Part shown: piece after piece, positions 1 to 64,000 of the stretch
Layout of the letters: each line of letters opens with the position of its first letter
How positions within the stretch are numbered: the first letter of the stretch is position 1
Assembly (NCBI GenBank): GCA_041687355.1
Contig: JAWLCD010000010.1
Span: forward strand, 2,371 to 66,370
Reading direction: 5' to 3'
Source: Clostridia bacterium
GTDB taxonomy: Bacteria; Bacillota; Clostridia; Acetivibrionales; UBA4821
DNA: 64,000 bases
Notes under the pieces: generated by a model
What the model saw: the letters and a program-made list of their open reading frames with translations, nothing else
Database searches by the model: none
What the model was told of the DNA's origin: nothing
Translations under genes and position numbers: made by a program

Positions 1-49
1 TCTGAGCAACAAAAAAATCCTCATATACGCTACGAGGATTTTTCCCTTA

Positions 50-835
50 CTATTTTTTGTGGCATTCGCAGTGCTCAAAGAACTGTTTCTTAAGCTTCTC
101 CACTACTTCAGGCGAGATATGCGCTAGTTCCATATTGTGCTCCCATACATGCTCTCCGAAATCGGTAACAGGATTGATGTTCAGATTTGCTATCTCTTCA
201 ACCTCAGCGGCCACATCAACCACTTTTCTTACTCCAACCAGAGAATGAGGGTGCAGACTCACATAGACTTCACTAGCCCTGCACAGCTTGCTTCCCTCGC
301 CTACCTTAACCTTCTCCGTACAGCTTCCATAGATTCTTGCTCCAGCCTCTATAACAACATTGTCTTCAATTACTGCGTTCTTAACCTCGCAGTTATCCCC
401 TATTCTTACATTATTGCCTATAACACTGTTTTCAACCTTTGCACATTCTTGTATCTCAACAAAGTTACCCATCTCACTGTTGAATACTCTGGCCTCATGG
501 CCTATATACACCCTATGTCCGGTTTTAATGTTGTGAACCGTAGAACGCACGCCGAAGAAAACGTCATAGTCGGTCACTACATGGCCATGAACTACTGCAT
601 AGTGTCCCAGGTTGTTTGTCGGTCCAAGATAAATCCCCCCGGATTCACCGCCATGCGCGTGAAGAAGTGCTCCTTCCTGAAGTGTGCAGCCAGGTCCAAG
701 ATAAATTTCCTCTCCCGGGTCCTTACGTATAATACTTCCTGGCAGCAGTACAATGCTGTCAGCTACAATCTCAGGCTTGTTAACAGGACATTTAAACCAC
801 TTTTTTACCTTGTGCATTCCATCCCTCTTATACAT
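50..835 (-). CDS. left-handed beta-helix (hexapeptide-repeat) protein, gamma-carbonic-anhydrase/acyltransferase-like
   Basis: 261-aa ORF with hexapeptide periodicity (VIGNNVRIGDNCEVKNAVIEDNVVIEAGARI) and a His-rich core (HAHGG, VVHGH). Family-level call only. Confidence 0.6.
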   Translation of the reverse strand: MYKRDGMHKVKKWFKCPVNKPEIVADSIVLLPGSIIRKDPGEEIYLGPGCTLQEGALLHAHGGESGGIYLGPTNNLGHYAVVHGHVVTDYDVFFGVRSTVHNIKTGHRVYIGHEARVFNSEMGNFVEIQECAKVENSVIGNNVRIGDNCEVKNAVIEDNVVIEAGARIYGSCTEKVKVGEGSKLCRASEVYVSLHPHSLVGVRKVVDVAAEVEEIANLNINPVTDFGEHVWEHNMELAHISPEVVEKLKKQFFEHCECHKK

Positions 836-1020
836 CTTATTCCTCCCGTTTTCTTAGATTTCTACTATAGAAATGTTCCTGCAAAACTCTCTTCAAACCC
901 TTTAATTTTGCAACTAAATTATTACGGCTATATTAAATAACTATAAAGATATGGTAAAATATCTTGAGCCTTTTCAACTTAGACTAAAAATTTTAACTTG
1001 TGCAATAAATAGTACAAGAA

Positions 1021-1067
1021 TTAGGTAGGTGGACGCGGCCATTCGCTTCGCTCAAGGAACTTCCCCC
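1021..1067 (+). repeat. RepE copy E1
   Basis: TTAGGTAGGTGGACGCGGCCATTCGCTTCGCTCAAGGAACTTCCCCC. Lies immediately 5' of the RepB left arm. Confidence 0.75.
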
Positions 1068-1076
1068 TTTGATTAA

Positions 1077-1334
1077 GGAAAATGAATTAACTGGCGAATA
1101 AGTTTATGGAGAGATCCAAATGCTATCGGGTAGCCCAGGGCATACAGCTGGGACTTGTGCCCAGCCAAAGCCCGGGCCTACAATTATGCTTAAATTTCAG
1201 GAAGAATTTACAGGACGTCAATTCTAGGAATTATTGAGCCAGGACGGCGAATTAATTCCGGTCTGAAATTTAGTATAACAAGCATCTAGTTTATCTTGAT
1301 TTCGTAATCCTTATGAGTGGCTAATTTATATTCC
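1077..1334 (+). repeat. RepB copy B1 (long hairpin arms 1077-1116 / 1286-1334) enclosing RepD (1117-1185) and RepC copy C1 (1186-1285)
   Basis: Arms GGAAAATGAATTAACTGGCGAATAAGTTTATGGAGAGATC and CTAGTTTATCTTGATTTCGTAATCCTTATGAGTGGCTAATTTATATTCC are imperfectly complementary. Confidence 0.8.
1186..1285 (+). repeat. RepC copy C1 (100 nt, predicted three-way junction)
   Basis: Outer stems ATGCTT/AAGCAT and AAATTTCAG/CTGAAATTT enclose the hairpins GAATTTAC..GTCAATTC and GGAATTATT..AATTAATTCC. Confidence 0.75.
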
Positions 1335-1370
1335 TAAAATATTTCAAAATACTGCACAAGTCAAACTAAA

Positions 1371-1405
1371 AATCTCGATTGACCTCAATCAATCGAGATT
1401 TTTTT
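1371..1405. terminator. bidirectional intrinsic terminator (sigA 3' end)
   Basis: AATCTCGATTG-ACCTCAAT-CAATCGAGATT, flanked by an A-run and a T-run. It abuts the sigA stop codon. Confidence 0.85.
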
Positions 1406-2483
1406 AATCAAGGTAATCCTTTAGCTTCTTGCTCCTACTGGGATGCCTCAGCTTTCTCAGTGCCTTTGCCTCAATCTGTCTGATTCTTTCCCTTGTTACA
1501 TTAAATTCCTTTCCAACCTCTTCAAGGGTTCTTGCACGTCCATCATCCAGTCCGAACCTGAGTCTAAGTACCTTCTCCTCTCTCGGAGTCAGTGTATCAA
1601 GTACGTCAATCAATTGTTCCTTAAGCAGGGTAAACGCTGCAGCCTCTGAAGGAGCAGGCGCATCATCATCAGGTATAAAATCACCCAAATGGCTGTCCTC
1701 TTCTTCACCTATAGGAGTTTCAAGTGACACGGGCTCCTGAGCTATCTTGAGGATTTCCCGTACCTTTTCGACCGAAAGGCCCATTTCATTAGCAATTTCT
1801 TCAGGCTGTGGCTCCCGTCCAAGCTCCTGTAGAAGCTGTCTTGAAACCCTGATAAGCTTATTTATTGTTTCAACCATGTGGACAGGAATCCTTATAGTTC
1901 TTGCCTGGTCAGCGATGGCTCTAGTAATTGCCTGCCTTATCCACCATGTAGCATAGGTACTGAATTTATATCCTTTTGTATAATCAAATTTTTCTACTGC
2001 CTTTATTAACCCAAGGTTACCCTCCTGAATCAAATCCAGGAAAAGCATCCCCCTACCGACATATCTCTTCGCAATACTGACAACAAGTCTGAGGTTGGCT
2101 TCAGCAAGTCTCCTTTTGGCCTCGGTATCACCCATCTCCATTTTCCTTGCGAGGTCAATCTCCTCTTCAGCAGAAAGAAGCGGTACTTTGCCTATTTCCT
2201 TGAGATACATCCTGACTGGGTCATCAATGCTAACCCCTTCAGGAACAGACATATCTTCAAGTTCCTCTTCGGTGAGCTGTAAATCCTCCAGTTCGGCTTC
2301 GATGTCTCCAATTATATCAATACCTACATTCTCCAGGGTATCATATATTTTTTCAATCTGATCGGGGTCAAGGTCTATTTCTTCAAGAGCATCCATAATT
2401 TCTTTATAGGTAAGCATTCCCTTTGCTTTGCCTCTCTCAATCAGCTCTTTTATTATAGCCTTTTTGCCTTCATTACCACTCAC
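1404..2483 (-). CDS. sigA: RNA polymerase primary sigma factor (sigma-70/SigA)
   Basis: 359 aa. Region 2 [19 protein letters not shown] and region 4.2 [20 protein letters not shown]. Lies downstream of dnaG, as in the Firmicute dnaG-sigA operon. Confidence 0.97.
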
Positions 2484-4320
2484 TGTTCACGCCTCCTTTC
2501 TGCATTGGTTTTTTCATAGCTCCAAGTGCAAATGTTAGTGTTTTTAATTCTTCATCCAATTTTCTCAATTCCTCAGCATTAATATTTTTTTCTTTCATCT
2601 GAACATGCAGTTCATGTATTCTGGCCTCAATCTTGCCTCTTTCAACTGTTCCCAGGAGTTCATCGGCAACCTTGTAATTATCTTCAAAATTGTTCTCACC
2701 CTGCATTATTTCTGAAAACAAATTTATTTCTTCCTGTTCTTCAAGCCTGTTCAGTATTTCTGAATGAGTGACTTCACCCAGTTGGTCATAAGCCTTAACT
2801 ATCTTCTCAACAATACATTTCCCGGGTTCCCATCTGAAATCATCAGGTTTAATCTTCTTACTGATGTATCCGAAGAGTTCCTTGTCTCCGAGGCTCATTA
2901 AAGCAATCAGCATTTTCTCGGTCTGTATGATTCTACGGTCCAACCTATTTTCTGTTTTGGCAGTTCTTGGTCTTTCTATCCTGGCATTCTCGGGAACCCT
3001 GAACCGCACCTTGTTCCTGCCATGTACCTGTTTGCTTATCTCTGCATATATCGGTTCAACAGCTATTCCGGTTTCCTCGGATATTTTCCTTACATAAGCA
3101 TCTCTTTCAATATTGTTCTGTACTTTGGCCAGCACTGCTGCCATTTTGTTTAAAAATCCAATCTTTCCTCTTACATCGTTTAAATCATGTTGTTCCTTGA
3201 GAATGTCAATCTTAAACTCAGCCAGGGATTTTGCTGATTTAACCAAATCCCTGAACAGCTTAACCCCTTTTTTCCTTACTAATTCATCAGGGTCTTTAGC
3301 ATCAAGGAGCTTTATAACCCTGACCGGTATTCCCATATCATTCAGGAGGTCCAATCCTCTCACTGCAGCATTCTGGCCTGCCGTATCGGCATCAAAGGAT
3401 ATTATTATTTCATCAAAATACTTCCTGAGCAGCCTACCCTGCTCCTGTGTAAAAGATGTCCCAAGAGATGCAGCTGCATTTTCAATCCCATGCTGGTACA
3501 GAGATATTACATCCATATATCCTTCCACTACAATTACTTTTTTCTCATTCGACTTCTTGGCCAGATTGAGGCCGTAAAGGTTTTTTCTTTTGTTGAACAC
3601 CAAGGTTTCAGGTGAGTTCAAATATTTAGGCATGGAATTGTCCAGTACTCTTCCACCAAACCCTATAACCCTGTCCCTGACATCAAGGATAGGAAAAATA
3701 ATTCTTGCTCTGAATTTATCATTTAAAATATTCCTTTTACTTTTATATGCCAGTCCAGCCTCAACTATTTCTTCTTCACCAAATCCTTTTAATTTCAGCA
3801 GGCTGGCAAGGTCATTATTTATTCCAAAAGCAAAGCCAAGTCCGAATCTCTTAATTATATCTGTAGAAATACCCCTGTCTTTCAGGTACCTTAATGCATC
3901 TGCAGCTTTTGAATCATTCAGGTTCTGGTGAAAATACCTGGCAGCTTCAAGGTTCATTTCCAGAATACGCTGTTTCAGTCTGACCTTTTCAGGTTGGGCG
4001 GCCATATCTCCTTCTTCAGGCAAATGCATTCCAACCCTTTCAGCAAGGTGTCTTACCGATTCCACAAATTCAAGGTTTTCTATTCTGCTGATAAAGTGGA
4101 ATACGTTGCCCCCTGTACCACATCCGAAACAATAATATATCTGCTTCTCAGGAGATACAGAGAATGAAGGAGTTTTCTCTGTATGGAAAGGACACAGACC
4201 GAAATAATTTCTCCCGCTTCGCTTTAACCTTACATATTCGGATATAACATCAACTATATCGTTGGAGCTTTTTACCTCTTCCAGGAGCTCATCTGAAAAA
4301 TAACCTGACATTAAAGACAC
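2473..4320 (-). CDS. dnaG: DNA primase
   Basis: Zinc-finger motif [26 protein letters not shown] and TOPRIM EGYMDV. Overlaps sigA by 11 nt. The ATG at 4311 is an alternative start. Confidence 0.95.
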
Positions 4321-4605
4321 CCAAAATCCTTATCGCTGAATAACGGGCATCAACAGCTTCTGCCCGGAATTCATAATACTTGGCTTCTTTTTCTATTAGT
4401 ACACTTCGACAAAATTAAAATATTTCCTCCTTGACATAAAAATTATAAGTATTAATTAATTTACAGTAAAATTTTATGTACAAAACCTATTTTATATTCG
4501 ACAAGTTAAATTTGTTTTCCTTCTTTTTATTCAAATATTTTCAAGCTTATTTTTAACTTAATTTTACATTTTTATACCAATCCCTTCAGTTCCCCGACTT
4601 CCAAC

Positions 4606-4630
4606 AAAAAATAGGAAGAAGTCTTCCTAT
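4606..4630 (-). terminator. terminator of the HMA-like gene
   Basis: ATAGGAAG-AAGT-CTTCCTAT with UUUUU on the minus strand. Confidence 0.75.
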
Positions 4631-4720
4631 TCCATAAAGAAATTCTTTAAAAATCTAATTGAATTTATTGTCTCATGCTCACTTCTATTTTCTATAACCA
4701 GCTTAATATGGTGAAGAAAT

Positions 4721-4936
4721 TTACTTTATGCCCTTTACATCCAATCCCTCCCGATTGATAAGTAATTTTATCCTCTCGCTGTCATAATCGTCTTCGTCAT
4801 AATCTACAGTTATGGTATCGGCTTGCATATCCACTCTGACTGCAATAATTCCTTCCTGCTTGGTCAAGGTGTGTTTTATCCCGTTCATTGTATCTGCATC
4901 TTTCATATTATTGATAATAAACTTGTCTGCTTTCAC
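4721..4936 (-). CDS. heavy-metal-associated (HMA) fold-like small protein lacking the CxxC metal site
   Basis: 71 aa with a beta-alpha-beta-beta-alpha-beta-like pattern (GIKHTLTKQEGIIAVRVDMQADTITVDYD). No Cys in the protein. A terminator hairpin lies downstream. Confidence 0.5.
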   Translation of the reverse strand: MKADKFIINNMKDADTMNGIKHTLTKQEGIIAVRVDMQADTITVDYDEDDYDSERIKLLINREGLDVKGIK

Positions 4937-5016
4937 GGCGTATCTCTCCTATCTCTTTTTATATATTATTTGTATGCTGCATTGTTTGTTATTCAGCTTT
5001 TTTCCACATACCGTTA

Positions 5017-6042
5017 CTAATCTTCGCTTATCGATGCCTCTGAAATACTTTCAACGTACTTGCTGTACTCATCAAAAAGCTTTCTATTCCTGTCATAGTC
5101 CTGATATGCCTGAAAACTGAATGAAGTAAATTTTTCTACATATTGCCTTTCTGCATTAATCTGCTTAATAATTCTCTCTACTGGGGCAGCGTTGAATTTA
5201 CTCTTCCCGTTTTCAATTTCTTCAACAAAGGTTTCAAGGTCTGACCACAGCTTGGTATTTCTACCCGAATATTCTACAGCATCCCGAGTTGCCTTGAACC
5301 ATTTTCCAACATTCTTTATGGCCTTGGTTCTATCTTTATCTTCACAAACAATCTCCCTTCTGCAACCTATTCCATCCTGAAGGGCGATAATATCTATATC
5401 GGTCTGTGAAAGTATATTGGACCACATATCTTTCCATTTGTTAGGTCCATATACTACATCTAGCGCCCTGTTAAAGAACGGTGAAATCATCAGAGGCAGG
5501 CCTGATACACGCCTGACATGGTTTATTAACAAATTATAATGTCTGGCAAGAATATTCTGCTTTTCGGAGGAGTTAAAATTCAAGTTATCGACTTCAAATG
5601 AACAGTACCAGCCTGCAAGCAGCTGAAACTCGCTTTCTTTCTGAAGCGCCCCATACCTGTTCCAGATATCATCAATAATTTCCCTGGATATCTCTGTTTC
5701 AACATCCATCCATTGATTAAATTCCCGCGGCGTTTTTGAAATGATCTTCCACCACTGGTCATTGGTGTTGAGGCCAATATATATCTTTATACCGTGTTTC
5801 CTGCCATAGGTAAGCATATTGGTAAGTAAGTCCTTCCTCACCACTCTTCCCGGCAGACTGCTCTGGTAGTAGGCTGTAGCCTTGTCATCACTACCCTTCC
5901 TGGTCTCAATCCACTGTAGAATTACATGGTCGAACAGTATTTTTTTGTACCGCTTAAAGTGCTGATCAAACTGTTCCTTATCCCAGTCTACAATATACTC
6001 CGGTTGAATAAACGTCCCTTCAAGATACTTCTTGCTATTCAT
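5017..6042 (-). CDS. DUF4434-like TIM-barrel/glycoside-hydrolase-fold protein (putative)
   Basis: 341-aa ORF. The N-terminal GTFIQP...ILQW...IKIYIGL pattern recalls DUF4434 proteins. Weak family recall. Confidence 0.5.
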   Translation of the reverse strand: MNSKKYLEGTFIQPEYIVDWDKEQFDQHFKRYKKILFDHVILQWIETRKGSDDKATAYYQSSLPGRVVRKDLLTNMLTYGRKHGIKIYIGLNTNDQWWKIISKTPREFNQWMDVETEISREIIDDIWNRYGALQKESEFQLLAGWYCSFEVDNLNFNSSEKQNILARHYNLLINHVRRVSGLPLMISPFFNRALDVVYGPNKWKDMWSNILSQTDIDIIALQDGIGCRREIVCEDKDRTKAIKNVGKWFKATRDAVEYSGRNTKLWSDLETFVEEIENGKSKFNAAPVERIIKQINAERQYVEKFTSFSFQAYQDYDRNRKLFDEYSKYVESISEASISED

Positions 6043-6165
6043 AATATCAAGTCATTCCCGACATTATTTTCTAAGATATTTTACTCGCTCAAGTGGGCAT
6101 TTATTACACCCGGTTTGCACATCAAGGGAATTTATGGGAAATAATTCAGTATGTCAGGCATAAAT

Positions 6166-6300
6166 ATAAACAGGATTCTTGGATTCAGGTGGAGTTTTTT
6201 TCTCCATCTGAATCTTAGAAGCCGTTATCCAGGGGCGTAGCGCCGCTTAGCTCCCGCTTGAAGAAGAGGGAGTCTTAGCGGCGGTAGTCATCGGATAAAA
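6166..6300 (+). repeat. RepA copy A1 (core only, 135 nt)
   Basis: ATAAACAGGATTCTTGGATTCAGGTGGAG...CTCCATCTGAATCTTAGAAGCCGTTATCCAGG..GTAGCGCCGCTTAG..GGAGTCTTAGCGGCGGTAGTCATCGGATAAAA. Sits in the divergent gap upstream of ldcA. Confidence 0.9.
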
Positions 6301-6325
6301 CAAACCAATTTAAGGGCACAAGAAT

Positions 6326-7258
6326 ATGTCGGTTGTCAAACCAAAAGCTTTGCAGCCCGGAGGTACGATAGGAGTTATTTCCCCTGCCGGTCCTATTAAT
6401 GTGGAGAGTCTGCACTCACTTGAGAAGGGGTTATACTGGCTTAAGAAATTAGGCTATGAAGTAGTTCCCGGTCACTATGTCTACTCAAGGAATGGCTACC
6501 TTTCCGGAACCGATAGGCAAAGGGCTTATGACCTTATGAGAATGTTCAGCGATAAGAAAATTGATGCCATTTTCTGTTCGCGCGGTGGATACGGCGCAGA
6601 GAGAATAATTGACTATATTGACCTTGAAGTTATTATTAATAATCCTAAAATATTTGTAGGCTACAGTAACATAACCATTCTTCTCAATCTTCTTAGCCGG
6701 AAAACAAATATGATTACCTTTCACGGCCCTATGGTCAAGGAATTCTGTTCAAGCGACCGTGGCCGTAATCTTGGGACCCTAATGAAAACAGTTTCTTGCC
6801 CTACGGATTTTCATGAAGTTCTTCCGATTGCATGCGGAAAATACAGAACCCTGGTACCTGGAATATGCTGCGGCAAGCTGACAGGCGGTAACCTTTCAAC
6901 AATAATAAGTTCGCTCGGAACCGACTTTGAAATTGATACCGATGGAAAAATACTTTTCCTTGAAGATGTAAACGAGCCTGCCTATGTTGTAGACAGGATG
7001 CTTACACACCTGAAGAATGCCAGGAAGTTTGACCGCTGCCTCGGAATAGTCCTTGGCGAATTTTCTGACTGTGAAGACTCAGATGGCATCTCAGTTGAAG
7101 AGACATTGAGGCAGAACCTGCTCCAGCTTGGAAGGCCGGCAATATCAGGTGTCAACGCCGGCCATGGTTTATACAATATTACCCTTCCTATCGGTGCACT
7201 TGCTGAACTTAACGCTGTCAATGGAAGACTAACCATTGTAGAATCAGTGGTTAGCTAA
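6326..7258 (+). CDS. ldcA: LD-carboxypeptidase (muramoyltetrapeptide carboxypeptidase, peptidase S66)
   Basis: 310 aa with GTIGVISPAGP, GYSNIT (Ser nucleophile region) and a C-terminal GHG motif. Confidence 0.85.
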   Translation: MSVVKPKALQPGGTIGVISPAGPINVESLHSLEKGLYWLKKLGYEVVPGHYVYSRNGYLSGTDRQRAYDLMRMFSDKKIDAIFCSRGGYGAERIIDYIDLEVIINNPKIFVGYSNITILLNLLSRKTNMITFHGPMVKEFCSSDRGRNLGTLMKTVSCPTDFHEVLPIACGKYRTLVPGICCGKLTGGNLSTIISSLGTDFEIDTDGKILFLEDVNEPAYVVDRMLTHLKNARKFDRCLGIVLGEFSDCEDSDGISVEETLRQNLLQLGRPAISGVNAGHGLYNITLPIGALAELNAVNGRLTIVESVVS

Positions 7259-7286
7259 ATATTTAGAGTATTGAACCTATACGTAT

Positions 7287-7325
7287 CGTGACGTGGCCAT
7301 TCACTTCGTTCAAGGAACTTCCCCC
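7287..7325 (+). repeat. RepE copy E2
   Basis: CGTGACGTGGCCATTCACTTCGTTCAAGGAACTTCCCCC, 5' of B2. Confidence 0.75.
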
Positions 7326-7334
7326 TTTGGTTAA

Positions 7335-7412
7335 GGGAAATGAATTAACTGGAGAATAAGTTTATGGAGAAATCTGATTTCGTAATCCTTATGAGCTGTT
7401 AATTTATTTCCC
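7335..7412 (+). repeat. RepB copy B2 (minimal form; arms joined at the GAAATC-T-GATTTC palindrome)
   Basis: GGGAAATGAATTAACTGGAGAATAAGTTTATGGAGAAATCTGATTTCGTAATCCTTATGAGCTGTTAATTTATTTCCC. Confidence 0.8.
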
Positions 7413-7424
7413 TGTATATAAGAT

Positions 7425-7464
7425 AAAGGGGCACGGCTACTCGCTCCGCTCAAGGAGCTTCCCC
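7425..7464 (+). repeat. RepE copy E3 (diverged)
   Basis: AAAGGGGCACGGCTACTCGCTCCGCTCAAGGAGCTTCCCC, 3' of B2. Confidence 0.65.
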
Positions 7465-7487
7465 ACTCTCCACAAGTCAAATAAGCA

Positions 7488-7526
7488 AATAAAAAAACCT
7501 TTAGCAGTTATGCCTGCTATAGGTTT
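7488..7526 (-). terminator. terminator of the coaD-downstream coiled-coil gene
   Basis: AAACCTTTAGCAG-TTATGC-CTGCTATAGGTTT. On the minus strand it is followed by UUUUUUU. Confidence 0.8.
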
Positions 7527-7546
7527 CCTTCTATACAAACCAAAAT

Positions 7547-7984
7547 TTATCTCAATTCTTCTCTGTTGATGCGTATTGTATCTATAGTATCTCTTAGTAT
7601 ATCCTCAAGCTTTGCGAGAACTTCATCGGCATATTCCTTGGCGCCCTGGTGGTACTCCCTTGCTGTGTTGTGAGCATTTTCCACAATCTCCTCAGCCTTC
7701 TCCATAGCCATCTTGGTAATCTCATGCTCGTCAACCATGGACATGATTCTGCTTTCCGTATCCTTTATGACATTGTCTGCTTCTTTCTGAGCTTCATGCA
7801 GTATCCTGTGTCGTTCTTCCTTTACCCACTTAGCTTGTTTTATCTCGTCCGGCAGCTTTAATCTTATTTCCTTAATAATATCAAGTACATCATCCTTCTC
7901 CACCACGGTCTTGCCCCATATCGGTACGGTAAAACTCCTTTCGAGAATATCCTCAATTGTTTCCAACAATGCCATAATGTCCAT
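7547..7984 (-). CDS. coiled-coil protein of unknown function (ATP-synthase-b/DivIVA-like heptads)
   Basis: 145 aa, highly charged and helical. Directly downstream of coaD, with a terminator hairpin at 7494-7526. Confidence 0.5.
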   Translation of the reverse strand: MDIMALLETIEDILERSFTVPIWGKTVVEKDDVLDIIKEIRLKLPDEIKQAKWVKEERHRILHEAQKEADNVIKDTESRIMSMVDEHEITKMAMEKAEEIVENAHNTAREYHQGAKEYADEVLAKLEDILRDTIDTIRINREELR

Positions 7985-7988
7985 GGCT

Positions 7989-8477
7989 TTACCCCTTTCC
8001 TACACGAAATTTATCAAGTACTCTATTCTTAATGATTTCAGGTACAAATTCGTCGATGTTCGCGCCAAGACTTGCCAGTTCCCTGACTATGCTTGAACTA
8101 AGATAAGAGTATTTACTGTTGGTCATCATAAATATGGTTTCAATATCAGCGTCCAGATTCTTATTCAGTAGAGCCATCTGAAACTCATATTCAAAATCTG
8201 TGACAACCCTTAGTCCCTTTACTATCACATTTGCCTTCTTCTGATTCATATAGTCTATCAGAAGCCCTTTAAAACTGTCAACCTCTATATTTGGATTTCC
8301 TGATATGCAGGCCTTAATCAAATCCACTCTTTCATCAAGTGAGAAGGCAGCCTGCTTATTGGAATTAACCAAAACAGCTATAATGAGTCTGTCAAAAATC
8401 TTTGATGCCCTTTCAATGATGTCCATATGACCTTTTGTTATGGGGTCAAAACTTCCTGGATATACACATACCTTCAA
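7989..8477 (-). CDS. coaD: phosphopantetheine adenylyltransferase
   Basis: 162 aa with [21 protein letters not shown] (T/HxGH nucleotidyltransferase motif). Confidence 0.95.
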
Positions 8478-8482
8478 ATCGA

Positions 8483-9040
8483 TTACTCCTTAATCTTCCT
8501 ATAGAAGTTCAGAGCTGTCCTACCATAGCCCCTTTCGTCCACCCTTTTCAAGCAGTTCAATGTCTCGGGCAGAATATCCTTCTGTTCATTTTCAATCACA
8601 ATTATACCATCAGTTCTTATTAGGTTAAAGTATATCAGTAATTCAACGGCCTTATACTCAAAACCCTTGCCATATGGTGGGTCAAGAAATACCAGGTCGT
8701 ATTTTCTTTTCATCCCTGCAATTCTTCTCAATCCATCTTCAAAATTGCTCAGGTATACCTCTGCCTGTTCAGCAAACCCTGTATGCTGAAGATTGGATTT
8801 AACAACCGAAACGCATTCCCTGTTCCTGTCTATAAATGTCACAAATTGTGCGCCTCTGCTTAAAGCTTCTATTCCCAGTGCGCCCGTACCTGCAAACAGG
8901 TCAAGAACATGAGCATCGCATACAATCGGCCTTATTATGTTGAACAGTGACTCTTTAATCCTGTCAGCCGTTGGTCTCACAGCTTGTCCTTTTACCGATT
9001 CAAGCCTGAGCCCTCCGGCCTTTCCCGAAATTACTCTCAA
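8483..9040 (-). CDS. rsmD: 16S rRNA (guanine966-N2)-methyltransferase
   Basis: 185 aa with [32 protein letters not shown] and DPPY. Conserved rsmD-coaD pairing. Confidence 0.93.
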
Positions 9041-9063
9041 GAAACACCACCAATAGCCATTCT

Positions 9064-9307
9064 ATAAACAGGATTCTAAGATTCAGGTGGAGTTTTGGCT
9101 AATAATTTCTTGTTATCTTTGATAACTTAGAAATCATTGTCCACCTTGTGTGCTCCAACTGAATCTTAGAATCCGTTATCCAGGAACGTAGCACCGCCGT
9201 AGACTACTAGTCGCTTGATTTCGAAGAAATCTTAGCGATAGTGTCCATCTTTGATGCTCCCACTTGAATGAGAGGGGAGTCTTAGCGGTGGTAGTCATCG
9301 GATAAAA
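9064..9307 (+). repeat. RepA copy A2 (244 nt; 54-nt modules in both hairpin apices: 9101-9154 and 9203-9256)
   Basis: Same core as A1 plus two insertions. Lies between rsmD and pdp. Confidence 0.9.
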
Positions 9308-9401
9308 ATCCTACTGATTATTTTATAATACATCTGGGAAATGTCAATTGTTTTTAGTTAAACCTTAGCTTGATTATGGAGATTCCCCCTTGTGATTTGA
9401 G

Positions 9402-9473
9402 AGGAAATGAATTAACCGGCGAATAAGTTTACCTTGATTTCGCAGTCCTTATGAGCGGTTAATTTACTTTCCC
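9402..9473 (+). repeat. RepB copy B3 (minimal form)
   Basis: AGGAAATGAATTAACCGGCGAATAAGTTTACCTTGATTTCGCAGTCCTTATGAGCGGTTAATTTACTTTCCC. Confidence 0.8.
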
Positions 9474-9529
9474 TGACTGATAAGAAAAAGGAGCTAAGGG
9501 TGCAATCCTTAACTCCTTCAGCATTAATT

Positions 9530-10834
9530 TCAAGATATAACATCAACAATCAGCGGCATCGGTTCAGGCTTTCTTTCATCTATTGTATACGCTCCCACAA
9601 TCAGTTCCTGGGCCGGCTGCACCCTGTGTTCATGATTGGAATACATCCAGGCCAACGTATCTCCCGCCTTAACCTCATCTCCGATTTTCTTCTCAAGTAC
9701 TATCCCAACATTGAGTTCAATCTCAGAATCCTTGGTTTCCCTTCCAGCTCCAAGCAGCATGGAGGCAACCCCTATAGAGTCGGTCTTCATTTTGGTTATA
9801 TAGCCGTCTCTGGGAGCCTTTACAGGAAGTTTAAGCCTTGCTTCGGGGAACAATGAAGGGTCATCAACCACCTTCACGTCACCTTCCTGATTAATTACCA
9901 TTTCCCTGAATTTCTCAAATGCCTTACCGTTATCCAGCAGACCTTTCAACTCCTCTTTAATCGCATCTATATCCTGTGTCCTGCCTGAGAGTTTGAGCAT
10001 GTATGCTCCAAGGACCAGACAGAGCTCTTCCAGGTCTTTGGGTCCTTTCCCTTTAAGAGTTTGGATAGCTTCCTTCACTTCAAGCGTATTGCCTACTGCA
10101 TATCCCAGGGGCTGGTCCATGTTTGACACCACTGCTACTGTATTCCTCTTCAGGTTTTTTCCTATACTCACCATAACTTTCGCCAGTTCCTTTGCATGGC
10201 TCAGTACTCTCATAAAAGCACCACTGCCGGTTTTCACATCCAGCACTATGGCATCGGCTCCACCGGCAATCTTTTTGCTCATTATACTACTGGCTATCAA
10301 GGGAATACTGCCTACAGTCGCAGTTACATCCCTCAGTGCATAGAGCTTCTTGTCGGCAGGTACCAGGTTTCCGGTCTGACCGGCCAGTGCAATCTTTATA
10401 CGATTGACTCCATCAATCAGCTTATGCATGGGAATATCCGTCCTGAACCCGGGTATGGATTCAAGCTTGTCTATTGTCCCGCCGGTATGGCCAAGGCTCC
10501 TTCCCGACATTTTAGCCACAGGTATGCCTGCCGCAGCTACAAGTGGAGCAACAATCAGTGTAGTTTTGTCACCTACTCCCCCCGTACTGTGCTTGTCTAC
10601 CTTTATTCCCTTTATTTCTGATAAATCAACCATGTCTCCCGATTGTGCCATCTGTATTGTAAGTTCAGCAGTCTCACCCTGATCCATGCCATTCAGGTAT
10701 ATGGCCATCATAAGAGCAGAGGCCTGGTAATCAGGAATTTTGCCGCTGCTGAAGCCGGAGATAAAAAATTTAATTTCATCAGGAGTTAATTCCTTGCCAT
10801 CCCTTTTCTTTTCAAGAATATCGTACATTCTCAT
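9530..10834 (-). CDS. pdp: pyrimidine-nucleoside phosphorylase
   Basis: Contains [12 protein letters not shown] and [16 protein letters not shown]. Start moved to the ATG at 10834 ([13 protein letters not shown]), which has an AGGGGG RBS. The longer ORF would overlap yraN. Confidence 0.93.
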
Positions 10835-10845
10835 AACATTACCCC

Positions 10846-11214
10846 CTAGAAGGCGTTTTTGAGCAGGTTTATATCCATACATTTCCTGCCTTCCTTACTA
10901 TTATCCATCATTACTTCAACAACGTCAAACCTAAAATTGGTGTTGACCAGTTTCTTTAGTGCCAGATAAGTCTGTGCAACCTTTATCAGCGTTTTCTGTT
11001 TTTTCAGGTTTACTGATTCAGCCGGAAAACCATAGTGAGAGTTACTTCGGGTCTTAACCTCAATAAACACAATATACTGTCCATCCATGCCGATAATATC
11101 AATCTCACCAAGCCTGCATCTGAAGTTGGTTTGTAGAATCCTGTATCCCCTGGTCTTTAAGTATTCAGCAGCTGCTTTTTCTCCGGCCTTTCCCAGTTCA
11201 GTCCTGTAAGCCAT
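10846..11214 (-). CDS. yraN: YraN family (UPF0102) endonuclease-like protein
   Basis: Contains [32 protein letters not shown] and VFIEVKTR. Start at 11214 has a GGGAGAAGGA RBS. Confidence 0.88.
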
Positions 11215-11491
11215 ATTTTCCTTCTCCCTTAAGCTTATCAATATCGCTCACAAATACCAGAATCTCTGCAACAATCTCGTACAGTTCCTCCGGGATTTCG
11301 TCTCCGATTGAAAGTGTGTTCAAAATATGTGCAAGCTCTGGATTCTCGTATACAGGTACATTATTGTTCTGTGCAGTTTCAAGAATCTTCTCGGCAATTT
11401 CACCCTTCCCCAGAGCTACGACTTTCGGTGCTGATTCATCCGTATTATACTTTAGAACTGCCGCCTCTTTAATCTTCTTTTTCTGCTCCAT
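11198..11491 (-). CDS. ylqH: FlhB C-terminal-domain-like protein (EscU/YscU/HrcU family, YlqH-type)
   Basis: 97 aa with AAVLKYNTDESAPKVVALGKGEIAEKILETAQNNNVPVYENPELA...IGDEIPEELYEIVAEILVFV. No TM region and no NPTH site. Confidence 0.88.
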   Translation of the reverse strand: MEQKKKIKEAAVLKYNTDESAPKVVALGKGEIAEKILETAQNNNVPVYENPELAHILNTLSIGDEIPEELYEIVAEILVFVSDIDKLKGEGKYGLQD

Positions 11492-11493
11492 GT

Positions 11494-13119
11494 TTACACC
11501 CTCATATCAAACGAAAGTCTTTTAGTCCTGCCACTCAGAACCAGAACCTTATCCATCTCCGGCAGGCCAGTCTTTTTCTGAATAATCCCACAGTCAATAT
11601 TAACTATACTGTATCCCTTCTGGTTCAAGGCCTCTACCAAACTTGTTGTATTCTCCCTGATGAGCGAAGCAATCTCTTCATCCTGCACCCTGAAAGTAAA
11701 TCCTACAGCTCTGCCTGTGAGATTCACAAGCACCTCAGTCAGGCCTATGTTGGGCATCTGAAGTGACATTAGAATACTTGCATTGGATGGGTCAATTTTT
11801 TTTCGGGATTTTTTGAGAATATACAGCTCGCCGTTGGTATGCTGCCCCCAAATGTTAAGTGGTATTTGTATGAAAGTATTGTACTGGCTCATGCTGTTCA
11901 TGAACCTTATATTCTCCTCGGCCTGCCCGGTAAGCGCAAGCATTTCGTTCCTGCCTTCCCCTGTAGATAACACTCCCTTAAGGATATCCAGTTTAACAAG
12001 TATTTCCTTATACGAAGCACTGACCTGGAGGTCTTTTGCCAGGGTTTCAGATTTATTGCTTACAAAGTGCTTTTCAAATACCGCCTTAATCTCTTCCCTG
12101 ACATGTTCGGTACTGGCCCTGACTTCAGGTTGTTTTAAGTCAGTTTTATATATTTCTTCAGTCTTAATTTTCAATATTTGCTGGAACAGATTTTTTAGAG
12201 CTTCAGGCAGTTTGCCCAGAAAATTCTGGACACCATTTGGCTCAATGTTGTTAATCTGTTGTTTGAGCTGGTGGGTATTGAGATTATTAATCTCGCTTCG
12301 TATTTCAGGCAAACCATTTTTAATTTGCTGGTCAATACTATCAAGTAAAGCCTGCTTGATTGCCGGCAGGATGTCTTTACCGATTTGCGTCAAGGCCTCT
12401 GAACCCTGCGATTGTCCACTGGTCTGCAGCCCCTGTACTTCTTTATGCAAAGCAGCAGCCGTATGTCCAACTGCTGAGTTTTTCTTTGGAAGAGCTGAAA
12501 GTTTTTCGTACAGCATCACTATTTCAGTTTCGCTTAAATTGTCAATCAGATTAGTTATTGCCCTTAGCTGATTTCCCAGTACTGCCTTACCTTCTGTATA
12601 TTGGGCAAGCATGCCTATACTCTTCTCATTAGGCTCAATTCCCCTGCAAGTCAGGAATACAGCTTTCTGAACATCGAGTCCAGGGTTCTTTGAAATATGG
12701 TTAAGAACTGCTTGGACTCTTTCCCTGGTTACAGGCAGTTCGCGGGCTGTCAGTTCGTTAATTATTTCAACATTTCTCGGATTATTGGATAGATTCAGAG
12801 ACGCTAGAAGGCTATTTAACTGCTCCCTGCTCAGAGCACTTAATGAATTGCCAGGATTACTCTTCAGTGTTTCGATAAAGATTTTTCCGTCCCTTTTTTC
12901 ATTTATGATAAAGTCGACTACCTTTCCTTCCGTGAGTTCCAATGGAATCAGCATATTGGCAGTTACCGGTTTTCCTTCACCTATAGAGAGAATAACCTCA
13001 CTTCCTGATTTGCTAACAACCTGAGCACGGATAACATCTCCAACCTTGGCCTTTGCCAGTAATTTACCGGCCTCGAGTTCAAGTATATGTGCAATGGGTC
13101 TCAAACCATTAACCTTCAT
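11494..13119 (-). CDS. FliK-like (flagellar hook-length-control C-terminal domain-like) protein, YlqG-position
   Basis: 541 aa with a low-complexity, Q/N/S-rich middle. The C-terminal region (NIWGQHTNGELYIL...LVNLTGRAVGFTFRV) resembles Flg_hook. Adjacent to the FlhB-like gene. Confidence 0.6.
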   Translation of the reverse strand: MKVNGLRPIAHILELEAGKLLAKAKVGDVIRAQVVSKSGSEVILSIGEGKPVTANMLIPLELTEGKVVDFIINEKRDGKIFIETLKSNPGNSLSALSREQLNSLLASLNLSNNPRNVEIINELTARELPVTRERVQAVLNHISKNPGLDVQKAVFLTCRGIEPNEKSIGMLAQYTEGKAVLGNQLRAITNLIDNLSETEIVMLYEKLSALPKKNSAVGHTAAALHKEVQGLQTSGQSQGSEALTQIGKDILPAIKQALLDSIDQQIKNGLPEIRSEINNLNTHQLKQQINNIEPNGVQNFLGKLPEALKNLFQQILKIKTEEIYKTDLKQPEVRASTEHVREEIKAVFEKHFVSNKSETLAKDLQVSASYKEILVKLDILKGVLSTGEGRNEMLALTGQAEENIRFMNSMSQYNTFIQIPLNIWGQHTNGELYILKKSRKKIDPSNASILMSLQMPNIGLTEVLVNLTGRAVGFTFRVQDEEIASLIRENTTSLVEALNQKGYSIVNIDCGIIQKKTGLPEMDKVLVLSGRTKRLSFDMRV

Positions 13120-13160
13120 ACCAGCACCCCACAGTCAGTTAAAGCATTTAGCTTACCTAT

Positions 13161-13335
13161 ATAAACAGGATTCTTGGATTCAGGTGAAGTTTCTCCAACT
13201 GAATCTTAGAAGCCGTTATCCAGGAACTTATCGCCGCTTAGATTACTAGTCGCTTGATTTCAAAGAAATCTTAGCGATAGTGTCCATCTTTGATGCTCCC
13301 GAAGGGAGTCTTAGCGGCGGTAGTCATCGGACAAA
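13161..13335 (+). repeat. RepA copy A3 (175 nt; 54-nt module in hairpin 2 at 13242-13295)
   Basis: Lies between the FliK-like gene and rnhB. It contains the rnhB stop codon. Confidence 0.9.
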
Positions 13336-14031
13336 TCTTCTGGTGAAGCTCCTTCTATGTAATGGACATAAGCCCTTTCGTCTTATTGCTTCAATATGCT
13401 CTGCCGTACCATATCCCTTGTGCCTGGCAAATCCGTAGCCTTCATGTATTTTATCAATTTCTATAATCATTCTGTCTCTTGTAACCTTTGCAATTATGGA
13501 TGCAGCAGCAATGGACTGACTCAATGAGTCGCCTCTTACCATTGGTTTCTGCGGTACTTCTATATCTTCAAGACTTTCAGCATCAATAAACAGCACTTCG
13601 GGCTTAACCTCAAGCTGCTCCACAGCCTTCCTCATTGCAAGCCTGGTTGCGTTTAATATGTTTATTTCATCTATAATATTATTATCGACAATTCCAACTC
13701 CCCAGGCCACTGCTTCCCTTACAATAACATCAAACAATTCTTCCCTTTTCTTTTCACTTAATTTCTTCGAGTCATTGACCCCTTCTATCAATAAACCCTT
13801 TGGAAGTATGACGGCAGAAGCAACAACTGGGCCAGCAAGTGGCCCTCTACCTGCCTCGTCAATTCCGGCGATATATGTTATTCCATTGAGGTATTCTTCA
13901 TCCTCATACTGCATCAGTTTATGCAGCCTGTCCAGCTCTTTCTGTAGATACTTGCTGCCCTCTTTTGACCTTGTAGTAGTCTTTATTAGCTTATACTCCA
14001 CTTTTATCCCCCAATACTTCAGGCTCTTCAA
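13324..14031 (-). CDS. rnhB: ribonuclease HII
   Basis: Contains IAGIDEAGRGPLAGPVVASAV and DSKKLSEKKRE. The stop codon lies inside the 3' end of RepA copy A3. Confidence 0.94.
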   Translation of the reverse strand: MKSLKYWGIKVEYKLIKTTTRSKEGSKYLQKELDRLHKLMQYEDEEYLNGITYIAGIDEAGRGPLAGPVVASAVILPKGLLIEGVNDSKKLSEKKREELFDVIVREAVAWGVGIVDNNIIDEINILNATRLAMRKAVEQLEVKPEVLFIDAESLEDIEVPQKPMVRGDSLSQSIAAASIIAKVTRDRMIIEIDKIHEGYGFARHKGYGTAEHIEAIRRKGLCPLHRRSFTRRFVR

Positions 14032-14863
14032 GAGAAATTCTGCCTAGTTTGCCGTTCCTGAACTCGTCAAGAAGTATTAATGCTGCCCTTTCAAAGTCAA
14101 CTTCCCCACCTGAAACTAGACAGCCTCTTTTCTTCCCGATAAGTTTTACTATATCATATCCACATAGACCTTCAAGGCTATCAAGCTTATACCTTTGGAT
14201 AAGGTTCTTCTCATACCGTTCTCTAAGGTTTTCGGCCAGCTTAACTGCAAGTTCAGCGGTGTCAATAATCTCCGACCTTATAGCCCCTGTCCCTGCCAGA
14301 TTGACTCCTACTTCCGGACTATCAAATTTAGGCCATAGGACGCCAGGAGTATCCATAATCTCTATTCCCTGTCCTGCCTTTACCCACTGTTTCTTCCTTG
14401 TAACGCCCGGCTTATTTGCGGTCGCTGCCGCAGCTCTGTTAGCCACCTTATTTATGTAAGAAGACTTTCCAACATTGGGTATGCCCAGAACCGCTATTCT
14501 TATTGGCCTTCCTATCCGGCCTTTACTGGCGCTCAAATCTAATTTATCCTTCATTATTTCCCTTACTGAGCGTTCGAGCTCTTTCAAGCCCTTTCCGGAG
14601 ACCGAATCAACTGCAACAGCAGGATACCCCTTGCCGTTAAAGTATTGTATCCACTTTCGGGTTACTGGCTCTTCTGCCAAGTCTGACTTGTTGAGTGCTA
14701 TAATCCTTGGCTTGTCCCCTGCAATTTCATCCATATCCGGATTCTGACTGCTGTTAGGAATACGGGCATCAAGAAGCTCAACCACAACATCTACCAGTTT
14801 AAGATTTTCCTTTATCTCTTTTTTGGCCTTAACCATATGGCCGGGAAACCAGTTAATATTCAT
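13991..14863 (-). CDS. rbgA: ribosome biogenesis GTPase A
   Basis: Circularly permuted GTPase with NKSDL, GIPNVGKSS and DTPG. Begins MNINWFPGHMVKAKKE. Confidence 0.95.
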   Translation of the reverse strand: MNINWFPGHMVKAKKEIKENLKLVDVVVELLDARIPNSSQNPDMDEIAGDKPRIIALNKSDLAEEPVTRKWIQYFNGKGYPAVAVDSVSGKGLKELERSVREIMKDKLDLSASKGRIGRPIRIAVLGIPNVGKSSYINKVANRAAAATANKPGVTRKKQWVKAGQGIEIMDTPGVLWPKFDSPEVGVNLAGTGAIRSEIIDTAELAVKLAENLRERYEKNLIQRYKLDSLEGLCGYDIVKLIGKKRGCLVSGGEVDFERAALILLDEFRNGKLGRISLEEPEVLGDKSGV

Positions 14864-14886
14864 TCATTTATACCCCTAATTCTTCC

Positions 14887-14911
14887 GTGACAGGGGACGG
14901 TTCTCTGTCAC
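14887..14911. repeat. RepH hairpin H1 (stem GTGACAG/CTGTCAC, loop GGGACGGTTCT)
   Basis: GTGACAGGGGACGGTTCTCTGTCAC. Exact reverse complement of H2. Confidence 0.85.
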
Positions 14912-14926
14912 ATTTCTTTAACGAAC

Positions 14927-14951
14927 GTGACAGAGAACCGTCCCCTGTCAC
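14927..14951. repeat. RepH hairpin H2
   Basis: GTGACAGAGAACCGTCCCCTGTCAC. Confidence 0.85.
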
Positions 14952-14968
14952 GTTTTAAGAAAAGAAAA

Positions 14969-14997
14969 GTGAGTCAAGGAACCGTCCCCTGACTCAC
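14969..14997 (-). terminator. rplS intrinsic terminator formed by RepH hairpin H3
   Basis: GTGAGTCAAGGAACCGTCCCCTGACTCAC. On the minus-strand RNA the hairpin is followed by UUUUCUUUUCUU. It starts 8 nt after the rplS stop. Confidence 0.8.
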
Positions 14998-15004
14998 TTT
15001 TATG

Positions 15005-15349
15005 CTAATATAATACTTCTTTAACCTTTGCAGCTTTTCCAATTCTGTCACGCAGATAGTACAATCTTGCTCTTCTCACACGGCCTCGTCTAGCTACCTG
15101 AACCCCTTCAATTTTAGGCGAATGAATCAGGAATGTTCTTTCAACACCAACTCCGTAAGATAATCTCCTTACAGTGAATGTCTGGTTTACTCCCCCGCCT
15201 CTTTTTTGAATCACTGTACCCTCGAATTGCTGAATCCTTTCCCTGTTGCCTTCCTTAACCTTAACTGACACTTTTACTGTGTCACCGATATTAAACTTCG
15301 GTACCTCATTCTTTAAGTATTCACTTTCAATAGTTTTGATTATGTCCAT
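15005..15349 (-). CDS. rplS: 50S ribosomal protein L19
   Basis: 114 aa with [29 protein letters not shown]. Confidence 0.98.
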
Positions 15350-15468
15350 ATCAGGACCTCCTCCCTCCGAAGGTGTTCTTGTATAAACAGCGGACCACCC
15401 GTAATAAACACCTAGTTATTTTAGCATAAATATATAACTGTTTCAATAGTTATTTTTCTTATTCATTT

Positions 15469-16197
15469 TCATTTTCCCGCTTCAGCCCTTATTATTAACT
15501 CATCTTCCGGAGTTAATTCTGCTCCTTCGAGCAGGTCCGGCCTCTTCCTGTAAGTCCTGATTAGGGCTTGTTCTCTTCTCCACTTTCCAATATTGGCATG
15601 ATGGCCCGAAATCAGAACCTCCGGCACCTCCCTGTCAAGGAAAACCTGGGGCCGGGTATATTGGGGATACTCAAGCAGCCCTGAACTAAAAGACTCCTGG
15701 CTGCAAGAATCTTCAGCCAGCACACCAGGAATCAGTCTGCTTACTGCATCTATAACCACCATTGCAGGTAATTCTCCACCTGTCAGTACATAGTCACCTA
15801 TTGATATTTCACGGGTTACAATCTCTTCGATAATCCTTTCATCTATTCCTTCATAATGACCGCACAGCAAAACCAAATGTTTATCCCCTGATAACTCTTC
15901 TGCAGTCTTCTGGTTGAATTTTTCACCCTGGGGTGAAAGATATACAACCTGAGGCCTGTAATCGAGTCCTTCCACAATTGACCTGTATGCATCGTAAATG
16001 GGCTGAGGCTGCATAACCATCCCCGGTCCGCCCCCATAAGGATAATCATCCACCCGGTTGTGCTTGTTGTTTGTAAAATCCCTTATGTTAACCGGGTTAA
16101 CAGTAATAAGGCCGGCATTTCTAGCCCTGCCGACTATACTTTCACTCAGAACAGCTTCAAACATCTCCGGAAACAGTGTAAGTATATCAAATCTCAT
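15469..16197 (-). CDS. trmD: tRNA (guanine37-N1)-methyltransferase
   Basis: [26 protein letters not shown] and [10 protein letters not shown]. Confidence 0.98.
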
Positions 16198-16198
16198 T

Positions 16199-16702
16199 TT
16201 ATAATAACCCCTCAGGCAAATCTACCAGCATTTCTCTCTTGTTAAGGTCAATATTCTTCACTACAGACTTCAGTGCCGGTATAAGCAGTTCCTTCTCTTC
16301 ATGTTGCACTACATATACGTCGTTGCCGCCCGTCTTAATGACATCTTTTAAAGTTCCCAGTTTTGACCCATTCATATTAAGAACCTTAATGCCGATAAGG
16401 TCGCAAATAAAATAACTCCCTTCAGGCAGCTTTACTGCATCCTTCCTATGAATCTTCAGGACCCTGCTTTTTAATTTTTCAGCCTCCTCAAGAGTTTCTA
16501 AACCGGAAAGCTTCAGCAGTACAAAATTCTTGTGAAATCTTACTGAATCAATCTTGTATTCCTCAAGCTTACCGTCTTTATCAATCAGAACATACTTAAG
16601 AAGGCTATACCTCAAGGGGTCGTCGGTTAGAGGCATTACCTTCAACTCTCCTTTGACCCCATGAGTATTTACCACTTTTCCTATATCCAGATACTCAATC
16701 AT
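16199..16702 (-). CDS. rimM: 16S rRNA processing protein RimM
   Basis: 167 aa with [16 protein letters not shown]. Conserved rimM-trmD order. Confidence 0.93.
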
Positions 16703-16737
16703 CCTGTACCCCTGATATATTTTTCAAACTGCCGGTA

Positions 16738-16968
16738 TTAATCAACTATATCTATAAATACTTTCTTCCCGGCCCTTACAGCATTGGCTTTTACTAAGGT
16801 TCTCACAGCTCTTGCAATCCTTCCCTGCCTGCCAATCACCTTGCCTATATCTTCAGGTGCAACTCTCAGTTCCAATCTCAAGCTGTCTTCGCTTTCAAAC
16901 TCTGATATCTTGACCTGCTCAGGGTTATCCACAAGTGCTTTTGCTATAACTTCAAGCATGTCCTTCAA
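16738..16968 (-). CDS. ylqC: KH-domain RNA-binding protein (YlqC/UPF0109)
   Basis: Contains GKVIGRQGRIARAVRTL (GxxG KH loop). The start is ambiguous: TTG at 16968 with an AGGTGG RBS, or ATG at 16959. The long ORF would overlap rpsP. Confidence 0.85.
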   Translation of the reverse strand: MKDMLEVIAKALVDNPEQVKISEFESEDSLRLELRVAPEDIGKVIGRQGRIARAVRTLVKANAVRAGKKVFIDIVD

Positions 16969-16999
16969 ATTTAACACCCACCTTTTTCTTTCAGCTGGA

Positions 17000-17245
17000 T
17001 TAAGACTCAATTCCAACCTTCTTGAATAGGGATTTCACTGTGTCCGTCGGCTGAGCTCCGTTCTTAATCCACTTGCTGGCTTTTTCCTTGTCAATATTTA
17101 TCTCTGCTGGACTAACCAAAGGATTGTATGTTCCGATTTCTTCAATAAACCTTCCGTCTCTCGGGCTTCTGGAATCTGCAACCACCAGCCTGTAGTACGG
17201 TGCCTTCTTGGCTCCCATTCTTTTTAGTCTGATTTTTACTGCCAT
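17000..17245 (-). CDS. rpsP: 30S ribosomal protein S16
   Basis: [35 protein letters not shown]. Confidence 0.98.
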
Positions 17246-17297
17246 GTTATATTCACCTCCTTTCGATGCGCAAAAATGGTTATAAGCTTCGTATAAC

Positions 17298-17484
17298 TTA
17301 TCCGATGATTACCGCCGCTAAGACTCCACTCTTCTTCATCTGGGAGACAAGCGGCGCTACGTCCCTGGATAACGGCTTCTAAGATTCAGATAAAGCACAC
17401 AAGGTGGACAATGATTTCTAAGTTATCAAAGATAACAAGAAATTATTAGCCAAAACTCCTCCTGAATCCAAGAATCCTGTTTAT
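17298..17484 (-). repeat. RepA copy A4 (187 nt, inverted orientation; 54-nt module in hairpin 1 at 17394-17447)
   Basis: Reverse complement of the RepA core. Lies between rpsP and ffh and contains the ffh stop codon. Confidence 0.9.
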
Positions 17485-18827
17485 CTAAAGAAAGGCATGT
17501 TGAACATTCCTTTCTTGGATTTCGTCATTGAGGTCATCTGCTTCATCATCTTTCTTAGTTCCTCAAATCGTTTTAGCAAACTGTTGATATCCTGTATGTT
17601 GGTGCCGCTTCCTGAAGCTATCCTTCTTTTCCTGCTGGCGTTGATTATTGAAGGGTCAACCCTTTCTTTCTTTGTCATTGACTGGATAATAGCCTCAAAA
17701 TGCACCAGCTTCTTTTCGTCTATATCTATACCCTTGAGCTGTTTAGGGGAGAGTCCGGGCATCATGCCAAGAATCTGGTCCAGAGGACCGATATTCTTCA
17801 TCTGCTGCATCTGTTCCAGAAAGTCTTCCAGTGTAAACTGCTGGGAGCGCAGCCTCTTCTCCATCTCCAGAGCTTTCTTTTCATCAAATACTTCCTGAGC
17901 TTTCTCTATTAAGCTCATTACATCTCCCATACCCAGAATTCGTGATGCCATTCTTTCAGGGTAGAAGGGTTCAAGCTCATTAAGTTTTTCACCCATACCG
18001 GCAAATTTTATGGGCTTCCCTGTAACTGTCTTTACAGAAAGTGCTGCACCGCCGCGAGTATCACCATCAAGCTTGGTTAGAACAATTCCATCAACCCCCA
18101 GTTTATCATTGAATGATTGAGCAACGTTAACAGCATCCTGACCGGTCATCGAATCGACCACAAGCAGTATTTCATGCGGTCTCACCGCTGACCTGATATC
18201 AACCAATTCGTTCATGAGTTCCTGGTCTATATGCAGTCTTCCCGCCGTATCGATAATAACAAGGTCGTATCCTTTGCTCTCTGCATGACCAAGCGCCTTA
18301 CGTGCAATTTCAACCGGCTTTTTACTATCATGATCTGCATATACGGGAATATCTAGCTGTTTACCTATAACCTCAAGCTGTTTAATGGCGGCCGGCCTGT
18401 ATACGTCACAGGCTGCCATCAACGGATTTTTTCCCTGTTTCCTCAGAAGCCCGGACAGTTTTCCACTTGTTGTGGTCTTACCTGAACCCTGAAGGCCAAC
18501 CATCATTACAACCGTCGGCGGCCTTGGGGAGAAAGATATCCGGCTTTCAGTTCCTCCAAGCAGTGCAACAAGTTCATCATGAATAATCTTTATAACCTGC
18601 TGACCTGGAGTCAGGCTCTCAAGTACATCCTGGCCAACTGCCTTCTGAGATACTATACCAATAAAGTCCTTCACTACTTTAAAGTTTACGTCAGCCTCCA
18701 GAAGAGCCAGCTTCACTTCTCTCATAACTTCTTTTATGTCTGATTCGGTTACTCTTGCCTTCCCTTTAAACTTTTGCACTATATTCTGCAGTTTTGAAGC
18801 CAATCCTTCAAATACCAAAATCATCAC
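17481..18827 (-). CDS. ffh: signal recognition particle protein
   Basis: GLQGSGKTTT, DTAGR and TKLDGD, with a Met-rich M domain. The stop codon lies in the terminal ATAAACAGG of RepA copy A4. Confidence 0.98.
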   Translation of the reverse strand: MMILVFEGLASKLQNIVQKFKGKARVTESDIKEVMREVKLALLEADVNFKVVKDFIGIVSQKAVGQDVLESLTPGQQVIKIIHDELVALLGGTESRISFSPRPPTVVMMVGLQGSGKTTTSGKLSGLLRKQGKNPLMAACDVYRPAAIKQLEVIGKQLDIPVYADHDSKKPVEIARKALGHAESKGYDLVIIDTAGRLHIDQELMNELVDIRSAVRPHEILLVVDSMTGQDAVNVAQSFNDKLGVDGIVLTKLDGDTRGGAALSVKTVTGKPIKFAGMGEKLNELEPFYPERMASRILGMGDVMSLIEKAQEVFDEKKALEMEKRLRSQQFTLEDFLEQMQQMKNIGPLDQILGMMPGLSPKQLKGIDIDEKKLVHFEAIIQSMTKKERVDPSIINASRKRRIASGSGTNIQDINSLLKRFEELRKMMKQMTSMTKSKKGMFNMPFFR

Positions 18828-18834
18828 CCTCAGT

Positions 18835-19197
18835 CTAGTGTTCTGTTATACTTTCAAGCATATTTTTTACAGAGTTAATCTTCAAAAAAGTCTCTTTCAT
18901 ATTCCTGCTCTTCAGTTCATCTTCTACTTCATTTACTATATTCAGTGCCTGTTCCAGCTTATACCTCTGCTCCAGAAATCTTTTGACCAGCCCCAGCTTA
19001 CTTTCCATATTGTACAAGACCTTTTCAGCCCGTTTAATATTATCATACACACCTTGCCTGGTAATACTAAGATTCTCTGCAATTTCTCCAAGACTTAAAT
19101 CATGGTCATAATACATGTGCAGTATTTCTTCCTGTCTCACTGTCAGCAGCTGTCCGTAAAAGTCAAGCATGAGACCTGCCTCTATTTTTTTCTCCAC
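18835..19197 (-). CDS. ylxM: YlxM/UPF0122 putative helix-turn-helix protein
   Basis: 120 aa with LTVRQEEILHMYYDHDLSLGEIAENLSITRQGVYD. Conserved upstream of ffh. Confidence 0.9.
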   Translation of the reverse strand: MEKKIEAGLMLDFYGQLLTVRQEEILHMYYDHDLSLGEIAENLSITRQGVYDNIKRAEKVLYNMESKLGLVKRFLEQRYKLEQALNIVNEVEDELKSRNMKETFLKINSVKNMLESITEH

Positions 19198-19220
19198 TTA
19201 TACCACCTGTTTATGGCTAT

Positions 19221-19266
19221 AAAATATGCTACTGTAAAGTAAAATTGCTTTACAGTAGCATATTTT
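19221..19266 (-). terminator. 19-bp perfect hairpin downstream of the MCP gene
   Basis: AAAATATGCTACTGTAAAG-TAAAATTG-CTTTACAGTAGCATATTTT. Confidence 0.75.
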
Positions 19267-19322
19267 AATTCAATAGTATAGATTTGTCAATCCTTTTGAA
19301 GTCTTGATTATAACTCTATCGG

Positions 19323-21047
19323 CTAGATATTTACTTTAAATTGGGCTACTTTCTCCCTTAAACTATCTGAGGTCACATCAAGCTTAACAGCCATCTGTTC
19401 AATCTGAGACAGTTTTGCAGCCTGCTCCTCTATGGACGCCGAGACCTCCTGAGTACTTGAAGCAGATTGCTCTGCAGCAGTAACCAGCGAACTCATTGCA
19501 GTAACAACCTCCTTACTGTTTTGGGCCTGATTCTGTGTTGCCTGTGATATCTCGTCAACCATCGCAGCAGCATGTTGAGCAGCTTCGATTATTCTCTTAA
19601 ATGATTCTTCGGTGTCATGGATTGATTGTGTTCCTTCTGCAACCTTGGCTGAGTTCAGTTCCATGGATTCTACTGCTTTGGCTGAAGACTGCTGAATTTC
19701 CTGAATAAGTCTTGCAATCTCTTTAGAAGCATTCGCGCTTTGCTCAGCCAGTTTTCGAATCTCATCCGCTACAACTGCAAAGCCTCTCCCCTGTTCACCA
19801 GCCCTTGCAGCCTCAATTGCTGCATTCAAGGCAAGCAGGTTGGTCTGGTCCGCAATCTCAGAAATCAAGTGAACTATCTCCCCTATTTGCGTAGACTTGC
19901 TTCCCAAATCTTTTATTATATGTGACAATCGGTTCACTGTATCATTAATCTCATTCATCTTCTCGATTGTAAAACCTACCGACTTGCCGCCATCCTGCGC
20001 GGAAGAGAATGTATTATCCGAAGCTTCCTTTACGCGTCCTGCTTTGTTTGCGATTTCCTGAATAAGCTTATCCAACTCAACAGTTGTCGACATTATTGAG
20101 TTAATGGTATCGGCTTGATCCTGAAATCCTCTTGCAAGTTCATCCGCAGTATGGGCAACCTGCTTTGATATTTCGGATGTTTCTGCAGTGCCCTCTGATA
20201 CCTTCCGTCCGAACTCGTTAACTTCTTCAGTTGCAGCGGAAACCGACCGTATGAGTTCACTCAGCTTTGCTGTTGCAGTATTAAAAGCTAATCCAAGGCT
20301 TCCAATCTCGTCTCTTGAACTTATTTTAACCGTCTGGGTGAGGTCTCCTGACGCCAGAAGGTTGTTTGCATTAACCAGTCTGTTTATAGGTTTTGTAAAG
20401 ATTCCGGCAACTGCTATACATATAATAATACATAGGACGATTACTAACATTGTAACTATAAGAATTGAAAAGAACAGGGTGCTTAGCTCACCATTAACAT
20501 GCTCCAAAGTATACCCTACAGCTACTACCCCCAGATTATAATTCAAACCTTCAATTCTTATAGGTACCATAACTTCATATACTTCGCTGCCATCTTTGTA
20601 TGCTAATACATTTTTTGAAACTTTTGTTATATTGTCAGGGTTCAGGGGTTGATTATTTACATTTACCTTTAATCCTTCCTTGGCCTTATCGGAATGCACA
20701 AGAGCTTTACCCGTGTCATCAGTAATATATGCATACGCAATATCATTTTGTACAGATGCTTGTTCTGTTTGTGCAGAACTATCTACTCCTGTTATTCCTT
20801 TCATAATATACCTGAGCGTTTTAAAATTCATGGTTAAGACGGCATCACTGCTTATCTCAGCAGCAGTCTGGGTTAATCTGGTACTCTGCTTCTCCAGATC
20901 ATTCCATAAGAGGTTTTTCTCATGGAAATAAACCACGGCTCCAGCAGCAGATATAATCAGACCCATTACAACTGAAAAAAATATTGCCAGTTTAAGTGAA
21001 AAGGATAGTGATACTTCTTTCTTCTGTTTCTTTATCTTATTAGACAC
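19323..21047 (-). CDS. methyl-accepting chemotaxis protein (two TM segments, extracytoplasmic sensor, HAMP, MA domain)
   Basis: 574 aa with the MA hairpin [39 protein letters not shown]. Confidence 0.93.
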
Positions 21048-21150
21048 ATTTTTCCCCTCCCTGAAATATAGGCCTGCTCTCCATTGTATTCCCCTTAACT
21101 TCTGCGGGGTGGCTTGCCACCCCGTCCAGAATAAACCATCACTAACCTTC

Positions 21151-22068
21151 TTACTTTATTCCCAGCATCTGCATAGCTTCACGAATCCACTGGTAATCTT
21201 CATCACTTACATCTGTGAATCCTGTATATTTGGGTTCAATTGTTTTTGCCAGTTCCTCATCCACTTCAAGCAAAGCATTCTTTAATTTTTCCTTTACCTG
21301 GGCATCCATCCCTGGCCTTATAGTATATGGGAATGTAGGAATCTCTGTCTTCCTTGCTATCTCCTTCAAGCCAACACCTTCATTTTTGTGTTTATCAAAG
21401 ACATGCGCCTTAACAGCACCTGCATGAAATTCGCCGCTTATTACAGCCTGGATAACATCATTCTGGCTTGTAATGTTTTTTGCCTCTGCAAAATCCTTTT
21501 CGAATATTCCAACTTTACTGTAGAGGTATTTGGGCGACAGGTTTGAAGAACAGGAGTCCTTGTCTCCAAAAGCCATCTTCTTACCCTTCATATCCTCTAG
21601 CTTGCTTATTAGGCTATCCTTTCTTACGAAAATAACTGACTCATAGAAGGCTTCGCCGCCTTCAAGCGCCTTTACAATTGCTTCACCACCGAAACCATCA
21701 TGGGCTTGTACATATGTAACCGGGCCAAGGCTTGCCATATCAATGGTACCGTCTCTCAGCCACTGAACAGCGTTTTCGTATGTAGGAGCCGGCTTAAACC
21801 TGACTTCCATATTAATCTTTTCACTCAGATAGTCACAAAGTGGCTTAAAGTTTTTAACCATAATTTCAGGGTCTTCCAAACCAATTGCACTGATTGTAAA
21901 TATTTCCTTACTTCCAGTCTGGTCGGATTGGTCAGAATTCTGTATCTGCTCACCGCCAGCCTGTCCCTCCGGCCCTGCAGCAGGTGTCTTGCCTCCGCAC
22001 GCGGTAAAAAGAAATACTGCTAGTGCAACTACCAACATAAGACTTGACAGCTTTAGTAACTTGCTCAT
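21151..22068 (-). CDS. PhnD-family (phosphate/phosphonate-type) ABC substrate-binding lipoprotein, orphan
   Basis: Lipobox LFTAC-G, then [12 protein letters not shown]...[23 protein letters not shown]. No permease or ATPase gene is adjacent. Confidence 0.8.
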
Positions 22069-22343
22069 GTTCTTCCTCCTTTTTTCTGTTTGGTTTAGTT
22101 TTATTATGGGAATACAATGAAGCAGCGCAAAAAAACTAGTTATAACGGCAGTTAAATGTTGGGTGCAGTGTAGAAGATTGGTCTAATTGTGCTATTCATA
22201 AAGTGAATGGAGTGTTTACTCAACGACTCAGCTAAATTATTAATTCTACAATTCTCTGTAAATTCCTTCATAATTTCTGTTGAATTTTAAAAAAACAACA
22301 AAATATTTTTAGTTTTTTTACAAACAAAAAATGTTTTACATAA

Positions 22344-23573
22344 TTAGCCTACCAGCCTTCTCCGGATAATGTCCAGAGTATGCATGGTTGTTATCATTCT
22401 GACTCTGTCCCTATCTCCGGAAATTCTGAGTTCAAAGCTTTCAGCACCTTTACTATCAGCCAAACCTATATATACAAGTCCAACCGGTTTACTTTCGGTT
22501 CCTCCTCCCGGCCCGGCTATACCTGTAACGCTGAGCCCAAGGTCTGTCCCTGCCCTATCCCTGATTCCGATTGCCATCTGCAAGGCAGTTTCATGACTGA
22601 CCGCCCCGAATTCCTTCAGGGTGGTCTCTCTTACTCCAAGCAAATCAATCTTGGAACAATTGGAGTAACTAACCACCGAGCGTTCGAATACCTCGGATGA
22701 ACCTGGAACATCGGTTAGTTTGGAAGCTATAAGTCCTCCTGTGCATGACTCTGCAAGCGAAATAGTTTTTCTTTTCTTTCTAAGAATGTTTACCACTTCT
22801 TCTTGAAGGGTTCTGCCTTCGGTGCTGTATATATAATCCCCAAGTCTGCCCTGAATCTTTTTAATAACTGGTACCAGTTTCCTTTCAGCTGTTCCCTTGT
22901 TCCTGGCTTTTGCCGTTATCCTGAGAATAACTTCACCTTCACTGACATAAGGCGCAATTGTCGGATTTGTCTGCTCTTGAATCAGGTCTATTATCTTCTC
23001 TTCAACTGTAGATTCACCTATACCGAAAATCTTTATATATTTTGAAAGTATCGTTTCCTGATATTTACTTAAATTATCATTGATAAACCTATCAAACATA
23101 GGACTCATTTCAGATGGTGGACCGGGCAGGAGGACAATTGTCCTGTCGTTGGACTTAACTACGCACCCTGGTGCAGTTCCATTTTTATTTATCAGTACAG
23201 TGGCCCCCTTGGGAAACATTGCTTGCTTGAGGTTACCCTCAGCCATGTCCCGGTTTTTATTCTTAAAGAATTTACGGATTCTTTCTTCGCTCTCCTTATG
23301 TATCTGTAAGCTTAAACCACAAACCTCAGAAACAGTCTCCTTGGTTATATCATCCTTTGTTGGCCCCAGCCCTCCGGTAACTATTATCAAATCCGATCTT
23401 TCCAGAGCCAGTTTCAGCGTTTGGGCAAGTCTAAGCCTGTTATCCCCTACAACGCTGTGGTAATATACGTTTATTCCTGCTTCTGCAAGCCTCTGTGATA
23501 TGTACTGTGCATTGGTATTGGCAATCTGGCCTATCAAAAGTTCAGTTCCAACAGCAATAATCTCAGCGTTCAT
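22344..23573 (-). CDS. cinA: competence/damage-inducible protein CinA (NMN amidohydrolase family)
   Basis: MNAEIIAVGTELLIGQIANTNAQYIS, with a C-terminal ESCTGGLIA motif. Confidence 0.94.
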   Translation of the reverse strand: MNAEIIAVGTELLIGQIANTNAQYISQRLAEAGINVYYHSVVGDNRLRLAQTLKLALERSDLIIVTGGLGPTKDDITKETVSEVCGLSLQIHKESEERIRKFFKNKNRDMAEGNLKQAMFPKGATVLINKNGTAPGCVVKSNDRTIVLLPGPPSEMSPMFDRFINDNLSKYQETILSKYIKIFGIGESTVEEKIIDLIQEQTNPTIAPYVSEGEVILRITAKARNKGTAERKLVPVIKKIQGRLGDYIYSTEGRTLQEEVVNILRKKRKTISLAESCTGGLIASKLTDVPGSSEVFERSVVSYSNCSKIDLLGVRETTLKEFGAVSHETALQMAIGIRDRAGTDLGLSVTGIAGPGGGTESKPVGLVYIGLADSKGAESFELRISGDRDRVRMITTMHTLDIIRRRLVG

Positions 23574-23708
23574 TTATTTCCTCCATGGATTTGTTGTACC
23601 CTATTATAGTATTTCATAAATCTATTATTATTCTACCACCTTAAGTAGAAATGGGACACCTGCAGTTGAGGCATCCCATTTTCATCACCAATTCTAAAAA
23701 CTCTATCT

Positions 23709-24944
23709 TTAATACTTCTTAAGAACAATTGTAGCATTGTGCCCGCCAAATCCAAGTGAATTGGATAAAGCATAGCCAATGTCTGCATTCCTTCCCTTAT
23801 TAGGCACATAATCAAGGTCGCATTCAGGGTCAGGATTTGTATAGTTTATTGTTGGTGGAAGGAATCCGTCCTTAAGAGCATATGCCGAAATAATGGCCTC
23901 TATGGCTCCTGCGGCACCCAGCAGGTGTCCGGTCATGGATTTTGTTGAGCTAACTGCCAGCTTATATGCGTGTTCACCAAACACTGTTTTTATTGCCTCT
24001 GTTTCGAGCTTGTCATTTAACGGTGTAGATGTTCCGTGCGCATTTATATAGCCCACTTCCTCAGGAGATATACCTGCATCCTTGACAGCCATAGCCATAG
24101 CCCTTGCTCCGCCCTCTCCCTCAGGGGCTGGTGCAGTTATGTGGTAGGCATCGCATGTTGAACCGTAGCCAACTATCTCTGCCAGTATATTGGCACCCCT
24201 TTTGACAGCATGCTCATATTCCTCAACTATTAGAATACCAGCTCCCTCACTCATTACAAATCCGTCTCTCTCAGCGTCAAACGGCCTGCTTGCAGTCTTC
24301 GGATCATCGTTTCTTCTGGACATGGCTTTCATAGAACAGAATCCGGCAAACGCAATGGGTGTTATAGGTGCTTCTGTTCCACCTGTAACAACAATATCTG
24401 CATCGCCTCTCTGAATACACTTGAAAGCATCCCCAACAGCATTTGTCCCAGATGCACAGGCGGTTACCACCGTTTCATTTACTCCCTTTGCTCCAAGGGC
24501 GATTGCTATCTGACCTGCTGCCATGTTTGCAATCATCATCGGTATAAAGAACGGACTTATCCTCTCCGGACCCTTATTCAATAGAACTTCATGCTGGTCC
24601 TCAAGTGTCTCAATTCCTCCGATTCCTGACCCCAATATTACACCCATCCTGTTTTTATCAACTGCTTCAAGGTCAATACCTGAATCTTCAACTGCCATTC
24701 TGGCCGCAGCAACTGCAAACTGGGTATATCTGTCCATTCTCTTGGCTTCTTTTTTATCTATATACTGCTCCGGTTCAAAGTCTCTGATTTCGCCGGCAAC
24801 CTGTGTAGTGTATTTTGTATAGTCTATCCTTGATACCTGGTCAATTCCGGACTTGCCTTCTTTAATGGCATTCCAGAACTTCTGTGTTCCAATCCCAACA
24901 GGTGTTATAACACCTGTTCCAGTGATAACCACTCTTTTTTTCAT
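23709..24944 (-). CDS. fabF: 3-oxoacyl-ACP synthase II
   Basis: Active-site ACASG, plus HGTSTPLND and GHLLGAAG. Confidence 0.97.
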
Positions 24945-24992
24945 GATACCCCCTCCTTCGAAAGGACTTTAAAATAAAAAGCCGTAATATTT

Positions 24993-25018
24993 AAAAAAGT
25001 CCCGTCGGGGACTTTTTT
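24993..25018. terminator. bidirectional-type hairpin between acpP and fabF
   Basis: AAAAAA-GTCCC-GTCG-GGGAC-TTTTTT. The T-run overlaps the acpP stop codon. Confidence 0.7.
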
Positions 25019-25244
25019 ATGAGTTATTTTTGATGTACTCCACTACATCCGCGACTGTCGAAATTTTCTCGGCCTCCTCATCCGGTATCTCTAAATCGAA
25101 TTCCTCTTCCAGAGCCATTATCAGCTCAACTATGTCCAGTGAATCTGCACCTAAATCATCAATGAAGGAAGATTCCATTGTTACATCCTCTTCTTCTACA
25201 CCAAGCTGGTCAACTACAATTTCCCTTACTTTTTCGAAAATCAT
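25017..25244 (-). CDS. acpP: acyl carrier protein
   Basis: 75 aa with the phosphopantetheine site DLGADSLD. Confidence 0.97.
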
Positions 25245-25324
25245 TTGTTCACCCCCCTTCCACGGCCAAGTGCTATATTGATAATATTATATAACCTCCA
25301 TATCGTCAATCTAAAAAGATAATA

Positions 25325-26068
25325 TTACATAACCATCCCACCGTCAACATTTATTACCTGTCCAGTAATATAGTTTGACTTATCTGATGCCAGAAAAGCA
25401 ACGAGGTTTGCCACATCTTCAGGCGTCCCGAACCTCTTGAGTGGAATATTCCTCATGTATTCTTCCTTTACAGCATCGGATAATTTTGCTGTCATTCTCG
25501 ACTCAATTAAACCTGGTGCAACAGCATTTACAGTAATACCCCTTGATGCAAGTTCCTTTGCCACTGCCTTGGTAAAACCTATCATGCCTGCTTTGGATGA
25601 GGAGTAATTTGCCTGTCCGGCAGCTCCTACAACTCCCGAAACAGAAGCAATGTTAATTATCTTTCCTGACCTCTGCTTCATCATTATCTTTGCTGCTGCC
25701 TTAGTGCAGTTAAAGACACTTTTCAGGTTGGTATCAAGCACTTCATTCCATTCTTCTTCACTCATCCTTACAACCAAATTATCCCTCGTTATTCCTGCAT
25801 TATTCACAAGTATATCGATAGAATCAAAATTTTTCTGAATAGTATCAAACATTTTTTGTGCTTCAACCAGACTGCCAACATTGCATTTTACGGTCAGAAC
25901 CTTTACTCCTTTTGCTTTTAATTCTTTTTCAACCTCATCAACAGCATCCGAAGCCTGGGTAGAATTCAGCACAATGTTTGCTCCCATTTCAGCCAGTGCA
26001 AAAGCTGCTGCCCTTCCTATTCCTCTACTGCTTCCAGTAACTACAGCAGTCTTTCCCTTCAATTCCAT
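25325..26068 (-). CDS. fabG: 3-oxoacyl-ACP reductase
   Basis: TGSSRGIG, NNAG and YSSSKAG. Start moved to the ATG at 26068 (MELKGKTAVVTG), which has an AAAGGGGGG RBS. Confidence 0.95.
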   Translation of the reverse strand: MELKGKTAVVTGSSRGIGRAAAFALAEMGANIVLNSTQASDAVDEVEKELKAKGVKVLTVKCNVGSLVEAQKMFDTIQKNFDSIDILVNNAGITRDNLVVRMSEEEWNEVLDTNLKSVFNCTKAAAKIMMKQRSGKIINIASVSGVVGAAGQANYSSSKAGMIGFTKAVAKELASRGITVNAVAPGLIESRMTAKLSDAVKEEYMRNIPLKRFGTPEDVANLVAFLASDKSNYITGQVINVDGGMVM

Positions 26069-26108
26069 TTTTATTCCCCCCTTTCTACAACTTTCTTCTT
26101 TGAGCTTG

Positions 26109-27050
26109 CTAACTGTTCGCCTCCAGGTGTTCCAATGTCTTATTAAGCGATTCAATATCTTCAACATTTAGGATAGTAACTTCTTTATTTATTTTTTTCA
26201 CAAAACCGCTTAGCACCTTACCTGGGCCTATCTCAACAAATGTGTCCACCCCCTGGTCTATCATGCGGTTAACTGAATCCTCCCATAAAACCGGACTGCT
26301 GACCTGTTTAATAAGAAGGCTTCTTACATCTTCCTCTGACTCTATATATTCTCCGGTTACATTTGAGATTACCGGAATATCCATTGCATTCAACTGAATA
26401 TCTGCAAGTGCCAGCGCAAGATTTTCACCTGCCGGCTTCAACAAACTGCAGTGAAATGGTGCACTAACAGGTAAGATGACCGCACGCTTTGCGCCCTTTT
26501 CCTTTGCAAGCTCCAAAGCCTTCTCAACCGCTTCAATATGTCCGGCAATTACAATCTGACCAGGACAGTTGAAGTTCGCAGGCTCTACAATTCCTATGTC
26601 TGACGTCTGCCTGCAGCATTCAATTACATCTCCTTTTTCAAGGCCCAGAACAGCCGCCATTGTTCCAACTCCCACAGGTACAGCCTCCTGCATAAACTTG
26701 CCTCTTTTTCTGACCAGTCTGACAGCATCCTCAAAAGTAAATGTTCCTGATGCCACATGGGCCGAGTACTCTCCCAGACTCAGTCCGGCAGTAACATAAG
26801 GCTTTATGCCTTTATCAACCAGAGGCTTAAGACATGCTATACTCGTGGTTAAGATAGCCGGCTGAGTATTTTCAGTGATTTTCAGTGTTTCTTCTTCACC
26901 ATTAAACACCATATCTCTTATATTGAATCCAAGAGCCTCAGAAGCTTCATCAAATATTCTGCCTGCGGAATGGTACGCTTCTGCGATTTCCTTCCCCATC
27001 CCTATGTACTGTGCTCCCTGTCCGGAAAATATAAATGCTGTTTTACCCAA
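26109..27050 (-). CDS. fabD: malonyl CoA-ACP transacylase
   Basis: FSGQGAQYIGMG, GLSLGEYSA and APFH. Confidence 0.96.
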   Translation of the reverse strand: MGKTAFIFSGQGAQYIGMGKEIAEAYHSAGRIFDEASEALGFNIRDMVFNGEEETLKITENTQPAILTTSIACLKPLVDKGIKPYVTAGLSLGEYSAHVASGTFTFEDAVRLVRKRGKFMQEAVPVGVGTMAAVLGLEKGDVIECCRQTSDIGIVEPANFNCPGQIVIAGHIEAVEKALELAKEKGAKRAVILPVSAPFHCSLLKPAGENLALALADIQLNAMDIPVISNVTGEYIESEEDVRSLLIKQVSSPVLWEDSVNRMIDQGVDTFVEIGPGKVLSGFVKKINKEVTILNVEDIESLNKTLEHLEANS

Positions 27051-28064
27051 TCAAATCATTCCTTTCTCTTTCTTCCATCTGACTACTGCTGAACCCCATG
27101 TTAGTCCGCCACCAAAGCCTACAAGCACTATCAGTGCCCCACTTTTCACTCTGCCTTCCTTTGTCGCTTCATCTAATGCCACAGGTATTGAGGCTGCAGA
27201 CATGTTCCCATACTTATGTATATTGCTGAATATCTTTTCATGGCTTACTCCCAATCTCTTTGCAGCACCTTCCAGTATTCTGATATTAGCCTGGTGAGGT
27301 ATTATCAAGTCAACATCACTAATGTCCAGGTTCAAATCCTTAAGTGCTTTATTTGTGGCCGAAGCCATAACCCTGACGGCGAATTTGAACACTTCACTTC
27401 CATCCATCCAGATTGACCTGTAATTATCTGATTTTCTTTTCTCAATTTCTTCAGGGGCAATATAACATGATGGTGCAGTCAGATACTTACCCACAGTACC
27501 ATCAGCCCCAATATTTGTCGATAGAATTCCGTGACCATTTCCAACGTCCTCGAGAACTACAGCGCCGGCTCCATCACCGAATAGCACACATGTATTCCTG
27601 TCGGTCCAATCCACTAAAGAACTCAGCTTATCTGCCCCGATTACCAGTGCATTCCTATAGTAGCCGGTCAGAATAAACTGGCTCGCCACCGTTAATCCGT
27701 ATATGAATCCGGTACATGCTGCATTTATATCAAAAGCAGCTGCCTTCACAGCCCCGAGCTTTTCCTGAACTTTACAGGCAGTCGACGGAGTATACATATC
27801 TGAAGTTATTGTAGCAGTAATTATCAGGTCAATATCCTCAGGCTTAATACCTGCATCTGCTATTGCCTTGCGCGCAGCTTCATAGGCCATATCCGATGTC
27901 GCAATACTGTCTCCTGCTATTCTTCTTTGCTCAATACCTGTTCTGGTCTTTATCCACTCATCTGAAGTTTCGACCATTTTTTCCAGGTCGAGGTTGGTTA
28001 ACACCTTGTCTGGTACCCAGCTTCCAACCCCTGTAATTCCAACGTTTCTACTGGCCTGAATCAT
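27051..28064 (-). CDS. fabH: 3-oxoacyl-ACP synthase III
   Basis: Contains AACTGF, HQANIRI and GFGGGLTWG. Start at the ATG at 28064 with a GGAGGGA RBS. Confidence 0.95.
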   Translation of the reverse strand: MIQASRNVGITGVGSWVPDKVLTNLDLEKMVETSDEWIKTRTGIEQRRIAGDSIATSDMAYEAARKAIADAGIKPEDIDLIITATITSDMYTPSTACKVQEKLGAVKAAAFDINAACTGFIYGLTVASQFILTGYYRNALVIGADKLSSLVDWTDRNTCVLFGDGAGAVVLEDVGNGHGILSTNIGADGTVGKYLTAPSCYIAPEEIEKRKSDNYRSIWMDGSEVFKFAVRVMASATNKALKDLNLDISDVDLIIPHQANIRILEGAAKRLGVSHEKIFSNIHKYGNMSAASIPVALDEATKEGRVKSGALIVLVGFGGGLTWGSAVVRWKKEKGMI

Positions 28065-29064
28065 TGATTTCTCCCTCCACCTTGAGTAATTCCCCTCTAA
28101 TCTTCTCAACCGTTTGATTCTTTACAAATGCCTCTGCCTGCTCTATTGTTTTGGCTATCGCCTTTGCATTCGAACTGCCGTGGCACTTAATTACCGGTTT
28201 CTCAATACCCAGGTAAAGTGCACCACCGTACTCAGTATAGTCGAGTTTCTTTTTGAATCTGTCAAAAGCAGGCTTCATGAGTAAAGCTCCCAATTTGGTC
28301 AGCATGTTTTTCTTTATCTCATCTCTGAACAGCTTTGATACCGTCTTTCCCATGCCCTCCATGACCTTCAGGATTACGTTGCCTGTGAACCCGTCACACA
28401 CTGCCACATCAACATTACCCAAAGGAATATCCCTGCCTTCAATATTTCCAATAAAATTCAGGCCTGATTCCTGAAGAAGAGCAAATGCCTGCTTAGTAAG
28501 GTCATTCCCCTTTACGGCTTCAACACCAACGTTGACAAGCCCAACCCTCGGATTTTCAATTCCTATGATACTTTTTACATAAATAGACCCCATGACGGCA
28601 AACTGAAGAAGATTTTCTGGCTTGCAGCTGGTATTTGAACCTGCATCCACAAGCAGTACCGGACCACTATACGAGGGAAGTACAGGGGCAAGTGCCGGCC
28701 TGTCAACGCCCTTTATCCGATCCAACTGTAAAAAAGCACCGGCCATTAGCGCACCAGTATTCCCGGCTGACAGGAAGATGTCACCCTTTCCTTCCTTTAA
28801 TAGGTTCAGGCCAACTACCATTGAAGAGTCTTTCTTAGACTTGATTGCTCTGGTTGGACTGTCTTCATTTGTAACTACTTCAGTCGTATTATGTACTATA
28901 ATATTTGAGCCAGTATATGATAATCTTCTAAGCTCTTTCTTAATTATCTTTTCTATACCGCACAGCACAATCTCTGCGTCTACCTTCCCAGCTGCCTGGA
29001 TACACCCTTTAACTACTTCCTTGGGAGCTTTGTCTCCTCCCATTGCGTCTACAATAATCTTCAT
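28048..29064 (-). CDS. plsX: phosphate acyltransferase PlsX
   Basis: MKIIVDAMGGDKAP, GNTGA and DGFTGN. Confidence 0.96.
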   Translation of the reverse strand: MKIIVDAMGGDKAPKEVVKGCIQAAGKVDAEIVLCGIEKIIKKELRRLSYTGSNIIVHNTTEVVTNEDSPTRAIKSKKDSSMVVGLNLLKEGKGDIFLSAGNTGALMAGAFLQLDRIKGVDRPALAPVLPSYSGPVLLVDAGSNTSCKPENLLQFAVMGSIYVKSIIGIENPRVGLVNVGVEAVKGNDLTKQAFALLQESGLNFIGNIEGRDIPLGNVDVAVCDGFTGNVILKVMEGMGKTVSKLFRDEIKKNMLTKLGALLMKPAFDRFKKKLDYTEYGGALYLGIEKPVIKCHGSSNAKAIAKTIEQAEAFVKNQTVEKIRGELLKVEGEINDSGQ

Positions 29065-29088
29065 TGATGCACCTCTCTAATGTGTTTA

Positions 29089-29649
29089 CTAGTCTAGTGA
29101 TACCAAGATAAACTTTCCTCTGAAGACCTCTGTCTGTTTTTCTTTAATACTAACCCATACAATAAAGCTGTTGGCCCTGGCTTTCTTTACCTCTGCCTTG
29201 GCAACCAGCCTTGCTCCGGCAATCACCGGACTTTTATACTTAATATTTGCAACTCCAATTAACGCCACCTTGGCATCGATTACCGAAATAGCCAAAGTCT
29301 CGGCAAGGGAATATATAAAATGCCCCCGTACTATCTTATTTCTCTCAAAAGCCATCTCCTGACTGGTTTCAAGTATCGAAATACCTTTCAGTCCCAAAGT
29401 CAGGTCCACAAGTTCCCCAACTATCTCCCTGCTTTCCAATGACTTGACCTTTTGATAGTTTCTGGAGGCAACCCCCTTAATTCTCTCTCTTAACTCCGGA
29501 ATCCCCAGTTCCATTCTGTCGAGCCTGATTGTTTGTATGCTTACGTCAAAGTGCTCAGAAAGCTCCTCATCCTTCATAAACGGGTCATCCTTAACCTTCT
29601 CCATTAACTTTTTCTGTCTTTCCTTCTTACTTATTGAGGCCCTAGACAT
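29089..29649 (-). CDS. fapR: fatty acid/phospholipid biosynthesis repressor FapR
   Basis: 186 aa with an N-terminal HTH ([22 protein letters not shown]) and a hot-dog C-terminal domain. First gene of fapR-plsX-fab. Confidence 0.92.
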
Positions 29650-29660
29650 AACAACACCTC

Positions 29661-29678
29661 TTATTACCTGGTACTAAG
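29661..29678 (-). promoter_or_regulatory. putative FapR operator upstream of fapR (autoregulation)
   Basis: On the minus strand it reads CTTAGTACC-A-GGTAATAAG, an imperfect inverted repeat of the TTAGTACC/GGTACTAA type known for FapR boxes. It lies between a TATACT -10 box and the RBS. Confidence 0.6.
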
Positions 29679-29690
29679 TGCGCCAAAGTT

Positions 29691-29719
29691 AGTATATTAT
29701 ATATTTTGATTTAATGCAA
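29691..29719 (-). promoter_or_regulatory. putative sigma-A promoter of fapR-plsX-fab
   Basis: On the minus strand: TTGCAT, 17 nt spacer, TATACT. Confidence 0.55.
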
Positions 29720-29759
29720 CTACTCTTTTAATGAATTCTTCTATTAGTAATAATTAATC

Positions 29760-29788
29760 TTGCATTAAATTCTCGCTCATGGTAAAAT
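29760..29788 (+). promoter_or_regulatory. putative sigma-A promoter of rpsT
   Basis: TTGCAT, 17 nt spacer, TAAAAT. Confidence 0.6.
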
Positions 29789-29871
29789 ATCCTTTGTCAT
29801 TAAAAAAGCTGACTGCTAATATGACTATAAATCATTGACATATGTAATACTAATCTAGGGAGGTGAACAGT

Positions 29872-30147
29872 TTGGCAAATATAAAGTCAGCCATAAAGAG
29901 GGTTAAGATTGCCAAGGCGCAAACACTTAGGAACTCTATCGTGAAGTCGATGTTAAAAACCTGCATAAGGAAGCTGGATGAATCGCTTAAAGCTGGTGAT
30001 GAAGCAGAAATCAAGGAACAATTTATTCAAGCTACAAAACAGATTGACAAGGCTGCAGCTAAGGGAGTAATTCATAAGAATACCGCGGCAAGAAAAAAAT
30101 CCTTGATTTCGAAAAAGCTCAACCAGGCAAATGCCGCAAATGCTTAA
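29872..30147 (+). CDS. rpsT: 30S ribosomal protein S20
   Basis: ANIKSAIKRVK N-terminus. TTG start at 29872 lies 8 nt after a GGGAGG RBS. The listed GTG at 29863 sits inside the RBS. Confidence 0.93.
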   Translation: MANIKSAIKRVKIAKAQTLRNSIVKSMLKTCIRKLDESLKAGDEAEIKEQFIQATKQIDKAAAKGVIHKNTAARKKSLISKKLNQANAANA

Positions 30148-30170
30148 AACGTACACCAGTACGTTTTTTG
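30148..30170 (+). terminator. rpsT terminator
   Basis: AACGTAC-ACCA-GTACGTT followed by TTTTG. Confidence 0.85.
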
Positions 30171-30228
30171 TTTTGATTGATGTTTTTTATCCATTCTGAC
30201 CTTTCCCCACATAATTTTATCCGAGAGG

Positions 30229-31632
30229 ATGGAAAATATGAATAATATGCGTATAGGTAGAAACCTGACTGAGGGTAATATTCTAAAGCTTCTGGTAACC
30301 TTTGCCCTTCCACTTCTTATCGGCAACGCACTTCAGGTTTTGCAGCAGACTATAAATGCGTTCTGGATAGGAAGATTCCTGGGTAAGGATGCTTTTAGCG
30401 CTGTTACAGTGAGTTTCCCTGCGATTTTCGTAATCATTTCGGTTGCAATAGGTCTCACCATGGCAGTAATAACCCTTGTTGCACAATACAAAGGTGCAGG
30501 CAGCAATGAAATGGTAGACAAGATAATAAAAAATTCGTTCATATTTATCATGCTTCTCGGGCTGGCCGCTTCAATCCTCGGAATTATTTTTAACAGGAAC
30601 ATACTTGGTATCCTTGTAAACCCCCATAGTGCACCCGAGGTATTCGAAATGGCTTCAGGGTATCTTGCCATTACCTTCTCCGGACTGATATTCATTTTTG
30701 GATTTAACCTTATAAGTGCTATTCTACGGGGATTGGGAGACTCATGGACGCCTCTTTGGTTTCTTGTATATGCAACTATTCTGAACGCCTTACTGGACCC
30801 ACTCCTGATTCTGGGTTTTGGTGGAATAATTCCGGGTCTGGGAGTCAACGGTTCTGCACTGGCTACCCTAATCTCACAGCTGCTGGCCTTCATATTCGGG
30901 GTAAGGTTTCTACAGTCTAAAGGATATCTCACGCGCTTAAATCTAAAACATTTCAAATTCGATGCCGGTATTATACCGAAAATCCTTAAAATCGGTCTGC
31001 CTACTGCAGGTCAGCAGGCCATAGTTTCGACCGGAATCTTTTTTATAACAGCACTGGTGTCCCGTTTTGGAATTGATACAGTTGCTGCGTTCGGGGTAGG
31101 CACAAGGATAGACAGTTTTGCATTTATGCCTGCAATGGCACTAGGAATATCTGTTTCGGCGCTCACAGGTCAGAACCTGGGTGCTGACAAAAAGGAAAGG
31201 GTTGGCGAAACTGTCAGAATAGCAGCTCTCCTGTCTCTATCTGTTGGAATACTTATACTGCTTGTATGCCTTATCTTTCCCCGTCAGATTATCTGTTTCT
31301 TCCTGAGTGACCCGTCCATAGAGATAATGAACCAGGGGATTCAGTACCTGAGAATTGTTCCCTTTGGGTACCTGGGTTTATCTCTGGTTTTCGTTACCAA
31401 TGGTGTTCTCACTGGAGCCGGTGATACTATTCCACCCTTAATCTTTTCTATTCTCTCTTTCTGGTTGATTCGTATACCCTTAGCCTGGGTATTATCACAA
31501 TTTACTCCGCTTGGCAGTACCGGTATATGGCTCGGAATTTCTGCCGGGTTTATATTCTCCGCTGTCGCCAGCTTCCTCTACTACCGTTTTGGCCCATGGG
31601 AGCGCAGGACAGCCATCAGAAGATGGGCATGA
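30229..31632 (+). CDS. MATE family efflux transporter
   Basis: 467 aa with 12 predicted TM segments and LTEGNILKLLVTFALPLLIGNALQ. The ATG at 30238 (9 nt after GAGAGG) is an alternative start. Confidence 0.9.
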   Translation: MENMNNMRIGRNLTEGNILKLLVTFALPLLIGNALQVLQQTINAFWIGRFLGKDAFSAVTVSFPAIFVIISVAIGLTMAVITLVAQYKGAGSNEMVDKIIKNSFIFIMLLGLAASILGIIFNRNILGILVNPHSAPEVFEMASGYLAITFSGLIFIFGFNLISAILRGLGDSWTPLWFLVYATILNALLDPLLILGFGGIIPGLGVNGSALATLISQLLAFIFGVRFLQSKGYLTRLNLKHFKFDAGIIPKILKIGLPTAGQQAIVSTGIFFITALVSRFGIDTVAAFGVGTRIDSFAFMPAMALGISVSALTGQNLGADKKERVGETVRIAALLSLSVGILILLVCLIFPRQIICFFLSDPSIEIMNQGIQYLRIVPFGYLGLSLVFVTNGVLTGAGDTIPPLIFSILSFWLIRIPLAWVLSQFTPLGSTGIWLGISAGFIFSAVASFLYYRFGPWERRTAIRRWA

Positions 31633-31712
31633 ATTCCATAATCTATCATTTGATTAGAGTACGGTTTTATGTTAACATATTAGTATATAGTCATCGCTTA
31701 GAAGGGGTCTCT

Positions 31713-31973
31713 ATGAAGCACGAACTCAGAGATAAAATAGTCAGGGAAATTGAAAATATAGGTAAGATACCCAGAGCAATAATCAAGTACGGTTCAGTTG
31801 TGTCCGTACTGCTGTTTGTTGGAGCAGCGGCAGTTTATGCCTATAATAACTACTATATAAACAGTTTTGAGCTTATGCATAACTGTATTGCAATGATGAA
31901 AACCAGCACTACTATCCTGGCTGAAATCATTATAGGAAGCCTAATAATTGACCACATATCCAAGAATTATTAA
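31713..31973 (+). CDS. small membrane protein (hypothetical)
   Basis: 86-aa sub-ORF (MKHELRDK...) with two hydrophobic segments. Followed by the terminator at 31989-32019. Confidence 0.4.
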   Translation: MKHELRDKIVREIENIGKIPRAIIKYGSVVSVLLFVGAAAVYAYNNYYINSFELMHNCIAMMKTSTTILAEIIIGSLIIDHISKNY

Positions 31974-31988
31974 AGTGATTAACATAGT

Positions 31989-32019
31989 AAAACCTGTACA
32001 ACAGCTGTACAGGTTTTTT
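31989..32019 (+). terminator. terminator after the small membrane-protein ORF
   Basis: AAAACCTGTACA-ACAG-CTGTACAGGTTTTTT. Confidence 0.8.
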
Positions 32020-32212
32020 ACATTAATTTAACATTGTATTCCAATAATCCTTGTTTACTAATTGTCGGAAATTTTGTATAATTAAAATATATTGTTAAAA
32101 TAAATATCGGTAACGAGCGCCAGGTTACTTCCTGCAGCAGATGTTGAATCTGAAATATACAGGGATATCCTGGTGTTTTTGTTATAAATAAAAAAAAAGG
32201 AGTGTTGTTTTA

Positions 32213-32377
32213 ATGACTCAAAGGTGTGCAGAACTAAAATCGCGGATGCCCAAGTTTGTTGAAGGAAGCCAAGTAGGCTCCCTTATCAGGAGACCTGAGT
32301 TCCGTCAACTCATGGAAATCAAACAAAAATGCAAAGAACTCGGAATTTCCTGTGACAGCTGCCCTGCAAACAAGTAA
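32213..32377 (+). CDS. 54-aa Cys-containing small protein (hypothetical; not in the supplied ORF track)
   Basis: An AAAGGAG RBS lies 7 nt upstream of the ATG. Sequence is MTQRCAELKSRMPKFVEGSQVGSLIRRPEFRQLMEIKQKCKELGISCDSCPANK. A strong terminator follows at 32403-32430. Confidence 0.5.
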   Translation: MTQRCAELKSRMPKFVEGSQVGSLIRRPEFRQLMEIKQKCKELGISCDSCPANK

Positions 32378-32402
32378 CAAATTAAATAGCACATCTATAT
32401 CA

Positions 32403-32430
32403 AAAAGCACTCAATATTGAGTGCTTTTTG
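32403..32430 (+). terminator. terminator after the 54-aa Cys-containing ORF
   Basis: AAAAAGCACTCAA-TA-TTGAGTGCTTTTT. Confidence 0.85.
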
Positions 32431-32499
32431 AATATTAAATGGCTACTTATACTATCAATTGAATCACAATTTATTTCCTTGTACTGAATTAATCAAACA

Positions 32500-32524
32500 G
32501 TGACAAGGAACCGTCCCCTGTCAC
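32500..32524 (-). terminator. RepH hairpin H4 overlapping the nfnB stop codon (putative terminator)
   Basis: GTGACAAGGAACCGTCCCCTGTCAC. The U-tract on the minus strand is weak (UGUUUGAUU). Confidence 0.6.
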
Positions 32525-33942
32525 ACTTTCTTTGTCCTGATGTACTCATCAATAGACTTTGCTGCCTTTTTCCCGGCTCCCATGGCCTGGATAACAGTAG
32601 CTGCACCGGTTACAATATCTCCTCCGGCAAACACACCTTCCCTGCTTGTACGGCCTGTAGACTCGTCAGCCACAATGCCTCCATGCCTGGTAAGCTCTAA
32701 CCCAACGGTAGTACCAGCTATCAAAGGATTAGGGGTTGTCCCTATGGACATTATAACCGTTTCTACTTCGATTACGTGCTCAGAGCCCTGCTTTTCCACA
32801 GGCCTTCTTCTTCCGGATGCATCCGGTTCTCCGAGCTCCATTTCAATGCACTCCAGACCTTTCACCCATCCATCATCAGTCCCCAGTATTCTGACCGGGT
32901 TGGTGAGCAGTCTGAACTCAATACCTTCTTCCTTTGCATGATGCACCTCTTCCCGTCTGGCAGGCATCTCATCCTCAGACCGCCTGTATACTATATAGAC
33001 CTTATCAGCCCCCATCCTGACAGCACAGCGGGCGGCATCCATTGCAACATTTCCGCCTCCAACCACTGCAACCCTTCTACCCACCCTGACTGGTGTATCG
33101 CATTCAGGGAACCTGTAAGCTTTCATTAAATTTATTCTGGTTAGAAACTCGTTTGCAGACATCACACCGTTAAGACTTTCACCCGGTATATTCATGAATG
33201 CCGGAAGGCCTGCTCCCGAGCCAATAAAGACTGCATCATACCCCTGGGTGAATAGTTCATCAATACTCACTATTTTTCCAACAACCATGTTGGTTTTTAT
33301 TTCAACTCCCAGTTTTTTAACACTCTCAATATCTTTCTGAACAATATCCTTTGGAAGCCTAAATTCAGGGATTCCATACATCAGCACCCCTCCGGGTACA
33401 TGAAAAGCTTCAAAAACTGTAACCTTGTAACCTGACTTTGCAAGGTCTCCGGCGCATGTAATTCCTGCTGGACCGGAACCTACTACCGCTACTTTTCCCT
33501 TATTCTCATCTCGTTCCAGACTACAGGCTTCCTCTTCTACTCCCTGTGTACTGCCACCGCAGTAGTCGGCAGCAAAACGCTCAAGCCTTCCGATGCCAAC
33601 CGGTTCACCCTTCTTGCCTCTAAGACAGTACTTCTCACACTGACTCTCCTGTGGGCATACCCTGCCGCAAACAGCCGGTAAGCTGTTGGTTTCTATAATC
33701 TTTCTGTACGCTTTGTCAAACTCCTTTTTCTGTATTAGTTTTATGAACTCGGGTATTTGAACATTTACTGGACAACCTTGCACACACGGTGAGTTTTTAC
33801 ACTGCAGACAGCGCATAGCTTCCTCGACAGCCTGCTCCTGAGTGTACCCTAGTGCGACCTCTTCAAAATTCTTATTTCTAACCTCAGGCTCCTGTTCAGG
33901 GATAGGAACCTTTTTCTCCGACATATTAGGCATTTTCGTCAC
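32521..33942 (-). CDS. nfnB: NADH-dependent reduced ferredoxin:NADP+ oxidoreductase subunit B (GltD/SudA-like, 'homotetrameric glutamate synthase')
   Basis: 473 aa with two Cys clusters (CLQCKNSPCVQGCP, CGRVCPQESQCEKYC) and two GxGxxG dinucleotide folds (VVGSGPAG, VVGGGNVA). Confidence 0.88.
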   Translation of the reverse strand: MTKMPNMSEKKVPIPEQEPEVRNKNFEEVALGYTQEQAVEEAMRCLQCKNSPCVQGCPVNVQIPEFIKLIQKKEFDKAYRKIIETNSLPAVCGRVCPQESQCEKYCLRGKKGEPVGIGRLERFAADYCGGSTQGVEEEACSLERDENKGKVAVVGSGPAGITCAGDLAKSGYKVTVFEAFHVPGGVLMYGIPEFRLPKDIVQKDIESVKKLGVEIKTNMVVGKIVSIDELFTQGYDAVFIGSGAGLPAFMNIPGESLNGVMSANEFLTRINLMKAYRFPECDTPVRVGRRVAVVGGGNVAMDAARCAVRMGADKVYIVYRRSEDEMPARREEVHHAKEEGIEFRLLTNPVRILGTDDGWVKGLECIEMELGEPDASGRRRPVEKQGSEHVIEVETVIMSIGTTPNPLIAGTTVGLELTRHGGIVADESTGRTSREGVFAGGDIVTGAATVIQAMGAGKKAAKSIDEYIRTKKV

Positions 33943-34771
33943 CCCTTATCCTGCACCTGTGTTCCTCAAGTGAATGCTTTTCTTCATTTTTGTACATATT
34001 CTGTCTTCTCATTGCCTCGTCGAAATCCACAAGGTGTCCGTCAAATTCGGGACCGTCAACACATGCGAACCTGGTCTCTCCTCCAACCGTCAGCCTACAG
34101 CCGCCGCACATTCCAGTTCCGTCTATCATAATAGGATTCATGCTTACAACGGTCGGTATACCGTATTCCTTAGTCAGATTGCTTACAACTTTCATCATAA
34201 TTAGTGGACCAACCGCAACCACACGATCATACTTGTTTCCGTCTTCAATAAGTTTTCTAAGTACATCGGTTACAAAGCCCTTTTGCCCTTTTGAGCCATC
34301 ATCTGTAGCTATATAAACATTTTCACAGTAAGGCCTTATTTCTTCCTCAAGTATTATCAGTTCCGCATTCCTGGCACCAATAATGACGTCAACCCTTGTT
34401 CCGTTTCTATGCATTTCTTTTACCTGTGAGAATATTAAGGCTGTCCCAAGACCCCCACCTATTACTGCCACCCTCTCAAGACTGTCCAGTTCTGTAGGCT
34501 TGCCCAATGGGCCAACCAAATCCAGAATGGTGTCACCCTCTTCGAGCTGGCCTAACAGCTCTGTTGTTTTTCCCACTTCCTGAAATATTATGGTGATTGT
34601 CCCTTTTTCAAAGTTGTAATTAGATATGGTAAGGGGTATTCTTTCTCCCTCTTTACTGACTCGAACCATGACAAACTGGCCGGGCTTTGCCTTCTCAGCC
34701 ATTATACGGTTTTGCACTTCAATAAGTTTTATGGCTGGAGCAAGTACTCTTTTGGTTAAAATTCTATTCAA
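33926..34771 (-). CDS. nfnA: NfnA / ferredoxin-NADP+ reductase-like subunit (SudB-like)
   Basis: 281 aa with an FNR-like fold and the [2Fe-2S] motif CGGC...C (GTGMCGGCRLTVGGETRFACVDGPEF). Overlaps nfnB by 17 nt. Confidence 0.85.
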   Translation of the reverse strand: MNRILTKRVLAPAIKLIEVQNRIMAEKAKPGQFVMVRVSKEGERIPLTISNYNFEKGTITIIFQEVGKTTELLGQLEEGDTILDLVGPLGKPTELDSLERVAVIGGGLGTALIFSQVKEMHRNGTRVDVIIGARNAELIILEEEIRPYCENVYIATDDGSKGQKGFVTDVLRKLIEDGNKYDRVVAVGPLIMMKVVSNLTKEYGIPTVVSMNPIMIDGTGMCGGCRLTVGGETRFACVDGPEFDGHLVDFDEAMRRQNMYKNEEKHSLEEHRCRIRGDENA

Positions 34772-34857
34772 TATACCAACCCCCTTCTGAAAGATTATAG
34801 TACAAGTGAGTCAAAGATTTCAATCAAAAAATTAAAGGAGTTTCCTCTTCGGGTTTA

Positions 34858-34891
34858 GGGGAAATGAATTAACTAGTGAATAAGTTTATGG
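34858..34891 (+). repeat. RepB left-arm fragment (B5)
   Basis: GGGGAAATGAATTAACTAGTGAATAAGTTTATGG. No right arm is present. It abuts the recO stop codon. Confidence 0.6.
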
Positions 34892-34897
34892 CTTTCA

Positions 34898-35638
34898 CTA
34901 AATTTTCTCCAGAAACTTTAGAGTCCGGAACTCCTTCTCAAGCTTATCTTTCAGGTAAATTTCACTGATAAACCTTAGCTCTTTGAGCACTTGCTCAGGA
35001 ACTGAAAATGAGAAGAGCTTTCTAAAATCTGAACTGATTATGTATTTCAATGCCCTGACGGTACCTGCTGTAACTGCAATAGAGGACAATCTTTCAGCTC
35101 CACATTCACTGCATACCAATCCATTTTTCTCAAAACTGAAAAAACAGCATTGACCGTCACCAGCGCAGGAAGCACAGCTGTCAACCTGAGGTTTATACCC
35201 TATCATTGCCATAAGTCTGAATTCAAAAGCCCTGCAGATTAATTCAGGCGATTTATCGGTTTCGGAGAGAGCAAACAGTGTATTGAGAAAGAGCTGCAGC
35301 ACCCTGTAACTCTGCATATTCTCGTGAATAACCTCTCGTATTACCTCTGCTGCATACGAAGCGTAGGTCAGTTTTGATATGCTGTTTCTGATATTATAAA
35401 AAGGTTCGATTATATCACAGCTGTTTACCTTATAAATTTCACTTTTGCCCTTAAAAAAGATAAAGTCACTAAAAACAAGAAACTGTGAACAGGCAATCAG
35501 ATTACTGCGCGGTTTTCTGGCTTCTTTTACAGATGCCTGAATTTTGCCATACTTTTTAGTAAAGACTGTAAGAATCTTGTCAGCCTCTCCCGTATTTACT
35601 TCTCCAATTACGATCCCCTGTGTTCTAATCAGACTCAT
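34898..35638 (-). CDS. recO: DNA repair protein RecO
   Basis: 246 aa with TQGIVIGEVNTGEADKILTVFTKKYGKI and the zinc motif CASC...CSEC. Confidence 0.9.
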   Translation of the reverse strand: MSLIRTQGIVIGEVNTGEADKILTVFTKKYGKIQASVKEARKPRSNLIACSQFLVFSDFIFFKGKSEIYKVNSCDIIEPFYNIRNSISKLTYASYAAEVIREVIHENMQSYRVLQLFLNTLFALSETDKSPELICRAFEFRLMAMIGYKPQVDSCASCAGDGQCCFFSFEKNGLVCSECGAERLSSIAVTAGTVRALKYIISSDFRKLFSFSVPEQVLKELRFISEIYLKDKLEKEFRTLKFLEKI

Positions 35639-35740
35639 ATCAAACCTCAGAAAAACCGGACCGGCTGCTTTATTTACTTAATCCCAAAGGTTCTTCAGCA
35701 AATATTCCGATCCGGTTTATTGTAAGAAACTTATAAAGTG

Positions 35741-35884
35741 CTATGATTTGGCTTCAGCCATTTCCTTATCTTTCTCTTCATCTAGTAATATCTGACTTGT
35801 AGGGTTATCAAACTCTTTAAACAGTAAATAGGTATTAAGGTCTCCAGTTTTTTCAAATGTATTCCAGATAAACTCCTTATTCAT
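35741..35884 (-). CDS. yqzL: YqzL-family small protein
   Basis: 47-aa sub-ORF MNKEFIWNTFEKTGDLNTYLLFKEFD with an AGGGGGA RBS. It occupies the era-recO gap, as yqzL does in Bacillus. Confidence 0.7.
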   Translation of the reverse strand: MNKEFIWNTFEKTGDLNTYLLFKEFDNPTSQILLDEEKDKEMAEAKS

Positions 35885-36098
35885 GGCTGGTCCCCCTTGC
35901 AGATGGTAAATATGGAATAGCATACTTCGAATTTCTTTCAGAATTATATAATTAGACTTCCTCAAAAAATTATTTGTATGCATTGTTACCTGCTGGTAGT
36001 TGGTGGTTCTCTTCTATAGTTAATACCAATAGCCTAGAAACTGCAAGGATTCTATATAAACTAAATCCACATTTTTTCAATGTAAATCTCTGTATATA

Positions 36099-36998
36099 TT
36101 ACTTTTTATAATCACTATACAAAGATTTTAGTATTAAATCATTATCCTTCCAATTCTTTCTGACCTTAACCCATAACTCCAGAAATACCTTGCTGGCAAG
36201 AAAAGCTTCAATATCAAGTCTCGCTCGTCTCCCAATCTCCTTGAGCATTGCTCCCTTACTCCCTATAACTATTGGTTTATGGGATTCTTTTTCACAATAT
36301 ATTGTAGCCTGTATTTCAGCAATATCCCTGCCCTCACGTTCCTTCATTGAGGTCACCTCGACTGCAATTCCGTGAGGAACCTCATCCTGAAGCAGATGCA
36401 GCGCTTTTTCCCTTATAATTTCTGCCGCTATCACCCTCTCTGGCTGGTCGGTAATCATATCGTCAGGAAATAGCTTGGGTCCTTCAGGGATAATTTTTTT
36501 TAATTCGTCAATAATTATATCCATACCGTCGCCCTGCAGTGCAGATATGGGTATAACTGAATGATAGCTGAAACTCCCCTTGTACTTCTCTATTAATGGC
36601 AGTATGTCTTCCTTCTTTACAGTATCAATTTTATTTATAAGCAATATTACCGGAACTTTGGAGTTCTTTAACTGTTCGAGGATATACTGGTCACCCGGCC
36701 CTATATGGTTTTCTCCGGCTTCAACCACAAACAAAACGGCGTCAACCTCTCCAATGGTACCTGCTGCAGACTTAACCATGTACTGGTCCAACCTGTGCCT
36801 GGGTTTGTGTATCCCGGGAGTATCAATAAAAATTATCTGATAATCATTTCCATTAACAATGCATCTTATCACATTCCTGGTGGTCTGAGGCCTGTCGGAC
36901 GCTATTACAATCTTCTCTCCGACCAGCTTATTAACCAGTGTCGACTTTCCGACATTGGGCCGTCCTATTATTGCAGCAAATCCTGATTTGAATGCCAT
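36099..36998 (-). CDS. era: GTPase Era
   Basis: GRPNVGKST, DTPG and NKID, plus a C-terminal KH domain. Confidence 0.97.
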   Translation of the reverse strand: MAFKSGFAAIIGRPNVGKSTLVNKLVGEKIVIASDRPQTTRNVIRCIVNGNDYQIIFIDTPGIHKPRHRLDQYMVKSAAGTIGEVDAVLFVVEAGENHIGPGDQYILEQLKNSKVPVILLINKIDTVKKEDILPLIEKYKGSFSYHSVIPISALQGDGMDIIIDELKKIIPEGPKLFPDDMITDQPERVIAAEIIREKALHLLQDEVPHGIAVEVTSMKEREGRDIAEIQATIYCEKESHKPIVIGSKGAMLKEIGRRARLDIEAFLASKVFLELWVKVRKNWKDNDLILKSLYSDYKK

Positions 36999-37108
36999 AA
37001 CCTTTTTGTTCCTCGCTTAAATATTTTTTACCACCTTATTATAACACAAAGAGGGTCGTGCTAGAACTTTCTTAAGCCAAAACATGTTCTGTTTTTAATA
37101 TAAAAAAA

Positions 37109-37135
37109 GTAAGCCAGGGAAGTTCCCTGACTCAC
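37109..37135 (-). terminator. degenerate RepH-like hairpin H6 (terminator of the 50-aa ORF)
   Basis: The minus-strand sequence GTGAGTCAGGGAACTTCCCTGGCTTAC is followed by UUUUUUUAU. It aligns with H3 apart from a loop deletion. Confidence 0.7.
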
Positions 37136-37145
37136 TACAGAAATA

Positions 37146-37298
37146 TTAGCCATGTGTCTCTTCAGTCTCTTTATGCCTGCCTGATCCGCCTTCTTTTTCC
37201 TTTTCCTGCTGTTTCATCTGCTGTAGGATATACGCACTCATCACTGAACTGTTTACTCCGATTCTTTCCTTCTCCTCGTTAAATTTTTCATTCGTCAT
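37146..37298 (-). CDS. 50-aa charged small protein (hypothetical; not in the supplied ORF track)
   Basis: A GGAGGA RBS lies 7 nt upstream of the ATG. Sequence is MTNEKFNEEKERIGVNSSVMSAYILQQMKQQEKEKEGGSGRHKETEETHG. Followed by the RepH-like terminator at 37109-37135. Confidence 0.4.
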   Translation of the reverse strand: MTNEKFNEEKERIGVNSSVMSAYILQQMKQQEKEKEGGSGRHKETEETHG

Positions 37299-37495
37299 TT
37301 TCTATTCCTCCTTCATTTTTACCCGTTAAGGGCGTTATAATCCTCTTTTAATCCTACGTCTTAAGACCATTAACAGCATCCACTGCAAAAATGCAGAAAA
37401 ACGAACACACGACCCATCCGAGTACAATCTGGATGAAAAATATAACTACAAAGTTTCTTTCAGTATACTTCTTTTTACAATATTATGCAAATAAA

Positions 37496-38272
37496 TTAAT
37501 CAGTTTTTCTCTGATGCTGCCTTCCTTCAAAATCTATATAGTAACTATCCTTATAAATCAGCTCAGAAACAGGTACAATGCTGTATTCCTTTTCCTTAAG
37601 CCTCTTAATAAGTTCGGGAAGGGCTTTGGCAGTGTATTTTGTATCATTATGCATCAATATAATAGAGCCGTTTTTCACCTTTCCCAACACCCTGTCGCAA
37701 ATATTCTCTACCGGCAGGTCCTTCCAGTCAAGTGAATCCACATCCCACTGAATCACATACTGTCCCTCTTCAGAAGCCGCCCTTACCACCTTTTCATTGT
37801 AATCTCCATAGGGTGCCCTGAACAGATTGCATTTTTTCCCTGTCAACTGCTCAATTCTTGCATTCGCATTTCTTATCTCCTCTCTGATATTATCTGCAGA
37901 CATAGGTGTCATGTGGGGGTGGGTATCAGAATGATTGGCAATATCATGACCGGCAGCTGCAATCGCTTTAACCTGCTCTGGGTATTTCTGCATCCACTGC
38001 CCAACGATAAAGAAGGTTGCCTTTATGTTTTCCTTTTTCAGCGTTTCAAGAATCTCTCCGATATCCTGCGCTCCCCATGCACAGTCAAATGTAAGAGCCA
38101 CCTTTTTCTCAGCAACATCTACACTATATATGGGAAGTTGTTTTGAATTGCTTGAGAAGACCTCAACCATTTTAGGCGTTACGACACCGGCGCATGAAAC
38201 TATCAAAACTACTGCCAGAAGAATGGACAGGTATATTAGAATTTTCCTTGCATTTAATATATATATCCTCAT
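37496..38272 (-). CDS. polysaccharide deacetylase (PdaB-like sporulation/peptidoglycan deacetylase, CE4)
   Basis: N-terminal TM segment, then NodB motifs TFDCAW, HSDTHP and RAPYG. Confidence 0.88.
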   Translation of the reverse strand: MRIYILNARKILIYLSILLAVVLIVSCAGVVTPKMVEVFSSNSKQLPIYSVDVAEKKVALTFDCAWGAQDIGEILETLKKENIKATFFIVGQWMQKYPEQVKAIAAAGHDIANHSDTHPHMTPMSADNIREEIRNANARIEQLTGKKCNLFRAPYGDYNEKVVRAASEEGQYVIQWDVDSLDWKDLPVENICDRVLGKVKNGSIILMHNDTKYTAKALPELIKRLKEKEYSIVPVSELIYKDSYYIDFEGRQHQRKTD

Positions 38273-38363
38273 ACATTACACCTCTCAAGATACTTATTCC
38301 ATAAAGTGTATGCATGAAGACAAACGCATATACCAACAAGGACTTGCGTACGCGGCGGCCAGT

Positions 38364-39215
38364 CTATGAAAACAGCATCTGAACAGCCTTAGCAACCCCG
38401 TTATCCTGATTTGAATCTGTAATACTGTTTGCAATCCGTTTGAGTTCAGGTATGGCATTACCCATAGCTATGCCCAGGCCGGCTTTCCTAAGCAAGCCAA
38501 TGTCATTCTCATTATCCCCGATGGCGACCGTCTGTGAAGGCGAAATGCCCAGGTAACCACACAAAAATTCAAGTGCTTTACCCTTGCTTACTCCCTTATT
38601 AGTTACCTCAATATTGTCAAAACTCGAACTTGAAATCTCTATGGTTTTTAAAGCCGAAACCTTATCCCTGACATCTTTAAGCAAGGATGAGTGCTCGGCG
38701 ATGATTACCAGCTTGGAAACCGGCTCTCTGCTCAGCTCAATGTACCGTCCCAGGTCCTCAACAACCTTAATATCAATCCTGTCTTCTTCTGCCAGTTCCT
38801 GATTTCTCTCAGAGTATATCAAAGATGAATATTTCAGCTGCTCAGTTACAAGCACTTCCCCAGCGTAAGCATGGATATAAACACCGCTCCCCCTGCAGAT
38901 ATCTATAACATCCTTACAAGCCTGACCTTGAAGTGGGTCAAAATATATTAGCCTGTTGTCCGGCATGGTCTTTATGACCGCTCCATTGCAAGCAATAACG
39001 GGGGCATTGACCTCCAGTTCCCCGGCATATAGTCTTGCCCCCTTGAATATCCTGCCCGAGCATACTACAACCTTTATCCCTTTCCGGATTACGTCTCTAA
39101 TTGCCATTTTATTCTGCTCGGGTATCCTTTTCTTATCATTCAGGACAGTTCCATCAAGGTCAAGAACCAGCATTCTATACCTGTTTTCTCCTGAACTCTC
39201 CATATTCATCTGCAA
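38364..39215 (-). CDS. Cof-type HAD-IIB family hydrolase
   Basis: Contains LDLDGTVL and GDNENDIGLL. Confidence 0.88.
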   Translation of the reverse strand: MQMNMESSGENRYRMLVLDLDGTVLNDKKRIPEQNKMAIRDVIRKGIKVVVCSGRIFKGARLYAGELEVNAPVIACNGAVIKTMPDNRLIYFDPLQGQACKDVIDICRGSGVYIHAYAGEVLVTEQLKYSSLIYSERNQELAEEDRIDIKVVEDLGRYIELSREPVSKLVIIAEHSSLLKDVRDKVSALKTIEISSSSFDNIEVTNKGVSKGKALEFLCGYLGISPSQTVAIGDNENDIGLLRKAGLGIAMGNAIPELKRIANSITDSNQDNGVAKAVQMLFS

Positions 39216-39242
39216 TCGAACCTTCTCCTGTATACTGACAAT

Positions 39243-40424
39243 TTAGTTCCCGGAGCCGTTTCCGAGCTTTTTTACAAACCTCGTTATTCTTTCCAACGCC
39301 TCATTAATAGTTTCAATAGAGTAGGCATACGAGAACCTGACAAAGCCTTCTCCCGATTCACCGAAAGCATTTCCCGGCACCAGTGCAACCTTTTCATCCA
39401 GAAGCAGTTTTTCACAGAATTCGGTTGAGGTAAGTCCGGTCTCCTTAACCGACGGGAATGCATAAAAAGCTCCCATAGGCTCGAAACACTTCAGTCCTGC
39501 CTTTCTCAGCCCCTGAACAACAACCCTTCTTCTCCTGTTATACTCCCGTGCCATCATATCCACATCTTCATCACAGTTTTTCAATGCCTCAATTGCAGCA
39601 TACTGAGCTGTTGTAGGAGAACACATGACTGCATACTGGTGGACCTTGAACATGGCTCCGATTATATCCCTGTGCCCAACTGTATATCCAAGTCTCCAGC
39701 CGGTCATGGCAAACGCCTTGGAAAACCCGTTGATTACTATAGTTCTGTCCCTCATCTGGGGCAGGCTGGCAATGGAAATATGCTTTGTACCATAGGTTAA
39801 TTCACTGTATATTTCATCTGAAATAACAATAAGGTCATGCTTTTTTACAACTTCGGCAATACCTTGCAGCTCCTCACCTGTCATAATTGCGCCTGTTGGA
39901 TTGTTCGGGTAGGATATCATTAAAATTTTGGTCTTTGGCGTTATGTTTTCTTCAAGCTGCTCAGGTGTAAGCTTAAAACTATTCTCTTCTCTGGTCTGAA
40001 TAACAACAGGCGTGGCACCTGTAAACTCTACACAAGGTTTATATGAGACAAAGCACGGCTGCTGTATCAGTACCTCATCCCCCGGCCCCGCAAGTGCACG
40101 CAGCGCAATATCAATCCCTTCACTTCCACCCACCGTAACTATAACTTCATCCTTTGGGTCGTAGGACAGGTTATACTTCCGATTAAGGTATCTTGATATT
40201 TCTTCTCTCAACTCAGCCAATCCCCAATTGGACGTATAATAGGTATGCCCTTTTTCCAGGGAATATATTCCGTACTCTCTAATCCTCCACGGCGTGACAA
40301 AATCCGGTTCGCCTACCCCTAGCGAAATGGCATCCTTCATCTCAGTAACAATATCGAAAAATTTTCTTATACCGGATGGAGGTATATTTCTGACAACAGG
40401 GTTGATTTTGTCAATAAGGCTCAT
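39243..40424 (-). CDS. pyridoxal-phosphate-dependent aminotransferase (class I/II)
   Basis: 393 aa with SFSKAFAMTGWRLGY (PLP Lys) and NPTGA. Confidence 0.9.
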   Translation of the reverse strand: MSLIDKINPVVRNIPPSGIRKFFDIVTEMKDAISLGVGEPDFVTPWRIREYGIYSLEKGHTYYTSNWGLAELREEISRYLNRKYNLSYDPKDEVIVTVGGSEGIDIALRALAGPGDEVLIQQPCFVSYKPCVEFTGATPVVIQTREENSFKLTPEQLEENITPKTKILMISYPNNPTGAIMTGEELQGIAEVVKKHDLIVISDEIYSELTYGTKHISIASLPQMRDRTIVINGFSKAFAMTGWRLGYTVGHRDIIGAMFKVHQYAVMCSPTTAQYAAIEALKNCDEDVDMMAREYNRRRRVVVQGLRKAGLKCFEPMGAFYAFPSVKETGLTSTEFCEKLLLDEKVALVPGNAFGESGEGFVRFSYAYSIETINEALERITRFVKKLGNGSGN

Positions 40425-40909
40425 AAAGTAATTACCTCCCGGTTATCGGTTAATTTATCATGCAGTATAACTCCATCATTCTTGTATTTTTTCAGTACAA
40501 AATGGGTTGCAGTGCTCATAACCGAATCAATGGGAGCAAGCTTTTCGGCAACAAAAAGCGCTACTTCTTTCATGGTCTTTCCCTCTATAATAACAGCAAA
40601 ATCGAAGCTTCCGGACATCAAGTAAAGTGCTTTGACCTCTGGGAAATTGTAGATACGACTCGCTACCTTCTCAAACCCCTGACCTCTACTGGGAGTTACC
40701 TTTACTTCAATAAGGGCAGTAACAAGCTCTGCATCGGTTTTTTCCCAGTTGACTACCGTTGTATAACCTGCAATTACATTATCCTCTTCCAGCTTTTTTA
40801 TCATCTGCTTTACTTCCTCAACATCCCTTCCGGTCATAGCCGCTATCTGCTCCGGGCTGGTTCTGCTGTCCTTTTCAAGTATTTCAAGAATCTCTTTCAT
40901 TTTTATCAC
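40421..40909 (-). CDS. Lrp/AsnC family transcriptional regulator
   Basis: 162 aa with an N-terminal HTH and a C-terminal RAM-like domain. 4-nt overlap with the aminotransferase gene. Confidence 0.85.
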   Translation of the reverse strand: MIKMKEILEILEKDSRTSPEQIAAMTGRDVEEVKQMIKKLEEDNVIAGYTTVVNWEKTDAELVTALIEVKVTPSRGQGFEKVASRIYNFPEVKALYLMSGSFDFAVIIEGKTMKEVALFVAEKLAPIDSVMSTATHFVLKKYKNDGVILHDKLTDNREVITL

Positions 40910-40998
40910 TCCTGTTTGTAAATTTATAATTATTATATAGCTATTATACAGAAAATAGGATTAGTATCAAACAAAAACTCCAAGTATCAAGGGAAGAC

Positions 40999-41060
40999 TG
41001 TCAAGGGGACGGGGTTGTTGACAACTTTCTAAAGTTGTTAACAACCCCGTCCCCTTGACA
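40999..41060. repeat. 62-nt near-perfect palindrome carrying the GGGGACGG motif
   Basis: TGTCAAGGGGACGGGGTTGTTGACAACTTT-CT-AAAGTTGTTAACAACCCCGTCCCCTTGACA. The arms are 30 nt with 1 mismatch. Confidence 0.85.
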
Positions 41061-41083
41061 CCACCGTTAATTGCTCAGCAATT

Positions 41084-42733
41084 TCAGCTCGCATTTCCCA
41101 ATTGCATGTTGAGGTAAGTATCAAAAAGCTTTGCCGCCTCGCTCCTGGTAATATTATCTTCTGGCTTGAAGCTTCCATCAGCATAACCATTCACAAGTTC
41201 ATTCCTGTATGCCTTCAGTATGCTGGACTTAAATCTCGAATCCTCTATATCCGAAAACACGGTTTCATAGAGGTTGTATTCTACAAGAAATCTATCAAAT
41301 AGAGCAACTGCTTCTTCACGGGTTATAGGTTTATTGATATCAAGACTGCTATCAAATATCCTGGTCAGTGCAGCCCGGCCGGCCGGCCCGCTGTACGAGG
41401 GTTCAACCTTCTCAAGACAATTTGCAAGATACACATATTCTTCTCTGGACCAATGGCTGTCCGGATAGTCCGAAAATGTAAAAGCATTATTAGTACCGGC
41501 CTGGTATCCCAGGAAATTCAACATTCTGGAAAACATAACCATAAACTCTATTCTGGTAATTGGCTTATCTGGTCTGAATGTACTGTCTGAATATCCTTTA
41601 ATTATACCTTTTCCATATACACTGTTTACATACTTGTATGCCCAGTTGTTTTGTTTCACATCCTGGAACACTATTTCCTGAGTTTTTTCTATTTCAGATG
41701 GATTTTTAGGCTTTGCTATAGTAACTTCTTCAAGTCTGACCTTATGCTTGACCGGTTCAAGAATAACATCGTTTTCATGTCCCTGATCCACATAGCACGT
41801 CATATCAATATCATGCTTTAATGGATTATGAAGTCCGGTTGCTATATATTGACTGCCCTTGAGTGCTGAGAACCCTTCCCAGTAGACCTGTTTTTCTCCG
41901 TTAACCGTATATATTTGGGTCACTTCTACCGGAATCCAACCGTAGTCCTTGAGATAAAATTCAGCCCAGGCATGGCCGTTTAAATCAGCATTAACCCACT
42001 GGTGGTTTAGAAGTGCATTTGGGCTTCTGTCAAACCTATATCCTTCCACCACTCTTGAAGGTATACCTACTGATCTGCAAAGAGCAGTAAATAGAGTTGC
42101 ATAATCTTCGCATACTCCTCTTCCTGTTGTCAGCGCAGATACTGCCCCTTTATTCCTGTAACGGTCGGACTCATCATATGTCATATATGTATTCACAAAT
42201 TCAAAAATTGCCTTTGCCTTGTAATAATCATCCTCCAGCCCTTCCGTCAGCTGCTGCGCCTTCGAGACAATAACCGGAGCACTGGTTTCAATCTTGTCCA
42301 CATGTCTCAAGTATAATATGTACTGGCTTGCATCAGCCTTATTCTGAGACAGATGCATGGTATCGATTTCGTATTCTATATCAGAACTTGTAGCTATTCG
42401 TATTACTTTAATTTCTATACTTTCTGCAGCCGGTAGATTGCTGAATTCAAACTTCGCAATATCATTACCATACTTGTCGGTAATAATCTGCTTGGGCTCG
42501 GGCTGGTATTCGATACTTGAATCATACTGATAATCAAAAATGTTCTTCCTGCCCACCAGAATCTCTGCACTGACATCGGTTGCATTGCTGGTCCCAGTGT
42601 TTTTAACAACATAGGTTTTTATAAGGGTATAAGTCTTTGGATTTTGTAGTATGTATTTGGGATCCTGAGCATTGGTCTGAAAAGCAAGAACAAAAAGAAT
42701 TAAGAAAACAGGAATCATTAAGAATTTTCTCAT
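41084..42733 (-). CDS. transglutaminase-like cysteine protease domain protein with C-terminal SLH repeats
   Basis: Signal peptide, a TGase core (GRGVCEDYATLFTALCRSVGIPSR...HAWAEFY) and three SLH-like repeats (WAYKYV..GYSDSTFRPDKPITRIEF, and others). Confidence 0.88.
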   Translation of the reverse strand: MRKFLMIPVFLILFVLAFQTNAQDPKYILQNPKTYTLIKTYVVKNTGTSNATDVSAEILVGRKNIFDYQYDSSIEYQPEPKQIITDKYGNDIAKFEFSNLPAAESIEIKVIRIATSSDIEYEIDTMHLSQNKADASQYILYLRHVDKIETSAPVIVSKAQQLTEGLEDDYYKAKAIFEFVNTYMTYDESDRYRNKGAVSALTTGRGVCEDYATLFTALCRSVGIPSRVVEGYRFDRSPNALLNHQWVNADLNGHAWAEFYLKDYGWIPVEVTQIYTVNGEKQVYWEGFSALKGSQYIATGLHNPLKHDIDMTCYVDQGHENDVILEPVKHKVRLEEVTIAKPKNPSEIEKTQEIVFQDVKQNNWAYKYVNSVYGKGIIKGYSDSTFRPDKPITRIEFMVMFSRMLNFLGYQAGTNNAFTFSDYPDSHWSREEYVYLANCLEKVEPSYSGPAGRAALTRIFDSSLDINKPITREEAVALFDRFLVEYNLYETVFSDIEDSRFKSSILKAYRNELVNGYADGSFKPEDNITRSEAAKLFDTYLNMQLGNAS

Positions 42734-42846
42734 GTAATCACCTCATGGTCTTATTATAGCACACCTGAAAATTAAATTGAACGACCTTTTTATGTTCAGA
42801 AAAGGGAAGAAGTTTTGCTTCTTCCCTTAAAAGATATTTCAACGAG

Positions 42847-43044
42847 TTATCTTCCCGACATTGACTGCTCTGCAAACTGTATCATCTTTCTAACCATGTT
42901 TCCGCCTACCTTACCGGCATCTCTAGCCTTAATATCTCCATTATAGCCCTGGTTGAGAGTTACCCCTACTTCACTCGCAACTTCATACTTGAACCTATCA
43001 AGCGCTGACCTTGATTCCGGAACGAGTGTTTTATTATTTGCCAT
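42847..43044 (-). CDS. alpha/beta-type small acid-soluble spore protein
   Basis: 65 aa with LDRFKYEVASEVGV...GGNMVRKMIQFAEQ. Confidence 0.93.
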   Translation of the reverse strand: MANNKTLVPESRSALDRFKYEVASEVGVTLNQGYNGDIKARDAGKVGGNMVRKMIQFAEQSMSGR

Positions 43045-43336
43045 TGAGATTCACCTCCCAGTCTTGGTTTCAATATTAATATGCTCATTAAAAATAATAA
43101 TTAAACTAGGAAATGATGCGTGAAAAACCAGTAAAGCAAGTATACGGTAAATTTTTGTAATTTTTTTATGCAGCTTTTCAGTTATAATTTGGCACAAAAA
43201 ATTGGAAAAGCTCTATTACAGGCTCCTTTAACTATAGTACTTTAATTCTTTCACCTGTAGAATATCGGATTCCTGGCTTGCCCAAATACTTTTTAAATTA
43301 TTGAAAGTATATCAATAACAGCTTATAATAAAATAC

Positions 43337-44173
43337 ATGGGTATCACGTTAATACTTGGGTTCATCTTTGTTATTATCAACACCTTGGATGTATGGTCAA
43401 TAAGAATATTTGCAGAAAAGCTGGGTGAAGATAAATCAATGCTGTTCCGGGGAATAGGGTCAATACTCTTTTCTGCGTTTATTTTACTTCCTCTAGCAAA
43501 AATTTTATCAATAACGGGGTTCTTAATTTTAGTTGCAGCAGCTTTTTATGGAGTGCTTTGTTCTCATATTTCACTGTTAGGAATGACAAGATGTAATGTG
43601 GTCATATCGGAAATGGTAATCAAGATATCTTTCATACTTAATATTATTATTGATTTGTTAATAGGATACTTAAAGTACAACATTTACATAATAGTTGGCG
43701 GAATAACATTGTTTTTTGCATTGATATTATTAGTCGATATTAAAGGGAAGTATATTGAAAGAAAGACATTGATTTATCCCTTCATAGCTTTTTTTATGTT
43801 TGGCCTTCAGCCATATATTGTCAGGTATGGGTACGAGAAGAGTTTATACAATACGGAAGCTTACGTTTTAGTATATTTAATTGCTTTGATTATTTACTTT
43901 ATTTTAAGAATTGGTGTTAGAAAAGTCAAAATTGAGAGAACAGATATAAAGTATATTGGTGCACTGGGTGGAATATTCTTTGCTGCTATGCTTCTTCAGT
44001 CGTTAGGACATACAATATGCATTCCAAGTATATTTAGAGGGATTACTGTTTTTGCATTAGGCTTGATATATATTGTGGGATTGGTTAATAAAAGAGAGAT
44101 TCTAGCTATGGATAAAGTGATTGGGGTTTTATTAAGTATAATTGGAGTTGGTATTTTGTCGTTATCACAGTAG
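43337..44173 (+). CDS. DMT/EamA-like multi-pass membrane protein (putative)
   Basis: 278 aa with about 10 hydrophobic segments in two similar halves. The gene is markedly AT-rich relative to its neighbours. Confidence 0.55.
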   Translation: MGITLILGFIFVIINTLDVWSIRIFAEKLGEDKSMLFRGIGSILFSAFILLPLAKILSITGFLILVAAAFYGVLCSHISLLGMTRCNVVISEMVIKISFILNIIIDLLIGYLKYNIYIIVGGITLFFALILLVDIKGKYIERKTLIYPFIAFFMFGLQPYIVRYGYEKSLYNTEAYVLVYLIALIIYFILRIGVRKVKIERTDIKYIGALGGIFFAAMLLQSLGHTICIPSIFRGITVFALGLIYIVGLVNKREILAMDKVIGVLLSIIGVGILSLSQ

Positions 44174-44194
44174 ATTAAAGTTTACTGCGGCCAT

Positions 44195-44240
44195 GACTGC
44201 GACAGATTGAGAACCGTCCCCTGTCGCAGTCCCTCGTTTT
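44195..44240 (+). terminator. RepH hairpin H5 plus T-tract (terminator of the DMT-like gene; possibly bidirectional with dcd)
   Basis: GACTGCGACAG-ATTGAGAACCGTCCC-CTGTCGCAGTC followed by CCTCGTTTTT. Confidence 0.75.
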
Positions 44241-44324
44241 TCGTCGTAAACAACATTGATTATGTCGTTCACAATAAAAAACTAACCGTTCGCCAATTCA
44301 TTCAGCAATAGATCTGATTCCATC

Positions 44325-44870
44325 TTAGTTCTTCTTATCAGCTTCGCAGTCGTTATATACCTTGCTGCCGATTGCATTTCTCTGTCCCTGATACTTGCCG
44401 TCGTACGGATTCTCTGCTTCAACATCCATTTCTGCGATAACCAGCTGGCAAAGCCTTCTTCCAGCCGTCAGCTTGATTGGAAGTCTGTTTGCATTATAAA
44501 GTTCCAGGGTAATCTCGCCTTCAAAGCCAGGGTCTACCCATCCTGCATTCTGGATAAACAGCCCCATTCTGCCTATTGAGCTTCTGCCTTCAACAAATGC
44601 AGTTAGATTATTTGGGAGCTTTATGTACTCCATGGTTGTAGCAAGCAGGAAGGAATGCGGGGGTATAATTACTTCATCCGCCTCAAATTCAGAATACTTA
44701 ATTGGTGTACTCAGTGTCATACACTCTACCTGGTTTTCCTCCACCTTCAGAAAGTGCCTGCCCAAACGCATGTCAATCGATGCGGGTTGAATTTGTTCCT
44801 CAGTGAGAGGTTCAACAATCAGATCCTTTGCTTCAATGAGTTTTTTAATTGTCTTGTCCGATAAAATCAT
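44325..44870 (-). CDS. dcd: dCTP deaminase
   Basis: [21 protein letters not shown] and [10 protein letters not shown]. Confidence 0.93.
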
Positions 44871-44894
44871 TACTATTCTCCTTCTCAGGCAAAT

Positions 44895-45893
44895 TTATAT
44901 TCTCCATGAAGCCGGGATGAAGAAATCTGAAAACCTTCTGACCGCATAGGTATCGGTCATCCCGGCAATATAATCACAGACTATCCTATCGAGGTCGTAC
45001 TCTCCCAACAAATCTTTGATGTCTTCAGGCAGCAGCTCAGGGTTATTTTTTATATGGCTGTACAATTGGCTTATTATATTCTGTGTTTTTCTTTCTTCAA
45101 CTTTTGCGGCTGAACCTACATATACATTCTCATACATGAATTTGCGTAGCTTGAGGGTCGCATCTCCGGCTTCCCCGTTCATAACAATCTTTTCCTTCCC
45201 CTCGCTTGAGCGTATGAGATTCATAATCATTGTATTAATACGGTCACTGCTTGTATCTCCAAGAACCTCTATGCAGGACCTCGGAAGGTCTTCAGAATTC
45301 AGGATTCCAGCCCTTATGGCATCATCTATATCATGATTGATGTATGCTATCCTGTCGGCATACCTTACAATCTGTCCTTCCAAGGTAAACGGCAGGTTTT
45401 CACCTGTATGGTTAAGTATTCCATCACGCACTTCGAATGTTAGATTTAACCCGCCTTTTCTCTCTATCAGGTCTACTACCCTGAGGCTTTGTTCATTGTG
45501 TTTGAATCCATGCGGGCATATTTTATTTAATACCGCTTCTCCAGAATGTCCAAAAGGAGTATGGCCAAGGTCATGCCCTAGAGCTATTGCCTCAGTCAAA
45601 TCTTCATTGAGTCTCAGAGCTCTGGCTACCGTACGAGCTATCTGTGAAACTTCAAGCGTATGGGTTAACCTTGTCCTGTAATGGTCCCCTTCGGGTGATA
45701 TAAAAACCTGTGTTTTATGCTTGAGCCTCCTGAAAGACTTGGAGTGAATAATCCTGTCCCTGTCCCTCTGAAACTCGGTCCTTATTTCACACTTATCCTC
45801 TTCCGCCATCCTGCCTCGGGACCTGCTGCTAAAGGCTGCATAAGGCGAAAGAATCTGCTCTTCAATTTGTTCTGTATTTCTCCGTAAATCCAT
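44895..45893 (-). CDS. dGTP triphosphohydrolase-like HD-domain protein
   Basis: Contains FQRDRDRIIHSKSFRRLKHKTQVF, RLTHTLEV and GHDLGHTPFGH. Confidence 0.9.
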   Translation of the reverse strand: MDLRRNTEQIEEQILSPYAAFSSRSRGRMAEEDKCEIRTEFQRDRDRIIHSKSFRRLKHKTQVFISPEGDHYRTRLTHTLEVSQIARTVARALRLNEDLTEAIALGHDLGHTPFGHSGEAVLNKICPHGFKHNEQSLRVVDLIERKGGLNLTFEVRDGILNHTGENLPFTLEGQIVRYADRIAYINHDIDDAIRAGILNSEDLPRSCIEVLGDTSSDRINTMIMNLIRSSEGKEKIVMNGEAGDATLKLRKFMYENVYVGSAAKVEERKTQNIISQLYSHIKNNPELLPEDIKDLLGEYDLDRIVCDYIAGMTDTYAVRRFSDFFIPASWRI

Positions 45894-45966
45894 ATTCCCA
45901 CCCAGAATATTTATCCTATGCTATTTTACATTTGAACCATTCCATTATCAACAGTTATTTACATAA

Positions 45967-46560
45967 CTACTTCCGTGCTCCGGCAGCCTTGCAGGCCTCT
46001 ACCATTCTTTCTGCGAGTATTCCGGCCCTTGTAAGTGCAAACTGGTCATCCCTTGACGGCCGCTGAGCACAAACTCCATGGTGTCCTGCATCATATTCTG
46101 TCTGCCCGTCTCCAACAATTGTCATCCCGTGAACCAGCATAATATCGTGAAGCGCTTTCATGGTTGTTTCCTGACCACCGTACTTTGAGGCTCCAACAGT
46201 AACACCAGCCGCAACTTTATTTATCCACGTCTTCCCGCTTCTCATACTCCTGGACTTGTCAAAAAATGCCTTCAACTGGGCTGAAACGGTACCGAAATAT
46301 ACAGGACTACCAATCAGTATTCCGTTAGCCTTAGAAATCAACTCAAAGGCCTTTTCAAGCTCACTTCCTTTAAAGCATATGCCGCTGCATGGATTACTGC
46401 ATGCTGTACAGAAAGGCTTTTTGCAGGACAGTACAGCTTCTCCGGCATGAATAATTTCCGTACTACACCCCAAAGCCTCGGCCTTCTCGAGAATATTATT
46501 GATAAGAAACGCTGTGTTTCCTTCTCTATTGGGACTTCCGTTCAAGCCTACTATACGCAC
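45967..46560 (-). CDS. iron-sulfur flavoprotein-like NADPH-dependent FMN reductase
   Basis: Flavodoxin-like fold (GLNGSPNREGNT, GSPVYFG) with the Cys cluster CKKPFCTACSNPCSGIC. Confidence 0.75.
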   Translation of the reverse strand: MRIVGLNGSPNREGNTAFLINNILEKAEALGCSTEIIHAGEAVLSCKKPFCTACSNPCSGICFKGSELEKAFELISKANGILIGSPVYFGTVSAQLKAFFDKSRSMRSGKTWINKVAAGVTVGASKYGGQETTMKALHDIMLVHGMTIVGDGQTEYDAGHHGVCAQRPSRDDQFALTRAGILAERMVEACKAAGARK

Positions 46561-46628
46561 TATACGTACCCCTTTCTGATAACTCTTTTAATGCTATTAT
46601 ATTCTTGAATTTGAGTTGTGCAATAGAT

Positions 46629-46910
46629 TCATGTTGGGTTTTTATCAGGTATTATTTTTTTCGGAATAAGCAGATTTAATGCAGTAGGCAAAAACAATAC
46701 TGCGAGAGCAAACAACACAGATACTGCAGCAATTATCATTGACTTAAAATGAATCAGCCCGTTTAGTGTAAACACGCTCTGCTCCTGCTCGACATAGGTT
46801 CGAATATCTAAAAGATTGCTAAATGAAATTTTATACATTACAACAAACATTATTACCAAAAGAACTATATTTGCCAGTATTCTGAGTATCCTTCCAACAC
46901 CGTTTCCCAT
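46629..46910 (-). CDS. small two-TM membrane protein (hypothetical)
   Basis: 93-aa sub-ORF starting MGNGVGRILRILANIVLL. A GGGAGG RBS lies 6 nt upstream. Confidence 0.45.
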   Translation of the reverse strand: MGNGVGRILRILANIVLLVIMFVVMYKISFSNLLDIRTYVEQEQSVFTLNGLIHFKSMIIAAVSVLFALAVLFLPTALNLLIPKKIIPDKNPT

Positions 46911-47071
46911 TCCTGTCCTCCCAAGATTATATTGATTAAACGGAAATGACTTCCATGAGATAGTATACCACTTCAAGTCAATATAAATCAATTACTGTCG
47001 AACAAAACAAAAGTGACATTTTAAAAAGTTTACCTTATAATTAGAATAGAAATAGATAAGGAGATTTTTAC

Positions 47072-47602
47072 ATGAACGTTTGGCATGATTTTAATATTAC
47101 CAGAATGAAGCCCGATGACTTCTATACCGTTATTGAAATTTCCAAGGGCAGCAAGAAAAAGTATGAGATGGACAAGGAAACAGGTATGATTGTCCTGGAC
47201 AGGATACTTTACACCTCTACACATTACCCGGCTAACTACGGCTTTCTTCCCAGGACATATTCCGAAGACGGCGACCCTCTTGATGCTCTTGTCCTGTGCC
47301 AGGAAGAACTGGACCCGCTGACACTTGTGCGATGCTATCCAATCGGAGCAATCAAGATGGTCGATGATGACGAGATTGACGAAAAAATTATTGCTGTCCC
47401 TTTCAAAGACCCATCACTGACTGATTATAAAGATATAAGCGAGCTTCCGTCCCATATATTCAATGAAATATCACACTTCTTTGAAGTCTACAAACATCTT
47501 GAACATAAGGTTACAAGCGTAAAAGAAGTTCTGGGAAGGGATACTGCAGTAAAAATCATAGAAGACTGCCTGGATGCTTATAAAAAAGAATTCCCAGGCT
47601 GA
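47072..47602 (+). CDS. ppa: inorganic pyrophosphatase (family I)
   Basis: Contains YEMDKETG, YPANYGF.P.T, DGDPLDALV and DEKIIAV. Confidence 0.95.
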   Translation: MNVWHDFNITRMKPDDFYTVIEISKGSKKKYEMDKETGMIVLDRILYTSTHYPANYGFLPRTYSEDGDPLDALVLCQEELDPLTLVRCYPIGAIKMVDDDEIDEKIIAVPFKDPSLTDYKDISELPSHIFNEISHFFEVYKHLEHKVTSVKEVLGRDTAVKIIEDCLDAYKKEFPG

Positions 47603-47627
47603 TATACTCTCTCATAATAAGAAAAAC

Positions 47628-47667
47628 ATGCCGGCAGGTCAGTACTTATGTGCGGTTCTGCCGGCAT
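47628..47667. terminator. convergent-gene hairpin between ppa and the zinc-ribbon gene
   Basis: 10-bp stem ATGCCGGCAG...CTGCCGGCAT. Confidence 0.65.
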
Positions 47668-47676
47668 CTACTCTCT

Positions 47677-47955
47677 TTAATCAAAGTCAAACATTCTTTC
47701 CAGGAATGACTCTTTCTTGTGTTTCTTATGTTGATGGTATTTACGATTGTCATACTCACTATGGCGCAAATCCTTGTGTGTATCCTGATATGGATTTACA
47801 TGATGGCTGTCGTGAGTCCCACCCCTTGACTGCTCGATTATCTTGTCAAGCTCTCCGCGGTCAAGCCAGACTCCTCTGCACTTGGGGCAGTAGTCAATCT
47901 CAACATTCTGACGCTCTGTCATATGGAGCTCTACATTGCATACCGGACAATTCAT
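47677..47955 (-). CDS. zf-TFIIB-type zinc-ribbon protein
   Basis: MNCPVCNVELHMTERQNVEIDYCPKCRGVWLDRGELDKI, followed by a His-rich tail. Confidence 0.8.
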   Translation of the reverse strand: MNCPVCNVELHMTERQNVEIDYCPKCRGVWLDRGELDKIIEQSRGGTHDSHHVNPYQDTHKDLRHSEYDNRKYHQHKKHKKESFLERMFDFD

Positions 47956-48014
47956 TCTGTTTCTACCTCCTCATCTGGATGTTATGGTTTTATTAGCTTG
48001 GTTTACAAGTATTA

Positions 48015-48701
48015 TTATATAAAAATTCCCATTAAATGCAACCCTGTTAGAATGATTGGCTGGTGAATCAGGTAAATAATCAGTGAATGCCTGCCAAGAA
48101 AATTTATTAAATTTGGTTTCAGATTTGATGATAAAAGACTCTTTTTATTAGCATACAGGGTTTTGCCGGCCAGGGCTCCCATCAAAAAGACTCCAAACCA
48201 TGGCAGAACAGGATAATAGTCAAGAGAACAGAAACTATGTGACGTTAGCCCTGCTGCAAACAAATAGGATGTTTCCACACTGATGTCCGCTAAAAATATA
48301 CCGCTAATGATAATTACCACTGACAGCAGCAGAGCTGTTTTCCTCCCGATATTCTTCGCGAAATGATATATTACCATGCTGAATCCCATGAAATGCAGTA
48401 TGCCGAAAACAATAAATTTCTGTGGGTTGTATACGTACGTAACAAGGGTTAGCAGCATTCCCCAGGTAAATACCAACAAACCCCTCTTAAGATTATTCCT
48501 GCTTAAGGTACTGCTGATGCCGGCAGCTAGAATGAATAATATGGCAGATACCTTTCCCTCAAAGTACCAAAATCCTTCAAGGTAATCAATACCTGCCGAA
48601 TAAAAGTCAGTCAGGTCCACAACTGCATGAAACAAGACCATCAGTATAATGGCTATTCCTCTGGCAAAATCAATCTCCCATATACGACAGGCATTGCTCA
48701 T
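48015..48701 (-). CDS. DUF1624 / heparan-alpha-glucosaminide N-acetyltransferase-like membrane acyltransferase
   Basis: 228 aa. Contains RIWEIDFARGIAIILMVLFH. Multi-pass. Confidence 0.7.
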   Translation of the reverse strand: MSNACRIWEIDFARGIAIILMVLFHAVVDLTDFYSAGIDYLEGFWYFEGKVSAILFILAAGISSTLSRNNLKRGLLVFTWGMLLTLVTYVYNPQKFIVFGILHFMGFSMVIYHFAKNIGRKTALLLSVVIIISGIFLADISVETSYLFAAGLTSHSFCSLDYYPVLPWFGVFLMGALAGKTLYANKKSLLSSNLKPNLINFLGRHSLIIYLIHQPIILTGLHLMGIFI

Positions 48702-48804
48702 ATATCTTACACCTGACTCCTATGCCTGGTTGATTTTTTCTCATTCCATTTGCTACATCCAGACCCTGTCAGTATATCACTTTGCATTACATCGGACAAG
48801 GGTA

Positions 48805-49488
48805 TCAGGGACTGACTACAGTACCGGTCTGACCGATACCCCTGGCCAGCCTTGTAAGCCTCTGCCATGTAGCGCATCCAACGATGCCGTCTGCGGTAAG
48901 CCCCTGTGAGGCCTGAAAATTGATTACAGCCTGCTGAGTCCCGGGACCAAATACGCCATCAAGACCTGAGCCCGTAAACCCTACTGCATTCAGCGCATCC
49001 TGGAGAACAAGAACATATACGCCCCTGCTTCCAAGTGACTGCTGAGGATAACCTCCGCCAGGACAGGCAGGAGGACCGATTCTCCTGTCGACGTGAACCC
49101 AGGTAGGAGTTAAGTAAGCCGGTTCTACGTATGACCATACCCCGGAGTTTATTGCGGTCTGCCGGAGCTGGTTCCTGGTTGCAGGGTCCAGAACCTGCCC
49201 CATATCAAGGGCTGTTCCTGCATAATGCTGGGACTGGAAGCCATGTCCCCCTTCCCAGATTCTCTTAAAAGCAAAGCCTACATATATACTTCTTCCCCAT
49301 AATCTCCTGAAGACATTCCATGCATCCATTACCCTCCGGTCGGTCCAGAGCACATTAGCCCTCGAGCTGCCTCTAAATTCATTTACAGTGAGTGTCCCTC
49401 CGATATTATACGGCATGGGTTCAAATTCTTCTCTTTCATATCTTTCTATCGCATTTGTCTGAGGATTATATACAAGTATTACAGCCAA
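48805..49488 (-). CDS. peptidase M15-like (zinc D-Ala-D-Ala carboxypeptidase fold) protein with C-terminal peptidoglycan-binding domain
   Basis: H-x6-D (QHYAGTALD) and WVHVD motifs. The C-terminal PG_binding_1-like region is LQDALNAVGF..LDGVFGPGTQQAVINFQASQGLTADGIVG. Confidence 0.7.
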   Translation of the reverse strand: MAVILVYNPQTNAIERYEREEFEPMPYNIGGTLTVNEFRGSSRANVLWTDRRVMDAWNVFRRLWGRSIYVGFAFKRIWEGGHGFQSQHYAGTALDMGQVLDPATRNQLRQTAINSGVWSYVEPAYLTPTWVHVDRRIGPPACPGGGYPQQSLGSRGVYVLVLQDALNAVGFTGSGLDGVFGPGTQQAVINFQASQGLTADGIVGCATWQRLTRLARGIGQTGTVVSP

Positions 49489-49508
49489 AATAAATACCTC
49501 CCGATTTT

Positions 49509-49553
49509 AAGGTAGGGGGACGCGACCATTCGCTTCGCTCAAGGAACGTCCCC
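49509..49553 (+). repeat. RepE copy E4 (best stem GGGGACG/CGTCCCC)
   Basis: AAGGTAGGGGGACGCGACCATTCGCTTCGCTCAAGGAACGTCCCC, 5' of B4. Confidence 0.75.
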
Positions 49554-49610
49554 TTCTGATTATAGGGAAGATGAATTTAACTGGCGAATAAGTTTGCGGA
49601 GAAATCTTAG

Positions 49611-49741
49611 ATAAACAGGATTCTTGGGTTCAGGTGGAGTTTTGGCTCCAACTGAATCTTAGAAGCCGTTATCCAGGGACGTAGCGCCGCTTTTCTATAA
49701 TATTAAAGCTGGAGTCTTAGCGGCGGTAGTCATCGGATAAA
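49611..49741 (+). repeat. RepA copy A5 (core only, 131 nt), nested inside RepB copy B4
   Basis: The core sequence is flanked by the RepB left arm and RepC. Confidence 0.9.
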
Positions 49742-49753
49742 TTATGCGAAGTT

Positions 49754-49853
49754 ATGCTCAAATTTCAGGAAGAATTGACAGGACGTCAATTCTAGGAATT
49801 ATTGAGCCACGATGGCGAATTAATTCCGGTCTGAAATTTAGTATAACAAGCAT
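49754..49853 (+). repeat. RepC copy C2
   Basis: Differs from C1 at only a handful of positions. Confidence 0.75.
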
Positions 49854-49958
49854 CTAGTTTATCTTGATTTCGCAGTCCTTATGAGTTGCTAATTCATTTT
49901 CCCTAACTAATGAATTACCCCTTAATCACATTATATGACCTGCGTATCGGGAGGGTTC

Positions 49959-50137
49959 ATAAACAGGATTCTTGGATTCAGGTGGAGTTTTTGGCTCCAT
50001 CTGAATCTTAGAAGCCGTTATCCAGGGACGTAGCGCCGCTTAGACTACTAGTCGCTTGTTTTCAAAGAAATCTTAGCGATAGTGTCCATCTTTGATGCTC
50101 CCGAGGGGAGTCTTAGCGGCGGTAGTCATCGGATAAA
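49959..50137 (+). repeat. RepA copy A6 (179 nt; 54-nt module in hairpin 2 at 50044-50097)
   Basis: Core plus module. Lies just upstream (on the + strand) of the yebC terminator hairpin. Confidence 0.9.
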
Positions 50138-50145
50138 CTGCAAAA

Positions 50146-50187
50146 GGACAGGAACAGTAGCACAATATTGTGATACTGTTCCTGTCC
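50146..50187 (-). terminator. yebC terminator
   Basis: GGACAGGAACAGTA..TACTGTTCCTGTCC (14-bp stem plus an inner palindrome). On the minus strand it is followed by UUUUGCAGUUU. Confidence 0.8.
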
Positions 50188-50221
50188 CCCTGACATAAAA
50201 GGCTAAAATGTATGCTTACCC

Positions 50222-50947
50222 CTACTCCTGCTCCCAGTTGTGATACACGCTCTGCACATCATCATTGTCCTCAAGCTTCTCAATAAGAATCTCCATCTTC
50301 TTTGCCGCTTCCTCATCAAGCTTCACATAGTTTTGCGGGAGCATCTGGATTTCAGCTGTCGAAAAAACTATGCCCTTACCCTCAAGCTCCTCACGCACCT
50401 TTGAAAAATCCTCAGGCACAGTAATTATCTCAAAATACTCGTCCTCAGCATTAAAGTCCTCTGCCCCGGCTTCGAGAGCAAGCATCATAAGGGAGTCCTC
50501 CTCGACACCTTCATTTTTATCAACAAGGATTAACCCTTTCTTGTCAAACATCCAGGCAACAGAACCGGTTGTTCCAAGGTTACCCCCGTACTTATCAAAG
50601 AGATGCCTCATCTCTCCGGCCGTCCTGTTCCTGTTATCGGTCATGGCTTCAACAATTACCGCCACACCGCTGGGTCCATAGCCTTCATACACAATTTCCT
50701 CATAACCGGCACCATCTGCTTCACCCGAAGCCTTCTTGATGCTCCTCGTTATGGTATCATTAGGCATATTTGAAGCCTTTGCCTTAGCTATTACATCCCT
50801 GAGCCTTGTATTGGCATTTGGGTCAGGCCCGCCTTCCTTTACAGCTACTGCAATTTCTCTACCCAGTTTGGTAAATACCTTGCCTCTCTGGGCATCGGTT
50901 GATTCTTTCCTGCGTTTGATATTGGCCCACTTCGAATGTCCCGACAT
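50222..50947 (-). CDS. yebC: YebC/PmpR family DNA-binding transcriptional regulator
   Basis: [32 protein letters not shown]. Confidence 0.96.
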
Positions 50948-51126
50948 ATGCTTTACCTCCTTGCTCAGTTTGCGCTACTATTCTATCATAAAATTCAAAG
51001 ATATTGACACTTCATTTTTTTTTGGAAATATGATAGGATTCTATAAATAATTCTTTTAATATCTTAATCTCATCGACTATGTAACGAGATGCCTTATACC
51101 AATTACTTTGGGAAGGGGGTTATTAA

Positions 51127-52410
51127 ATGTTGTCGAAGAAGGCTCCGCGCGTCTTACCACTGAAGATGGCACTAATGGTTAAGGATGTGAATCAGAAAGG
51201 TCAGGATTTTCTCAAGGTGTATTATGAACTGGAGGATTTATTCATGGAACTTTCCTTCTTGGAGGAAGAATCCCTGAATGCCCTTGACGACCAATACCTA
51301 CCGGAGAATTTCAATTTTGAAAATGAGTTGAACCGGCTGTATTCACGCTCAGTAGAGAAGCTTAATGAGTGGCGGGAAGCCTTAAACTCTCTGCGCCCCG
51401 AATACAAGGAATGGGCCTCCATGCAAAGCAGTATATCGCCTTCACTTAAGTTGAATGACCACATAGACATTTTTGAACCCTCACTGGAATCAATAGTAAT
51501 TGACTCCCGGCAGCTTCTTAAATCTATCAATGGATATGTTGGTGCAAGTGATGATGTTACTGCGCTTAAAAATTTACCACCTCATACGGTGACTGCTGAT
51601 GAACTTCGGTCTGAAATAAACCCTCTATTAGAATCGGCAAATACCAGACAGGAAAAAGCAGATGTATCTATTGATAAGCTGTATTTTTTCCGCGACCTGC
51701 TGCTCAATATACATTCGGTTAATGACTTCAACGCTTTCACCAGCTTGATGGATTTATTCGATGAAATTTGTTTTGCTGTGGAGGATGATTGGGGAGCATA
51801 CTATGAAGCGGTCGAGCAATTGCACTTGCGTGTTTACGAGTGGGCAACTCCTCAGCAGAAATGGAATCATCCGGTCATATCTGAGATTACGTTCCGTGCC
51901 GCCCCACACGCAGGTTTTCTAGAAACCAATCAGGTTCTAATAGACGTAATCAGCCAATGCAGCTCCCACTTTGAGAAACTGGAGAAAAGACTCAATGTTT
52001 CAAGTAAGGAAGAAAATCTTATCAGGTTCTTAACAAGACGTGCAGCTCATGAAAGGCATAACTTTCTCTCCTCAATGGAGAGACTGTATGATTTTTATAC
52101 TAAAATAAGCTGTCCGGATTCAGCTGTATATGAAGCTTCGTCCGATAACTGGAGTCATTATAGGACAGTGCGCCAAAACATTCTCAGAAACTACCGTGAC
52201 TTCAGAAAATACACACAAATGCTTATCGATAACTATAATAATGCTGTTGATTCAGGCCTAGCTTTACGAACTGCAAATTCCGTTCAGATTGAAGAACTGC
52301 TGAATTATTATAGGGGAAATATTATCTGCCTCAAGCGTAACATGAGGCGAATGCTCAGGTGGAGTAGAAAAAGAATTAAGAGGATGGAAGGAAGAAAATC
52401 TATTATATAA
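51127..52410 (+). CDS. hypothetical 427-aa helical protein (no recognisable domain)
   Basis: A GAAGGGGG RBS lies 7 nt upstream of the ATG. A terminator follows at 52420-52448. The C-terminal tail is basic (RRMLRWSRKRIKRMEGRK). Confidence 0.7.
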   Translation: MLSKKAPRVLPLKMALMVKDVNQKGQDFLKVYYELEDLFMELSFLEEESLNALDDQYLPENFNFENELNRLYSRSVEKLNEWREALNSLRPEYKEWASMQSSISPSLKLNDHIDIFEPSLESIVIDSRQLLKSINGYVGASDDVTALKNLPPHTVTADELRSEINPLLESANTRQEKADVSIDKLYFFRDLLLNIHSVNDFNAFTSLMDLFDEICFAVEDDWGAYYEAVEQLHLRVYEWATPQQKWNHPVISEITFRAAPHAGFLETNQVLIDVISQCSSHFEKLEKRLNVSSKEENLIRFLTRRAAHERHNFLSSMERLYDFYTKISCPDSAVYEASSDNWSHYRTVRQNILRNYRDFRKYTQMLIDNYNNAVDSGLALRTANSVQIEELLNYYRGNIICLKRNMRRMLRWSRKRIKRMEGRKSII

Positions 52411-52419
52411 ATTCAGATT

Positions 52420-52448
52420 GATAAGGCTCTTCTGCCTTATCTTTTTTT
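52420..52448 (+). terminator. terminator of the 427-aa hypothetical gene
   Basis: GATAAGGC-TCTTCT-GCCTTATC followed by TTTTTTT. Confidence 0.85.
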
Positions 52449-52595
52449 AAATATCTCATCAAGTTGTTACGTTCTTCAGAAAATTATGATAGAATAGAAT
52501 ATAACATAAATTGGATTTATTGTTGATGTAGGATTCTATGTCAGGACGTTAGTGAAACCAAATAACAATTTTTGTTTGAAGGGAGGATGTTTAAA

Positions 52596-53087
52596 TTGTA
52601 CTCTAATGAACTGCAGCAATCCATGCGCTGTGAACCTGAGATACCCGGTCTGGGAACTACCAGCAGCATATGGTTCTATCTTAAACACCCTCTGAAGGCA
52701 GCAGATAAAAAAAGACATACACTTAAGCTGTTGATTGAGAGTACGAAGGTTTTCTGGCGCCATTTGGCCGTGTCACATTCAACTGACACTATAACAACTC
52801 TAAAAGATTTGACCGAACAGGTAGACAAGCAGGCTGTGCAATTCGAAACCGAATACGCATCCTATGTTTATTTATGTAGGTATATTGAATACGTATTCGG
52901 CCAATGGATTGGAACCGAGGAACATTTAAACTGCGGCGATTTCTGGGACATAAAGTATTCAGTTATCCACCATATTGAACCAGGAAAACTTAACGACGAG
53001 TTTAAAAAACATAATCAAGCCTGTAAAGAGGAACTGGAGAGGCTCAGAAGTATAATCAACAAAGATAAAATGGACAAATCATCATGA
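52596..53087 (+). CDS. hypothetical ~163-aa protein (no recognisable domain)
   Basis: The ORF opens at 52572. TTG at 52596 is 9 nt after GAAGGGAGG, and the ATG at 52587 is too close to the RBS. A terminator hairpin follows at 53107-53131. Confidence 0.55.
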   Translation: MYSNELQQSMRCEPEIPGLGTTSSIWFYLKHPLKAADKKRHTLKLLIESTKVFWRHLAVSHSTDTITTLKDLTEQVDKQAVQFETEYASYVYLCRYIEYVFGQWIGTEEHLNCGDFWDIKYSVIHHIEPGKLNDEFKKHNQACKEELERLRSIINKDKMDKSS

Positions 53088-53106
53088 AAAAATTGCGACA
53101 ATACTC

Positions 53107-55130
<2,024 letters not shown>

Positions 55131-55195
55131 TTACCTTCAATACGGGATTAATTATATTTAAAAAACAGTGAAAAAAAAAGAGTCTTTTTAAGACC

Positions 55196-56053
55196 CTACA
55201 TTGTACCTGTATTCTTCTCCTCCTGGAAGCTTATTGCCTCAAGCAGCAGCTCTTCTGCCTCCTCAATCCCGGAGGGTACAGGCAGAAGAATTCCCCGTTT
55301 ATTCAGTCTTCTGAATAATTCTACTATAACCGGAGGCTCAAGATTAGCCTCCCTGATTGTTTCAGCCATTGAAAATATTTCAGCCGGTGTTCCCCTGGCA
55401 GCAATATGTCCACGGTTCAATACATATATGACATCTGCTATCTCCGGCACAACATTAATATCATGTGTGGTAACTAAAATAGTTGTACCAAAACTGCGGT
55501 TAAGCCTGTTAAGTAGGTTCATTATCTCCCTCTTGGCTCCCGGATCAAGCCCATCAAAGGGTTCGTCCAGAACCAGCAGCTGTGGATTGGTAACCATTGC
55601 CCCTGCCAGAGCCACCTTTTTTTTCTGCCCTCCGCTGAGGTAATGAGGAACCTTATTTAGAAGCTCACATATACCCAACTCCATGCAGACATTTTTAACA
55701 CACTCATCAATTTCTTCTTTCTTCCGGCCTTCATTCCTTAGTGAAAAAGCAATATCATCAAAAACGGTCGGACCTATTATCTGCTCATCAACATTCTGAA
55801 AGACTACGCCCATTTCTTTTCTCAGCTTCCTGAAGTCTTTTTTGGGGTTCATGCCGGCAACCGTAATTTCCCCCTCAACGGGTTCAAGAAGTCCCAGAAT
55901 ATGAGACAGCAGAGTGGTCTTGCCTGCACCGTTAGGTCCAAGAACAGCAACCCTCTCCCCTTTGTTTACAATAAAATCAAGTCCGCATATTCCAACCTCT
56001 GTTTTATCCGGGTAAACATGCCTTATGCACCTTACCTTTACCAGCTCGTCCAT
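55196..56053 (-). CDS. cbiO: ECF/cobalt-type ABC transporter ATP-binding protein
   Basis: GPNGAGKTT, LSGGQKKKVALA and LLVLDEP. Start at the ATG at 56053 (MDELVKV), overlapping cbiQ by 16 nt. Confidence 0.9.
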   Translation of the reverse strand: MDELVKVRCIRHVYPDKTEVGICGLDFIVNKGERVAVLGPNGAGKTTLLSHILGLLEPVEGEITVAGMNPKKDFRKLRKEMGVVFQNVDEQIIGPTVFDDIAFSLRNEGRKKEEIDECVKNVCMELGICELLNKVPHYLSGGQKKKVALAGAMVTNPQLLVLDEPFDGLDPGAKREIMNLLNRLNRSFGTTILVTTHDINVVPEIADVIYVLNRGHIAARGTPAEIFSMAETIREANLEPPVIVELFRRLNKRGILLPVPSGIEEAEELLLEAISFQEEKNTGTM

Positions 56054-56754
56054 GGTATCACTCCTATCAGCAGTACAGACAGTCCGAAAAATATTGGTAG
56101 AACATCCACAGTTTTCGGAACATTCCACACCGCTCCGGTTTGCAGTTTTCCTTCATATCCTCTCAGGGTATAGATATTATACATACGTTCTGACATGTCG
56201 AAAGTATTGATTATCAGCATTCCCAATGTACCCGCAGTGCTTTTCAGATAAAAAAACAGGTTCGCAGGCCTTAGCCCACCTCTGAGTCTAAGCATGGACA
56301 GCGTGCTTTGAATTTTGTCTGTCAAAATAAAGATTATTCTATATGTGAAGAACATTGCGTCTACAATAATGTCCGGTAAAAATAACCGCATTATGGAAAA
56401 CAGATGCGTATAAGGCGTTGATGCTATAACTACCAGTAAGCCTGCAGCTATCCCCATCGACTTTAAAGTAATAAGCAGTCCACCGGTTATGCTGTAGGAT
56501 GATTTAATGACTGCGAAGGGCAGACTGAAAAGAAAGGGATACAAAAGGAAATAGAGTACCCTTTTGAAACTAATTCCGGTAAACCTAGTAAGAATCAAAA
56601 CGACAGCTAGTATTGCAGCAGCCTTGACCCAGTCTCCAATCATTATCATGGTCACCGTTATCAGTACAGCCATTATGACCTTGGACAAGACCGAAGATTT
56701 ATTAAGCCATGTATTCTCATTATTTGAAATATAATCTATATAGGCTAAATCCAC
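56038..56754 (-). CDS. cbiQ: ECF/cobalt transporter transmembrane (T) component
   Basis: 238 aa, multi-pass, with the C-terminal ARG-type motif region (MLRLRGG). An AGGAGG RBS is present. Confidence 0.85.
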   Translation of the reverse strand: MDLAYIDYISNNENTWLNKSSVLSKVIMAVLITVTMIMIGDWVKAAAILAVVLILTRFTGISFKRVLYFLLYPFLFSLPFAVIKSSYSITGGLLITLKSMGIAAGLLVVIASTPYTHLFSIMRLFLPDIIVDAMFFTYRIIFILTDKIQSTLSMLRLRGGLRPANLFFYLKSTAGTLGMLIINTFDMSERMYNIYTLRGYEGKLQTGAVWNVPKTVDVLPIFFGLSVLLIGVIPWTSW

Positions 56755-56782
56755 AGAAACAACCTCCTAAGCTTGGATATTT

Positions 56783-56827
56783 AAGGTAGAGGGACGCGTC
56801 ATTCGCTTCGCCCAAGAAACGTCCTCC
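56783..56827 (+). repeat. RepE copy E5
   Basis: AAGGTAGAGGGACGCGTCATTCGCTTCGCCCAAGAAACGTCCTCC, in the cbiM-cbiQ gap. Confidence 0.75.
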
Positions 56828-56837
56828 TTGATTACCA

Positions 56838-56874
56838 TGGTCACACCATTCACTTCACTCAAGGAACTTCCCCC
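56838..56874 (+). repeat. RepE copy E6
   Basis: TGGTCACACCATTCACTTCACTCAAGGAACTTCCCCC, in tandem with E5. Confidence 0.7.
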
Positions 56875-56896
56875 TTTGATTAAATGAGTCAATCTG

Positions 56897-57640
56897 TTAG
56901 CTGTGTCCTTTCAGCATCTCCGGCCTCACCTTCAGAAAATACCTTACAATCAGCACTGTCACAAGGGTCTCAATGACAATACCCAGTCCCCACATGAACC
57001 CCAGTGCCATCCAGCCGCTTTGAAACAGAAACCTCGTTTCAGAAGGGCTTACATTATGCCCATTACCATGGTCGTGAATTTCTCCGGCCGTAATATGGTG
57101 CTCGTTGTTTCCCTGGTCCTCACTGTGGTGATGTTCGTCCGGGGCATGGTTATGCATCAGCGTACTTTCCCAACCTGCGTTGGTTACGCCTACAATACCA
57201 ACCATGAGTGAGGTTGAAATCAGTAATGCAGTCACTGTTGCAGCAGCAGCTGATGCAGCGGGTTTAATTCTTTCTTTAAGCACTATAAATAAGAACCATC
57301 CTATCAATGCTTGCGAACCTACGATAAGGGTGTTTAGCCCAACAACAGTTATACCTCCATGGCCCAGCATGGCAAGTATCAAATTAACTATAAATACAGC
57401 TGTAAAGACTACCCATGGTCCGGTCAGAATTCCTGCCAGAACTGCAAGGTTTGCATGCAAGGGGAAGGACATTACAACCAGCATTAGAGCACTTATAACA
57501 CCAATCATGGGAACCTTTTTCGCAATATTCCCATATTTAAGATTCTTAACACAGAAACCCAGCATTACAAACACAGCTATAAAGCTTGGCACCCAGAGTA
57601 CAGGTGATATTACTCCATCCGGCAAATGAATATGATTCAA
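56897..57640 (-). CDS. cbiM: CbiM/NikM-family metal (Co/Ni) uptake substrate component with His-rich loop
   Basis: N-terminus MNHIHLPDG (canonical is MHIPDG) and 6-7 TM segments. The His-rich loop is HNHAPDEHHHSEDQGNNEHHITAGEIHDHGNGH. Confidence 0.8.
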   Translation of the reverse strand: MNHIHLPDGVISPVLWVPSFIAVFVMLGFCVKNLKYGNIAKKVPMIGVISALMLVVMSFPLHANLAVLAGILTGPWVVFTAVFIVNLILAMLGHGGITVVGLNTLIVGSQALIGWFLFIVLKERIKPAASAAAATVTALLISTSLMVGIVGVTNAGWESTLMHNHAPDEHHHSEDQGNNEHHITAGEIHDHGNGHNVSPSETRFLFQSGWMALGFMWGLGIVIETLVTVLIVRYFLKVRPEMLKGHS

Positions 57641-57663
57641 TACTATTCAACTCCTCACATATT

Positions 57664-58077
57664 CTACGACGTCTGACACTGGGAACAGTAGCCATATACT
57701 TCAAGCTTGTGGCCTGTTACCTTGAAGCTTCCGTCCCGGCATACCTTCCTTTCGAGCTCTTGCACCGGGCATTCCTTAAGCTCCATGGTTCTCTTGCAGT
57801 TCAAGCATATTGCATGGTGGCTGTGTCTATCCGAGACGGCCTGGTACCTGTATTTATTGTCGCCAAAATTGAGCTTGTTTAACAATCCTTTTTTGCAAAG
57901 CAAATCAACTGTCCTGTATATTGTACTGAGATTGGTTGAGGGATTCAGCTTCTTAACTTCAAAGAAGATTTCCTCAGCAGTCATACAATGTTTACTGACT
58001 GCCAGGACCTTAATTATATCCGAGCGCTGTTTTGTTATCTTATATCCCTTGTCTGCAAAGTTTCCTTTTATATTCAA
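57664..58077 (-). CDS. Fur family metal-responsive transcriptional regulator
   Basis: 137 aa with a winged helix (TKQRSDIIKVL...STIYRTVDLL), HHAICLNC and a C-terminal CSQC. Lies 23 nt upstream of cbiM. Confidence 0.88.
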   Translation of the reverse strand: MNIKGNFADKGYKITKQRSDIIKVLAVSKHCMTAEEIFFEVKKLNPSTNLSTIYRTVDLLCKKGLLNKLNFGDNKYRYQAVSDRHSHHAICLNCKRTMELKECPVQELERKVCRDGSFKVTGHKLEVYGYCSQCQTS

Positions 58078-58097
58078 TAGCTATGACACTCTCCTTA

Positions 58098-58120
58098 TTG
58101 CAAATGATTCTCATTTGCAA
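58098..58120. promoter_or_regulatory. perfect 10-3-10 palindromic operator upstream of the Fur-family gene
   Basis: TTGCAAATGA-TTC-TCATTTGCAA. It lies 21-43 nt upstream of the start codon, next to a minus-strand TATAAT box (58124-58129). Confidence 0.65.
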
Positions 58121-58156
58121 GCTATTATATTATGGCTTTATATTCCTGTCAATATA

Positions 58157-58189
58157 CAAAAAAACAGACAAACACCCGTCTGTTTTTTG
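58157..58189. terminator. bidirectional-type terminator between the pseudo-PP2C gene and the fur-like operon
   Basis: AAAAAAA-CAGAC-AAACACCC-GTCTG-TTTTTT. Confidence 0.8.
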
Positions 58190-58234
58190 TGCATGGTTAC
58201 TAATGTCTGCCTGCTAAGTCAATATGTTTACAAA

Positions 58235-59881
58235 TCAATCTTTTATTCTCATAACAACAAAGGCGATATCAGAATCTATATAACTACCGGACAGTGCCCT
58301 TGTCATATTATGTGTTATGTTTTCTTCAACTTCAACCAGAGGCTTATCATGTCTTGCTTTCAGGGTCTCTTCCACAACCCTTAAAATACTTTGCTCAATA
58401 TCTGAAGGCGTATCCGGGCTGCACCCAGGAAAAAAGACAACCAACTGCTTTCCTTTAAGCGTCAGTTTTCCTTCGGTAATCCTTTGGGACTGGTCTTCCC
58501 CAGCATTTCGCTGTTCACTGCCTTTAAGTTCAATTAGCCTGAAACCTGTTTGAGGATCAAATACCATAATGCTGTTCCGTGTACCTGTATATGCGTATAC
58601 TAAAGAATTCAGGTCAGGGTTATATGAAGCCAGCATGAGGGAAATATCATTCTCAACCTTCAGTTCATCGTAGTGCTTTAGTACTTTTTCCAGCACCCGC
58701 TTAAGGGACAGCCCGTTGAGTTCATGATTTGATATTACAGTCCTTATTGTTTGGTCAAGAAAAATCGAAAGCATTGTTGAAGGAATACCACGGCTGGATA
58801 TGTTTCCGGTTAGAATCCCTATGCTATTGTTATCCAGGTGTATCAAGTCGTAGAATTGCCCAGTGATTTCATTACCTGCAGCATACCTTGAATACATCTC
58901 TGCTGCTGCACAGTCTATGTGCTTCGCGGGAAGTATCATTTTTTTTATATCCCTGGCATATCCCAGGTCTATCAGTAGTTTCTCATTAACCTCCCTGATT
59001 TTTGCCGTCCCCTCCTCAACCAGTAACTTAAGGTCATTGGTATATCTACCCAAATCGGCCCGTGCATCCGCAAGCTGGGCATAGGGCTTTCTAACACTGA
59101 ACGTAAACATAGACTGAAACAACAGAAACCCAGCTGTAATCCGCAGCAGATGACCTATTACTTCATAGCTGTCTGTGACTGTGTAGTGCCCTGTGAATAG
59201 CGCCTCAACTACCACCTGAATAAAAACAGCCGCTGCCAGCATCTGCATCCCTGGTTCCCTTCTTCTGAAAAACTCCATTATATACTTGATAAGAGCAATT
59301 ATCAGAAATCCAATAACTATATATTGGCACACTTCAAGGTAAATCCCCATGGATTCACTTGGGAAGTTTAAGGCACCTTCCCTTATGGTTTGGGTTATAA
59401 ATAGAATATTAATAAATGTAACAAGTGTCAGAATCATGGTCCTTGAATAATACCGTTTGCTATCCATAGTGATGAATGCTGCAGCCAGAATTCCAATACC
59501 AAACAGCAGTCTTGCAGCCGCATATAATTTAAAGGCAGTATAATCTGAAGCGGCTAAGTGGCTATATACTGTTCCCTCATAGGTAAGGTTATGAAATACA
59601 TCTATAAGTGCTACATTTACCAGGACTACTCCTATTACTACGGTTCTTAAGTTCTTTGACCAGCTGTAAGAGTAGAAGGTAACCAGGAAAGTCATAATAT
59701 ATATGAATATGCATATACCTTCCAGTATACTATGTCCTGCCAAATAACCGGCTTCTGACTTAAACTTCTCAAAGAGAAAAACAGCAGGTATAATCACTGC
59801 TAATACCAAAGCAGCCAAAAAAACAAGTCCTCTGTATTCAACTGCAGTGTTTAACACATTATTTCTTTTAACTTCAGGCAT
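58235..59881 (-). CDS. membrane sensor (MASE3-like) with degenerate SpoIIE/PP2C domain (predicted pseudophosphatase)
   Basis: 548 aa with about 8 TM segments. The PP2C fold is present but the metal-binding Asp motifs are replaced: TGQFYD for GGDFxx, GNISSRG for GDVSGHG, FFPGCS for YTDGLV. Confidence 0.75.
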   Translation of the reverse strand: MPEVKRNNVLNTAVEYRGLVFLAALVLAVIIPAVFLFEKFKSEAGYLAGHSILEGICIFIYIMTFLVTFYSYSWSKNLRTVVIGVVLVNVALIDVFHNLTYEGTVYSHLAASDYTAFKLYAAARLLFGIGILAAAFITMDSKRYYSRTMILTLVTFINILFITQTIREGALNFPSESMGIYLEVCQYIVIGFLIIALIKYIMEFFRRREPGMQMLAAAVFIQVVVEALFTGHYTVTDSYEVIGHLLRITAGFLLFQSMFTFSVRKPYAQLADARADLGRYTNDLKLLVEEGTAKIREVNEKLLIDLGYARDIKKMILPAKHIDCAAAEMYSRYAAGNEITGQFYDLIHLDNNSIGILTGNISSRGIPSTMLSIFLDQTIRTVISNHELNGLSLKRVLEKVLKHYDELKVENDISLMLASYNPDLNSLVYAYTGTRNSIMVFDPQTGFRLIELKGSEQRNAGEDQSQRITEGKLTLKGKQLVVFFPGCSPDTPSDIEQSILRVVEETLKARHDKPLVEVEENITHNMTRALSGSYIDSDIAFVVMRIKD

Positions 59882-59895
59882 ACTCTTCTCCTCTG

Positions 59896-60084
59896 ATAAA
59901 CAGGATTCTTAGGTTCAGGTGGAGTTTTAGGCTAATAATTTCTTGTTATCTTTGATAACTTAGAAATCATTGTCCACCTTGTGTGCTCCGACTGAATCTT
60001 AGAAGCCGTTATCCAGGGACGTAGCGCCGCTTCTCCCTCACTTGAAGAAGAGGGGAGTCTTAGCGGCGGTAGTCATCGGATAAA
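59896..60084 (+). repeat. RepA copy A7 (189 nt; 54-nt module in hairpin 1 at 59934-59987)
   Basis: Fills the whole gap between the two PP2C genes. Confidence 0.9.
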
Positions 60085-60085
60085 A

Positions 60086-61810
60086 TTATTTTGCTTCCAG
60101 CAGAATAAATGAGACATCATCATTGAATCTGTCCTGGCAGGTAAATTGTTTCAGGTCACACACAATGGACTCAACTATTCTGTCCAAACTATTTCCGGAA
60201 TTTTCCGCAATTAGTTTTTCGAGCTTATCCCTGCCGTACCTGCTGCCCAGTAAATCCTCAGAATCTACCAAGCCATCGGTATACAACAGTATCCTGTCCC
60301 CAGTGTTAAGTTTTAAAAGCTTGTCTTCAAAATCTCCAGGAACCAGTCCCGGCAGTTTACATATGGGAAAACCCCCGGTCTTAAGGTACTTAGCAGTTCC
60401 CCCAGAATTGAATACTATAGGGATAGTATTCATCCCTGCAGAACAGAACCTGAAATCTTTTGTTCGAAGGTTATAAACTGCATAAAATAAGCCTATATAC
60501 ATATCTTCATCAAAACTGCTGTAGTTAAAGGCGTCGTACACCATTCTCTGAACCTGAGCGGGAGCAGACAAATCATACCTGCCTGTTAAATTATCCTTCT
60601 GAACCGCTGATGCTATGGTCTGATTCACAAACATTGTCAGCATAGCAGCCCGGACACCATGCCCGGATACATCTCCAATGTATATGCCTATATTTTCTTC
60701 ATCCACCCTGATAACTCTGCAAAAGTCACCGCCCAGAGCCTGGCATGGCCTGTACTCCACATAGAATTCCATACCTTTCAGGCAGAAGTGGCTGGCCGGA
60801 ATCATTTTCATCTGTATGTTCTTTGCTATTTCAATATCACTTAAAAGTTTTTCATTTACCCTGCCTATTTCAAATGTTTTTTCAGTTATGAGTGCTTCAA
60901 GGTTTTCGGTATGCTCTTCAAGCTTCTCCCTTGCAAGGTCTAGCTCACTGTATGGCTTTTGAACATAGCAGAAAAAAATTGCTCTGAACAGAAGATATCC
61001 AGCTCCTACCCTGAGCAGTAGAGCCGCATAATTAAAGGAATGTCCTACTTCAGGGGAAAGTTCATAAAGAAAATGGCTCGATATGCTGCATACTATCGAA
61101 AGAACTATGAAACCGATATGCTTTTCGTGCTGCTTGAGGTATTCTCTGGCTAATAATACGGCTGCCAGAAAGTAACAGATTATTATAAGCCATCTTAAGC
61201 CGAAATAGTTTATAACCGGATTGCCTGGTGGGCTGCTGTAGAATGATTCAAGTATGGTACAAATACTTCCTATATTATTGGCTATTAGAAAATATATCCC
61301 TAATATTCCGATGACTGCAGCCAGTATCGTAGGAATTACAATGGAATTTCTCCTGATTGTGGTGACTGCGTCAACTCCTATCAGGGCAAAAACTATAAGC
61401 CCTGCTGATTTTATCAACCTTCCAGCAAAGTATGCAGTCTGGGCAAAAAAATAATCCGGCTGGTTTAATTTCTCAACCTCAAGATATGCAAGCATATGCA
61501 CAGTATCAAGAATTGCCACAACTAAAAAGATTAAACAAAGAGTAATTGTCCTTACTCTTTTGGTATGGGTAAAAGCATGGTAAGTAGAAAGGAATATTAC
61601 TATTGAGAACATCACACTCATGGAGTCAAAAAGAGTATGCCAGATAAATTCCAACTTATAATAGCTCAGCAGGATATTAGCTGCATCAATTAATGCAGCA
61701 CACAGTATTATCACCATTAAAGGCTTGAAAATCACCTTGTATCTGTCCAGCATCCTGCCTGCTGTACTTATTAAGACTGTTCCATCTTTCATTCCGTCTC
61801 GACCCCACAC
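60086..61810 (-). CDS. membrane sensor (MASE3-like) SpoIIE/PP2C-family protein phosphatase
   Basis: 574 aa, multi-pass N-terminus. Canonical motifs are present: LGGDFCRV, GDVSGHGVRAAM, LYTDGLVD and NDDVSFILL. Confidence 0.85.
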   Translation of the reverse strand: MWGRDGMKDGTVLISTAGRMLDRYKVIFKPLMVIILCAALIDAANILLSYYKLEFIWHTLFDSMSVMFSIVIFLSTYHAFTHTKRVRTITLCLIFLVVAILDTVHMLAYLEVEKLNQPDYFFAQTAYFAGRLIKSAGLIVFALIGVDAVTTIRRNSIVIPTILAAVIGILGIYFLIANNIGSICTILESFYSSPPGNPVINYFGLRWLIIICYFLAAVLLAREYLKQHEKHIGFIVLSIVCSISSHFLYELSPEVGHSFNYAALLLRVGAGYLLFRAIFFCYVQKPYSELDLAREKLEEHTENLEALITEKTFEIGRVNEKLLSDIEIAKNIQMKMIPASHFCLKGMEFYVEYRPCQALGGDFCRVIRVDEENIGIYIGDVSGHGVRAAMLTMFVNQTIASAVQKDNLTGRYDLSAPAQVQRMVYDAFNYSSFDEDMYIGLFYAVYNLRTKDFRFCSAGMNTIPIVFNSGGTAKYLKTGGFPICKLPGLVPGDFEDKLLKLNTGDRILLYTDGLVDSEDLLGSRYGRDKLEKLIAENSGNSLDRIVESIVCDLKQFTCQDRFNDDVSFILLEAK

Positions 61811-61839
61811 TCTTCACATAGCACTGCAATTTACGGGTT

Positions 61840-62721
61840 TTACTCTTGCTGGGAACTCTGCTCACTATGATATTCTACAAACTGTTTACCGTTCCACTTG
61901 TACCATGACCTATGGATAATATCTTCAGATATGCTGGAGGTATAAAGTTCCATTCTACCATCGTGGTCAAAATCCTTTACTTCCAGTTCAGGACCTGAAT
62001 CACGAGTATAAAATTCGGAAAAGCTTCTCCCTACCATAACCAGAACTTTTATCATGCTGGTTCCGGTTCCTTCTGGATCTTTTTGCAGGAAGGAGAACTC
62101 TTTGTTCCCTCCTGTAATTATATCTCCTGAAACCACTTCGCTTAACTGAACGCTGTAACCATCCTGTTTAAGCACAGAATCTATATCCTTTATAAATTTA
62201 CCGTTTTCGTATCTTATTGCAGAAAACATTAAATACTTTTGGTCTCCCTCCGGCTTTTCATACATTATACCCAACTCTCTTGTTCCATCATTATTCAGGT
62301 CGTCCATGCAGTAGGAGACTATAGTACAACTGCCTGGAACAAACAGGTTAATATTGTTATCAATAAACCCGGCTACTTTCTCCCAATTCAGTACGCCATC
62401 ATTTATCAGAGTATACTTCTGCGCGCTTAGCACTGCATTGATACTCCTCACATCTACTTCACCAACTATATTGGATAAGGTAGGAACTTCAGTTTGGTTT
62501 GAGGGACCGCTGACTGACAGGCCGCCACTGTCATCACTATCCTTAGCACTGCCAGCTTGTCCATCAGGCAGCTGGTTGGCTGTAGGACTAGCATTATAAT
62601 TCTGAAGCTTTTCCCCCTGATTATTTAACAAAAATACCAGAATTATGGCCAGAATGATGCAAAATGAAATAACAGTAGACATGACAATTATAAAAAACTT
62701 CCGTGGCTCGATATTCTTCAT
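61840..62721 (-). CDS. membrane-anchored hypothetical protein with FG-GAP/VCBS-like DxDxDG loops
   Basis: 293 aa with an N-terminal TM segment and a low-complexity linker, plus DDLNNDGTRELG and DFDHDGRMELY. Confidence 0.6.
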   Translation of the reverse strand: MKNIEPRKFFIIVMSTVISFCIILAIILVFLLNNQGEKLQNYNASPTANQLPDGQAGSAKDSDDSGGLSVSGPSNQTEVPTLSNIVGEVDVRSINAVLSAQKYTLINDGVLNWEKVAGFIDNNINLFVPGSCTIVSYCMDDLNNDGTRELGIMYEKPEGDQKYLMFSAIRYENGKFIKDIDSVLKQDGYSVQLSEVVSGDIITGGNKEFSFLQKDPEGTGTSMIKVLVMVGRSFSEFYTRDSGPELEVKDFDHDGRMELYTSSISEDIIHRSWYKWNGKQFVEYHSEQSSQQE

Positions 62722-62846
62722 GAAAACAGCTCCTGTTTACCCGATGACTACTGCGGATACATTCATTGAGTAGTCGGTTAATGTATAATAATTATACATT
62801 AATTTTCTGAATTAATAAACATATTATAATGAGAGTTGATATATTA

Positions 62847-64000
62847 TTACAGACTATTCTTTTTCTTCACAAGTCCCAGCAGCACATGCTTCTGATTCAG
62901 GCTTGGGTCTTCCAGAACTTTTTTTATAAGATAATTCAATGCAGCTTTTATATCCTGTCCCTCTCTGACCCCTGCATTTAGTAAGTCATTCCCATTAACC
63001 ACCAACTCCTTTAAACTCAGTGGGTCTCCGGAATTCAGCACTTTCCTGTATATACCTTCAATCATCCTTTGTTGCTCAAGCTTTTCATCAAGGTATCTGC
63101 TTCCCTGAGCTCTGATATCGGCATTCCTGATTAACAGGTAGTCTTCGAAATCTTCCTTGCCTATTCTGTATACTGCCTTACGAACTGACACCTCACAAGG
63201 CTTTATTCTATAATCGTGCCACCTTACAAGCCTGATAACTTTCTCCCTGGTGCGATTATCGTACTTCATCCTCTTCATAATTGTATCGGCTATCTTGACA
63301 CTCATTATTTCATGATTGTAGAAGTGCCCCACACCATTTTTGTCCACAGTTTTAGTATATATCTTCCCTACATCATGAAAAAGCATTGCAAGCCTTAACT
63401 GTAGTTGAGGGTTGATATTTCCAACTGACTTGATGGTATGTTCAAATAAACTGAATTCATGGTGAGGGTTATTCTGGGAGAAATCAACGCTTTGTTCAAT
63501 TTCAGGCAGGACTTCCCCAAGAAGGCCTGTCAGGTGTAAGAGACGCAGACCTTTCTCCACTTTTTCAGCAACCAATATTTTATTGAATTCCTCACGTATC
63601 CTTTCAACCGCAATTCTATTAATCAGCTCTGCATTAGCCTGTATTGCCTTAATAACATCAGAGTCAAGTTCAAAATCCAGCTGAACTGCAAACCTAACCG
63701 CTCGTATCATCCTCAACGCATCTTCCCTGAAACGTTCGGAAGAGCTGCCCACACACCTAATTATCCCGGACTTAATGTCTTCAGTACCTTGACTGTAATC
63801 AATCAATCCCTCGGCAGGGCTAAAAGCAATTGCATTGATGGTAAAGTCCCTTCTTGCTAGGTCTTCCTGAAGGGATGAAACAAACTCGACCGAATCAGGC
63901 CTCCTGCTGTCCGAATAAGAGCTTTCCCTTCTGTATGTAGTCACCTCTACCATTTCACCGTCCTGTACCACAGATACTGTACCATGTTTTAGCCCTGTAT
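62847..64000 (-). CDS. cca: CCA tRNA nucleotidyltransferase with HD domain (partial; N-terminus beyond the window)
   Basis: GLKHGTVSVV and RRDFTINAIA motifs, plus an HD domain (FHDVGK). The reading frame is open to position 64000. Confidence 0.9.
   Translation of the reverse strand, partial: TGLKHGTVSVVQDGEMVEVTTYRRESSYSDSRRPDSVEFVSSLQEDLARRDFTINAIAFSPAEGLIDYSQGTEDIKSGIIRCVGSSSERFREDALRMIRAVRFAVQLDFELDSDVIKAIQANAELINRIAVERIREEFNKILVAEKVEKGLRLLHLTGLLGEVLPEIEQSVDFSQNNPHHEFSLFEHTIKSVGNINPQLQLRLAMLFHDVGKIYTKTVDKNGVGHFYNHEIMSVKIADTIMKRMKYDNRTREKVIRLVRWHDYRIKPCEVSVRKAVYRIGKEDFEDYLLIRNADIRAQGSRYLDEKLEQQRMIEGIYRKVLNSGDPLSLKELVVNGNDLLNAGVREGQDIKAALNYLIKKVLEDPSLNQKHVLLGLVKKKNSL

Follow-up and report, generated by a model that had tools for sequence, protein, structure and literature searches.

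The TwoAYGGAY motif (Rfam RF01731) is a structured RNA whose basal stem, P1, is described as "often very large, e.g. 24 base pairs" (Weinberg et al., 2010; PMC2864571). The sole published proposal for its role is that of an RNA decoy which sequesters CsrA. According to a preprint of September 2026, the motif is highly multi-copy, repeat-flanked and "mobile-element-like", mainly in Pseudomonas, its basal stem is "elongated" in Bacillota, and its mode of expansion is "unresolved". The TwoAYGGAY literature that we examined contains no account of inverted-repeat ends that occur together with a duplicated target and an empty orthologous site, of the replacement of part of P1 by a module like RepD, or of a nested insertion like the D1-type repeat (both described below). 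Other systems that invite comparison are short interspersed elements such as MITEs, Correia/NEMIS, RUP, BOX and ERIC, the CsrB/RsmZ small RNAs, and the REP/REPIN-RAYT systems. REP sequences consist of a GTAG head followed by a palindrome. REPINs are not known to have inverted-repeat ends flanked by an 8-9-bp duplication.

From our analysis of a 64-kb stretch of Clostridia DNA (64,000 nucleotides, hereafter the window; G+C = 41.8%), a 374-bp block at 992-1365, with a largest ORF of only 43 aa, is very probably a non-autonomous inverted-repeat element that is moved in trans and carries a TwoAYGGAY unit [Table 1]. The block sits inside the 568-nt spacer between sigA and a hexapeptide-repeat gene (836-1403), which is closed by the sigA terminator hairpin (1368-1403), a structure able to terminate in both directions. 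A sequence-only reading had described the block as a composite of modules named RepB to RepE, bracketed by an outer inverted repeat, and all the strings that it quoted were found where it had placed them. The SigA protein of the window has 99% amino acid identity to that of the MAG "Clostridia bacterium 30dZY2.bin.108" (the sister MAG) and is 91-92% identical to those of Pseudobacteroides and Acetivibrio relatives, and an exact-protein look-up gave no recorded identical protein for SigA or for a 145-aa neighbour. Orthologous loci were reached via homologues of the window proteins. The copies outside the window all come from one related and fragmented MAG (loci L001-L020), in which 6-7 of the 20 loci have their repeats at contig ends.

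Table 1. Features of the sigA-hexapeptide spacer, its flanking genes and the second TwoAYGGAY element (window coordinates)
Feature	Position	Strand	Remarks
Hexapeptide-repeat gene	50-835	minus	Pfam domain seen on orthologue
Target-site duplication, left copy	983-991	.	ACTAAAAAT; 8-bp core CTAAAAAT, 984-991
Left terminal inverted repeat	992-1007	+	TTTAACTTGTGCAATA; same end in L001, L009, L010
RepE module	1023-1075	+	GTAG-headed hairpin, conserved loop CCATTCGCTTCGCTCAAGGA
RepB left arm, P1 5' strand	1077-1116	+	pairs with 1286-1343
RepD, GC-rich extended hairpin	1117-1185	+	replaces canonical 21 nt TTAGATAAACTATGCGAAGTT of P1 5' strand
TwoAYGGAY RNA motif (Rfam RF01731)	1178-1305	+	cmscan 45.5 bits, gathering score 43
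TwoAYGGAY core	1186-1285	+	two hairpins, loops ACAGGACGU and CCAGGACGG, common stem
RepB right arm, P1 3' strand	1286-1343	+	pattern TGATTTCGYARTCCTTATGAG retrieves 20 loci
Right terminal inverted repeat	1350-1365	-	TTTGACTTGTGCAGTA on minus strand
Target-site duplication, right copy	1365-1373	.	ACTAAAAAT; first A common to inverted repeat
sigA	1404-2483	minus	
dnaG	2473-4320	minus	
Second TwoAYGGAY element	49563-49911	+	same RepB stem; ~135-nt D1-type repeat nested in P1 5' strand (~49610-49742)

The outer repeat reported previously, AACTTGTGCA (995-1004) against TGCACAAGTC (1353-1362), is complementary at 9 of 10 positions, and it proved to be longer than noted, with 14 of 16 positions complementary between the two 16-bp ends (consensus TTTGACTTGTGCAATA). 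Allowing up to three mismatches, this 16-mer has six matches in the window against 1.15 expected, and none of 100 shuffles reached six. The 9-bp sequence immediately outside is identical on the two sides, its right copy abutting and overlapping the A-tract of the sigA terminator. The view that the composite is bracketed by an inverted repeat thus stands as far as discrete and meaningful ends are concerned, but the duplication and the empty site mark them as the ends of an insertion and not as the stem of an RNA.

The empty site is found in the sister MAG (contig JAWLGL010000065.1, L023), where the orthologous dnaG, sigA and hexapeptide genes are present with a spacer of 185 nt and no element. 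This spacer reads ...CAGTCCAA ACTAAAAAT TCTCGATTG..., with one target copy, and once 992-1373 is removed from the window the two spacers align end to end, at 85% identity, around the single ACTAAAAAT. An assembly artefact was rejected, the MAG spacer being contiguous with exactly one target copy retained. In a farther relative (SigA 94% identical) the block is also absent. Gain in the lineage of the window is the parsimonious reading, with loss in the MAG as the alternative. The absence of the element from the site of a close relative indicates that the window copy is dispensable. We also noticed that at L026 (3247-3660), from a more distant relative (SigA 94% identical), two small ORFs in tandem duplication occupy the sigA-hexapeptide spacer instead, on the strand opposite to its neighbours, so that the site is a hotspot for insertions of different kinds.

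At unrelated loci, the same ends bound three further copies, of 296 bp in L001, 351 bp in L010 and 159 bp in L009. Each of the four copies, the window copy included (159-374 bp), has its own flanking direct repeats of 8-9 bp with 0-1 mismatch (ACTAAAAAT twice and exact, AAAACTTGA/AAAGCTTGA, TTCAGGAAA/TTTAGGAAA, and TTGCTATA/TTACTATA). The inverted-repeat ends, the duplication, the empty site and the further copies therefore identify the block 992-1365 as MITE-like. With MITEs, Correia/NEMIS, RUP, BOX and ERIC it shares the short length (159-374 bp), the lack of coding capacity, the inverted repeats and duplication, the multi-copy and intergenic distribution, the frequent proximity to terminators, the long hairpins, and the mosaic variants and deletion derivatives. 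It differs from them in carrying an RNA motif with covariance support and a distribution across phyla, not a simple long palindrome, and in a strong orientation bias relative to the neighbouring genes. A lone sequence resembling the inverted repeat, TTTGAGTTGTGCAATA (one mismatch), lies in a short spacer at 46610-46625 with no partner nearby.

Against the MITE-like reading, recognisable inverted repeats are present in only 4 of the ~20 elements, and most TwoAYGGAY copies lie in other repeat contexts. In another lineage, the Psychromonas ingrahamii copies of the Rfam seed are embedded among different repeats; direct repeats resembling AACCAAT were seen around them, and an inverted repeat was not. 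We scouted for an autonomous relative of the element, and neither the 64-kb window nor ~150 kb of MAG loci contained a pair of ends 0.7-4 kb apart with a transposase between them. The whole block gave nothing in blastn searches of phage and plasmid collections. In viral contigs, a core 24-mer and a RepE 20-mer were without a match, and the 16-mer of the inverted repeat had 48 single matches, approximately the estimated chance number. One apparent inverted-repeat pair in a viral contig (L055) was discarded, as it lies within ordinary coding genes. A literature string search for the inverted repeat returned SARS-CoV-2 coincidences only.

For RepC, the core of the cargo, a match to a known RNA family had been named as an outcome that would refute the sequence-only reading; RepC is indeed not new, being the core of the Rfam TwoAYGGAY motif. 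Its recurrence was confirmed at 49752-49902 (94% identity across 151 nt), where the cmscan match to the family (49731-49878) scores 56.8 bits, and these two TwoAYGGAY matches are all that an Rfam scan of the 64 kb yielded. The flagged copy is only narrowly above the gathering score because RepD removes part of P1. The three-way junction predicted for RepC is supported by folding (z = -4.4 for 1178-1305): two consecutive hairpins on one basal stem appear in the MFE and centroid folds and in the consensus fold of seven copies, and the outer stems ATGCTT/AAGCAT and AAATTTCAG/CTGAAATTT are exact complements. Both loops of the window copy read AGGAC; they keep GGA but fall one base short of AYGGAY, lacking the Y that should separate A from GGA, where the covariance-model alignment has a gap. 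In window copy 2 and in roughly half of the copies from the MAG, loop 2 is CCACGAUGG (ACGAU) and contains no GGA. Hairpin 2 contains a tandem G-A internal loop (UGAGCC...GGCGAA). A sigma-70-like match (TTGACA or TTTACA, 16 nt, AATTAT; 9-10 of 12 positions) lies inside the core in every copy examined (window 1207-1234, L001 2644-2671, and L010 2351-2378), probably as a mere by-product of the hairpin sequences.

The RepB arms do flank the insert, as the sequence-only reading had claimed, but they are not a separate element on either side of RepC; they form the elongated basal stem of the TwoAYGGAY family. A scan for the RepB-right pattern over 185,579 species, each represented by a single genome, retrieved 20 matching contigs, all from the sister MAG, and in 16 of these a TwoAYGGAY match (43-73 bits) lies directly upstream of the pattern; RepB is therefore the P1 of the family. 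The arms occur four or five times in the window. The canonical unit is ~217 nt long and consists of RepB-left, TTAGATAAACTATGCGAAGTTATGCT, the two hairpins, AGCATCTAGTTTATCT and RepB-right, the arms and the inner segments together giving a P1 of ~60 pairs below the junction. Seven canonical copies fit an 83-pair consensus structure in which 97% of cells are paired, as against 30-46% with slid partners. Six pairs are altered on both sides, mostly in the RepB helix, which is kept in the seven copies with 5 of its 26 pairs altered on both sides. In the flagged copy, the fold of the 271 nt from 1073 to 1343 is one rod that bears the RepD hairpin and ends in the three-way junction (-83.6 kcal/mol, z = -4.9), compared with -74.4 kcal/mol (z = -3.6) for the reverse strand. 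The suggestion that the whole block is one branched fold is correct in that it can fold so, and goes astray in mixing DNA-level ends with an RNA-like cargo.

Compared with the described TwoAYGGAY RNAs, the cargo scores above the gathering threshold and has the two adjacent GGA-loop hairpins on a common stem, the very long P1 and the tandem G-A internal loop in hairpin 2, and it is multi-copy, intergenic and repeat-flanked with an elongated stem, as reported for Bacillota. It is unlike them in its AGGAC loops, shorter by one base, in the loss of the second GGA from many copies of the lineage, in the ~60 pairs of P1, and, for the flagged copy, in the 69-nt GC-rich hairpin that replaces part of P1 and in its position within an element whose ends are inverted repeats and whose target site is duplicated. 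RepC and RepB are accordingly already known (Weinberg et al., 2010).

RepD is 69 nt long and folds at -29.1 kcal/mol (z = -2.5). Its G+C content is indeed out of character (58% vs. 36% for the spacer), and its segments GCTGGG and CCCAGC are exact complements; the other proposed pairing, TAGCCCAGGG with CCCGGGCCTA, forms only with a bulge. A match of RepD to a known RNA family had been envisaged, and Rfam gave none even at E = 10. RepD is single-copy within the window, as had been said, but it is not unique: a copy with 96% identity is found at L004 (2038-2105), at the same position in the same RepB-left/RepD/core/RepB-right unit, and was the sole match of a blastn-short search against all retrieved DNA. 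A 21-mer scan of metagenome contigs gave two chance matches only, inside GC-rich coding sequence. The L004 locus is not orthologous to that of the window and adjoins a comM-like gene, and its homology to the window ends at the RepB arms. This restriction of the homology to the stretch from RepB-left to RepB-right indicates that the inner unit also spreads or recombines independently of the ends, and the inner modules may therefore spread by another route too, e.g., hairpin-directed or recombinational.

RepD is not the only module at this stem position, where a D1-type repeat (~135 nt) is nested in window copy 2, L003 and L016; the basal stem thus tolerates replacement by whole modules. Bare RepB hairpins occur at 7331-7421 of the window and in L013 and L018, and deletion derivatives at window 9398-9481, in L006 and as the mini-copy of L009. 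In L012 (~2780-3000, minus), L007 (1-48) and L015 (3324-3381), an unrelated module with internal tandem repeats, ending in ...CTCTCCCATCAAGGGAGAGGGAGCAT, takes the place of the two-hairpin core inside the RepB stem. A degenerate copy at window 7259-7483 consists of RepE, a core-less RepB hairpin, a second RepE and the right end CCACAAGTCAAA, its left inverted repeat being unrecognisable. The recurrence of the right-hand tail CACAAGTCAAA, reported previously, was verified at 7471-7481.

RepE is present six times in the window (1023-1075, 7281-7333, 7421-7473, 49510-49562, 56783-56835, and 56830-56882), always in direct orientation and with the form GGGGGACG...CGTCCCCC around its conserved loop. 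It is placed 5' and/or 3' of TwoAYGGAY units, at times in tandem without them, and it adjoins elements in L001, L008, L010 and L012. The copy at 1023-1075, taken alone, folds no better than shuffles. The layout of RepE resembles that of the REP arrays beside TwoAYGGAY in Pseudomonas fluorescens SBW25. The L008 contig carries csrA (~3286-3520, +) and has at its end a TwoAYGGAY element with two RepE copies behind it. The D1-type repeats are a second, very stable structured family on the + strand (window 6166-6300, 9064-9307, 13157-13336, 49610-49742, 49959-50138, and 59896-60085), with the start ATAAACAGGATTC, the end CATCGGATAAA, and two long hairpins with variable tips. They have no Rfam match, and fold at -68.7 kcal/mol (z = -8.4) on the + strand vs. 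-53.5 kcal/mol on the minus strand. The sister MAG lacks the D1-type copy of ~49964-50138 at its orthologous site (L002), and this copy has no clean inverted repeats. Further hairpins, three in number, at 14922-15000 and 32495-32529 have the common loop AAGGAACCGTCCCC (repeat family D12), which resembles the 3' half of RepE.

The modules show a pronounced strand bias. The ~19 module copies of the window lie without exception on the + strand (G+C skew -0.17), and 85% of the window genes are on the minus strand; by heuristic ORF calls, the flanking ORFs run against the Rfam-sense strand at 16 of the 19 loci where the orientation is unambiguous. On the Rfam-sense strand, the canonical alignment contains 36 G-U pairs as against 6 A-C mismatches. 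This excess fits selection of the structure on that strand as a single-stranded nucleic acid. The orientation bias may come from replication, from selection against sense insertions, or from the mechanism of movement. Against a MITE reading alone, we note that a strand bias relative to flanking ORFs is unexpected for a simple cut-and-paste element.

Conceivably, the block could be primarily a small-RNA gene, its mobility incidental, with a + strand TwoAYGGAY RNA that is ended by the bidirectional terminator and titrates CsrA via its two GGA loops. We regard this as unlikely. In its favour are the GGA retained in both loops of the window copy, the presence of csrA in the sister MAG, the terminator downstream on the + strand, and the G-U excess and better + strand fold, which point to a strand-specific folded single strand. 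Two GGA sites at such spacing suit a CsrA dimer, and GGA in the loops of short hairpins together with csrA in the lineage recalls CsrB/RsmZ. The latter, however, are each one highly expressed gene, whereas here two sites per unit are dispersed over many loci, a search for a defined promoter found none, and the second GGA is frequently absent. A promoter-like TTGACT-17-GAAAAT is present in L001 and L009 only, the window copy matching at 8 of 12 positions and L010 not at all, and this inconsistency, the loops one base short of AYGGAY, the GGA-less loop 2 of window copy 2 and of roughly half of the copies in the MAG, and the element missing from the same site in a close relative all argue against a primary small-RNA gene. 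Such a role is nevertheless compatible with the mobile-element explanation, as a function of the cargo. Far less credible is that the block is one large locus-specific structured RNA acting in cis on sigA (as a 3' UTR) or on the hexapeptide-repeat gene (as a 5' leader), a reading which we hold to be highly improbable. It draws on the good fold of the 271-nt stretch and its location between two genes; against it, parts of the block recur at unrelated loci and both neighbouring genes are encoded on the strand opposite to the Rfam-sense one. A locus-specific sigA regulatory RNA was rejected on the grounds that the orthologous spacer is empty in the relative with 99% identical SigA.

A further reading is that the inner modules (RepB with the core, RepD, RepE and D1-type) move as single-stranded DNA hairpins, driven by an enzyme of the Y1/HUH class (IS200/IS605 or REP-RAYT type) or by inter-repeat recombination, with the inverted-repeat element as one vehicle of several. 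In its favour, each module is a stable hairpin, the modules of the window lie all on one strand, and G-T pairing is asymmetric between strands. RepE and RepD open with GTAG and continue as a GC-rich palindrome in AT-rich spacers, which is REP-like, and in P. fluorescens SBW25 REP arrays stand at a fixed position beside TwoAYGGAY. Moreover, the RepD-bearing unit is found in two different outer contexts, and the D1-type copy that the window has and the MAG lacks is without clean inverted repeats. We nevertheless consider this reading quite improbable for the block. Unlike REP/REPIN-RAYT sequences, the block is bounded by classical inverted repeats and an 8-9-bp duplication, and RepD is rare, known in two copies only. 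The best-folding strand, furthermore, appears antisense to mostly co-oriented genes, which is not the lagging-strand-template bias to be expected given the replication direction that we infer.

Under the preferred explanation of a mobile element with a TwoAYGGAY cargo, a 374-bp MITE-like element would have inserted beside the sigA terminator and created the 8-9-bp target-site duplication, being moved by a transposase presumably encoded elsewhere. Its cargo is a complete TwoAYGGAY of the Bacillota type, with a very long basal stem topped by the two short GGA-loop hairpins. The RepD hairpin has taken the place of part of the 5' strand of P1, and RepE lies between the left end and the stem. The cargo, if it acts at all, would do so as a folded single strand of + sense. 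As a broader and more tentative proposition, about which we are doubtful, TwoAYGGAY may, at least in this clostridial lineage, be the structured cargo of a DDE-type MITE (16-bp inverted repeats, 8-9-bp duplication), its long stem serving as a landing pad for swapped modules such as RepD, D1-type repeats and the alternative core.

For annotation, this means that the composite downstream of sigA should be seen as a recent mobile insertion and not as a conserved sigA regulatory RNA. Since its description in 2010 TwoAYGGAY has remained an orphan among structured RNAs, and the locus offers a concrete means of its spread; the clean filled/empty pair with ends and duplication therefore makes the element a directly testable vehicle for spread in Bacillota. 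If the proposition of a TwoAYGGAY cargo on a MITE is true, candidate CsrA-binding hairpins would be scattered through genomes by transposition.

Follow-up and report, generated by a model that had tools for sequence, protein, structure and literature searches.

Repeat copies and gene orientation in the window

The window, that is, the whole 64,000-nucleotide stretch of Clostridia bacterium DNA analysed here, is dominated by minus-strand genes: 52 of its 64 ORF calls, with 85% of the coding bases, lie on that strand, and the GC skew of the plus strand is negative in all 16 bins of 4 kb (-0.09 to -0.26). It also carries four families of repeats, RepA, RepB, RepC and RepE (Table 1). Copies were counted by blastn, in which the window was searched with a single seed from each family, together with a repeat search and an unfiltered RepA covariance model, which revealed no hidden RepA copies in the window. 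All RepB (6/6) and RepC (2/2) copies and all RepE loci (5/5) are on the plus strand, as are six of the seven RepA copies, the remaining one lying at 17292-17488. The pooled count, 19 plus to 1 minus, agrees with the first-pass annotation, which had stated that 19 of 20 oriented copies share one direction. Its family counts for RepA (6/7) and RepC (2/2) were recovered, while its 5/5 for RepB becomes six copies and its 6/6 for RepE becomes five loci. Its description of the repeats as antisense to the surrounding minus-strand operons holds because of the GC skew and ORF strand figures given above.

Table 1. Repeat features of the window.
Feature	Position	Strand	Remarks
RepB unit	1021..1075	+	directly abuts RepE 5' arm
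RepE 5' arm, left inverted repeat / outer stem of TwoAYGGAY element	1073..1116	+	
Unique GC-rich hairpin module	1113..1185	+	same place as RepA in the 49.5-kb composite; no second copy in the collected repeat loci
RepC, Rfam TwoAYGGAY (RF01731)	1178..1305	+	45.5 bits; gathering score 43
RepE 3' arm	1288..1343	+	
RepA, basic 135-nt form	6166..6300	+	covariance model 163.7 bits; between divergent genes; 3' end separated by 26 nt from the downstream ATG start of a plus-strand carboxypeptidase gene
RepB unit	7281..7333	+	repeat search, blastn
RepE hairpin without core, arms joined	7331..7421	+	-28.9 kcal/mol on +, -17.3 on -
Diverged RepB unit	7421..7473	+	on 3' side of RepE
RepA, each of the two hairpin loops enlarged by extra modules	9064..9307	+	RepA covariance model
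RepE hairpin without core	9398..9481	+	preceded by RepB 3' fragment
RepA with module in hairpin 2	13157..13336	+	RepA covariance model
Sole inverted RepA, intact	17292..17488	-	83 bits (covariance model); between ffh stop and rpsP start, sense with both genes
RepE 5' arm fragment alone	34855..34891	+	RepB-like remnant upstream
RepB unit	49510..49562	+	heads the large composite
Composite E5'-RepA-TwoAYGGAY-E3'	49563..49911	+	one closed multi-domain predicted fold; -135.5 kcal/mol on +, -108.6 on -
RepA, inserted at ATAAA within TwoAYGGAY element	49610..49742	+	160.6 bits
RepC, Rfam TwoAYGGAY	49731..49878	+	56.8 bits
RepA with module in hairpin 2	49959..50138	+	abuts hairpin 50139-50194
Two tandem RepB units	56783..56882	+	fill cbiM-like/cbiQ-like intergenic gap
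RepA with module in hairpin 1	59895..60085	+	91.4 bits; fills gap between two minus-strand sensor genes; upstream stop 0 nt away, downstream start 14 nt away

RepE and RepC form a single TwoAYGGAY element

The repeats of the window are three nested kinds of small, structured, non-autonomous mobile elements. RepE and RepC are one element, with RepC as the core and RepE as a pair of terminal inverted repeats of about 18 nt. Read from the plus strand, this element is the Rfam TwoAYGGAY motif with an outer stem. In predicted folds, the RepE arms GGGAAATGAATTAAC...GTTAATTTATTTCCC form a long stem, as do the terminal inverted repeats of a MITE. The RF01731 model reached its gathering score of 43 at two window copies (56.8 and 45.5 bits) and matched 12 copies in relatives with 45-73 bits, the matched strand being that of RepC in 12/12. 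The two top scores, 73 and 71 bits, came from E5'-C-E3' units of relatives that lack RepA. A permissive Rfam search with RepA, RepB and RepE returned chance miRNA-like hairpins only.

The window copies share with TwoAYGGAY (RF01731; Weinberg et al. 2010, PMC2864571) an above-gathering score on the plus strand and two hairpins whose loops mostly contain GGA. The loops are ACAGGACG and CCAGGACGG or CCACGATGG; GGA is present in three of four, and each loop is 1 nt short of AYGGAY (A-GGAC). In contrast to a single small-RNA gene, the element is multi-copy here, with at least 12 copies in a sample of ~100 kb from relatives. Inverted repeats form its ends, its presence varies between sister genomes, and it hosts RepA insertions. 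Because of these four properties, we conclude that TwoAYGGAY behaves here as a MITE-like mobile element. RepE flanks are A/T-rich (TTAA-like) without a clear target duplication, and no IS with RepE-type ends was found in the window or the collected loci.

The TwoAYGGAY element is usually set against RepB units, which are ~50 nt long and not palindromic. In most composites, RepB stands on the 5' side of RepE; in locus L009 it stands on the 3' side, and at 56783-56882 it occurs alone in tandem. The whole composite is itself repeated, with ~90% identity to copies in other genomes; the 49.5-kb type arose by insertion of RepA into a TwoAYGGAY element and then spread as a composite. We read the hairpin at 50139-50194, next to the RepA at 49959..50138, off the sequence as a putative yebC terminator; the terminator scan itself reported none.

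RepA inserts at ATAAA

RepA is a 135-nt two-hairpin element with the target ATAAA (TTTAT in the complement), and its insertion duplicates this 5-nt site. TwoAYGGAY elements without RepA read TAG-ATAAA-CTATGCG, and those with RepA read TAG-ATAAA-[CAGG...CATCGG]-ATAAA-(C/T)TATGCG. In a relative, the ffh/rpsP gap is 31 nt long with a native ATAAA. In consensus cases, an element ending in ATAAA and inserting after ATAAA would look identical to a duplication; rare pentamer variants (ATTAA/ATTAA, GTAAA/GTAAA) agree at both RepA ends (permutation p=0.008). The fold comprises 38 pairs, of which 11 show compensatory changes, and is 94.7% paired, a value reached by 0 of 500 shuffles. Extra modules occupy the hairpin loops.

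Presence varies between the window and its sister MAG. The RepA at 9064..9307 is not in the sister MAG, where a 3'-end remnant alone remains (TAGTCATCAGATAAAA), and the RepE unit at 9398..9481 is missing there as well. At 13157..13336, the orthologous site lacks RepA, and the rnhB stop codon now lies inside the element. The sister-MAG ffh/rpsP site carries a different insert without clear fold asymmetry, and the orthologous loci L005 and L063 have decayed too far for their boundaries to be defined. Deletion derivatives of RepA include 39-nt forms joined at a TCTTAG repeat and a remnant in locus L080. Core-less RepE is a further deletion derivative; at 9398..9481, the junction of AAGTTTAC and CTTGATTTCG is the product expected from deletion between two GTTTAT repeats.

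Among the matches listed, all RepA hosts are Clostridia, from several genera, and the seven loci of a metagenome scan all belong to other low-GC taxa. In a Tindallia MAG, the closest RepA copies reach 99% identity, with a median of 91%. An origin of the repeats from plasmids, phages or viruses found no match in PLSDB, INPHARED phages or IMG/VR (two patterns). As for an autonomous partner, no transposase was present among the 30 window proteins scanned, and all-vs-all clustering of 573 ORFs near ~80 copies returned generic families only.

One strand of the repeats folds better

In the repeat fold, G-U occupies 87 pair cells and A-C 14. The plus strand is predicted to outfold its complement both as RNA and as DNA, with the largest asymmetry for RepA (-68.7 vs -53.5 kcal/mol). 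Thus, one strand of RepA, RepE and RepC folds much better because of its G-U (G-T) pairs, and pointing the same way has a physical meaning: the better-folding strand of these three repeats is the C-rich non-coding strand, as found in 30 of the 38 loci of the lineage.

The composites could also be true small-RNA genes, TwoAYGGAY RNAs and possibly CsrA sponges, with a plus-strand promoter of their own. RepB would be their upstream region, and the antisense placement would be functional, for example in convergent or antisense regulation of operons. The Rfam strand, plus in 2/2 window copies and in agreement with RepC in the relatives, fits this, as do the G-U pairs and compensatory changes, which favour that strand, and the usual position of RepB 5' of RepE. 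The GGA loops of TwoAYGGAY were also proposed as CsrA sites (PMC4333381). However, plus-strand scans of the composites gave no convincing promoter or terminator, RepB also stands 3' of RepE or as a lone tandem, and head-on antisense promoters within operons would carry a cost. The variable presence in sister genomes and a copy number of at least a dozen per genome are both more in keeping with a mobile element than with a regulator gene, and we consider the small-RNA explanation rather improbable.

Likeness to known repeats

The first-pass annotation had compared the polarity with that of IS200/IS605 elements and REPs. With these elements, their miniature derivatives and REP/RAYT systems, the repeats share small hairpin-rich units, a fixed pentanucleotide at the junction, head-to-tail arrays and, in this lineage, strand polarity. 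The analogy failed in several respects. IS200/IS605 elements insert on the 3' side of a fixed tetra- or pentanucleotide and do not duplicate it, whereas filled RepA sites have ATAAA on both sides and empty sites have it once. The active strand of IS608 lies on the lagging-strand template (PMC5027513), while here 30 of 38 loci have the hairpin strand on the leading-strand template, if the folding strand is taken to be the active one. No Y1 (HUH) transposase, TnpA or RAYT was found among the 30 window proteins, and no protein family recurs near the ~80 copies. REPs are GC-rich palindromes of 20-40 nt in alternating orientation; our units span ~50-400 nt in head-to-tail arrays, with RepA far longer than a REP and without BIME-like clusters of alternating orientation. 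Moreover, the polarity varies between genomes.

RepA has the architecture of bcr1, one of the group A repeats bcr1-bcr3 in the Bacillus cereus group (PMC3184786, PMC6199540, PMC3446304). They share size (~135 nt for basic RepA, ~155 bp for bcr1), two independent stem-loops with compensatory changes, 5-bp TTTAT direct repeats, variable presence between close relatives, location in UTRs and operons, and the lack of an identified transposase. RepA differs in occurring in several Clostridia genera rather than one species group, in its optional hairpin-loop modules and in nesting within another element. It also has no detectable sequence similarity, as judged indirectly from a plasmid search rather than against a bcr1 consensus: blastn against 72,556 PLSDB plasmids, a set that should include bcr1-bearing B. 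cereus-group plasmids (PMC6542083), gave no match. Since RepA has no plasmid or phage match and its hosts, among the matches listed, are all Clostridia, we regard it as an analogue of bcr1 and not a member. Strand polarity of bcr1 is not mentioned in the secondary papers surveyed.

MITE-type repeats such as ERIC, Correia/NEMIS, BOX, RUP and SPRITE likewise have terminal inverted repeats that form a long stem, as RepE does, lie between genes or within operons and give structured transcripts; cases are known in which one orientation only alters mRNA fate (PMC3049150). The TwoAYGGAY core with nested RepA has a more elaborate modular architecture than these repeats. A polarity of 20:2, as described below, exceeds to our knowledge any described for them, and we know of no cognate IS for the repeats of the window.

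The polarity is a property of the composites

The first-pass annotation had treated the four families as independent trials, which overstated the evidence. The 20 copies are not independent, because RepB adjoins RepE, RepE encloses RepC and one RepA, and the composite is itself repeated. Clustered into 10 loci, the window gives 9:1, with a binomial p of 0.021 rather than 4e-5. The sister MAG 30dZY2.bin.108 together with one Lutispora locus showed the same direction of bias, 21:7 (p=0.013), at insertion sites that differ from those of the window in the syntenic stretch open to comparison, and the combined count, taken against local GC skew, is 30:8 (p=5e-4). The relatives' loci were found through RepA, so that composites lacking RepA are under-represented. 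Orientations split 20:2 (p=1e-4) among loci with RepE, RepC or RepB, and 10:6, which is not significant, among RepA-only loci. Elsewhere, RepA shows no bias in the Tindallia MAG (12:7) and is reversed in MAG LH_M71 (0:6).

Chance and non-independence could in principle produce such a pattern, through few founders, nesting and head-to-tail growth, with 9:1 over ~10 loci being a fluctuation. Nested and tandem copies share orientation by necessity, the split in the window has by itself a p of 0.02, no bias is seen at RepA-only loci, and other genera show no consistent polarity. However, independent loci of the sister MAG repeat the bias, and the composites show theirs at different genomic sites, which makes this explanation quite improbable. 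We conclude that the polarity is real, though in the window it rests on ~10 independent sites, and that it is a property of TwoAYGGAY/RepB composites.

The orientation might also mirror the strand distribution of the asymmetric ATAAA/TTTAT target in intergenic DNA, and comparisons with RepA-less sites show RepA oriented with the strand that carries its RYAAA target. Target availability was rejected as the cause of the bias: on the plus strand, outside repeats, intergenic ATAAA and TTTAT occur 35 and 34 times, leaving this explanation barely credible.

Replication and transcription as possible sources of the polarity

Since the polarity is genuine and is seen again in the sister genome, it is legitimate to ask whether it is linked to replication or to transcription, as the first-pass annotation had done. 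That part of its proposal stands. In the 8-kb loci, gene strand and GC skew coincide almost completely, and these loci do not separate the two links. Between co-directional genes, a hand tally gave 17 antisense and 3 sense copies. Nine loci lie between divergent or convergent genes, and these follow regional skew 7:2 (p=0.18).

A link to replication could take two forms. Insertion might be strand-specific at the fork, where an enzyme would read 5'-TTTAT-3' on the lagging-strand template, here the minus strand, while this is single-stranded. Alternatively, loss might depend on orientation, with lagging-template hairpins deleted by slippage and survivors exposing their weaker-folding strand. The 30:8 polarity was measured relative to local GC skew, in the majority orientation the lagging-strand template does carry TTTAT and the weaker-folding strand, and the deletion derivatives described above exist. 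Transcription has no polarity at the nine divergent or convergent loci, which nevertheless lean with the regional strand. Documented cases of an orientation bias linked to replication include IS200/IS605 and some other IS families (PMC5027513). In contrast, RepA-only loci are not significantly biased, and the same family is unbiased in Tindallia and reversed in LH_M71. The folding strand, if it is the active one, is placed contrary to the IS608 rule; a 5-nt duplication does not resemble peel-and-paste transposition; and no HUH/Y1 gene lies nearby, either among the 30 window proteins or around the ~80 copies. The 7:2 lean is not significant, and 8-kb skew is a noisy proxy for replication direction. 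We therefore hold a replication link to be possible, if doubtful. A more specific version, in which RepA, bcr1 and TwoAYGGAY elements are mobilised single-stranded at the fork by a host or unrecognised enzyme reading TTTAT on the lagging-strand template, appears unlikely.

We favour, with low confidence (a probability of about 35%), an orientation-dependent retention of TwoAYGGAY/RepB composites. Insertion itself is probably not strand-specific, because the bias is absent or reversed in RepA-only loci and in the RepA copies of other genera. Composite copies would then be kept mainly where host mRNAs traverse their complement, so that the mRNA would lack the TwoAYGGAY fold and its two GGA hairpin loops. 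With ~85% of the coding DNA on one strand, such a filter would appear as strand polarity. Orientation-dependent effects on transcripts have been reported for ERIC and boxB (PMC3049150). The first-pass suggestion that only one orientation is tolerated within transcripts thus stays plausible, although weakened: the sense RepA in the ffh-rpsP gap is intact, and hence the sense orientation is not generally lethal. Fold asymmetry alone cannot be the filter, because RepA is the most asymmetric repeat and yet lacks a significant bias; therefore, retention requires the assumption of a sequence feature specific to the composites. Against retention, at least two composites (1021 and 49510) lie downstream of likely terminators, and the RepB/RepE unit at 7281 is sense with the sole gene able to read into it. 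The lean of the divergent and convergent loci fits a replication link equally well.

Implications

Our results recast the orphan Rfam family TwoAYGGAY, in these genomes, as a mobile element, which bears on the proposal of a CsrA-sponge small RNA. RepA insertions can rewrite gene ends, as in rnhB, and fill operon spacers, and this matters for annotation. The bcr1-type repeat, with its two hairpins and TTTAT duplication, is extended from one Bacillus species group to several Clostridia genera, a wider range that offers more material for finding the mobilising enzyme. The 20:2 polarity of the composites provides a quantitative handle that can be assigned to replication or transcription with closed genomes. 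If the elements were mobilised single-stranded at the fork, the polarity would flip between replichores, and this would also explain the movement of bcr-type repeats, which reviews still list as uninvestigated (PMC6199540).

Nested repeats lie mostly on one strand

The repeat inventory was drawn from three agreeing methods: repeat finding, blastn with one seed per family, and an unfiltered covariance model of RepA, the 135-nt two-hairpin element, which found no hidden RepA copies in the whole window. Besides seven copies of RepA, six of them on the plus strand, the window holds six units of RepB, two of RepC (the TwoAYGGAY core) and five loci of RepE (its outer arms), all of these RepB, RepC and RepE copies being on the plus strand. 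RepA scored far lower on the reverse strand of the same sites (for example, 163.7 versus 31.4 bits). The first-pass annotation had counted 19 of 20 copies on one strand, a total that we recover, with six RepB and five RepE in place of its five and six. Its description of the repeats as antisense to mostly minus-strand genes also holds, as 52 of the 64 ORFs called lie on the minus strand, together with 85% of the coding bases.

GC skew of the plus strand is negative in each 4-kb bin of the window, and the genes there are housekeeping ones (rpoD, rsmD, rnhB, ffh, rpsP, recO, ligA, era, yebC). Together with the minus-strand gene majority, this identifies the plus strand as lagging-strand sequence; the minus strand bears most of the genes and is also the template for lagging-strand synthesis. 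Four ORFs (145-427 aa) had no Pfam match, three of them on the minority plus strand, and the two scanned against NCBIfam had no match there either.

Features of the window and of related loci (window positions unless a locus is named)
Feature	Position	Strand	Remark
RepA	6166	+	
RepA	9064	+	
RepA	13157	+	
RepA	17292-17488	-	only inverted copy; between ffh and rpsP
RepA	49610	+	
RepA	49959	+	
RepA	59895	+	
RepB abutting RepE	1021-1116	+	
RepB abutting RepE	7281-7421	+	
RepB abutting RepE	49510-49607	+	
RepB/RepE unit	9340-9481	+	
Core-less RepE	9403	+	
Unique GC-rich hairpin	1113-1185		-29 kcal/mol
GGGGACGG/CCGTCCCC hairpins	14886-15000; 32495-32529; 40999-41060; 44214-44221; 59005-59012		motif in loops or stems
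rnhB end replaced	13324-13340		
ffh stop codon within ATAAA	17481-17488; L088 9925-9945		
ORF, no Pfam match	51127-52410	+	no NCBIfam match
ORF, no Pfam match	43337-44173	+	
ORF, no Pfam match	52572-53087	+	
ORF, no Pfam match	7547-7984	-	no NCBIfam match
Group II intron	L080 11293-11562		at window's 7281-7473 RepB/RepE position
RepA 39-nt solo forms	L005 2838-2876; L013 6590-6630; L018 5588-5626; L063 6325-6363; L074 about 4310-4350		ATAAACAGGATTCTTAGCGGTGGTAGTCATCGGATAAAC

RepB directly abuts RepE at three places, RepC is placed between both RepE arms, and at 49.5 kb RepA is also found there. This entire composite is itself repeated, with about 90% identity to copies in two other MAGs. The 20 copies are therefore not separate trials: clustering of contiguous and nested copies leaves 10 loci in a 9:1 split, which raises p from 4e-5 to 0.021. 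In one composite, a unique hairpin separates the RepE 5' arm from the TwoAYGGAY core, at the position that RepA has in the other composite; this hairpin has no second copy in the window or in any locus of the relatives examined.

RepA is a folded, bcr1-like insertion

RepA has no Rfam match. Its fold consists of two hairpins with 38 pairs, 94.7% of cells being paired, and compensatory changes occur at 11 pairs (0 of 500 shuffles reach the observed value). Since G-U cells exceed A-C cells (87 versus 14), the folding strand is the ATAAAC...GGATAAA strand. RNA and DNA energy parameters concur that the plus strand folds better than its complement for RepA, RepE, RepC and the whole composite (for example, -68.7 versus -53.5 and -135.5 versus -108.6 kcal/mol). 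Pointing the same way thus means something physical in all these families: the strand that folds is the plus strand.

When the RepA 3' core was scanned against one genome per species, at least 79 loci were recovered, about 75 of them in MAGs of Clostridia (Tindallia, several Clostridiaceae, Lutispora and others); the genomes carried many copies each. No sequence similarity to RepA was found in plasmid, phage and viral collections. The solo forms are the product expected from deletion between internal GGAKTCTTAG direct repeats. In the genomes of L007, L012, L013, L016, L019 and other Tindallia/Clostridiaceae loci, RepA often has a 55-nt extra module directly after GTTATCC (ATAAGTAGATGGCCCAAATGTATCATTTGGTGGCAG...). 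In several genera the 3' end of RepA falls 20-26 nt ahead of a start codon and just short of the ribosome-binding site.

Within the data, MAG 30dZY2.bin.108 (the sister MAG) is the closest relative: its Ffh and the window's belong to one 90%-identity cluster, and its contig L080 is syntenic with window positions ~7,500-19,000. L080 lacks the RepA of 13157, presenting the empty site CTAT-GCAAA-CCTCC, the RepA of 9064 save for a 16-nt 3' remnant, and the RepB/RepE unit beside it. The cleanest pair lies inside TwoAYGGAY, where TAG-ATAAA-CTATGCG without RepA becomes TAG-ATAAA-[CAGG...CATCGG]-ATAAA-(C/T)TATGCG when filled, and rare pentamer variants agree at both ends of a RepA copy (p=0.008). These empty and filled sites and matched variants show that RepA integrates at ATAAA (TTTAT when read on the opposite strand) and duplicates those 5 nt. 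In head-to-tail arrays the pentamer is common to neighbours, and 39-nt deletion forms are present. The architecture matches that of bcr1 of the B. cereus group: bcr1 too is made of two stem-loops, bears compensatory changes and a direct repeat of TTTAT, is variably distributed, and has no known mobilising enzyme (PMC3184786, PMC6199540).

In the window, the RepA insertion replaced the final codons of rnhB (RNase HII), so that the ORF stop is a TAA within RepA; the sister-MAG rnhB ends ...YQEVCI*, immediately ahead of the empty site. The ffh/rpsP gap is only 31 nt in a more distant relative, where a native ATAAA overlaps the ffh stop codon, and in L080 it holds another insert with the same end point. 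Because window and sister MAG gained different inserts at exactly that point, the ffh-stop ATAAA is an insertion hot spot. The RepA here, which the first-pass annotation named as a natural control, is sense and intact (83 bits) in a gap that is short or differently filled in relatives, so sense orientation can be tolerated at this site. L080 also carries a group II intron, recognised by Rfam domains D1-D4 at 95 and 61 bits; therefore, a reverse transcriptase source exists in that lineage.

TwoAYGGAY behaves as a host for other insertions

RepC matches Rfam TwoAYGGAY with 56.8 and 45.5 bits, above the family's gathering score of 43. The top scores among relatives, 73 and 71 bits, belong to units of 5' arm, core and 3' arm without RepA, and RepE is therefore the outer stem of the TwoAYGGAY model. 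Its arms are ~18-nt inverted repeats (arm/end sequence GGGGAAATGAATTAAC), as in a MITE. Core-less RepE copies, with arms joined, show two different junctions, that at 9403 exactly as expected from deletion between two GTTTAT repeats. The repeats are shown to be non-autonomous mobile elements, nested in one another, whose fold differs between the two strands.

A short-hairpin family with GGGGACGG/CCGTCCCC occurs 8 times versus 0.65 expected (2 on plus, 6 on minus; some terminator-like) and is probably the 'RepD' left unoriented by the first-pass annotation; some members share the CAAGGAAC(C)GTCCCC motif with RepB.

Polarity belongs mainly to the composites of one lineage

Each locus was oriented by its repeat and scored against local GC skew (repeats masked) and flanking ORF direction. 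The sister MAG with one Lutispora locus gave a 21:7 split in favor of the C-rich over the G-rich strand (p=0.013); over the stretch of synteny that was compared, the insertion sites differ from those of the window. Window and relatives combined gave 30:8 (p=5e-4), and among co-directional flanking genes antisense outnumbered sense 17 to 3 (p=0.003). Chance plus non-independence is an improbable account of the polarity.

Loci with RepE, RepC or RepB split 20:2 (p=1e-4), whereas RepA-only loci split 10:6, not significantly, the two classes differing at p=0.05. Elsewhere, RepA gave 12:7 in a Tindallia MAG (closest Tindallia copies up to 99% identical), 2:4 in B5_bin.2 and a reversed 0:6 in LH_M71 (p=0.002 versus the sister MAG), and seven metagenome loci were of mixed orientation. 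Consequently, the polarity characterizes this lineage, and within it mainly the TwoAYGGAY/RepB composites, not the RepA family as such.

Retention or replication

Target availability as the cause of polarity is excluded by similar intergenic counts of ATAAA (35) and TTTAT (34). The relatives' loci span at most 8 kb, where skew and gene strand coincide, and in the window's lineage 0 of 20 co-directional loci had skew against gene strand. Loci flanked by divergent or convergent genes, where transcription gives no polarity, are the sole natural controls; they split 7:2 in line with the regional strand, a suggestive result that falls short of significance (p=0.18). A replication-linked cause, whether copies insert at the fork or are deleted depending on orientation, is nearly as likely as the retention described below. 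The analogy to IS200/IS605 is not supported. In that family the lagging-strand template carries the active strand (PMC5027513), a rule that the repeats break if their active strand is the one that folds, and a 5-nt duplication is unlike the family.

We tentatively favor, with a probability of roughly 0.35, that insertion would proceed without strand specificity and that composites would be retained mainly in the orientation giving host mRNAs the complement, not the TwoAYGGAY fold with its GGA loops. Comparable repeats are documented to affect mRNAs in only one orientation or differently in each (PMC3049150), and a role as CsrA sites has been proposed for the GGA loops (PMC4333381). Against such retention, the fold asymmetry of RepA is larger, yet it shows no significant bias, and some composites are placed behind likely terminators. 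That the composites are independent small-RNA genes seems improbable.

Interspersed structured repeats and their orientation biases are already known kinds. What is new is the RepA family, with its bcr1-like architecture, widespread in Clostridia; the evidence for the orphan motif TwoAYGGAY acting as a MITE-like element hosting other insertions; and the strong 20:2 polarity of its composite.

Follow-up and report, generated by a model that had tools for sequence, protein, structure and literature searches.

Seven copies of one structured repeat, here called RepA, lie among housekeeping genes in a 64-kb stretch of Clostridial DNA (the window, meaning the whole sequence that was analyzed), and they raise the question of what kind of element this is and how it came to be copied there. 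A preliminary description of this DNA could not assign the repeat to any described family and proposed that it was either a non-autonomous hairpin element mobilized as single-stranded DNA, following an IS200/IS605-like or REP/RAYT logic, or a multicopy structured RNA. The results described below suggest that RepA is probably a small non-autonomous mobile DNA element, forming a Clostridial branch of the bcr1 family (group A bcr repeats) of the Bacillus cereus group.

Copies, fold, and modular structure

The seven copies were confirmed by alignment, by two core patterns with six and seven matches in the window (versus none expected in shuffles), and by a covariance-model search that recovered exactly those seven loci and no others. 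Identity among them is 84–100%. As the preliminary description had noted, RepA has neither an ORF nor terminal inverted repeats.

Copy 1 (6166–6299, + strand) is a short form lacking the optional 54-nt module; it scores 155 bits with the RepA model and is positioned between divergent genes for a DUF4434 protein (−) and an LD-carboxypeptidase (+). Copy 2 (9064–9306, +), the long form, contains both modules and occupies the rsmD/pdp spacer, antisense to both genes. It is composed of an unpaired 5′ tail (9064–9070), hairpin 1 (~9071–9174), and hairpin 2 (~9176–9305). Copy 6 (49959–50137, +) carries the module in hairpin 2 (the ins2 form) and lies, in antisense orientation, immediately past the terminator hairpin of yebC. 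Copy 7 (59896–60084, +) has the module in hairpin 1 (the ins1 form) and fills the spacer between two MASE3-SpoIIE genes, again antisense, with 14 nt separating its start from the start codon of one gene and 1 nt separating its end from the other gene's stop codon. The earlier view that every copy is strictly intergenic applies to most copies, but copy 3 (13161–13335, +, ins2 form), upstream of a FliK-like gene and antisense, lies within the last codons of rnhB. Likewise, copy 4 (17298–17484, −, ins1 form), which is the sole inverted copy and has the sense orientation for both ffh and rpsP, includes the TAA stop codon of ffh (17483–17481) in its 5′ ATAAA.

Copy 5 (49611–49741, +, short form) is part of a composite repeat in which a TwoAYGGAY RNA motif (Rfam RF01731; 49731–49878) directly follows it on the 3′ side in the same orientation. 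This composite was found again, as a unit, in seven loci of two other MAGs, and a TwoAYGGAY motif without RepA is also present in the window (1178–1305). Like RepA, TwoAYGGAY is a two-hairpin motif of Clostridiales, but it differs in sequence and structure, and RepA yields no score on the TwoAYGGAY model. In the window lineage, this Rfam motif evidently travels as part of a composite repeat.

The two hairpins of the preliminary description are well supported by folding. The short copies fold at −68.7 kcal/mol (copy 1, z −8.4) and −50.5 kcal/mol (z −5.3), and copy 2, whose structure also rests on the alignment, folds at −94.2 kcal/mol (z −8.4). The structure comprises 37 pairs, with 97% of cells paired versus 29–47% in slid controls, and is kept by compensatory changes across at least eight genomes. 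Changes on both sides were seen in 12 of the 37 pairs, compared to 6.0 ± 1.1 in shuffles, none of which reached 12 in 500 trials. Each of the irregular hairpins carries a CUUG/CUUAG internal loop with a U·U mismatch, and, by eye, this loop motif and a CAGG foot are the sole features common to the otherwise dissimilar hairpins. De novo alignment of the diverse copies from metagenomes yielded a poor consensus structure, and when these copies were added to the fixed alignment, one subfamily came out misaligned in the inner stem of hairpin 2.

The length variation of RepA, from a core of 131–135 nt up to 244 nt, results from the 54-nt module, which can occur in hairpin 1 and/or hairpin 2. In copy 2, alignment and an nhmmer module profile place ins1 at the tip of hairpin 1 (9099–9152, +), while ins2 (9203–9256, +) branches off hairpin 2. 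The same profile finds ins1 in copy 7 (59932–59985, +) and copy 4 (17396–17449, −), and ins2 also occurs in copy 3 (13244–13295) and copy 6 (50044–50097). The two modules are homologous, with a global alignment score of 14 versus −6.6 ± 3.9 in shuffles (0 of 2000 reached 14). Moreover, all 16 modules found sit inside RepA copies, and local alignment of the module with the RepA core arms gave no significant similarity.

When the strand reading ATAAACAGG...CATCGGATAAA (the top strand) is compared with its complement, the top strand has the better fold in 31 of 34 copies of one set and in 57 of 68 of another. In the window lineage, G·U outnumber A·C appositions on this strand by 66 to 6, and in the window/MAG lineage the orientation of RepA relative to GC skew is biased 35:11. 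The metagenome sample, however, gave a G·U to A·C ratio of ~32 to 26 (well-aligned helices, with one constant G·U set aside) and an orientation ratio of 39:45. Since neither trait was clearly reproduced in this independent sample, both were downgraded from family traits to lineage-level observations, and coupling to replication is not supported as a property of the family. The availability of target pentamers was rejected as a source of the orientation bias, as the spacers of the window hold ~34 ATAAA versus 37 TTTAT once RepA's own ends are set aside.

Insertion sites and mobility

The ends of RepA (ATAAACAGG...CATCGGATAAA) are sharp in the alignment, the element proper spanning AT(A/C/T)AACAGG to CATCGG, and no inverted repeat is apparent when the 5′ terminal sequence ATAAACAGGATTC is compared with the reverse-complemented 3′ sequence TTTATCCGATGAC. 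Flanks of the copies are unrelated and have a pentamer alone in common. RepA is positioned immediately 5′ of a pre-existing, ATAAA-like host pentamer (on the other strand, 3′ of TTTAT), and this pentamer pairs with a RepA-internal GTTAT, closing hairpin 2. The preliminary description was right to report ATAAA at both ends, but the two are not equivalent: one belongs to the element itself, whereas the other is the target in the host.

Most copies show an apparent 5-bp direct repeat, which is explained by the resemblance of RepA's own 5′ end to the target. Empty sites each carry a single pentamer, TTTAT or TTTGC (ATAAA or GCAAA on the element strand), and subfamilies of RepA with a 5′ ATCAA (n = 17) or ATTAA (n = 6) almost never have the matching 3′ pentamer, the 3′ pentamer being mostly ATAAA. 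RepA therefore lands beside a pre-existing ATAAA, and the pentamer is not duplicated. In head-to-tail arrays the units share one pentamer and overlap by 4–5 nt, and new copies can land on the ends of old ones.

Evidence of movement comes from a close relative, MAG A (JAWLGL01), which is syntenic with the window, has an Ffh at least 90% identical, and contains dozens of RepA copies. Using members of 90% protein clusters to reach orthologous loci, RepA was found to differ between the two genomes at four of four sites. At yebC, the empty site of MAG A reads ..CTGACA-TTTAT-GAACTTTCCCGATACG, and the filled site of the window (copy 6) reads ..TTGCAG-TTTAT-(RepA)-TTTAT-GAACCCTCCCGATACG. At rnhB-fliK, the site is CCAGGAGG-TTTGC-ATAGGG when empty and CCAGAAGA-TTTGT-(RepA)-TTTAT-ATAGG when filled (copy 3), with the insertion supplying a new rnhB stop codon and changing the end of the protein from F-A-stop to F-V-R-stop. 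The pdp-rsmD site, occupied by copy 2 in the window, holds only a 10-nt remnant in MAG A (TTTATCTGATGACTA), and a different insert follows the same ...TTTAGATAAA at the ffh-rpsP site of copy 4. In relatives with an Ffh 77–82% identical, the ffh-rpsP spacers measure 17–114 nt and RepA is absent. Plasmids of Clostridium tetani are polymorphic as well. For example, p12124569 has a RepA copy where pE88 has none and reads AATATATT-ATAAA-TTTAAAAGG, with an extra 23-nt indel on the left side of this empty site. RepA is mobile, with recent jumps into spacers next to ATAAA. Such clean empty and filled sites, in which one pentamer is present without duplication and the 5′ pentamer comes with the element, could be used to constrain the chemistry of the movement.

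RepA extends well beyond this region. Approximately 55 copies occupy 43 loci of eight MAGs, and RepA also occurs in at least 120 metagenome loci, on plasmids of C. tetani and Clostridium beijerinckii, and on nine viral contigs, where its position is conserved, downstream of a gene for a regulator and sense to the genes. A phage collection gave no blastn match to RepA. The hosts are Clostridia, namely Lutispora-like MAGs, C. tetani, C. beijerinckii, and prophages. RepA is, as had been suspected, a non-autonomous multicopy hairpin element, and it spreads among genomes and is polymorphic in near relatives.

Relation to bcr1 and other known repeats

Repeats of the bcr1 type have been recognized for more than twenty years, and no enzyme is known to move them; work on the group A bcr repeats includes that of Okstad in 2004, Klevan in 2007, and Kristoffersen in 2011. 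Group A of the "Bacillus cereus repeats" comprises bcr1–bcr3, and published accounts confine bcr1 to the B. cereus group (PMC3184786, PMC6199540, PMC6542083). It measures ~155 bp and forms two stem-loops independently of each other; 5-bp TTTAT repeats, compensatory changes, and a distribution that is not conserved have also been described (PMC3184786, PMC6199540).

Reciprocal searches with covariance models of RepA and of B. cereus bcr1 tie the two repeats together. With the RepA model, three copies of bcr1 were recovered over their full length and with exact borders (24.6, 19.3, and 12.7 bits; E-values from 4e-4 to 0.3), and the bcr1 model matched RepA copies at 50.8, 29.9, 29.0, and 19.4 bits, the best being an end-to-end match to copy 1 (E 5e-9), where all E-values are rough because of a shortened calibration. 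The bcr1 model also gave scores of 53.5 and 21.9 bits for plasmid copies from Clostridium, and each RepA/bcr1 cross-match runs end to end in the same orientation. The relation must be a distant one, since blastn finds no similarity between RepA and bcr1 and nhmmer is marginal. The statement that RepA belongs to no described family consequently did not stand. A match to such a family, which the preliminary description regarded as contrary to its claim, was found in part, through bcr1, while Rfam yielded none at the gathering threshold or at E up to 10.

Features of sequence and organization are also held in common. Both repeats are ~130–160 nt in size without ORFs or terminal inverted repeats, and both begin with a 5′ tail, after which come two hairpins that are independent and are kept by compensatory change. 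Both carry ATAAA (= TTTAT) at the two ends and a 3′ GGATAAA, with bcr1 copies in the same orientation reading ATAAAGTG...GGGATAAA and the C. beijerinckii RepA copy starting, like bcr1, with ATAAAGTGAAACTT. Two motifs are common to them: hairpin 1 has CTGAWTNTTAG in its 3′ arm, and hairpin 2 contains GTGGGRGTCTTA. Moreover, both occur as many copies in spacers and operons and are distributed in a non-conserved manner among relatives. They differ in that bcr1 is described from the B. cereus group, whereas the hosts of RepA are Clostridia; in that the bcr1 copies of Bacillus anthracis show no strand preference in folding energy; and in that RepA forms head-to-tail arrays and optionally carries, in either hairpin, a 54-nt module, neither of which was found described for bcr1 in the accessible literature. 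RepA extends the bcr1 family beyond its published limits, and relatives in Clostridia, Clostridium plasmids, and prophages greatly widen it. The question of what moves these repeats becomes more tractable as a result, and a gene whose presence tracks the elements could be sought across two bacterial classes.

Other repeats resemble RepA in more general ways. The BOX elements of Streptococcus pneumoniae, together with RUP, SPRITE, ERIC, and Correia elements, are likewise built from modular hairpin units with optional or repeated modules, are multicopy in spacers, form stable folds as RNA, and can alter neighboring expression. They have no sequence relation to RepA, however (no Rfam or blastn link), and most have terminal inverted repeats or TA-type duplications, whereas the target of RepA is a specific pentamer. 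An integron attC site was rejected on the basis of the ends ATAAAC and GTTATCC, which by eye do not fit the RYYYAAC/GTTRRRY core, and of the location of the copies among housekeeping genes as opposed to cassette arrays next to an integrase. Clot-1 of C. tetani and Clop-1 of Clostridium perfringens (PMC2267715) are different sequences, and readings as REP, an ssoA-type origin, or a bridge RNA were dropped, their defining features being absent.

Possible routes of movement

RepA is probably moved in trans, by an enzyme encoded elsewhere. This enzyme would act on a folded single strand, reading the irregular hairpins with their CUUG/CUUAG U·U loops and choosing its target through GTTAT–ATAAA pairing. 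This would be the logic of the IS200/IS605 and REP/RAYT (HUH) systems. With these systems, including the PATEs (short derivatives of IS200/IS605), RepA has in common that terminal inverted repeats and duplication of the target are lacking, that insertion occurs next to a constant tetra- or pentanucleotide, and that irregular hairpins lie close to both ends; further common features are a far end that resembles the target, and a target that can pair with an internal "guide". The likeness proposed in the preliminary description applies to pentamer-side insertion without true duplication, but it fails for the hairpins, since the two end hairpins of IS200/IS605 are similar and those of RepA are not. 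Other differences are the length of the RepA hairpins, which far exceeds the ~20-nt palindromes of IS608 and REP; the absence of a GTAG/CGTC tag; and an orientation bias relative to replication that appears not to be general. In IS608 terms, the target rule of RepA would moreover make 5′-TTTAT-CCGATG... the "active" strand, which is the strand that folds less well. A tblastn search of 0.52 Mb and 0.78 Mb of flanking DNA with an IS200 TnpA query detected no Y1/HUH gene (tnpA or RAYT) near any copy, although this is a weak test.

A more speculative extension, put forward tentatively, is that bcr1 and RepA would belong to one old superfamily of small structured elements that is spread across Bacilli, Clostridia, and their phages and plasmids and moves by an undescribed mechanism. 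The folded single strand could bring the internal guide GTTAT onto the ATAAA target, and a host-encoded or otherwise unlinked enzyme could read the CUUG/CUUAG (U·U) loops, cut, and join. In the same way, larger elements might acquire smaller hairpin modules, the 54-nt unit among them, within their own hairpins.

Among the alternatives to a mobile element of the bcr1 family, the idea that RepA is primarily a functional structured RNA (an sRNA or a cis-acting element, e.g., for protein binding or stability) that is copied around the genome, with its hairpins conserved for the RNA function, seems rather unlikely, and the structured-RNA reading of the preliminary description is not favored. Strong covariation would fit an RNA, but mobile hairpin elements also show compensatory change, and covariation therefore does not discriminate between the two. 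The superior folding of the top strand in 88 of 102 copies, its G·U excess in the window lineage, the co-oriented TwoAYGGAY motif in the recurring composite, and the single conserved position on phage contigs all point in the direction of RNA, and bcr repeats are often transcribed in UTRs and operon spacers (PMC3446304). Against these stand the lack of an Rfam family and scans that found no promoter- or terminator-like site in or at RepA. In spacers of co-directional genes, antisense placement of the better-folding strand was counted 16 (+1) times and sense placement five times, so that read-through transcripts would mostly carry the other strand. Finally, the sites differ among near relatives, and their flanks have only the pentamer in common.

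Insertion and removal of RepA by a conservative tyrosine or serine recombinase, with ATAAA/TTTAT as the crossover core, is doubtful. A mechanism resembling site-specific recombination has been proposed for bcr1 (PMC6199540, PMC6542083), and it would account for the fixed pentamer at both junctions, the single pentamer of empty sites, the pentamer shared within arrays, and the presence, in two related genomes, of different small elements at one and the same ATAAA behind ffh. An identical core would nevertheless leave identical pentamers, contrary to the subfamilies with ATCAA or ATTAA at the 5′ end and ATAAA at the 3′ end. No recombinase gene is linked to RepA, and a 5-bp AT-rich core offers little specificity, with ~35 unoccupied ATAAA per strand in the spacers of the window. 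The same subfamily pentamers, not being copies of each other, argue against an ordinary MITE, i.e., a deletion derivative of a DDE-transposase IS with a 5-bp target duplication. Such an origin would suit a small, multicopy spacer element with an apparent direct repeat, but it is highly improbable given the lack of terminal inverted repeats and the filled rnhB site, where TTTGT...TTTAT replaces TTTGC. Lastly, local duplication or gene conversion confined to this region, suggested by seven copies of 84–100% identity in 64 kb, can be given almost no credence in view of the unrelated flanks, the polymorphic sites, and the presence of RepA in at least eight other genomes, plasmids, phages, and more than 120 metagenome loci.

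For a mobile RepA, the effects on neighboring genes, including new stop codons and long structured operon spacers, would be by-products of movement. RepA adds structured spacers of 130–250 nt to conserved operons (ffh-rpsP and pdp-rsmD) and can rewrite the ends of genes, as in rnhB. Repeats of this type also break metagenome assemblies.

Copies, borders and folded structure

The seven copies of the two-hairpin repeat RepA listed in the preliminary description, at 6166, 9064, 13161, 17298 (minus strand), 49611, 49959 and 59896, were all recovered by core patterns, alignment and covariance model. With up to three mismatches allowed, two core patterns gave 6 and 7 matches in the window and none in dinucleotide shuffles, and a covariance model made later found the same seven loci and no others in 64 kb. 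The borders are sharp in a flank-inclusive alignment, where similarity begins abruptly at ATAAACAGG and ends at CATCGGATAAA. The seven window copies have neither terminal inverted repeats nor an ORF, consensus scans found no promoter-like or terminator-like sites within or at RepA, and Rfam 15 gave no RepA match, whether at the gathering score or with E relaxed to 10.

RepA lies among ordinary housekeeping genes (rsmD, pdp, rnhB, FliK-like, ffh, rpsP, yebC and two MASE3-SpoIIE genes). The copies had been called strictly intergenic, which does not apply to two of them: copy 13161 sits in the final codons of rnhB, and the ffh stop codon falls in the 5′ ATAAA of copy 17298. Copy 13161 supplies a new end to rnhB, with the RNase HII C-terminus reading ...F-A-stop in the close relative MAG A (L065 5960-5980) versus ...F-V-R-stop in the window (13324-13335), and the new TGA stop codon is located inside the element.

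Short copies consist of a 7-nt tail and then two adjacent hairpins (-68.7 and -50.5 kcal/mol; z -8.4 and -5.3), and the long copy 9064 has the same two hairpins plus extra branches (-94.2 kcal/mol, z -8.4). Lengths spread from 131 to 244 nt because a 54-nt module is optional at two places, with all four possible combinations found; by alignment, it occupies the hairpin 1 tip in copies 9064, 17298 and 59896 and forms a hairpin 2 branch in copies 9064, 13161 and 49959. The two module versions are homologous (global score 14 versus -6.6 ± 3.9 for shuffles, 0/2000), and each of the 16 modules detected in the DNA examined lies inside a RepA copy. By eye, hairpin 1, hairpin 2 and both modules have a common irregularity, a 5′-arm CUUG opposite a 3′-arm CUUAG with a U.U mismatch.

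The RepA structure is conserved. An RNAalifold consensus of 22 short copies from 8 genomes has 37 pairs, with 97% of cells paired versus 29-47% when partners were slid, and 12 pairs are changed on both sides versus 6.0 ± 1.1 in shuffles (0/500). Covariation is illustrated by the hairpin 2 inner stem, for which the window has GCGCCGCT/AGCGGCGG, four other MAGs have ACAGTGCT/AGCACTGT and C. tetani has GCAAGCTC/GAGCTTAT. In the predicted fold, hairpin 2 is closed by the host pentamer pairing with a GTTAT internal to RepA.

Insertion beside ATAAA without duplication

RepA has been recently mobile, as comparison of empty and filled sites demonstrates. MAG A (JAWLGL01) is a close relative, and its Ffh shares a 90% cluster with that of the window; window 7.5-19.2 kb is syntenic with one MAG A contig, and yebC is on another. 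Four orthologous sites were compared, written here in gene sense (the element complement for three, where ATAAA reads TTTAT). Downstream of yebC, MAG A has ..CTGACA-TTTAT-GAACTTTCCCGATACG and the window ..TTGCAG-TTTAT-RepA-TTTAT-GAACCCTCCCGATACG, and at the rnhB end MAG A has CCAGGAGG-TTTGC-ATAGGG and the window CCAGAAGA-TTTGT-RepA-TTTAT-ATAGG. In the pdp-rsmD spacer of MAG A, TTTATCTGATGACTA, the first 10 nt of RepA, is fused to the far flank, a remnant consistent with deletion between GACTA and GGCTA. At ffh-rpsP, the two genomes agree on either side (...TTTAGATAAA and GAGGAGGTGAATATA, respectively), and MAG A carries a different insert of ~210 nt instead of RepA. In more distant relatives, with Ffh 77-82% identical, the ffh-rpsP spacers are 17-114 nt long and lack RepA; one of them reads TTTAGATAG-ATAAA-ACGCC at the RepA spot. 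Finally, C. tetani pE88 has AATATATT-ATAAA-TTTAAAAGG at the place of the p12124569 RepA, a comparison blurred by a 23-nt left-side indel.

A site thus has one pentamer when empty and two when filled. At rnhB, the host-side pentamer of the filled site is TTTGT (TTTGC when empty) and the other is the canonical TTTAT. Similarly, among 87 metagenome copies, subfamilies with 5′ ATCAA (n=17) or ATTAA (n=6) have ATAAA, ACAAA or similar at the 3′ end, and their own 5′ pentamer is almost never repeated there. The paired pentamers are therefore not a duplication; rather, the 5′ pentamer is element-borne and subfamily-specific, and the host target forms the 3′ one. Accordingly, the unit AT(A/C/T)AACAGG...CATCGG inserts immediately 5′ of ATAAA on the element strand, without duplication, and this rule explains the head-to-tail RepA arrays of MAG A, which have two or three units overlapping by 4-5 nt.

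Distribution and kinship with bcr1

One exact 23-base pattern was found in 43 stretches of species-representative genomes, the majority in MAG A and the remainder in six further Clostridia/Eubacteriales MAGs (including Lutispora sp.) and one MAG labelled Deltaproteobacteria; nhmmer afterwards gave ~55 RepA copies. Clostridia-type RepA and Ffh sequences, 76% identical to those of the window, in MAGs labelled Deltaproteobacteria and Ignavibacteriales (L022, JBLMYQ01 'Deltaproteobacteria bacterium MAG225'; proteins P0008 and P0012) probably reflect mis-binning or mislabelling. In blastn searches, C. tetani p12124569 possesses a full-length copy (73% identity) and a C. beijerinckii plasmid a diverged one (60.9 bits in a later search with the RepA covariance model, R1). 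Nine IMG/VR contigs (L056-L064) carry RepA at one conserved position (e.g., L056 5963-6097), in the sense of the phage genes and directly after the gene of a phrog_36 transcriptional regulator, which has its stop codon in ATAAA, and followed by ~500 nt of non-coding DNA ahead of structural genes; in 5/9 of these copies hairpin 1 is shortened and rearranged. A looser pattern matched at least 120 metagenome stretches, with fermentation and digester samples predominating among the matches listed. Given its occurrence in other MAGs, plasmids, viral contigs and metagenomes, local duplication as the origin of the copies is excluded.

The preliminary view that RepA fits no described family was not upheld, since reciprocal covariance models place it in the bcr1 family as a Clostridial member. 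The bcr1 repeat of the B. cereus group is ~155 bp long, with two independent stem-loops and 5-bp TTTAT flanking repeats; it is transcribed, shows compensatory changes, is non-conserved in position and has been proposed to move in a manner resembling site-specific recombination (PMC3184786, PMC6199540, PMC6542083). Sequences from the PMC2267715 supplement and Bacillus plasmids, written in RepA orientation, read ATAAAGTGAAACTTTAATCAgTGGGGG...CCCCCACTGATTATTAGTTGAACCAATCGGAC...GGGCAGTTGATCCCCCACCT...AGGTGGGGGTCTTACTGCCC...GGGATAAA, and have the ends, the architecture, CTGAWTNTTAG and GTGGGRGTCTTA in common with RepA. No similarity was found between the two by blastn, and nhmmer was marginal (E 0.01-0.08 in 5 kb). 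The RepA model matched the full length of three bcr1 copies, reproducing their borders exactly, with 24.6, 19.3 and 12.7 bits (E 4e-4, 0.008 and 0.31 in 58.5 kb, filters off; best background 16 bits). Conversely, a model of seven bcr1 copies only (R2) gave 50.8 bits (E 5e-9) on RepA 6166-6299, 29.9, 29.0 and 19.4 bits on the copies at 49611, 49962 and 13161, 53.5 bits on the C. beijerinckii copy and 21.9 bits on that of C. tetani; E-values obtained with the shortened calibration are rough. The C. beijerinckii copy, with a bcr1-like start (ATAAAGTGAAACTT) and a RepA-like hairpin 1, bridges the two. Because borders, strand and reciprocity are concordant, distant common descent is the best reading. 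The kind of element was already known; the family now extends past the B. cereus group, with clean junction data added.

Strand preference, mechanism and neighbouring repeats

The top (element) strand folds better than its complement in 31/34 and 57/68 copies, and in 33/34 and 56/68 with DNA parameters. G.U outnumbers A.C on this strand 66 to 6 in the window lineage, versus ~32 to 26 (table count) in well-aligned helices of an independent metagenome set with one nearly constant G.U excluded. The folding asymmetry is thus reproducible but modest. In the first set, the top strand was on the C-rich (lagging) strand at 35/46 sites and, among co-directional neighbours, antisense 16 (+1) times and sense 5 times, but metagenomes gave 39 versus 45; the orientation bias is therefore a trait of the window's lineage only. 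Pentamer availability in spacers does not account for it. The window itself lies on one replichore with the minus strand leading, as judged from its plus-strand GC skew (-0.11 to -0.21 throughout) and 48/58 long ORFs on the minus strand.

RepA is a non-autonomous, recently mobile element of the bcr1 family that inserts beside ATAAA without duplication and has two conserved hairpins. The preliminary interpretation was partly right, in that RepA is a mobile hairpin element whose target logic resembles that of IS200/IS605; its lack of a family was not borne out. By analogy with IS200/IS605 and REP/RAYT, RepA could move as a folded single strand that is mobilised in trans, GTTAT-ATAAA pairing setting its target. 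Against this analogy, the two hairpins are unlike one another, the target rule would, in IS608 terms, make the less stable strand 'active', and RepA has no general orientation bias; a weak test with an approximate query sequence gave no Y1 transposase match in ~1.3 Mb of flanks. Conservative recombination at the pentamer, as proposed for bcr1, fits poorly because the end pentamers are unequal, and a DDE-type MITE is excluded because inverted repeats and true duplication are absent. An RNA with a function is kept alive by the constant position in the nine phage contigs and by a composite with the TwoAYGGAY motif, although promoters, orientation relative to genes and Rfam lend it no support.

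TwoAYGGAY (RF01731, Rfam 15) occurs on the plus strand at 1178-1305 (56.8 bits) and at 49731-49878 (45.5 bits), where it abuts RepA copy 49611. The latter belongs to a composite at 49510-49914, [hairpin D2][D8]-RepA-TwoAYGGAY-[D7], which recurs as a unit with 87-92% identity at six loci in MAG A and one in a Lutispora MAG; the TwoAYGGAY 'RNA motif' therefore travels within a repeat in this lineage. A second family, RepB, is a long hairpin (GGAAATGAATTAACYGG...CGGTTAATTTAYTTTCC) with its tip intact at 7331-7421 and 9398-9481, split at 1073-1343 and 49563-49911 by either a GC-rich hairpin or RepA, each together with TwoAYGGAY, and a fragment at 34855-34891; copy 9398-9481 is missing from the orthologous pdp-rsmD spacer of MAG A. 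A third hairpin family (core GACGCGGCCATTCGCTTCGCTCAAGGAACTTCCCC) lies at 1023-1075, 7281-7333, 7421-7473, 49510-49562 and 56783-56882, and a related motif, reversed, is found in the MAG A insert after ffh (L052 ~1820-2040). Hairpins on CAAGGAACCGTCCCC / GGGGACGG occur at 14879-15013 (minus strand), 32495-32529 and 40999-41060; among them, a two-hairpin unit between ylqF and rplS reached 35 bits (E 1e-5) with the bcr1 model R2, which may point to another distant relative or reflect hairpin shape only. The Clop-1 hairpin repeat family of C. perfringens begins ATAAAACTTACAAACA... (PMC2267715 supplementary file 6), and small repeats associated with ATAAA may be frequent among low-GC Firmicutes.

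Follow-up and report, generated by a model that had tools for sequence, protein, structure and literature searches.

The window analysed here, a 64,000-nt stretch of DNA from a Clostridia bacterium, holds seven copies of an intergenic two-hairpin repeat, termed RepA, which differ in whether they carry a 54-nt cassette in hairpin 1 (variant H1), in hairpin 2 (variant H2), in both or in neither. Comparison of filled and empty copies shows that this cassette is a discrete unit with precise boundaries, the gain or loss of which has not followed the history of its host copies. The reading favoured for this pattern, to which a probability of about one half is given, is that of a self-folding cassette confined to RepA, which would have been placed by a precise copy-in event and then co-amplified with its host.

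A covariance model made from the insert-free copies recovers seven RepA copies in the window and none further, and their alignment yields a common two-hairpin core in a repeat of about 135 nt, the conserved part of which runs ATAAACAGGATTCTTGGATTCAGGTGGAG-loop-CTCCAWCTGAATCTTAGAAGCCGTTATCCAGGGACGTAGCGCCGCT...GGAGTCTTAGCGGCGGTAGTCATCGGATAAA. Each of the following copies was placed by alignment and covariance model:

6166-6300, + strand: RepA A1, cassette-free (covariance model 152.9 bits; two-hairpin core between ATAAA)
9064-9307, + strand: RepA A2, with both H1 and H2
13161-13336, + strand: RepA A3, H2 only, with a short apex of hairpin 2
17297-17484, - strand: RepA A4, H1 only, in the ffh-rpsP spacer
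49611-49742, + strand: RepA A5, cassette-free, nested in a composite repeat of RepB and a TwoAYGGAY-like element
49959-50138, + strand: RepA A6, H2 only
59896-60085, + strand: RepA A7, H1 only

All seven are intergenic and lie amid chromosomal housekeeping genes of Clostridia, in a window with a GC content of 42% and a strongly negative GC skew. The first-pass annotation had traced the size variation of RepA to a single 54-nt insert, present six times and absent from A1 and A5. Alignment bears out the two insert-free copies, and the six inserts are recovered at the positions listed below by alignment, blastn and covariance model alike. However, the inserts do not account for all of the variation, as the apical loop of hairpin 2 is 9-10 nt shorter in A3 and A6 and the hairpin 2 apex of A5 is of a different type.

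9101-9154, + strand: H1 cassette of A2, in the terminal loop of hairpin 1, with GCT on either side (covariance model 68.3 bits; fold)
17394-17447, - strand: H1 cassette of A4 (blastn, covariance model)
59934-59987, + strand: H1 cassette of A7 (blastn, covariance model)
9203-9256, + strand: H2 cassette of A2, on the 5' shoulder of the apical stem of hairpin 2 (covariance model 89.9 bits; fold)
13242-13295, + strand: H2 cassette of A3 (blastn, covariance model)
50044-50097, + strand: H2 cassette of A6 (blastn, covariance model)

The three H1 inserts of the window are identical at 54/54 positions, and the H2 inserts are 96-100% identical to each other. The motif GTCCAYCTT is seen six times in the window as against 1.1 expected, and a composite cassette pattern has six matches there compared to none in 100 shuffles. 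Both variants fold into a 17-3-18 imperfect hairpin, with a bulge and a 1x2 internal loop at CTTG/CTTAG as conserved irregularities, followed by a 16-nt tail that is itself a mini-hairpin with a stem of 3-4 bp (CATC-TTT-GATG in H2, CAC-CTT-GTG in H1). The stems are nearly devoid of G.U pairs, and both strands of the cassette fold equally well.

With respect to position, H1 is located in the terminal loop of hairpin 1 of RepA, in agreement with the apical placement proposed at first. For H2, in contrast, the same proposal has to be corrected, because its actual site is internal, on the 5' shoulder between GCCGCTTAG and the apical stem CTCCC...GGGAG, where the insertion turns hairpin 2 into a three-way junction. 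Both cassettes lie directly 5' of (G)CTCC, a motif common to the tops of both hairpins, and with an alternative phasing both can be described as a 56-nt unit RG(A)CTAMTAR...TG between TT and CTCC. The GCT direct repeat said to bracket H1 is found around four of the five known copies, whereas the fifth (locus L048) has only GC at its 3' end; this repeat could represent either a duplication or a microhomology, or else belong to the unit itself. Since the cassette junction can be placed only to within 1-3 nt, no target-site duplication can be claimed. A likeness between the cassettes and parts of RepA itself, namely of H2 to the apex and 3' arm of hairpin 2 (p~0.008) and of H1 to the 3' arm of hairpin 1 (p~0.03-0.1), is only suggestive.

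Full-length alignment of H1 with H2 gives a score of 44 that is reached by 0 of 2000 shuffles, in line with the relatedness of the two variants claimed beforehand; H1 and H2 are homologous and may be described as two paralogous variants of one cassette. Likewise, the compensatory stem changes noted between them hold up in an alignment of ten rows, in which H1 is joined by nine different sequences of H2 taken from the window, from two metagenome-assembled genomes (MAGs) and from metagenomes: over 22 stem pairs 95% are paired and six pairs are changed on both sides, which none of 500 shuffles equals, while slid controls fall to about 35% paired. The covariation is thus real, yet it reflects few independent events, because five of the six compensatory pairs mark the single split between H1 and H2. 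Within H2 alone there is a GC<->AU change at the pair of columns 14-37, for which AU, GC and UA are all found. Templated mutation in quasi-palindromes could, moreover, mimic selection on such paired changes. The further claim that the hairpin structure rather than the sequence of the cassette is maintained was over-stated, since H1 is 100% identical over five copies from two genomes and the H2 core is nearly invariant across diverged hosts.

Outside the window, and among the loci listed by blastn-short, H1 is known only from two loci (L048 and L049) of MAG 30dZY2.bin.108, and H2 from one locus (L036) of the same MAG and from one (L039) of HGW-Firmicutes-12. A metagenome scan with a pattern that left all stems free returned 13 loci, six of which are real matches, every one of them H2 at the identical spot in RepA hairpin 2; the other seven, which fall in unrelated marine coding sequence, were discarded as chance matches. 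The cassette covariance model applied to 806 kb finds 15 copies, all of them already known, with H1 in hairpin 1 in 5/5 and H2 in hairpin 2 in 10/10 cases, and an additional near-identical metagenome locus (L107) raises the latter figure to 11/11. Occurrence outside RepA, which had been raised as a possibility, was not observed for any of the 15 model matches or for L107, and there was no match to the cassette in the phage, plasmid and IMG/VR collections. The cassette is, then, an obligate resident of RepA, and more appropriately considered as a sub-domain or nested cassette than as an independent repeat. H2 is probably the older variant, because it is found at the identical hairpin 2 spot in at least five other assemblies, and H1 would be young, because its copies are identical and, among the loci listed, known only from the window genome and one related MAG.

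The independence of the cassette from its host copy becomes evident when 103 conserved positions of the RepA core are compared. The cores of the H1-bearing copies differ by 8-12 of 103 nt, whereas the 54 nt of H1 are without any difference in A2, A4, A7, L049 and L048; at a host divergence of about 8-9%, the calculated probability of finding no difference in 54 nt is below 0.01 per pair. In turn, copies with nearly the same core differ in content: A7, which carries H1, has two core differences from the cassette-free A5, and A6, which carries H2, has one from the cassette-free A1, while the core of the H1-bearing A4 is closest to that of the H2-bearing A6. The combinatorial presence and absence described in the first-pass annotation is hence upheld, with sharp boundaries and without correlation to the relatedness of the host copies. 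Identical H1 sequences with sharp edges in diverged hosts imply that the cassette moved or was lost among RepA copies after those copies had diverged. The loci of the related MAG 30dZY2.bin.108 share only the repeats with the window, the nearest relative of which has an Ffh identity of 82%.

The main alternative hypothesis, which is possible although it appears rather unlikely, regards the cassettes as old optional sub-domains of RepA that never inserted alone but spread with RepA copying and were reassorted or lost by recombination, gene conversion or slippage between short direct repeats. It would be in line with the finding that the cassette never occurs outside RepA, and the strict fidelity of H1 to hairpin 1 and of H2 to hairpin 2 (15/15) is expected from homology-driven exchange and not from a plain CTCC target. 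The identical site of H2 in diverged RepA hosts from several assemblies and the stretches of 30-40 identical nt provided by the RepA arms speak in the same direction, as do decay or deletion derivatives such as L039, which is without the 3' arm of hairpin 2, and L012, whose hairpin 1 loop GGAGTGTGCTCC could be the remnant of an H1 deletion. However, the five nucleotides directly 3' of H1 vary by copy (CCAAC, TTATC, CCGAC, ACGCC) while the 54 nt of the cassette are identical, which argues for a precise junction and against long conversion tracts, as any such tract would need to stop right at the border of the cassette. In addition, the hosts of H1 comprise two types of hairpin 2 apex and three types of hairpin 1 arm.

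According to the favoured reading of a RepA-confined cassette, a precise copy-in event would put the cassette into an extruded RepA hairpin, at its single-stranded top, either by site-specific insertion or by microhomology-guided template switching via the 2-3-nt CT/GCT repeat, and the cassette would afterwards be carried passively whenever its host RepA is copied. Only self-folding inserts would be tolerated, as they leave intact the host hairpins, which may be needed as DNA or as RNA. Both the persistence of the cassette and the compensatory changes in its stems might be explained by this sparing of the host hairpins.

A tolerance limited to self-folding inserts would also explain why unrelated small hairpin modules are found in RepA copies of other Clostridial lineages. 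In Clostridium sp. OS1-26 (NZ_CP133264.1), C. aciditolerans and a Clostridiaceae MAG, a 52-nt two-hairpin module resides in the loop of hairpin 1 in either orientation, and the loop of hairpin 2 holds a module of 51 nt that is also found nested within itself, by insertion into its own loop, to a depth of two to three levels. Genomes of the C. thermobutyricum type have a hairpin 2 module of about 70 nt with tandem GGGGACATTCC units, and a module of Tindallia has CTTAG...GTCCACCT in common with H1 but is located between the two RepA hairpins. Nearly all copies of these modules are, again, inside RepA. The self-nested Clostridium modules need at least one insertion into a new site, which counts against an origin of the modules by recombination and loss alone.

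A more far-reaching hypothesis can be offered tentatively, and must be regarded as doubtful. It assumes that the cassette is an actively mobile, structure-defined mini-element of about 56 nt which would insert precisely at TT^CTCC on the single-stranded tops of extruded RepA hairpins, by means of a putative hairpin-reading enzyme or an RNA intermediate, so that repeats of the bcr1 superfamily across Clostridia and Bacilli might serve as landing pads on which each lineage accumulates nested hairpin modules of its own. If this were true, the cassette would be among the smallest mobile elements of Firmicutes, and comparative genomics could reveal the machinery that moves bcr1-type elements.

With regard to such machinery, no transposase was found among the scanned window ORFs or beside truncated RepA copies, and the same holds in particular for genes of Y1 (HUH) transposases and RAYTs. 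The ORFs adjoining truncated RepA copies in three loci (L020, L022 and L082) were considered as autonomous partners and proved to be ordinary genes; the window ORFs checked for the same role are housekeeping genes. Inverted repeats like those of a classical MITE are absent from the ends of RepA (CAGGATTC... and ...GTCATCGG) and likewise from those of the cassette. The lack of terminal inverted repeats is shared with REPIN/RAYT and IS200/IS605-derived PATE elements, which are likewise hairpin-based, carry a short conserved motif at the flank or target and form imperfect palindromes, whose irregularities are conserved and might be recognised by an enzyme acting on single-strand DNA. In contrast to these systems, neither RAYT nor TnpA is encoded by the ORFs scanned, there is no GTAG/CGTC tag, and the orientation of RepA relative to GC skew is only weakly biased (70:43).

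The host repeat for its part is a mobile insertion. Both of its ends are marked by ATAAA (TTTAT on the opposite strand), the site of A4 reading ATAAA-RepA-ATAAG, and head-to-tail copies have a single ATAAA in common. In three relatives with an Ffh identity of 80-82%, the ffh-rpsP spacer measures 17, 31 and 119 nt and contains no RepA; in one of them (L094/L095), base-by-base inspection of the spacer shows ATAAA at the site and the element absent. It is these empty spacers and the one ATAAA per tandem junction that speak for mobility. RepA copies also occur nested within each other or truncated. RepA is, furthermore, widespread in Clostridia, as a scan of the genome collection with its 5' end detected at least 93 loci from many members of this class, including, among the matches listed, Clostridium, Tindallia, Desulfoscipio, Peptococcaceae and several Clostridia MAGs. 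In the phage, plasmid and IMG/VR collections, the insert-free A1 as query gave one RepA-like match, on a C. tetani plasmid, while neither A2 (RepA with both cassettes) as query nor the RepA 5'-end pattern gave any.

As to its affiliation, RepA resembles the bcr1 repeat of the Bacillus cereus group, an element of about 155 bp with two stem-loops and a TTTAT direct repeat which is transcribed and whose mobility mechanism is given as unknown (PMC3184786, PMC6542083, PMC6199540, PMC3446304). Both are non-coding elements of about 135-155 nt that consist of two independent stem-loops, are bracketed by the same 5-nt direct repeat (TTTAT being equivalent to ATAAA), and are found in intergenic regions at locations that are not conserved, without terminal inverted repeats (PMC3184786, PMC6542083). 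When bcr1 sequences from the supplement of PMC2267715 were used for a homology test, an nhmmer search with the RepA HMM was not significant. However, in a 40-kb Bacillus locus the best match of the RepA covariance model is a full bcr1 copy (17.5 bits, E~0.016), matched on the correct strand and from end to end. In addition, a RepA variant at a metagenome locus (L101) has the exact 13-mers ATAAAGTGAAACT and TAGTTGAACCAAT in common with bcr1 and its remainder in common with RepA, and local alignments of bcr1 with L101 (z = 11.6) and with A1 (z = 5.8) have scores that 0 of 1000 shuffles reach in either case. RepA and bcr1 align colinearly, with ATAAA at the 5' end, a ..TTAG.. motif, GGxGTCTTA, and GGATAAA at the 3' end. 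Taken together, the covariance-model match, the bridging L101 variant and the local alignments identify RepA as a Clostridial branch of the bcr1 superfamily.

On these sequence comparisons, RepA is a previously unrecognised relative of bcr1 and not bcr1 proper, given that direct sequence similarity between the two is low (the model match being of only 17.5 bits) and that RepA is found in many Clostridia, while the published description of bcr1 limits it to the B. cereus group. While the first-pass annotation had recognised RepA as a repeat, this identity as a mobile repeat of the bcr1 superfamily, which emerges from the covariance model and the L101 variant, had been missed. To our knowledge, going by sources other than the primary bcr1 papers, bcr1 has not been reported to contain nested 54-nt cassettes. 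The Clostridial elements did not turn up in the literature when it was searched with keywords and with sequence strings.

RepA may also be viewed as an RNA. A1 folds as RNA into two independent long hairpins (-68.7 kcal/mol, z -8.4), and a consensus structure based on 41 insert-free sequences from many genomes has 37 pairs, 11 of which show a compensatory change. RepA folds better as + strand than as - strand RNA (-68.7 vs -53.5 and -50.5 vs -38.9 kcal/mol) because of its many G.U pairs. This strand preference would suit the hypothesis that the cassettes are optional domains of a transcribed RepA RNA which are selected locus by locus, for instance for protein binding via a CUUG/CUUAG loop or for stabilisation. 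The covariation of the cassette stems, the recurrence of CTTG...CTTAG in hairpin 1 and both cassettes (CTTAG being found also in the 3' arm of hairpin 2) and the reported transcription of bcr1 relatives within UTRs (PMC3446304) are likewise consistent with it. Nevertheless, the hypothesis is judged improbable. Six of the seven RepA copies, A4 being the exception, are opposite in strand to nearly all window genes; promoter and terminator scans reveal no conserved and consistent signal at the copies; and the genes around them (rpoD-dnaG, coaD-rsmD, pdp, rnhB, ffh-rpsP-rimM) are unrelated housekeeping genes. The folding of the cassette without strand preference and the lack of any Rfam match to RepA or cassette, both at the gathering threshold and at E <= 1, argue in the same direction. 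Some Rfam miRNA matches, on the long hairpins, were rejected as chance matches.

Since the window is part of a 67-kb metagenome-assembled contig with no close sequenced relative, and since its repeats share stretches of up to about 158 nt at 92-95% identity, repeat-induced mis-joins might in principle have swapped RepA variants between loci. Such an artefact, which the first-pass annotation had named as fatal to its claims, is however highly improbable, because the same filled and empty architectures are found in the independent assemblies of 30dZY2.bin.108, HGW-Firmicutes-12 and four further (JGI) metagenome contigs. Identical cassette sequences recur in these independent assemblies, and the contig passes through seven RepA copies each of which has unique flanks.

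Amongst other small-repeat systems, the cassette may be compared to the small dispersed repeats (SDR) of Nostoc punctiforme, which Elhai et al. reportedly described in 2008 as cyanobacterial repeats of 21-27 nt present in several contexts. Both are very small, keep a common fold via compensatory changes and are nested in other small mobile elements, and the self-nesting of SDR is paralleled by that of the analogous modules in other Clostridia; we know of no enzyme for either SDR or cassette. The two differ in that the cassette is 54-56 nt long, belongs to Clostridia, has no sequence relationship to SDR and, instead of being dispersed over several unrelated contexts, is confined in all its real copies to two sites of one host repeat. 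The enterobacterial ERIC, with internal inserts of about 70 nt, and the streptococcal BOX, with its A-B(n)-C organisation, are intergenic structured repeats, too, whose size classes depend on whether discrete internal modules are present at fixed positions (in part after PMC3184786). They are distinct from RepA in sequence, taxa and architecture, and their modules are not units of hairpin plus mini-hairpin atop host hairpins.

Small bacterial repeats of a modular or nested kind were known already, and so were elements of the bcr1 type; what is new here is the link between bcr1 and a large family of Clostridial repeats which nested hairpin modules use as a landing pad. Repeats of the bcr1 type have been known for about 20 years and used to be regarded as a peculiarity of the Bacillus cereus group. 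Their homologues are now seen to be widespread in Clostridia, where the two hairpins of RepA have time and again taken up small self-folding cassettes, which are specific to a lineage and whose gain and loss are not tied to the host copy. The many genomes, module families and filled as well as empty sites provide a comparative data set that can be used to seek a co-varying enzyme, and by which it can be tested whether insertion targets hairpin loops. Nested repeats of this sort in the spacers of core operons (ffh-rpsP, rsmD-pdp) can also confound assembly, sRNA prediction and covariation-based RNA discovery.

Besides RepA, the window contains a second modular repeat, RepB:

1023-1343: RepB
7281-7421: RepB
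about 9370-9481: RepB
49510-49911: RepB

Its long forms hold a TwoAYGGAY-like two-hairpin module bracketed by AGTTTAY, and RepA copy A5 is nested in one of them. The Rfam TwoAYGGAY matches obtained for the window fall on this neighbouring repeat and not on RepA.

RepA, an intergenic repeat of about 135 nt that forms two hairpins and is present in seven copies in the window (A1 to A7), is homologous to the bcr1 repeat of the Bacillus cereus group, and a metagenomic RepA variant is intermediate in sequence between the two. While bcr1 has been reported to be specific to the B. cereus group, RepA-like elements can also be found in genomes of Clostridium, Tindallia, Desulfoscipio and Peptococcaceae. 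The homology involves the following loci:

all seven RepA copies of the window, A1 (6166-6300) among them
L109:19964-20116
L101:3376-3553 (-), the intermediate metagenomic variant

In Clostridium sp. OS1-26 and its relatives, the same two RepA hairpins are occupied by lineage-specific modules (loci L004, L005, L018, L027, L032, L057, L063 and L064). The hairpin-1 module has 52 nt and occurs in both orientations. The hairpin-2 module has 51 nt (AAGCAG..CCCAAATCTTTGATTTGG..CACAGAGTGC) and an outer stem that covaries (AAGC/GCTT versus AAGT/ACTT), and it is also found in its own loop, self-nested up to about three levels.

With respect to H1, the 54-nt cassette of hairpin 1, the RepA copy at L012:4721-4849 (-) has a hairpin-1 top reading GGAGTGTGCTCC. 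Because this equals the H1-filled site minus a stretch deleted between two GT dinucleotides, it may, speculatively, be a remnant of cassette loss.

RepB, of about 140 nt in its minimal form, is a second modular repeat family in the window. Its long forms contain an inserted two-hairpin module which scores as the Rfam RNA family TwoAYGGAY and has AGTTTAY direct repeats on both sides:

1023-1343, 7281-7421, ~9370-9481 and 49510-49911, RepB copies
7421-7473 and 56783-56882, partial RepB copies
1178-1305, TwoAYGGAY-scoring module (Rfam, 45.5 bits)
49731-49878, TwoAYGGAY-scoring module (Rfam, 56.8 bits)

One RepB copy hosts the nested RepA copy A5, and the whole composite is found again at three loci of the related assembly MAG 30dZY2.bin.108 with 87-90% identity. 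Between RepA A4 and rpsP, positions 17246-17296 read TTATACGAAGCTTATAAC. This stretch is similar to the TwoAYGGAY-like module at its 5' end (49733-49750, ATTATGCGAAGTTATGCT), so a further nested element may have left a fragment here.

The inner hairpin of H2, the homologous cassette of hairpin 2, reads CTTGATTTC-GAA-GAAATCTTAG (9214-9235), and the same two 9-10-mers flank the insert of RepB copy E3 (49602-49613 and 49864-49875) but in reversed order (GAAATCTTAG ... CTTGATTTC). The comparison also takes in 1296-1305 and 9434-9443; the 3' half of RepB always begins with CTTGATTTCG.

Long near-perfect hairpins also lie between genes at 14883-15001 and 50139-50194, where Rfam returned only chance miRNA matches. 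Two of them, adjoining and on opposite strands, have CAGGGGACGGTTC in common at the apex, and T-rich tracts come after these hairpins in a terminator-like arrangement; another directly follows RepA A6.

Finally, a strong sigma-70-like promoter match (TTGACA-16-TAAAAT, 11/12) is located at 9320-9347 (-), just right of RepA A2, and is directed through A2 toward rsmD-coaD, so that with this predicted promoter the A2 antisense, including both cassettes, would be part of a 5' UTR.
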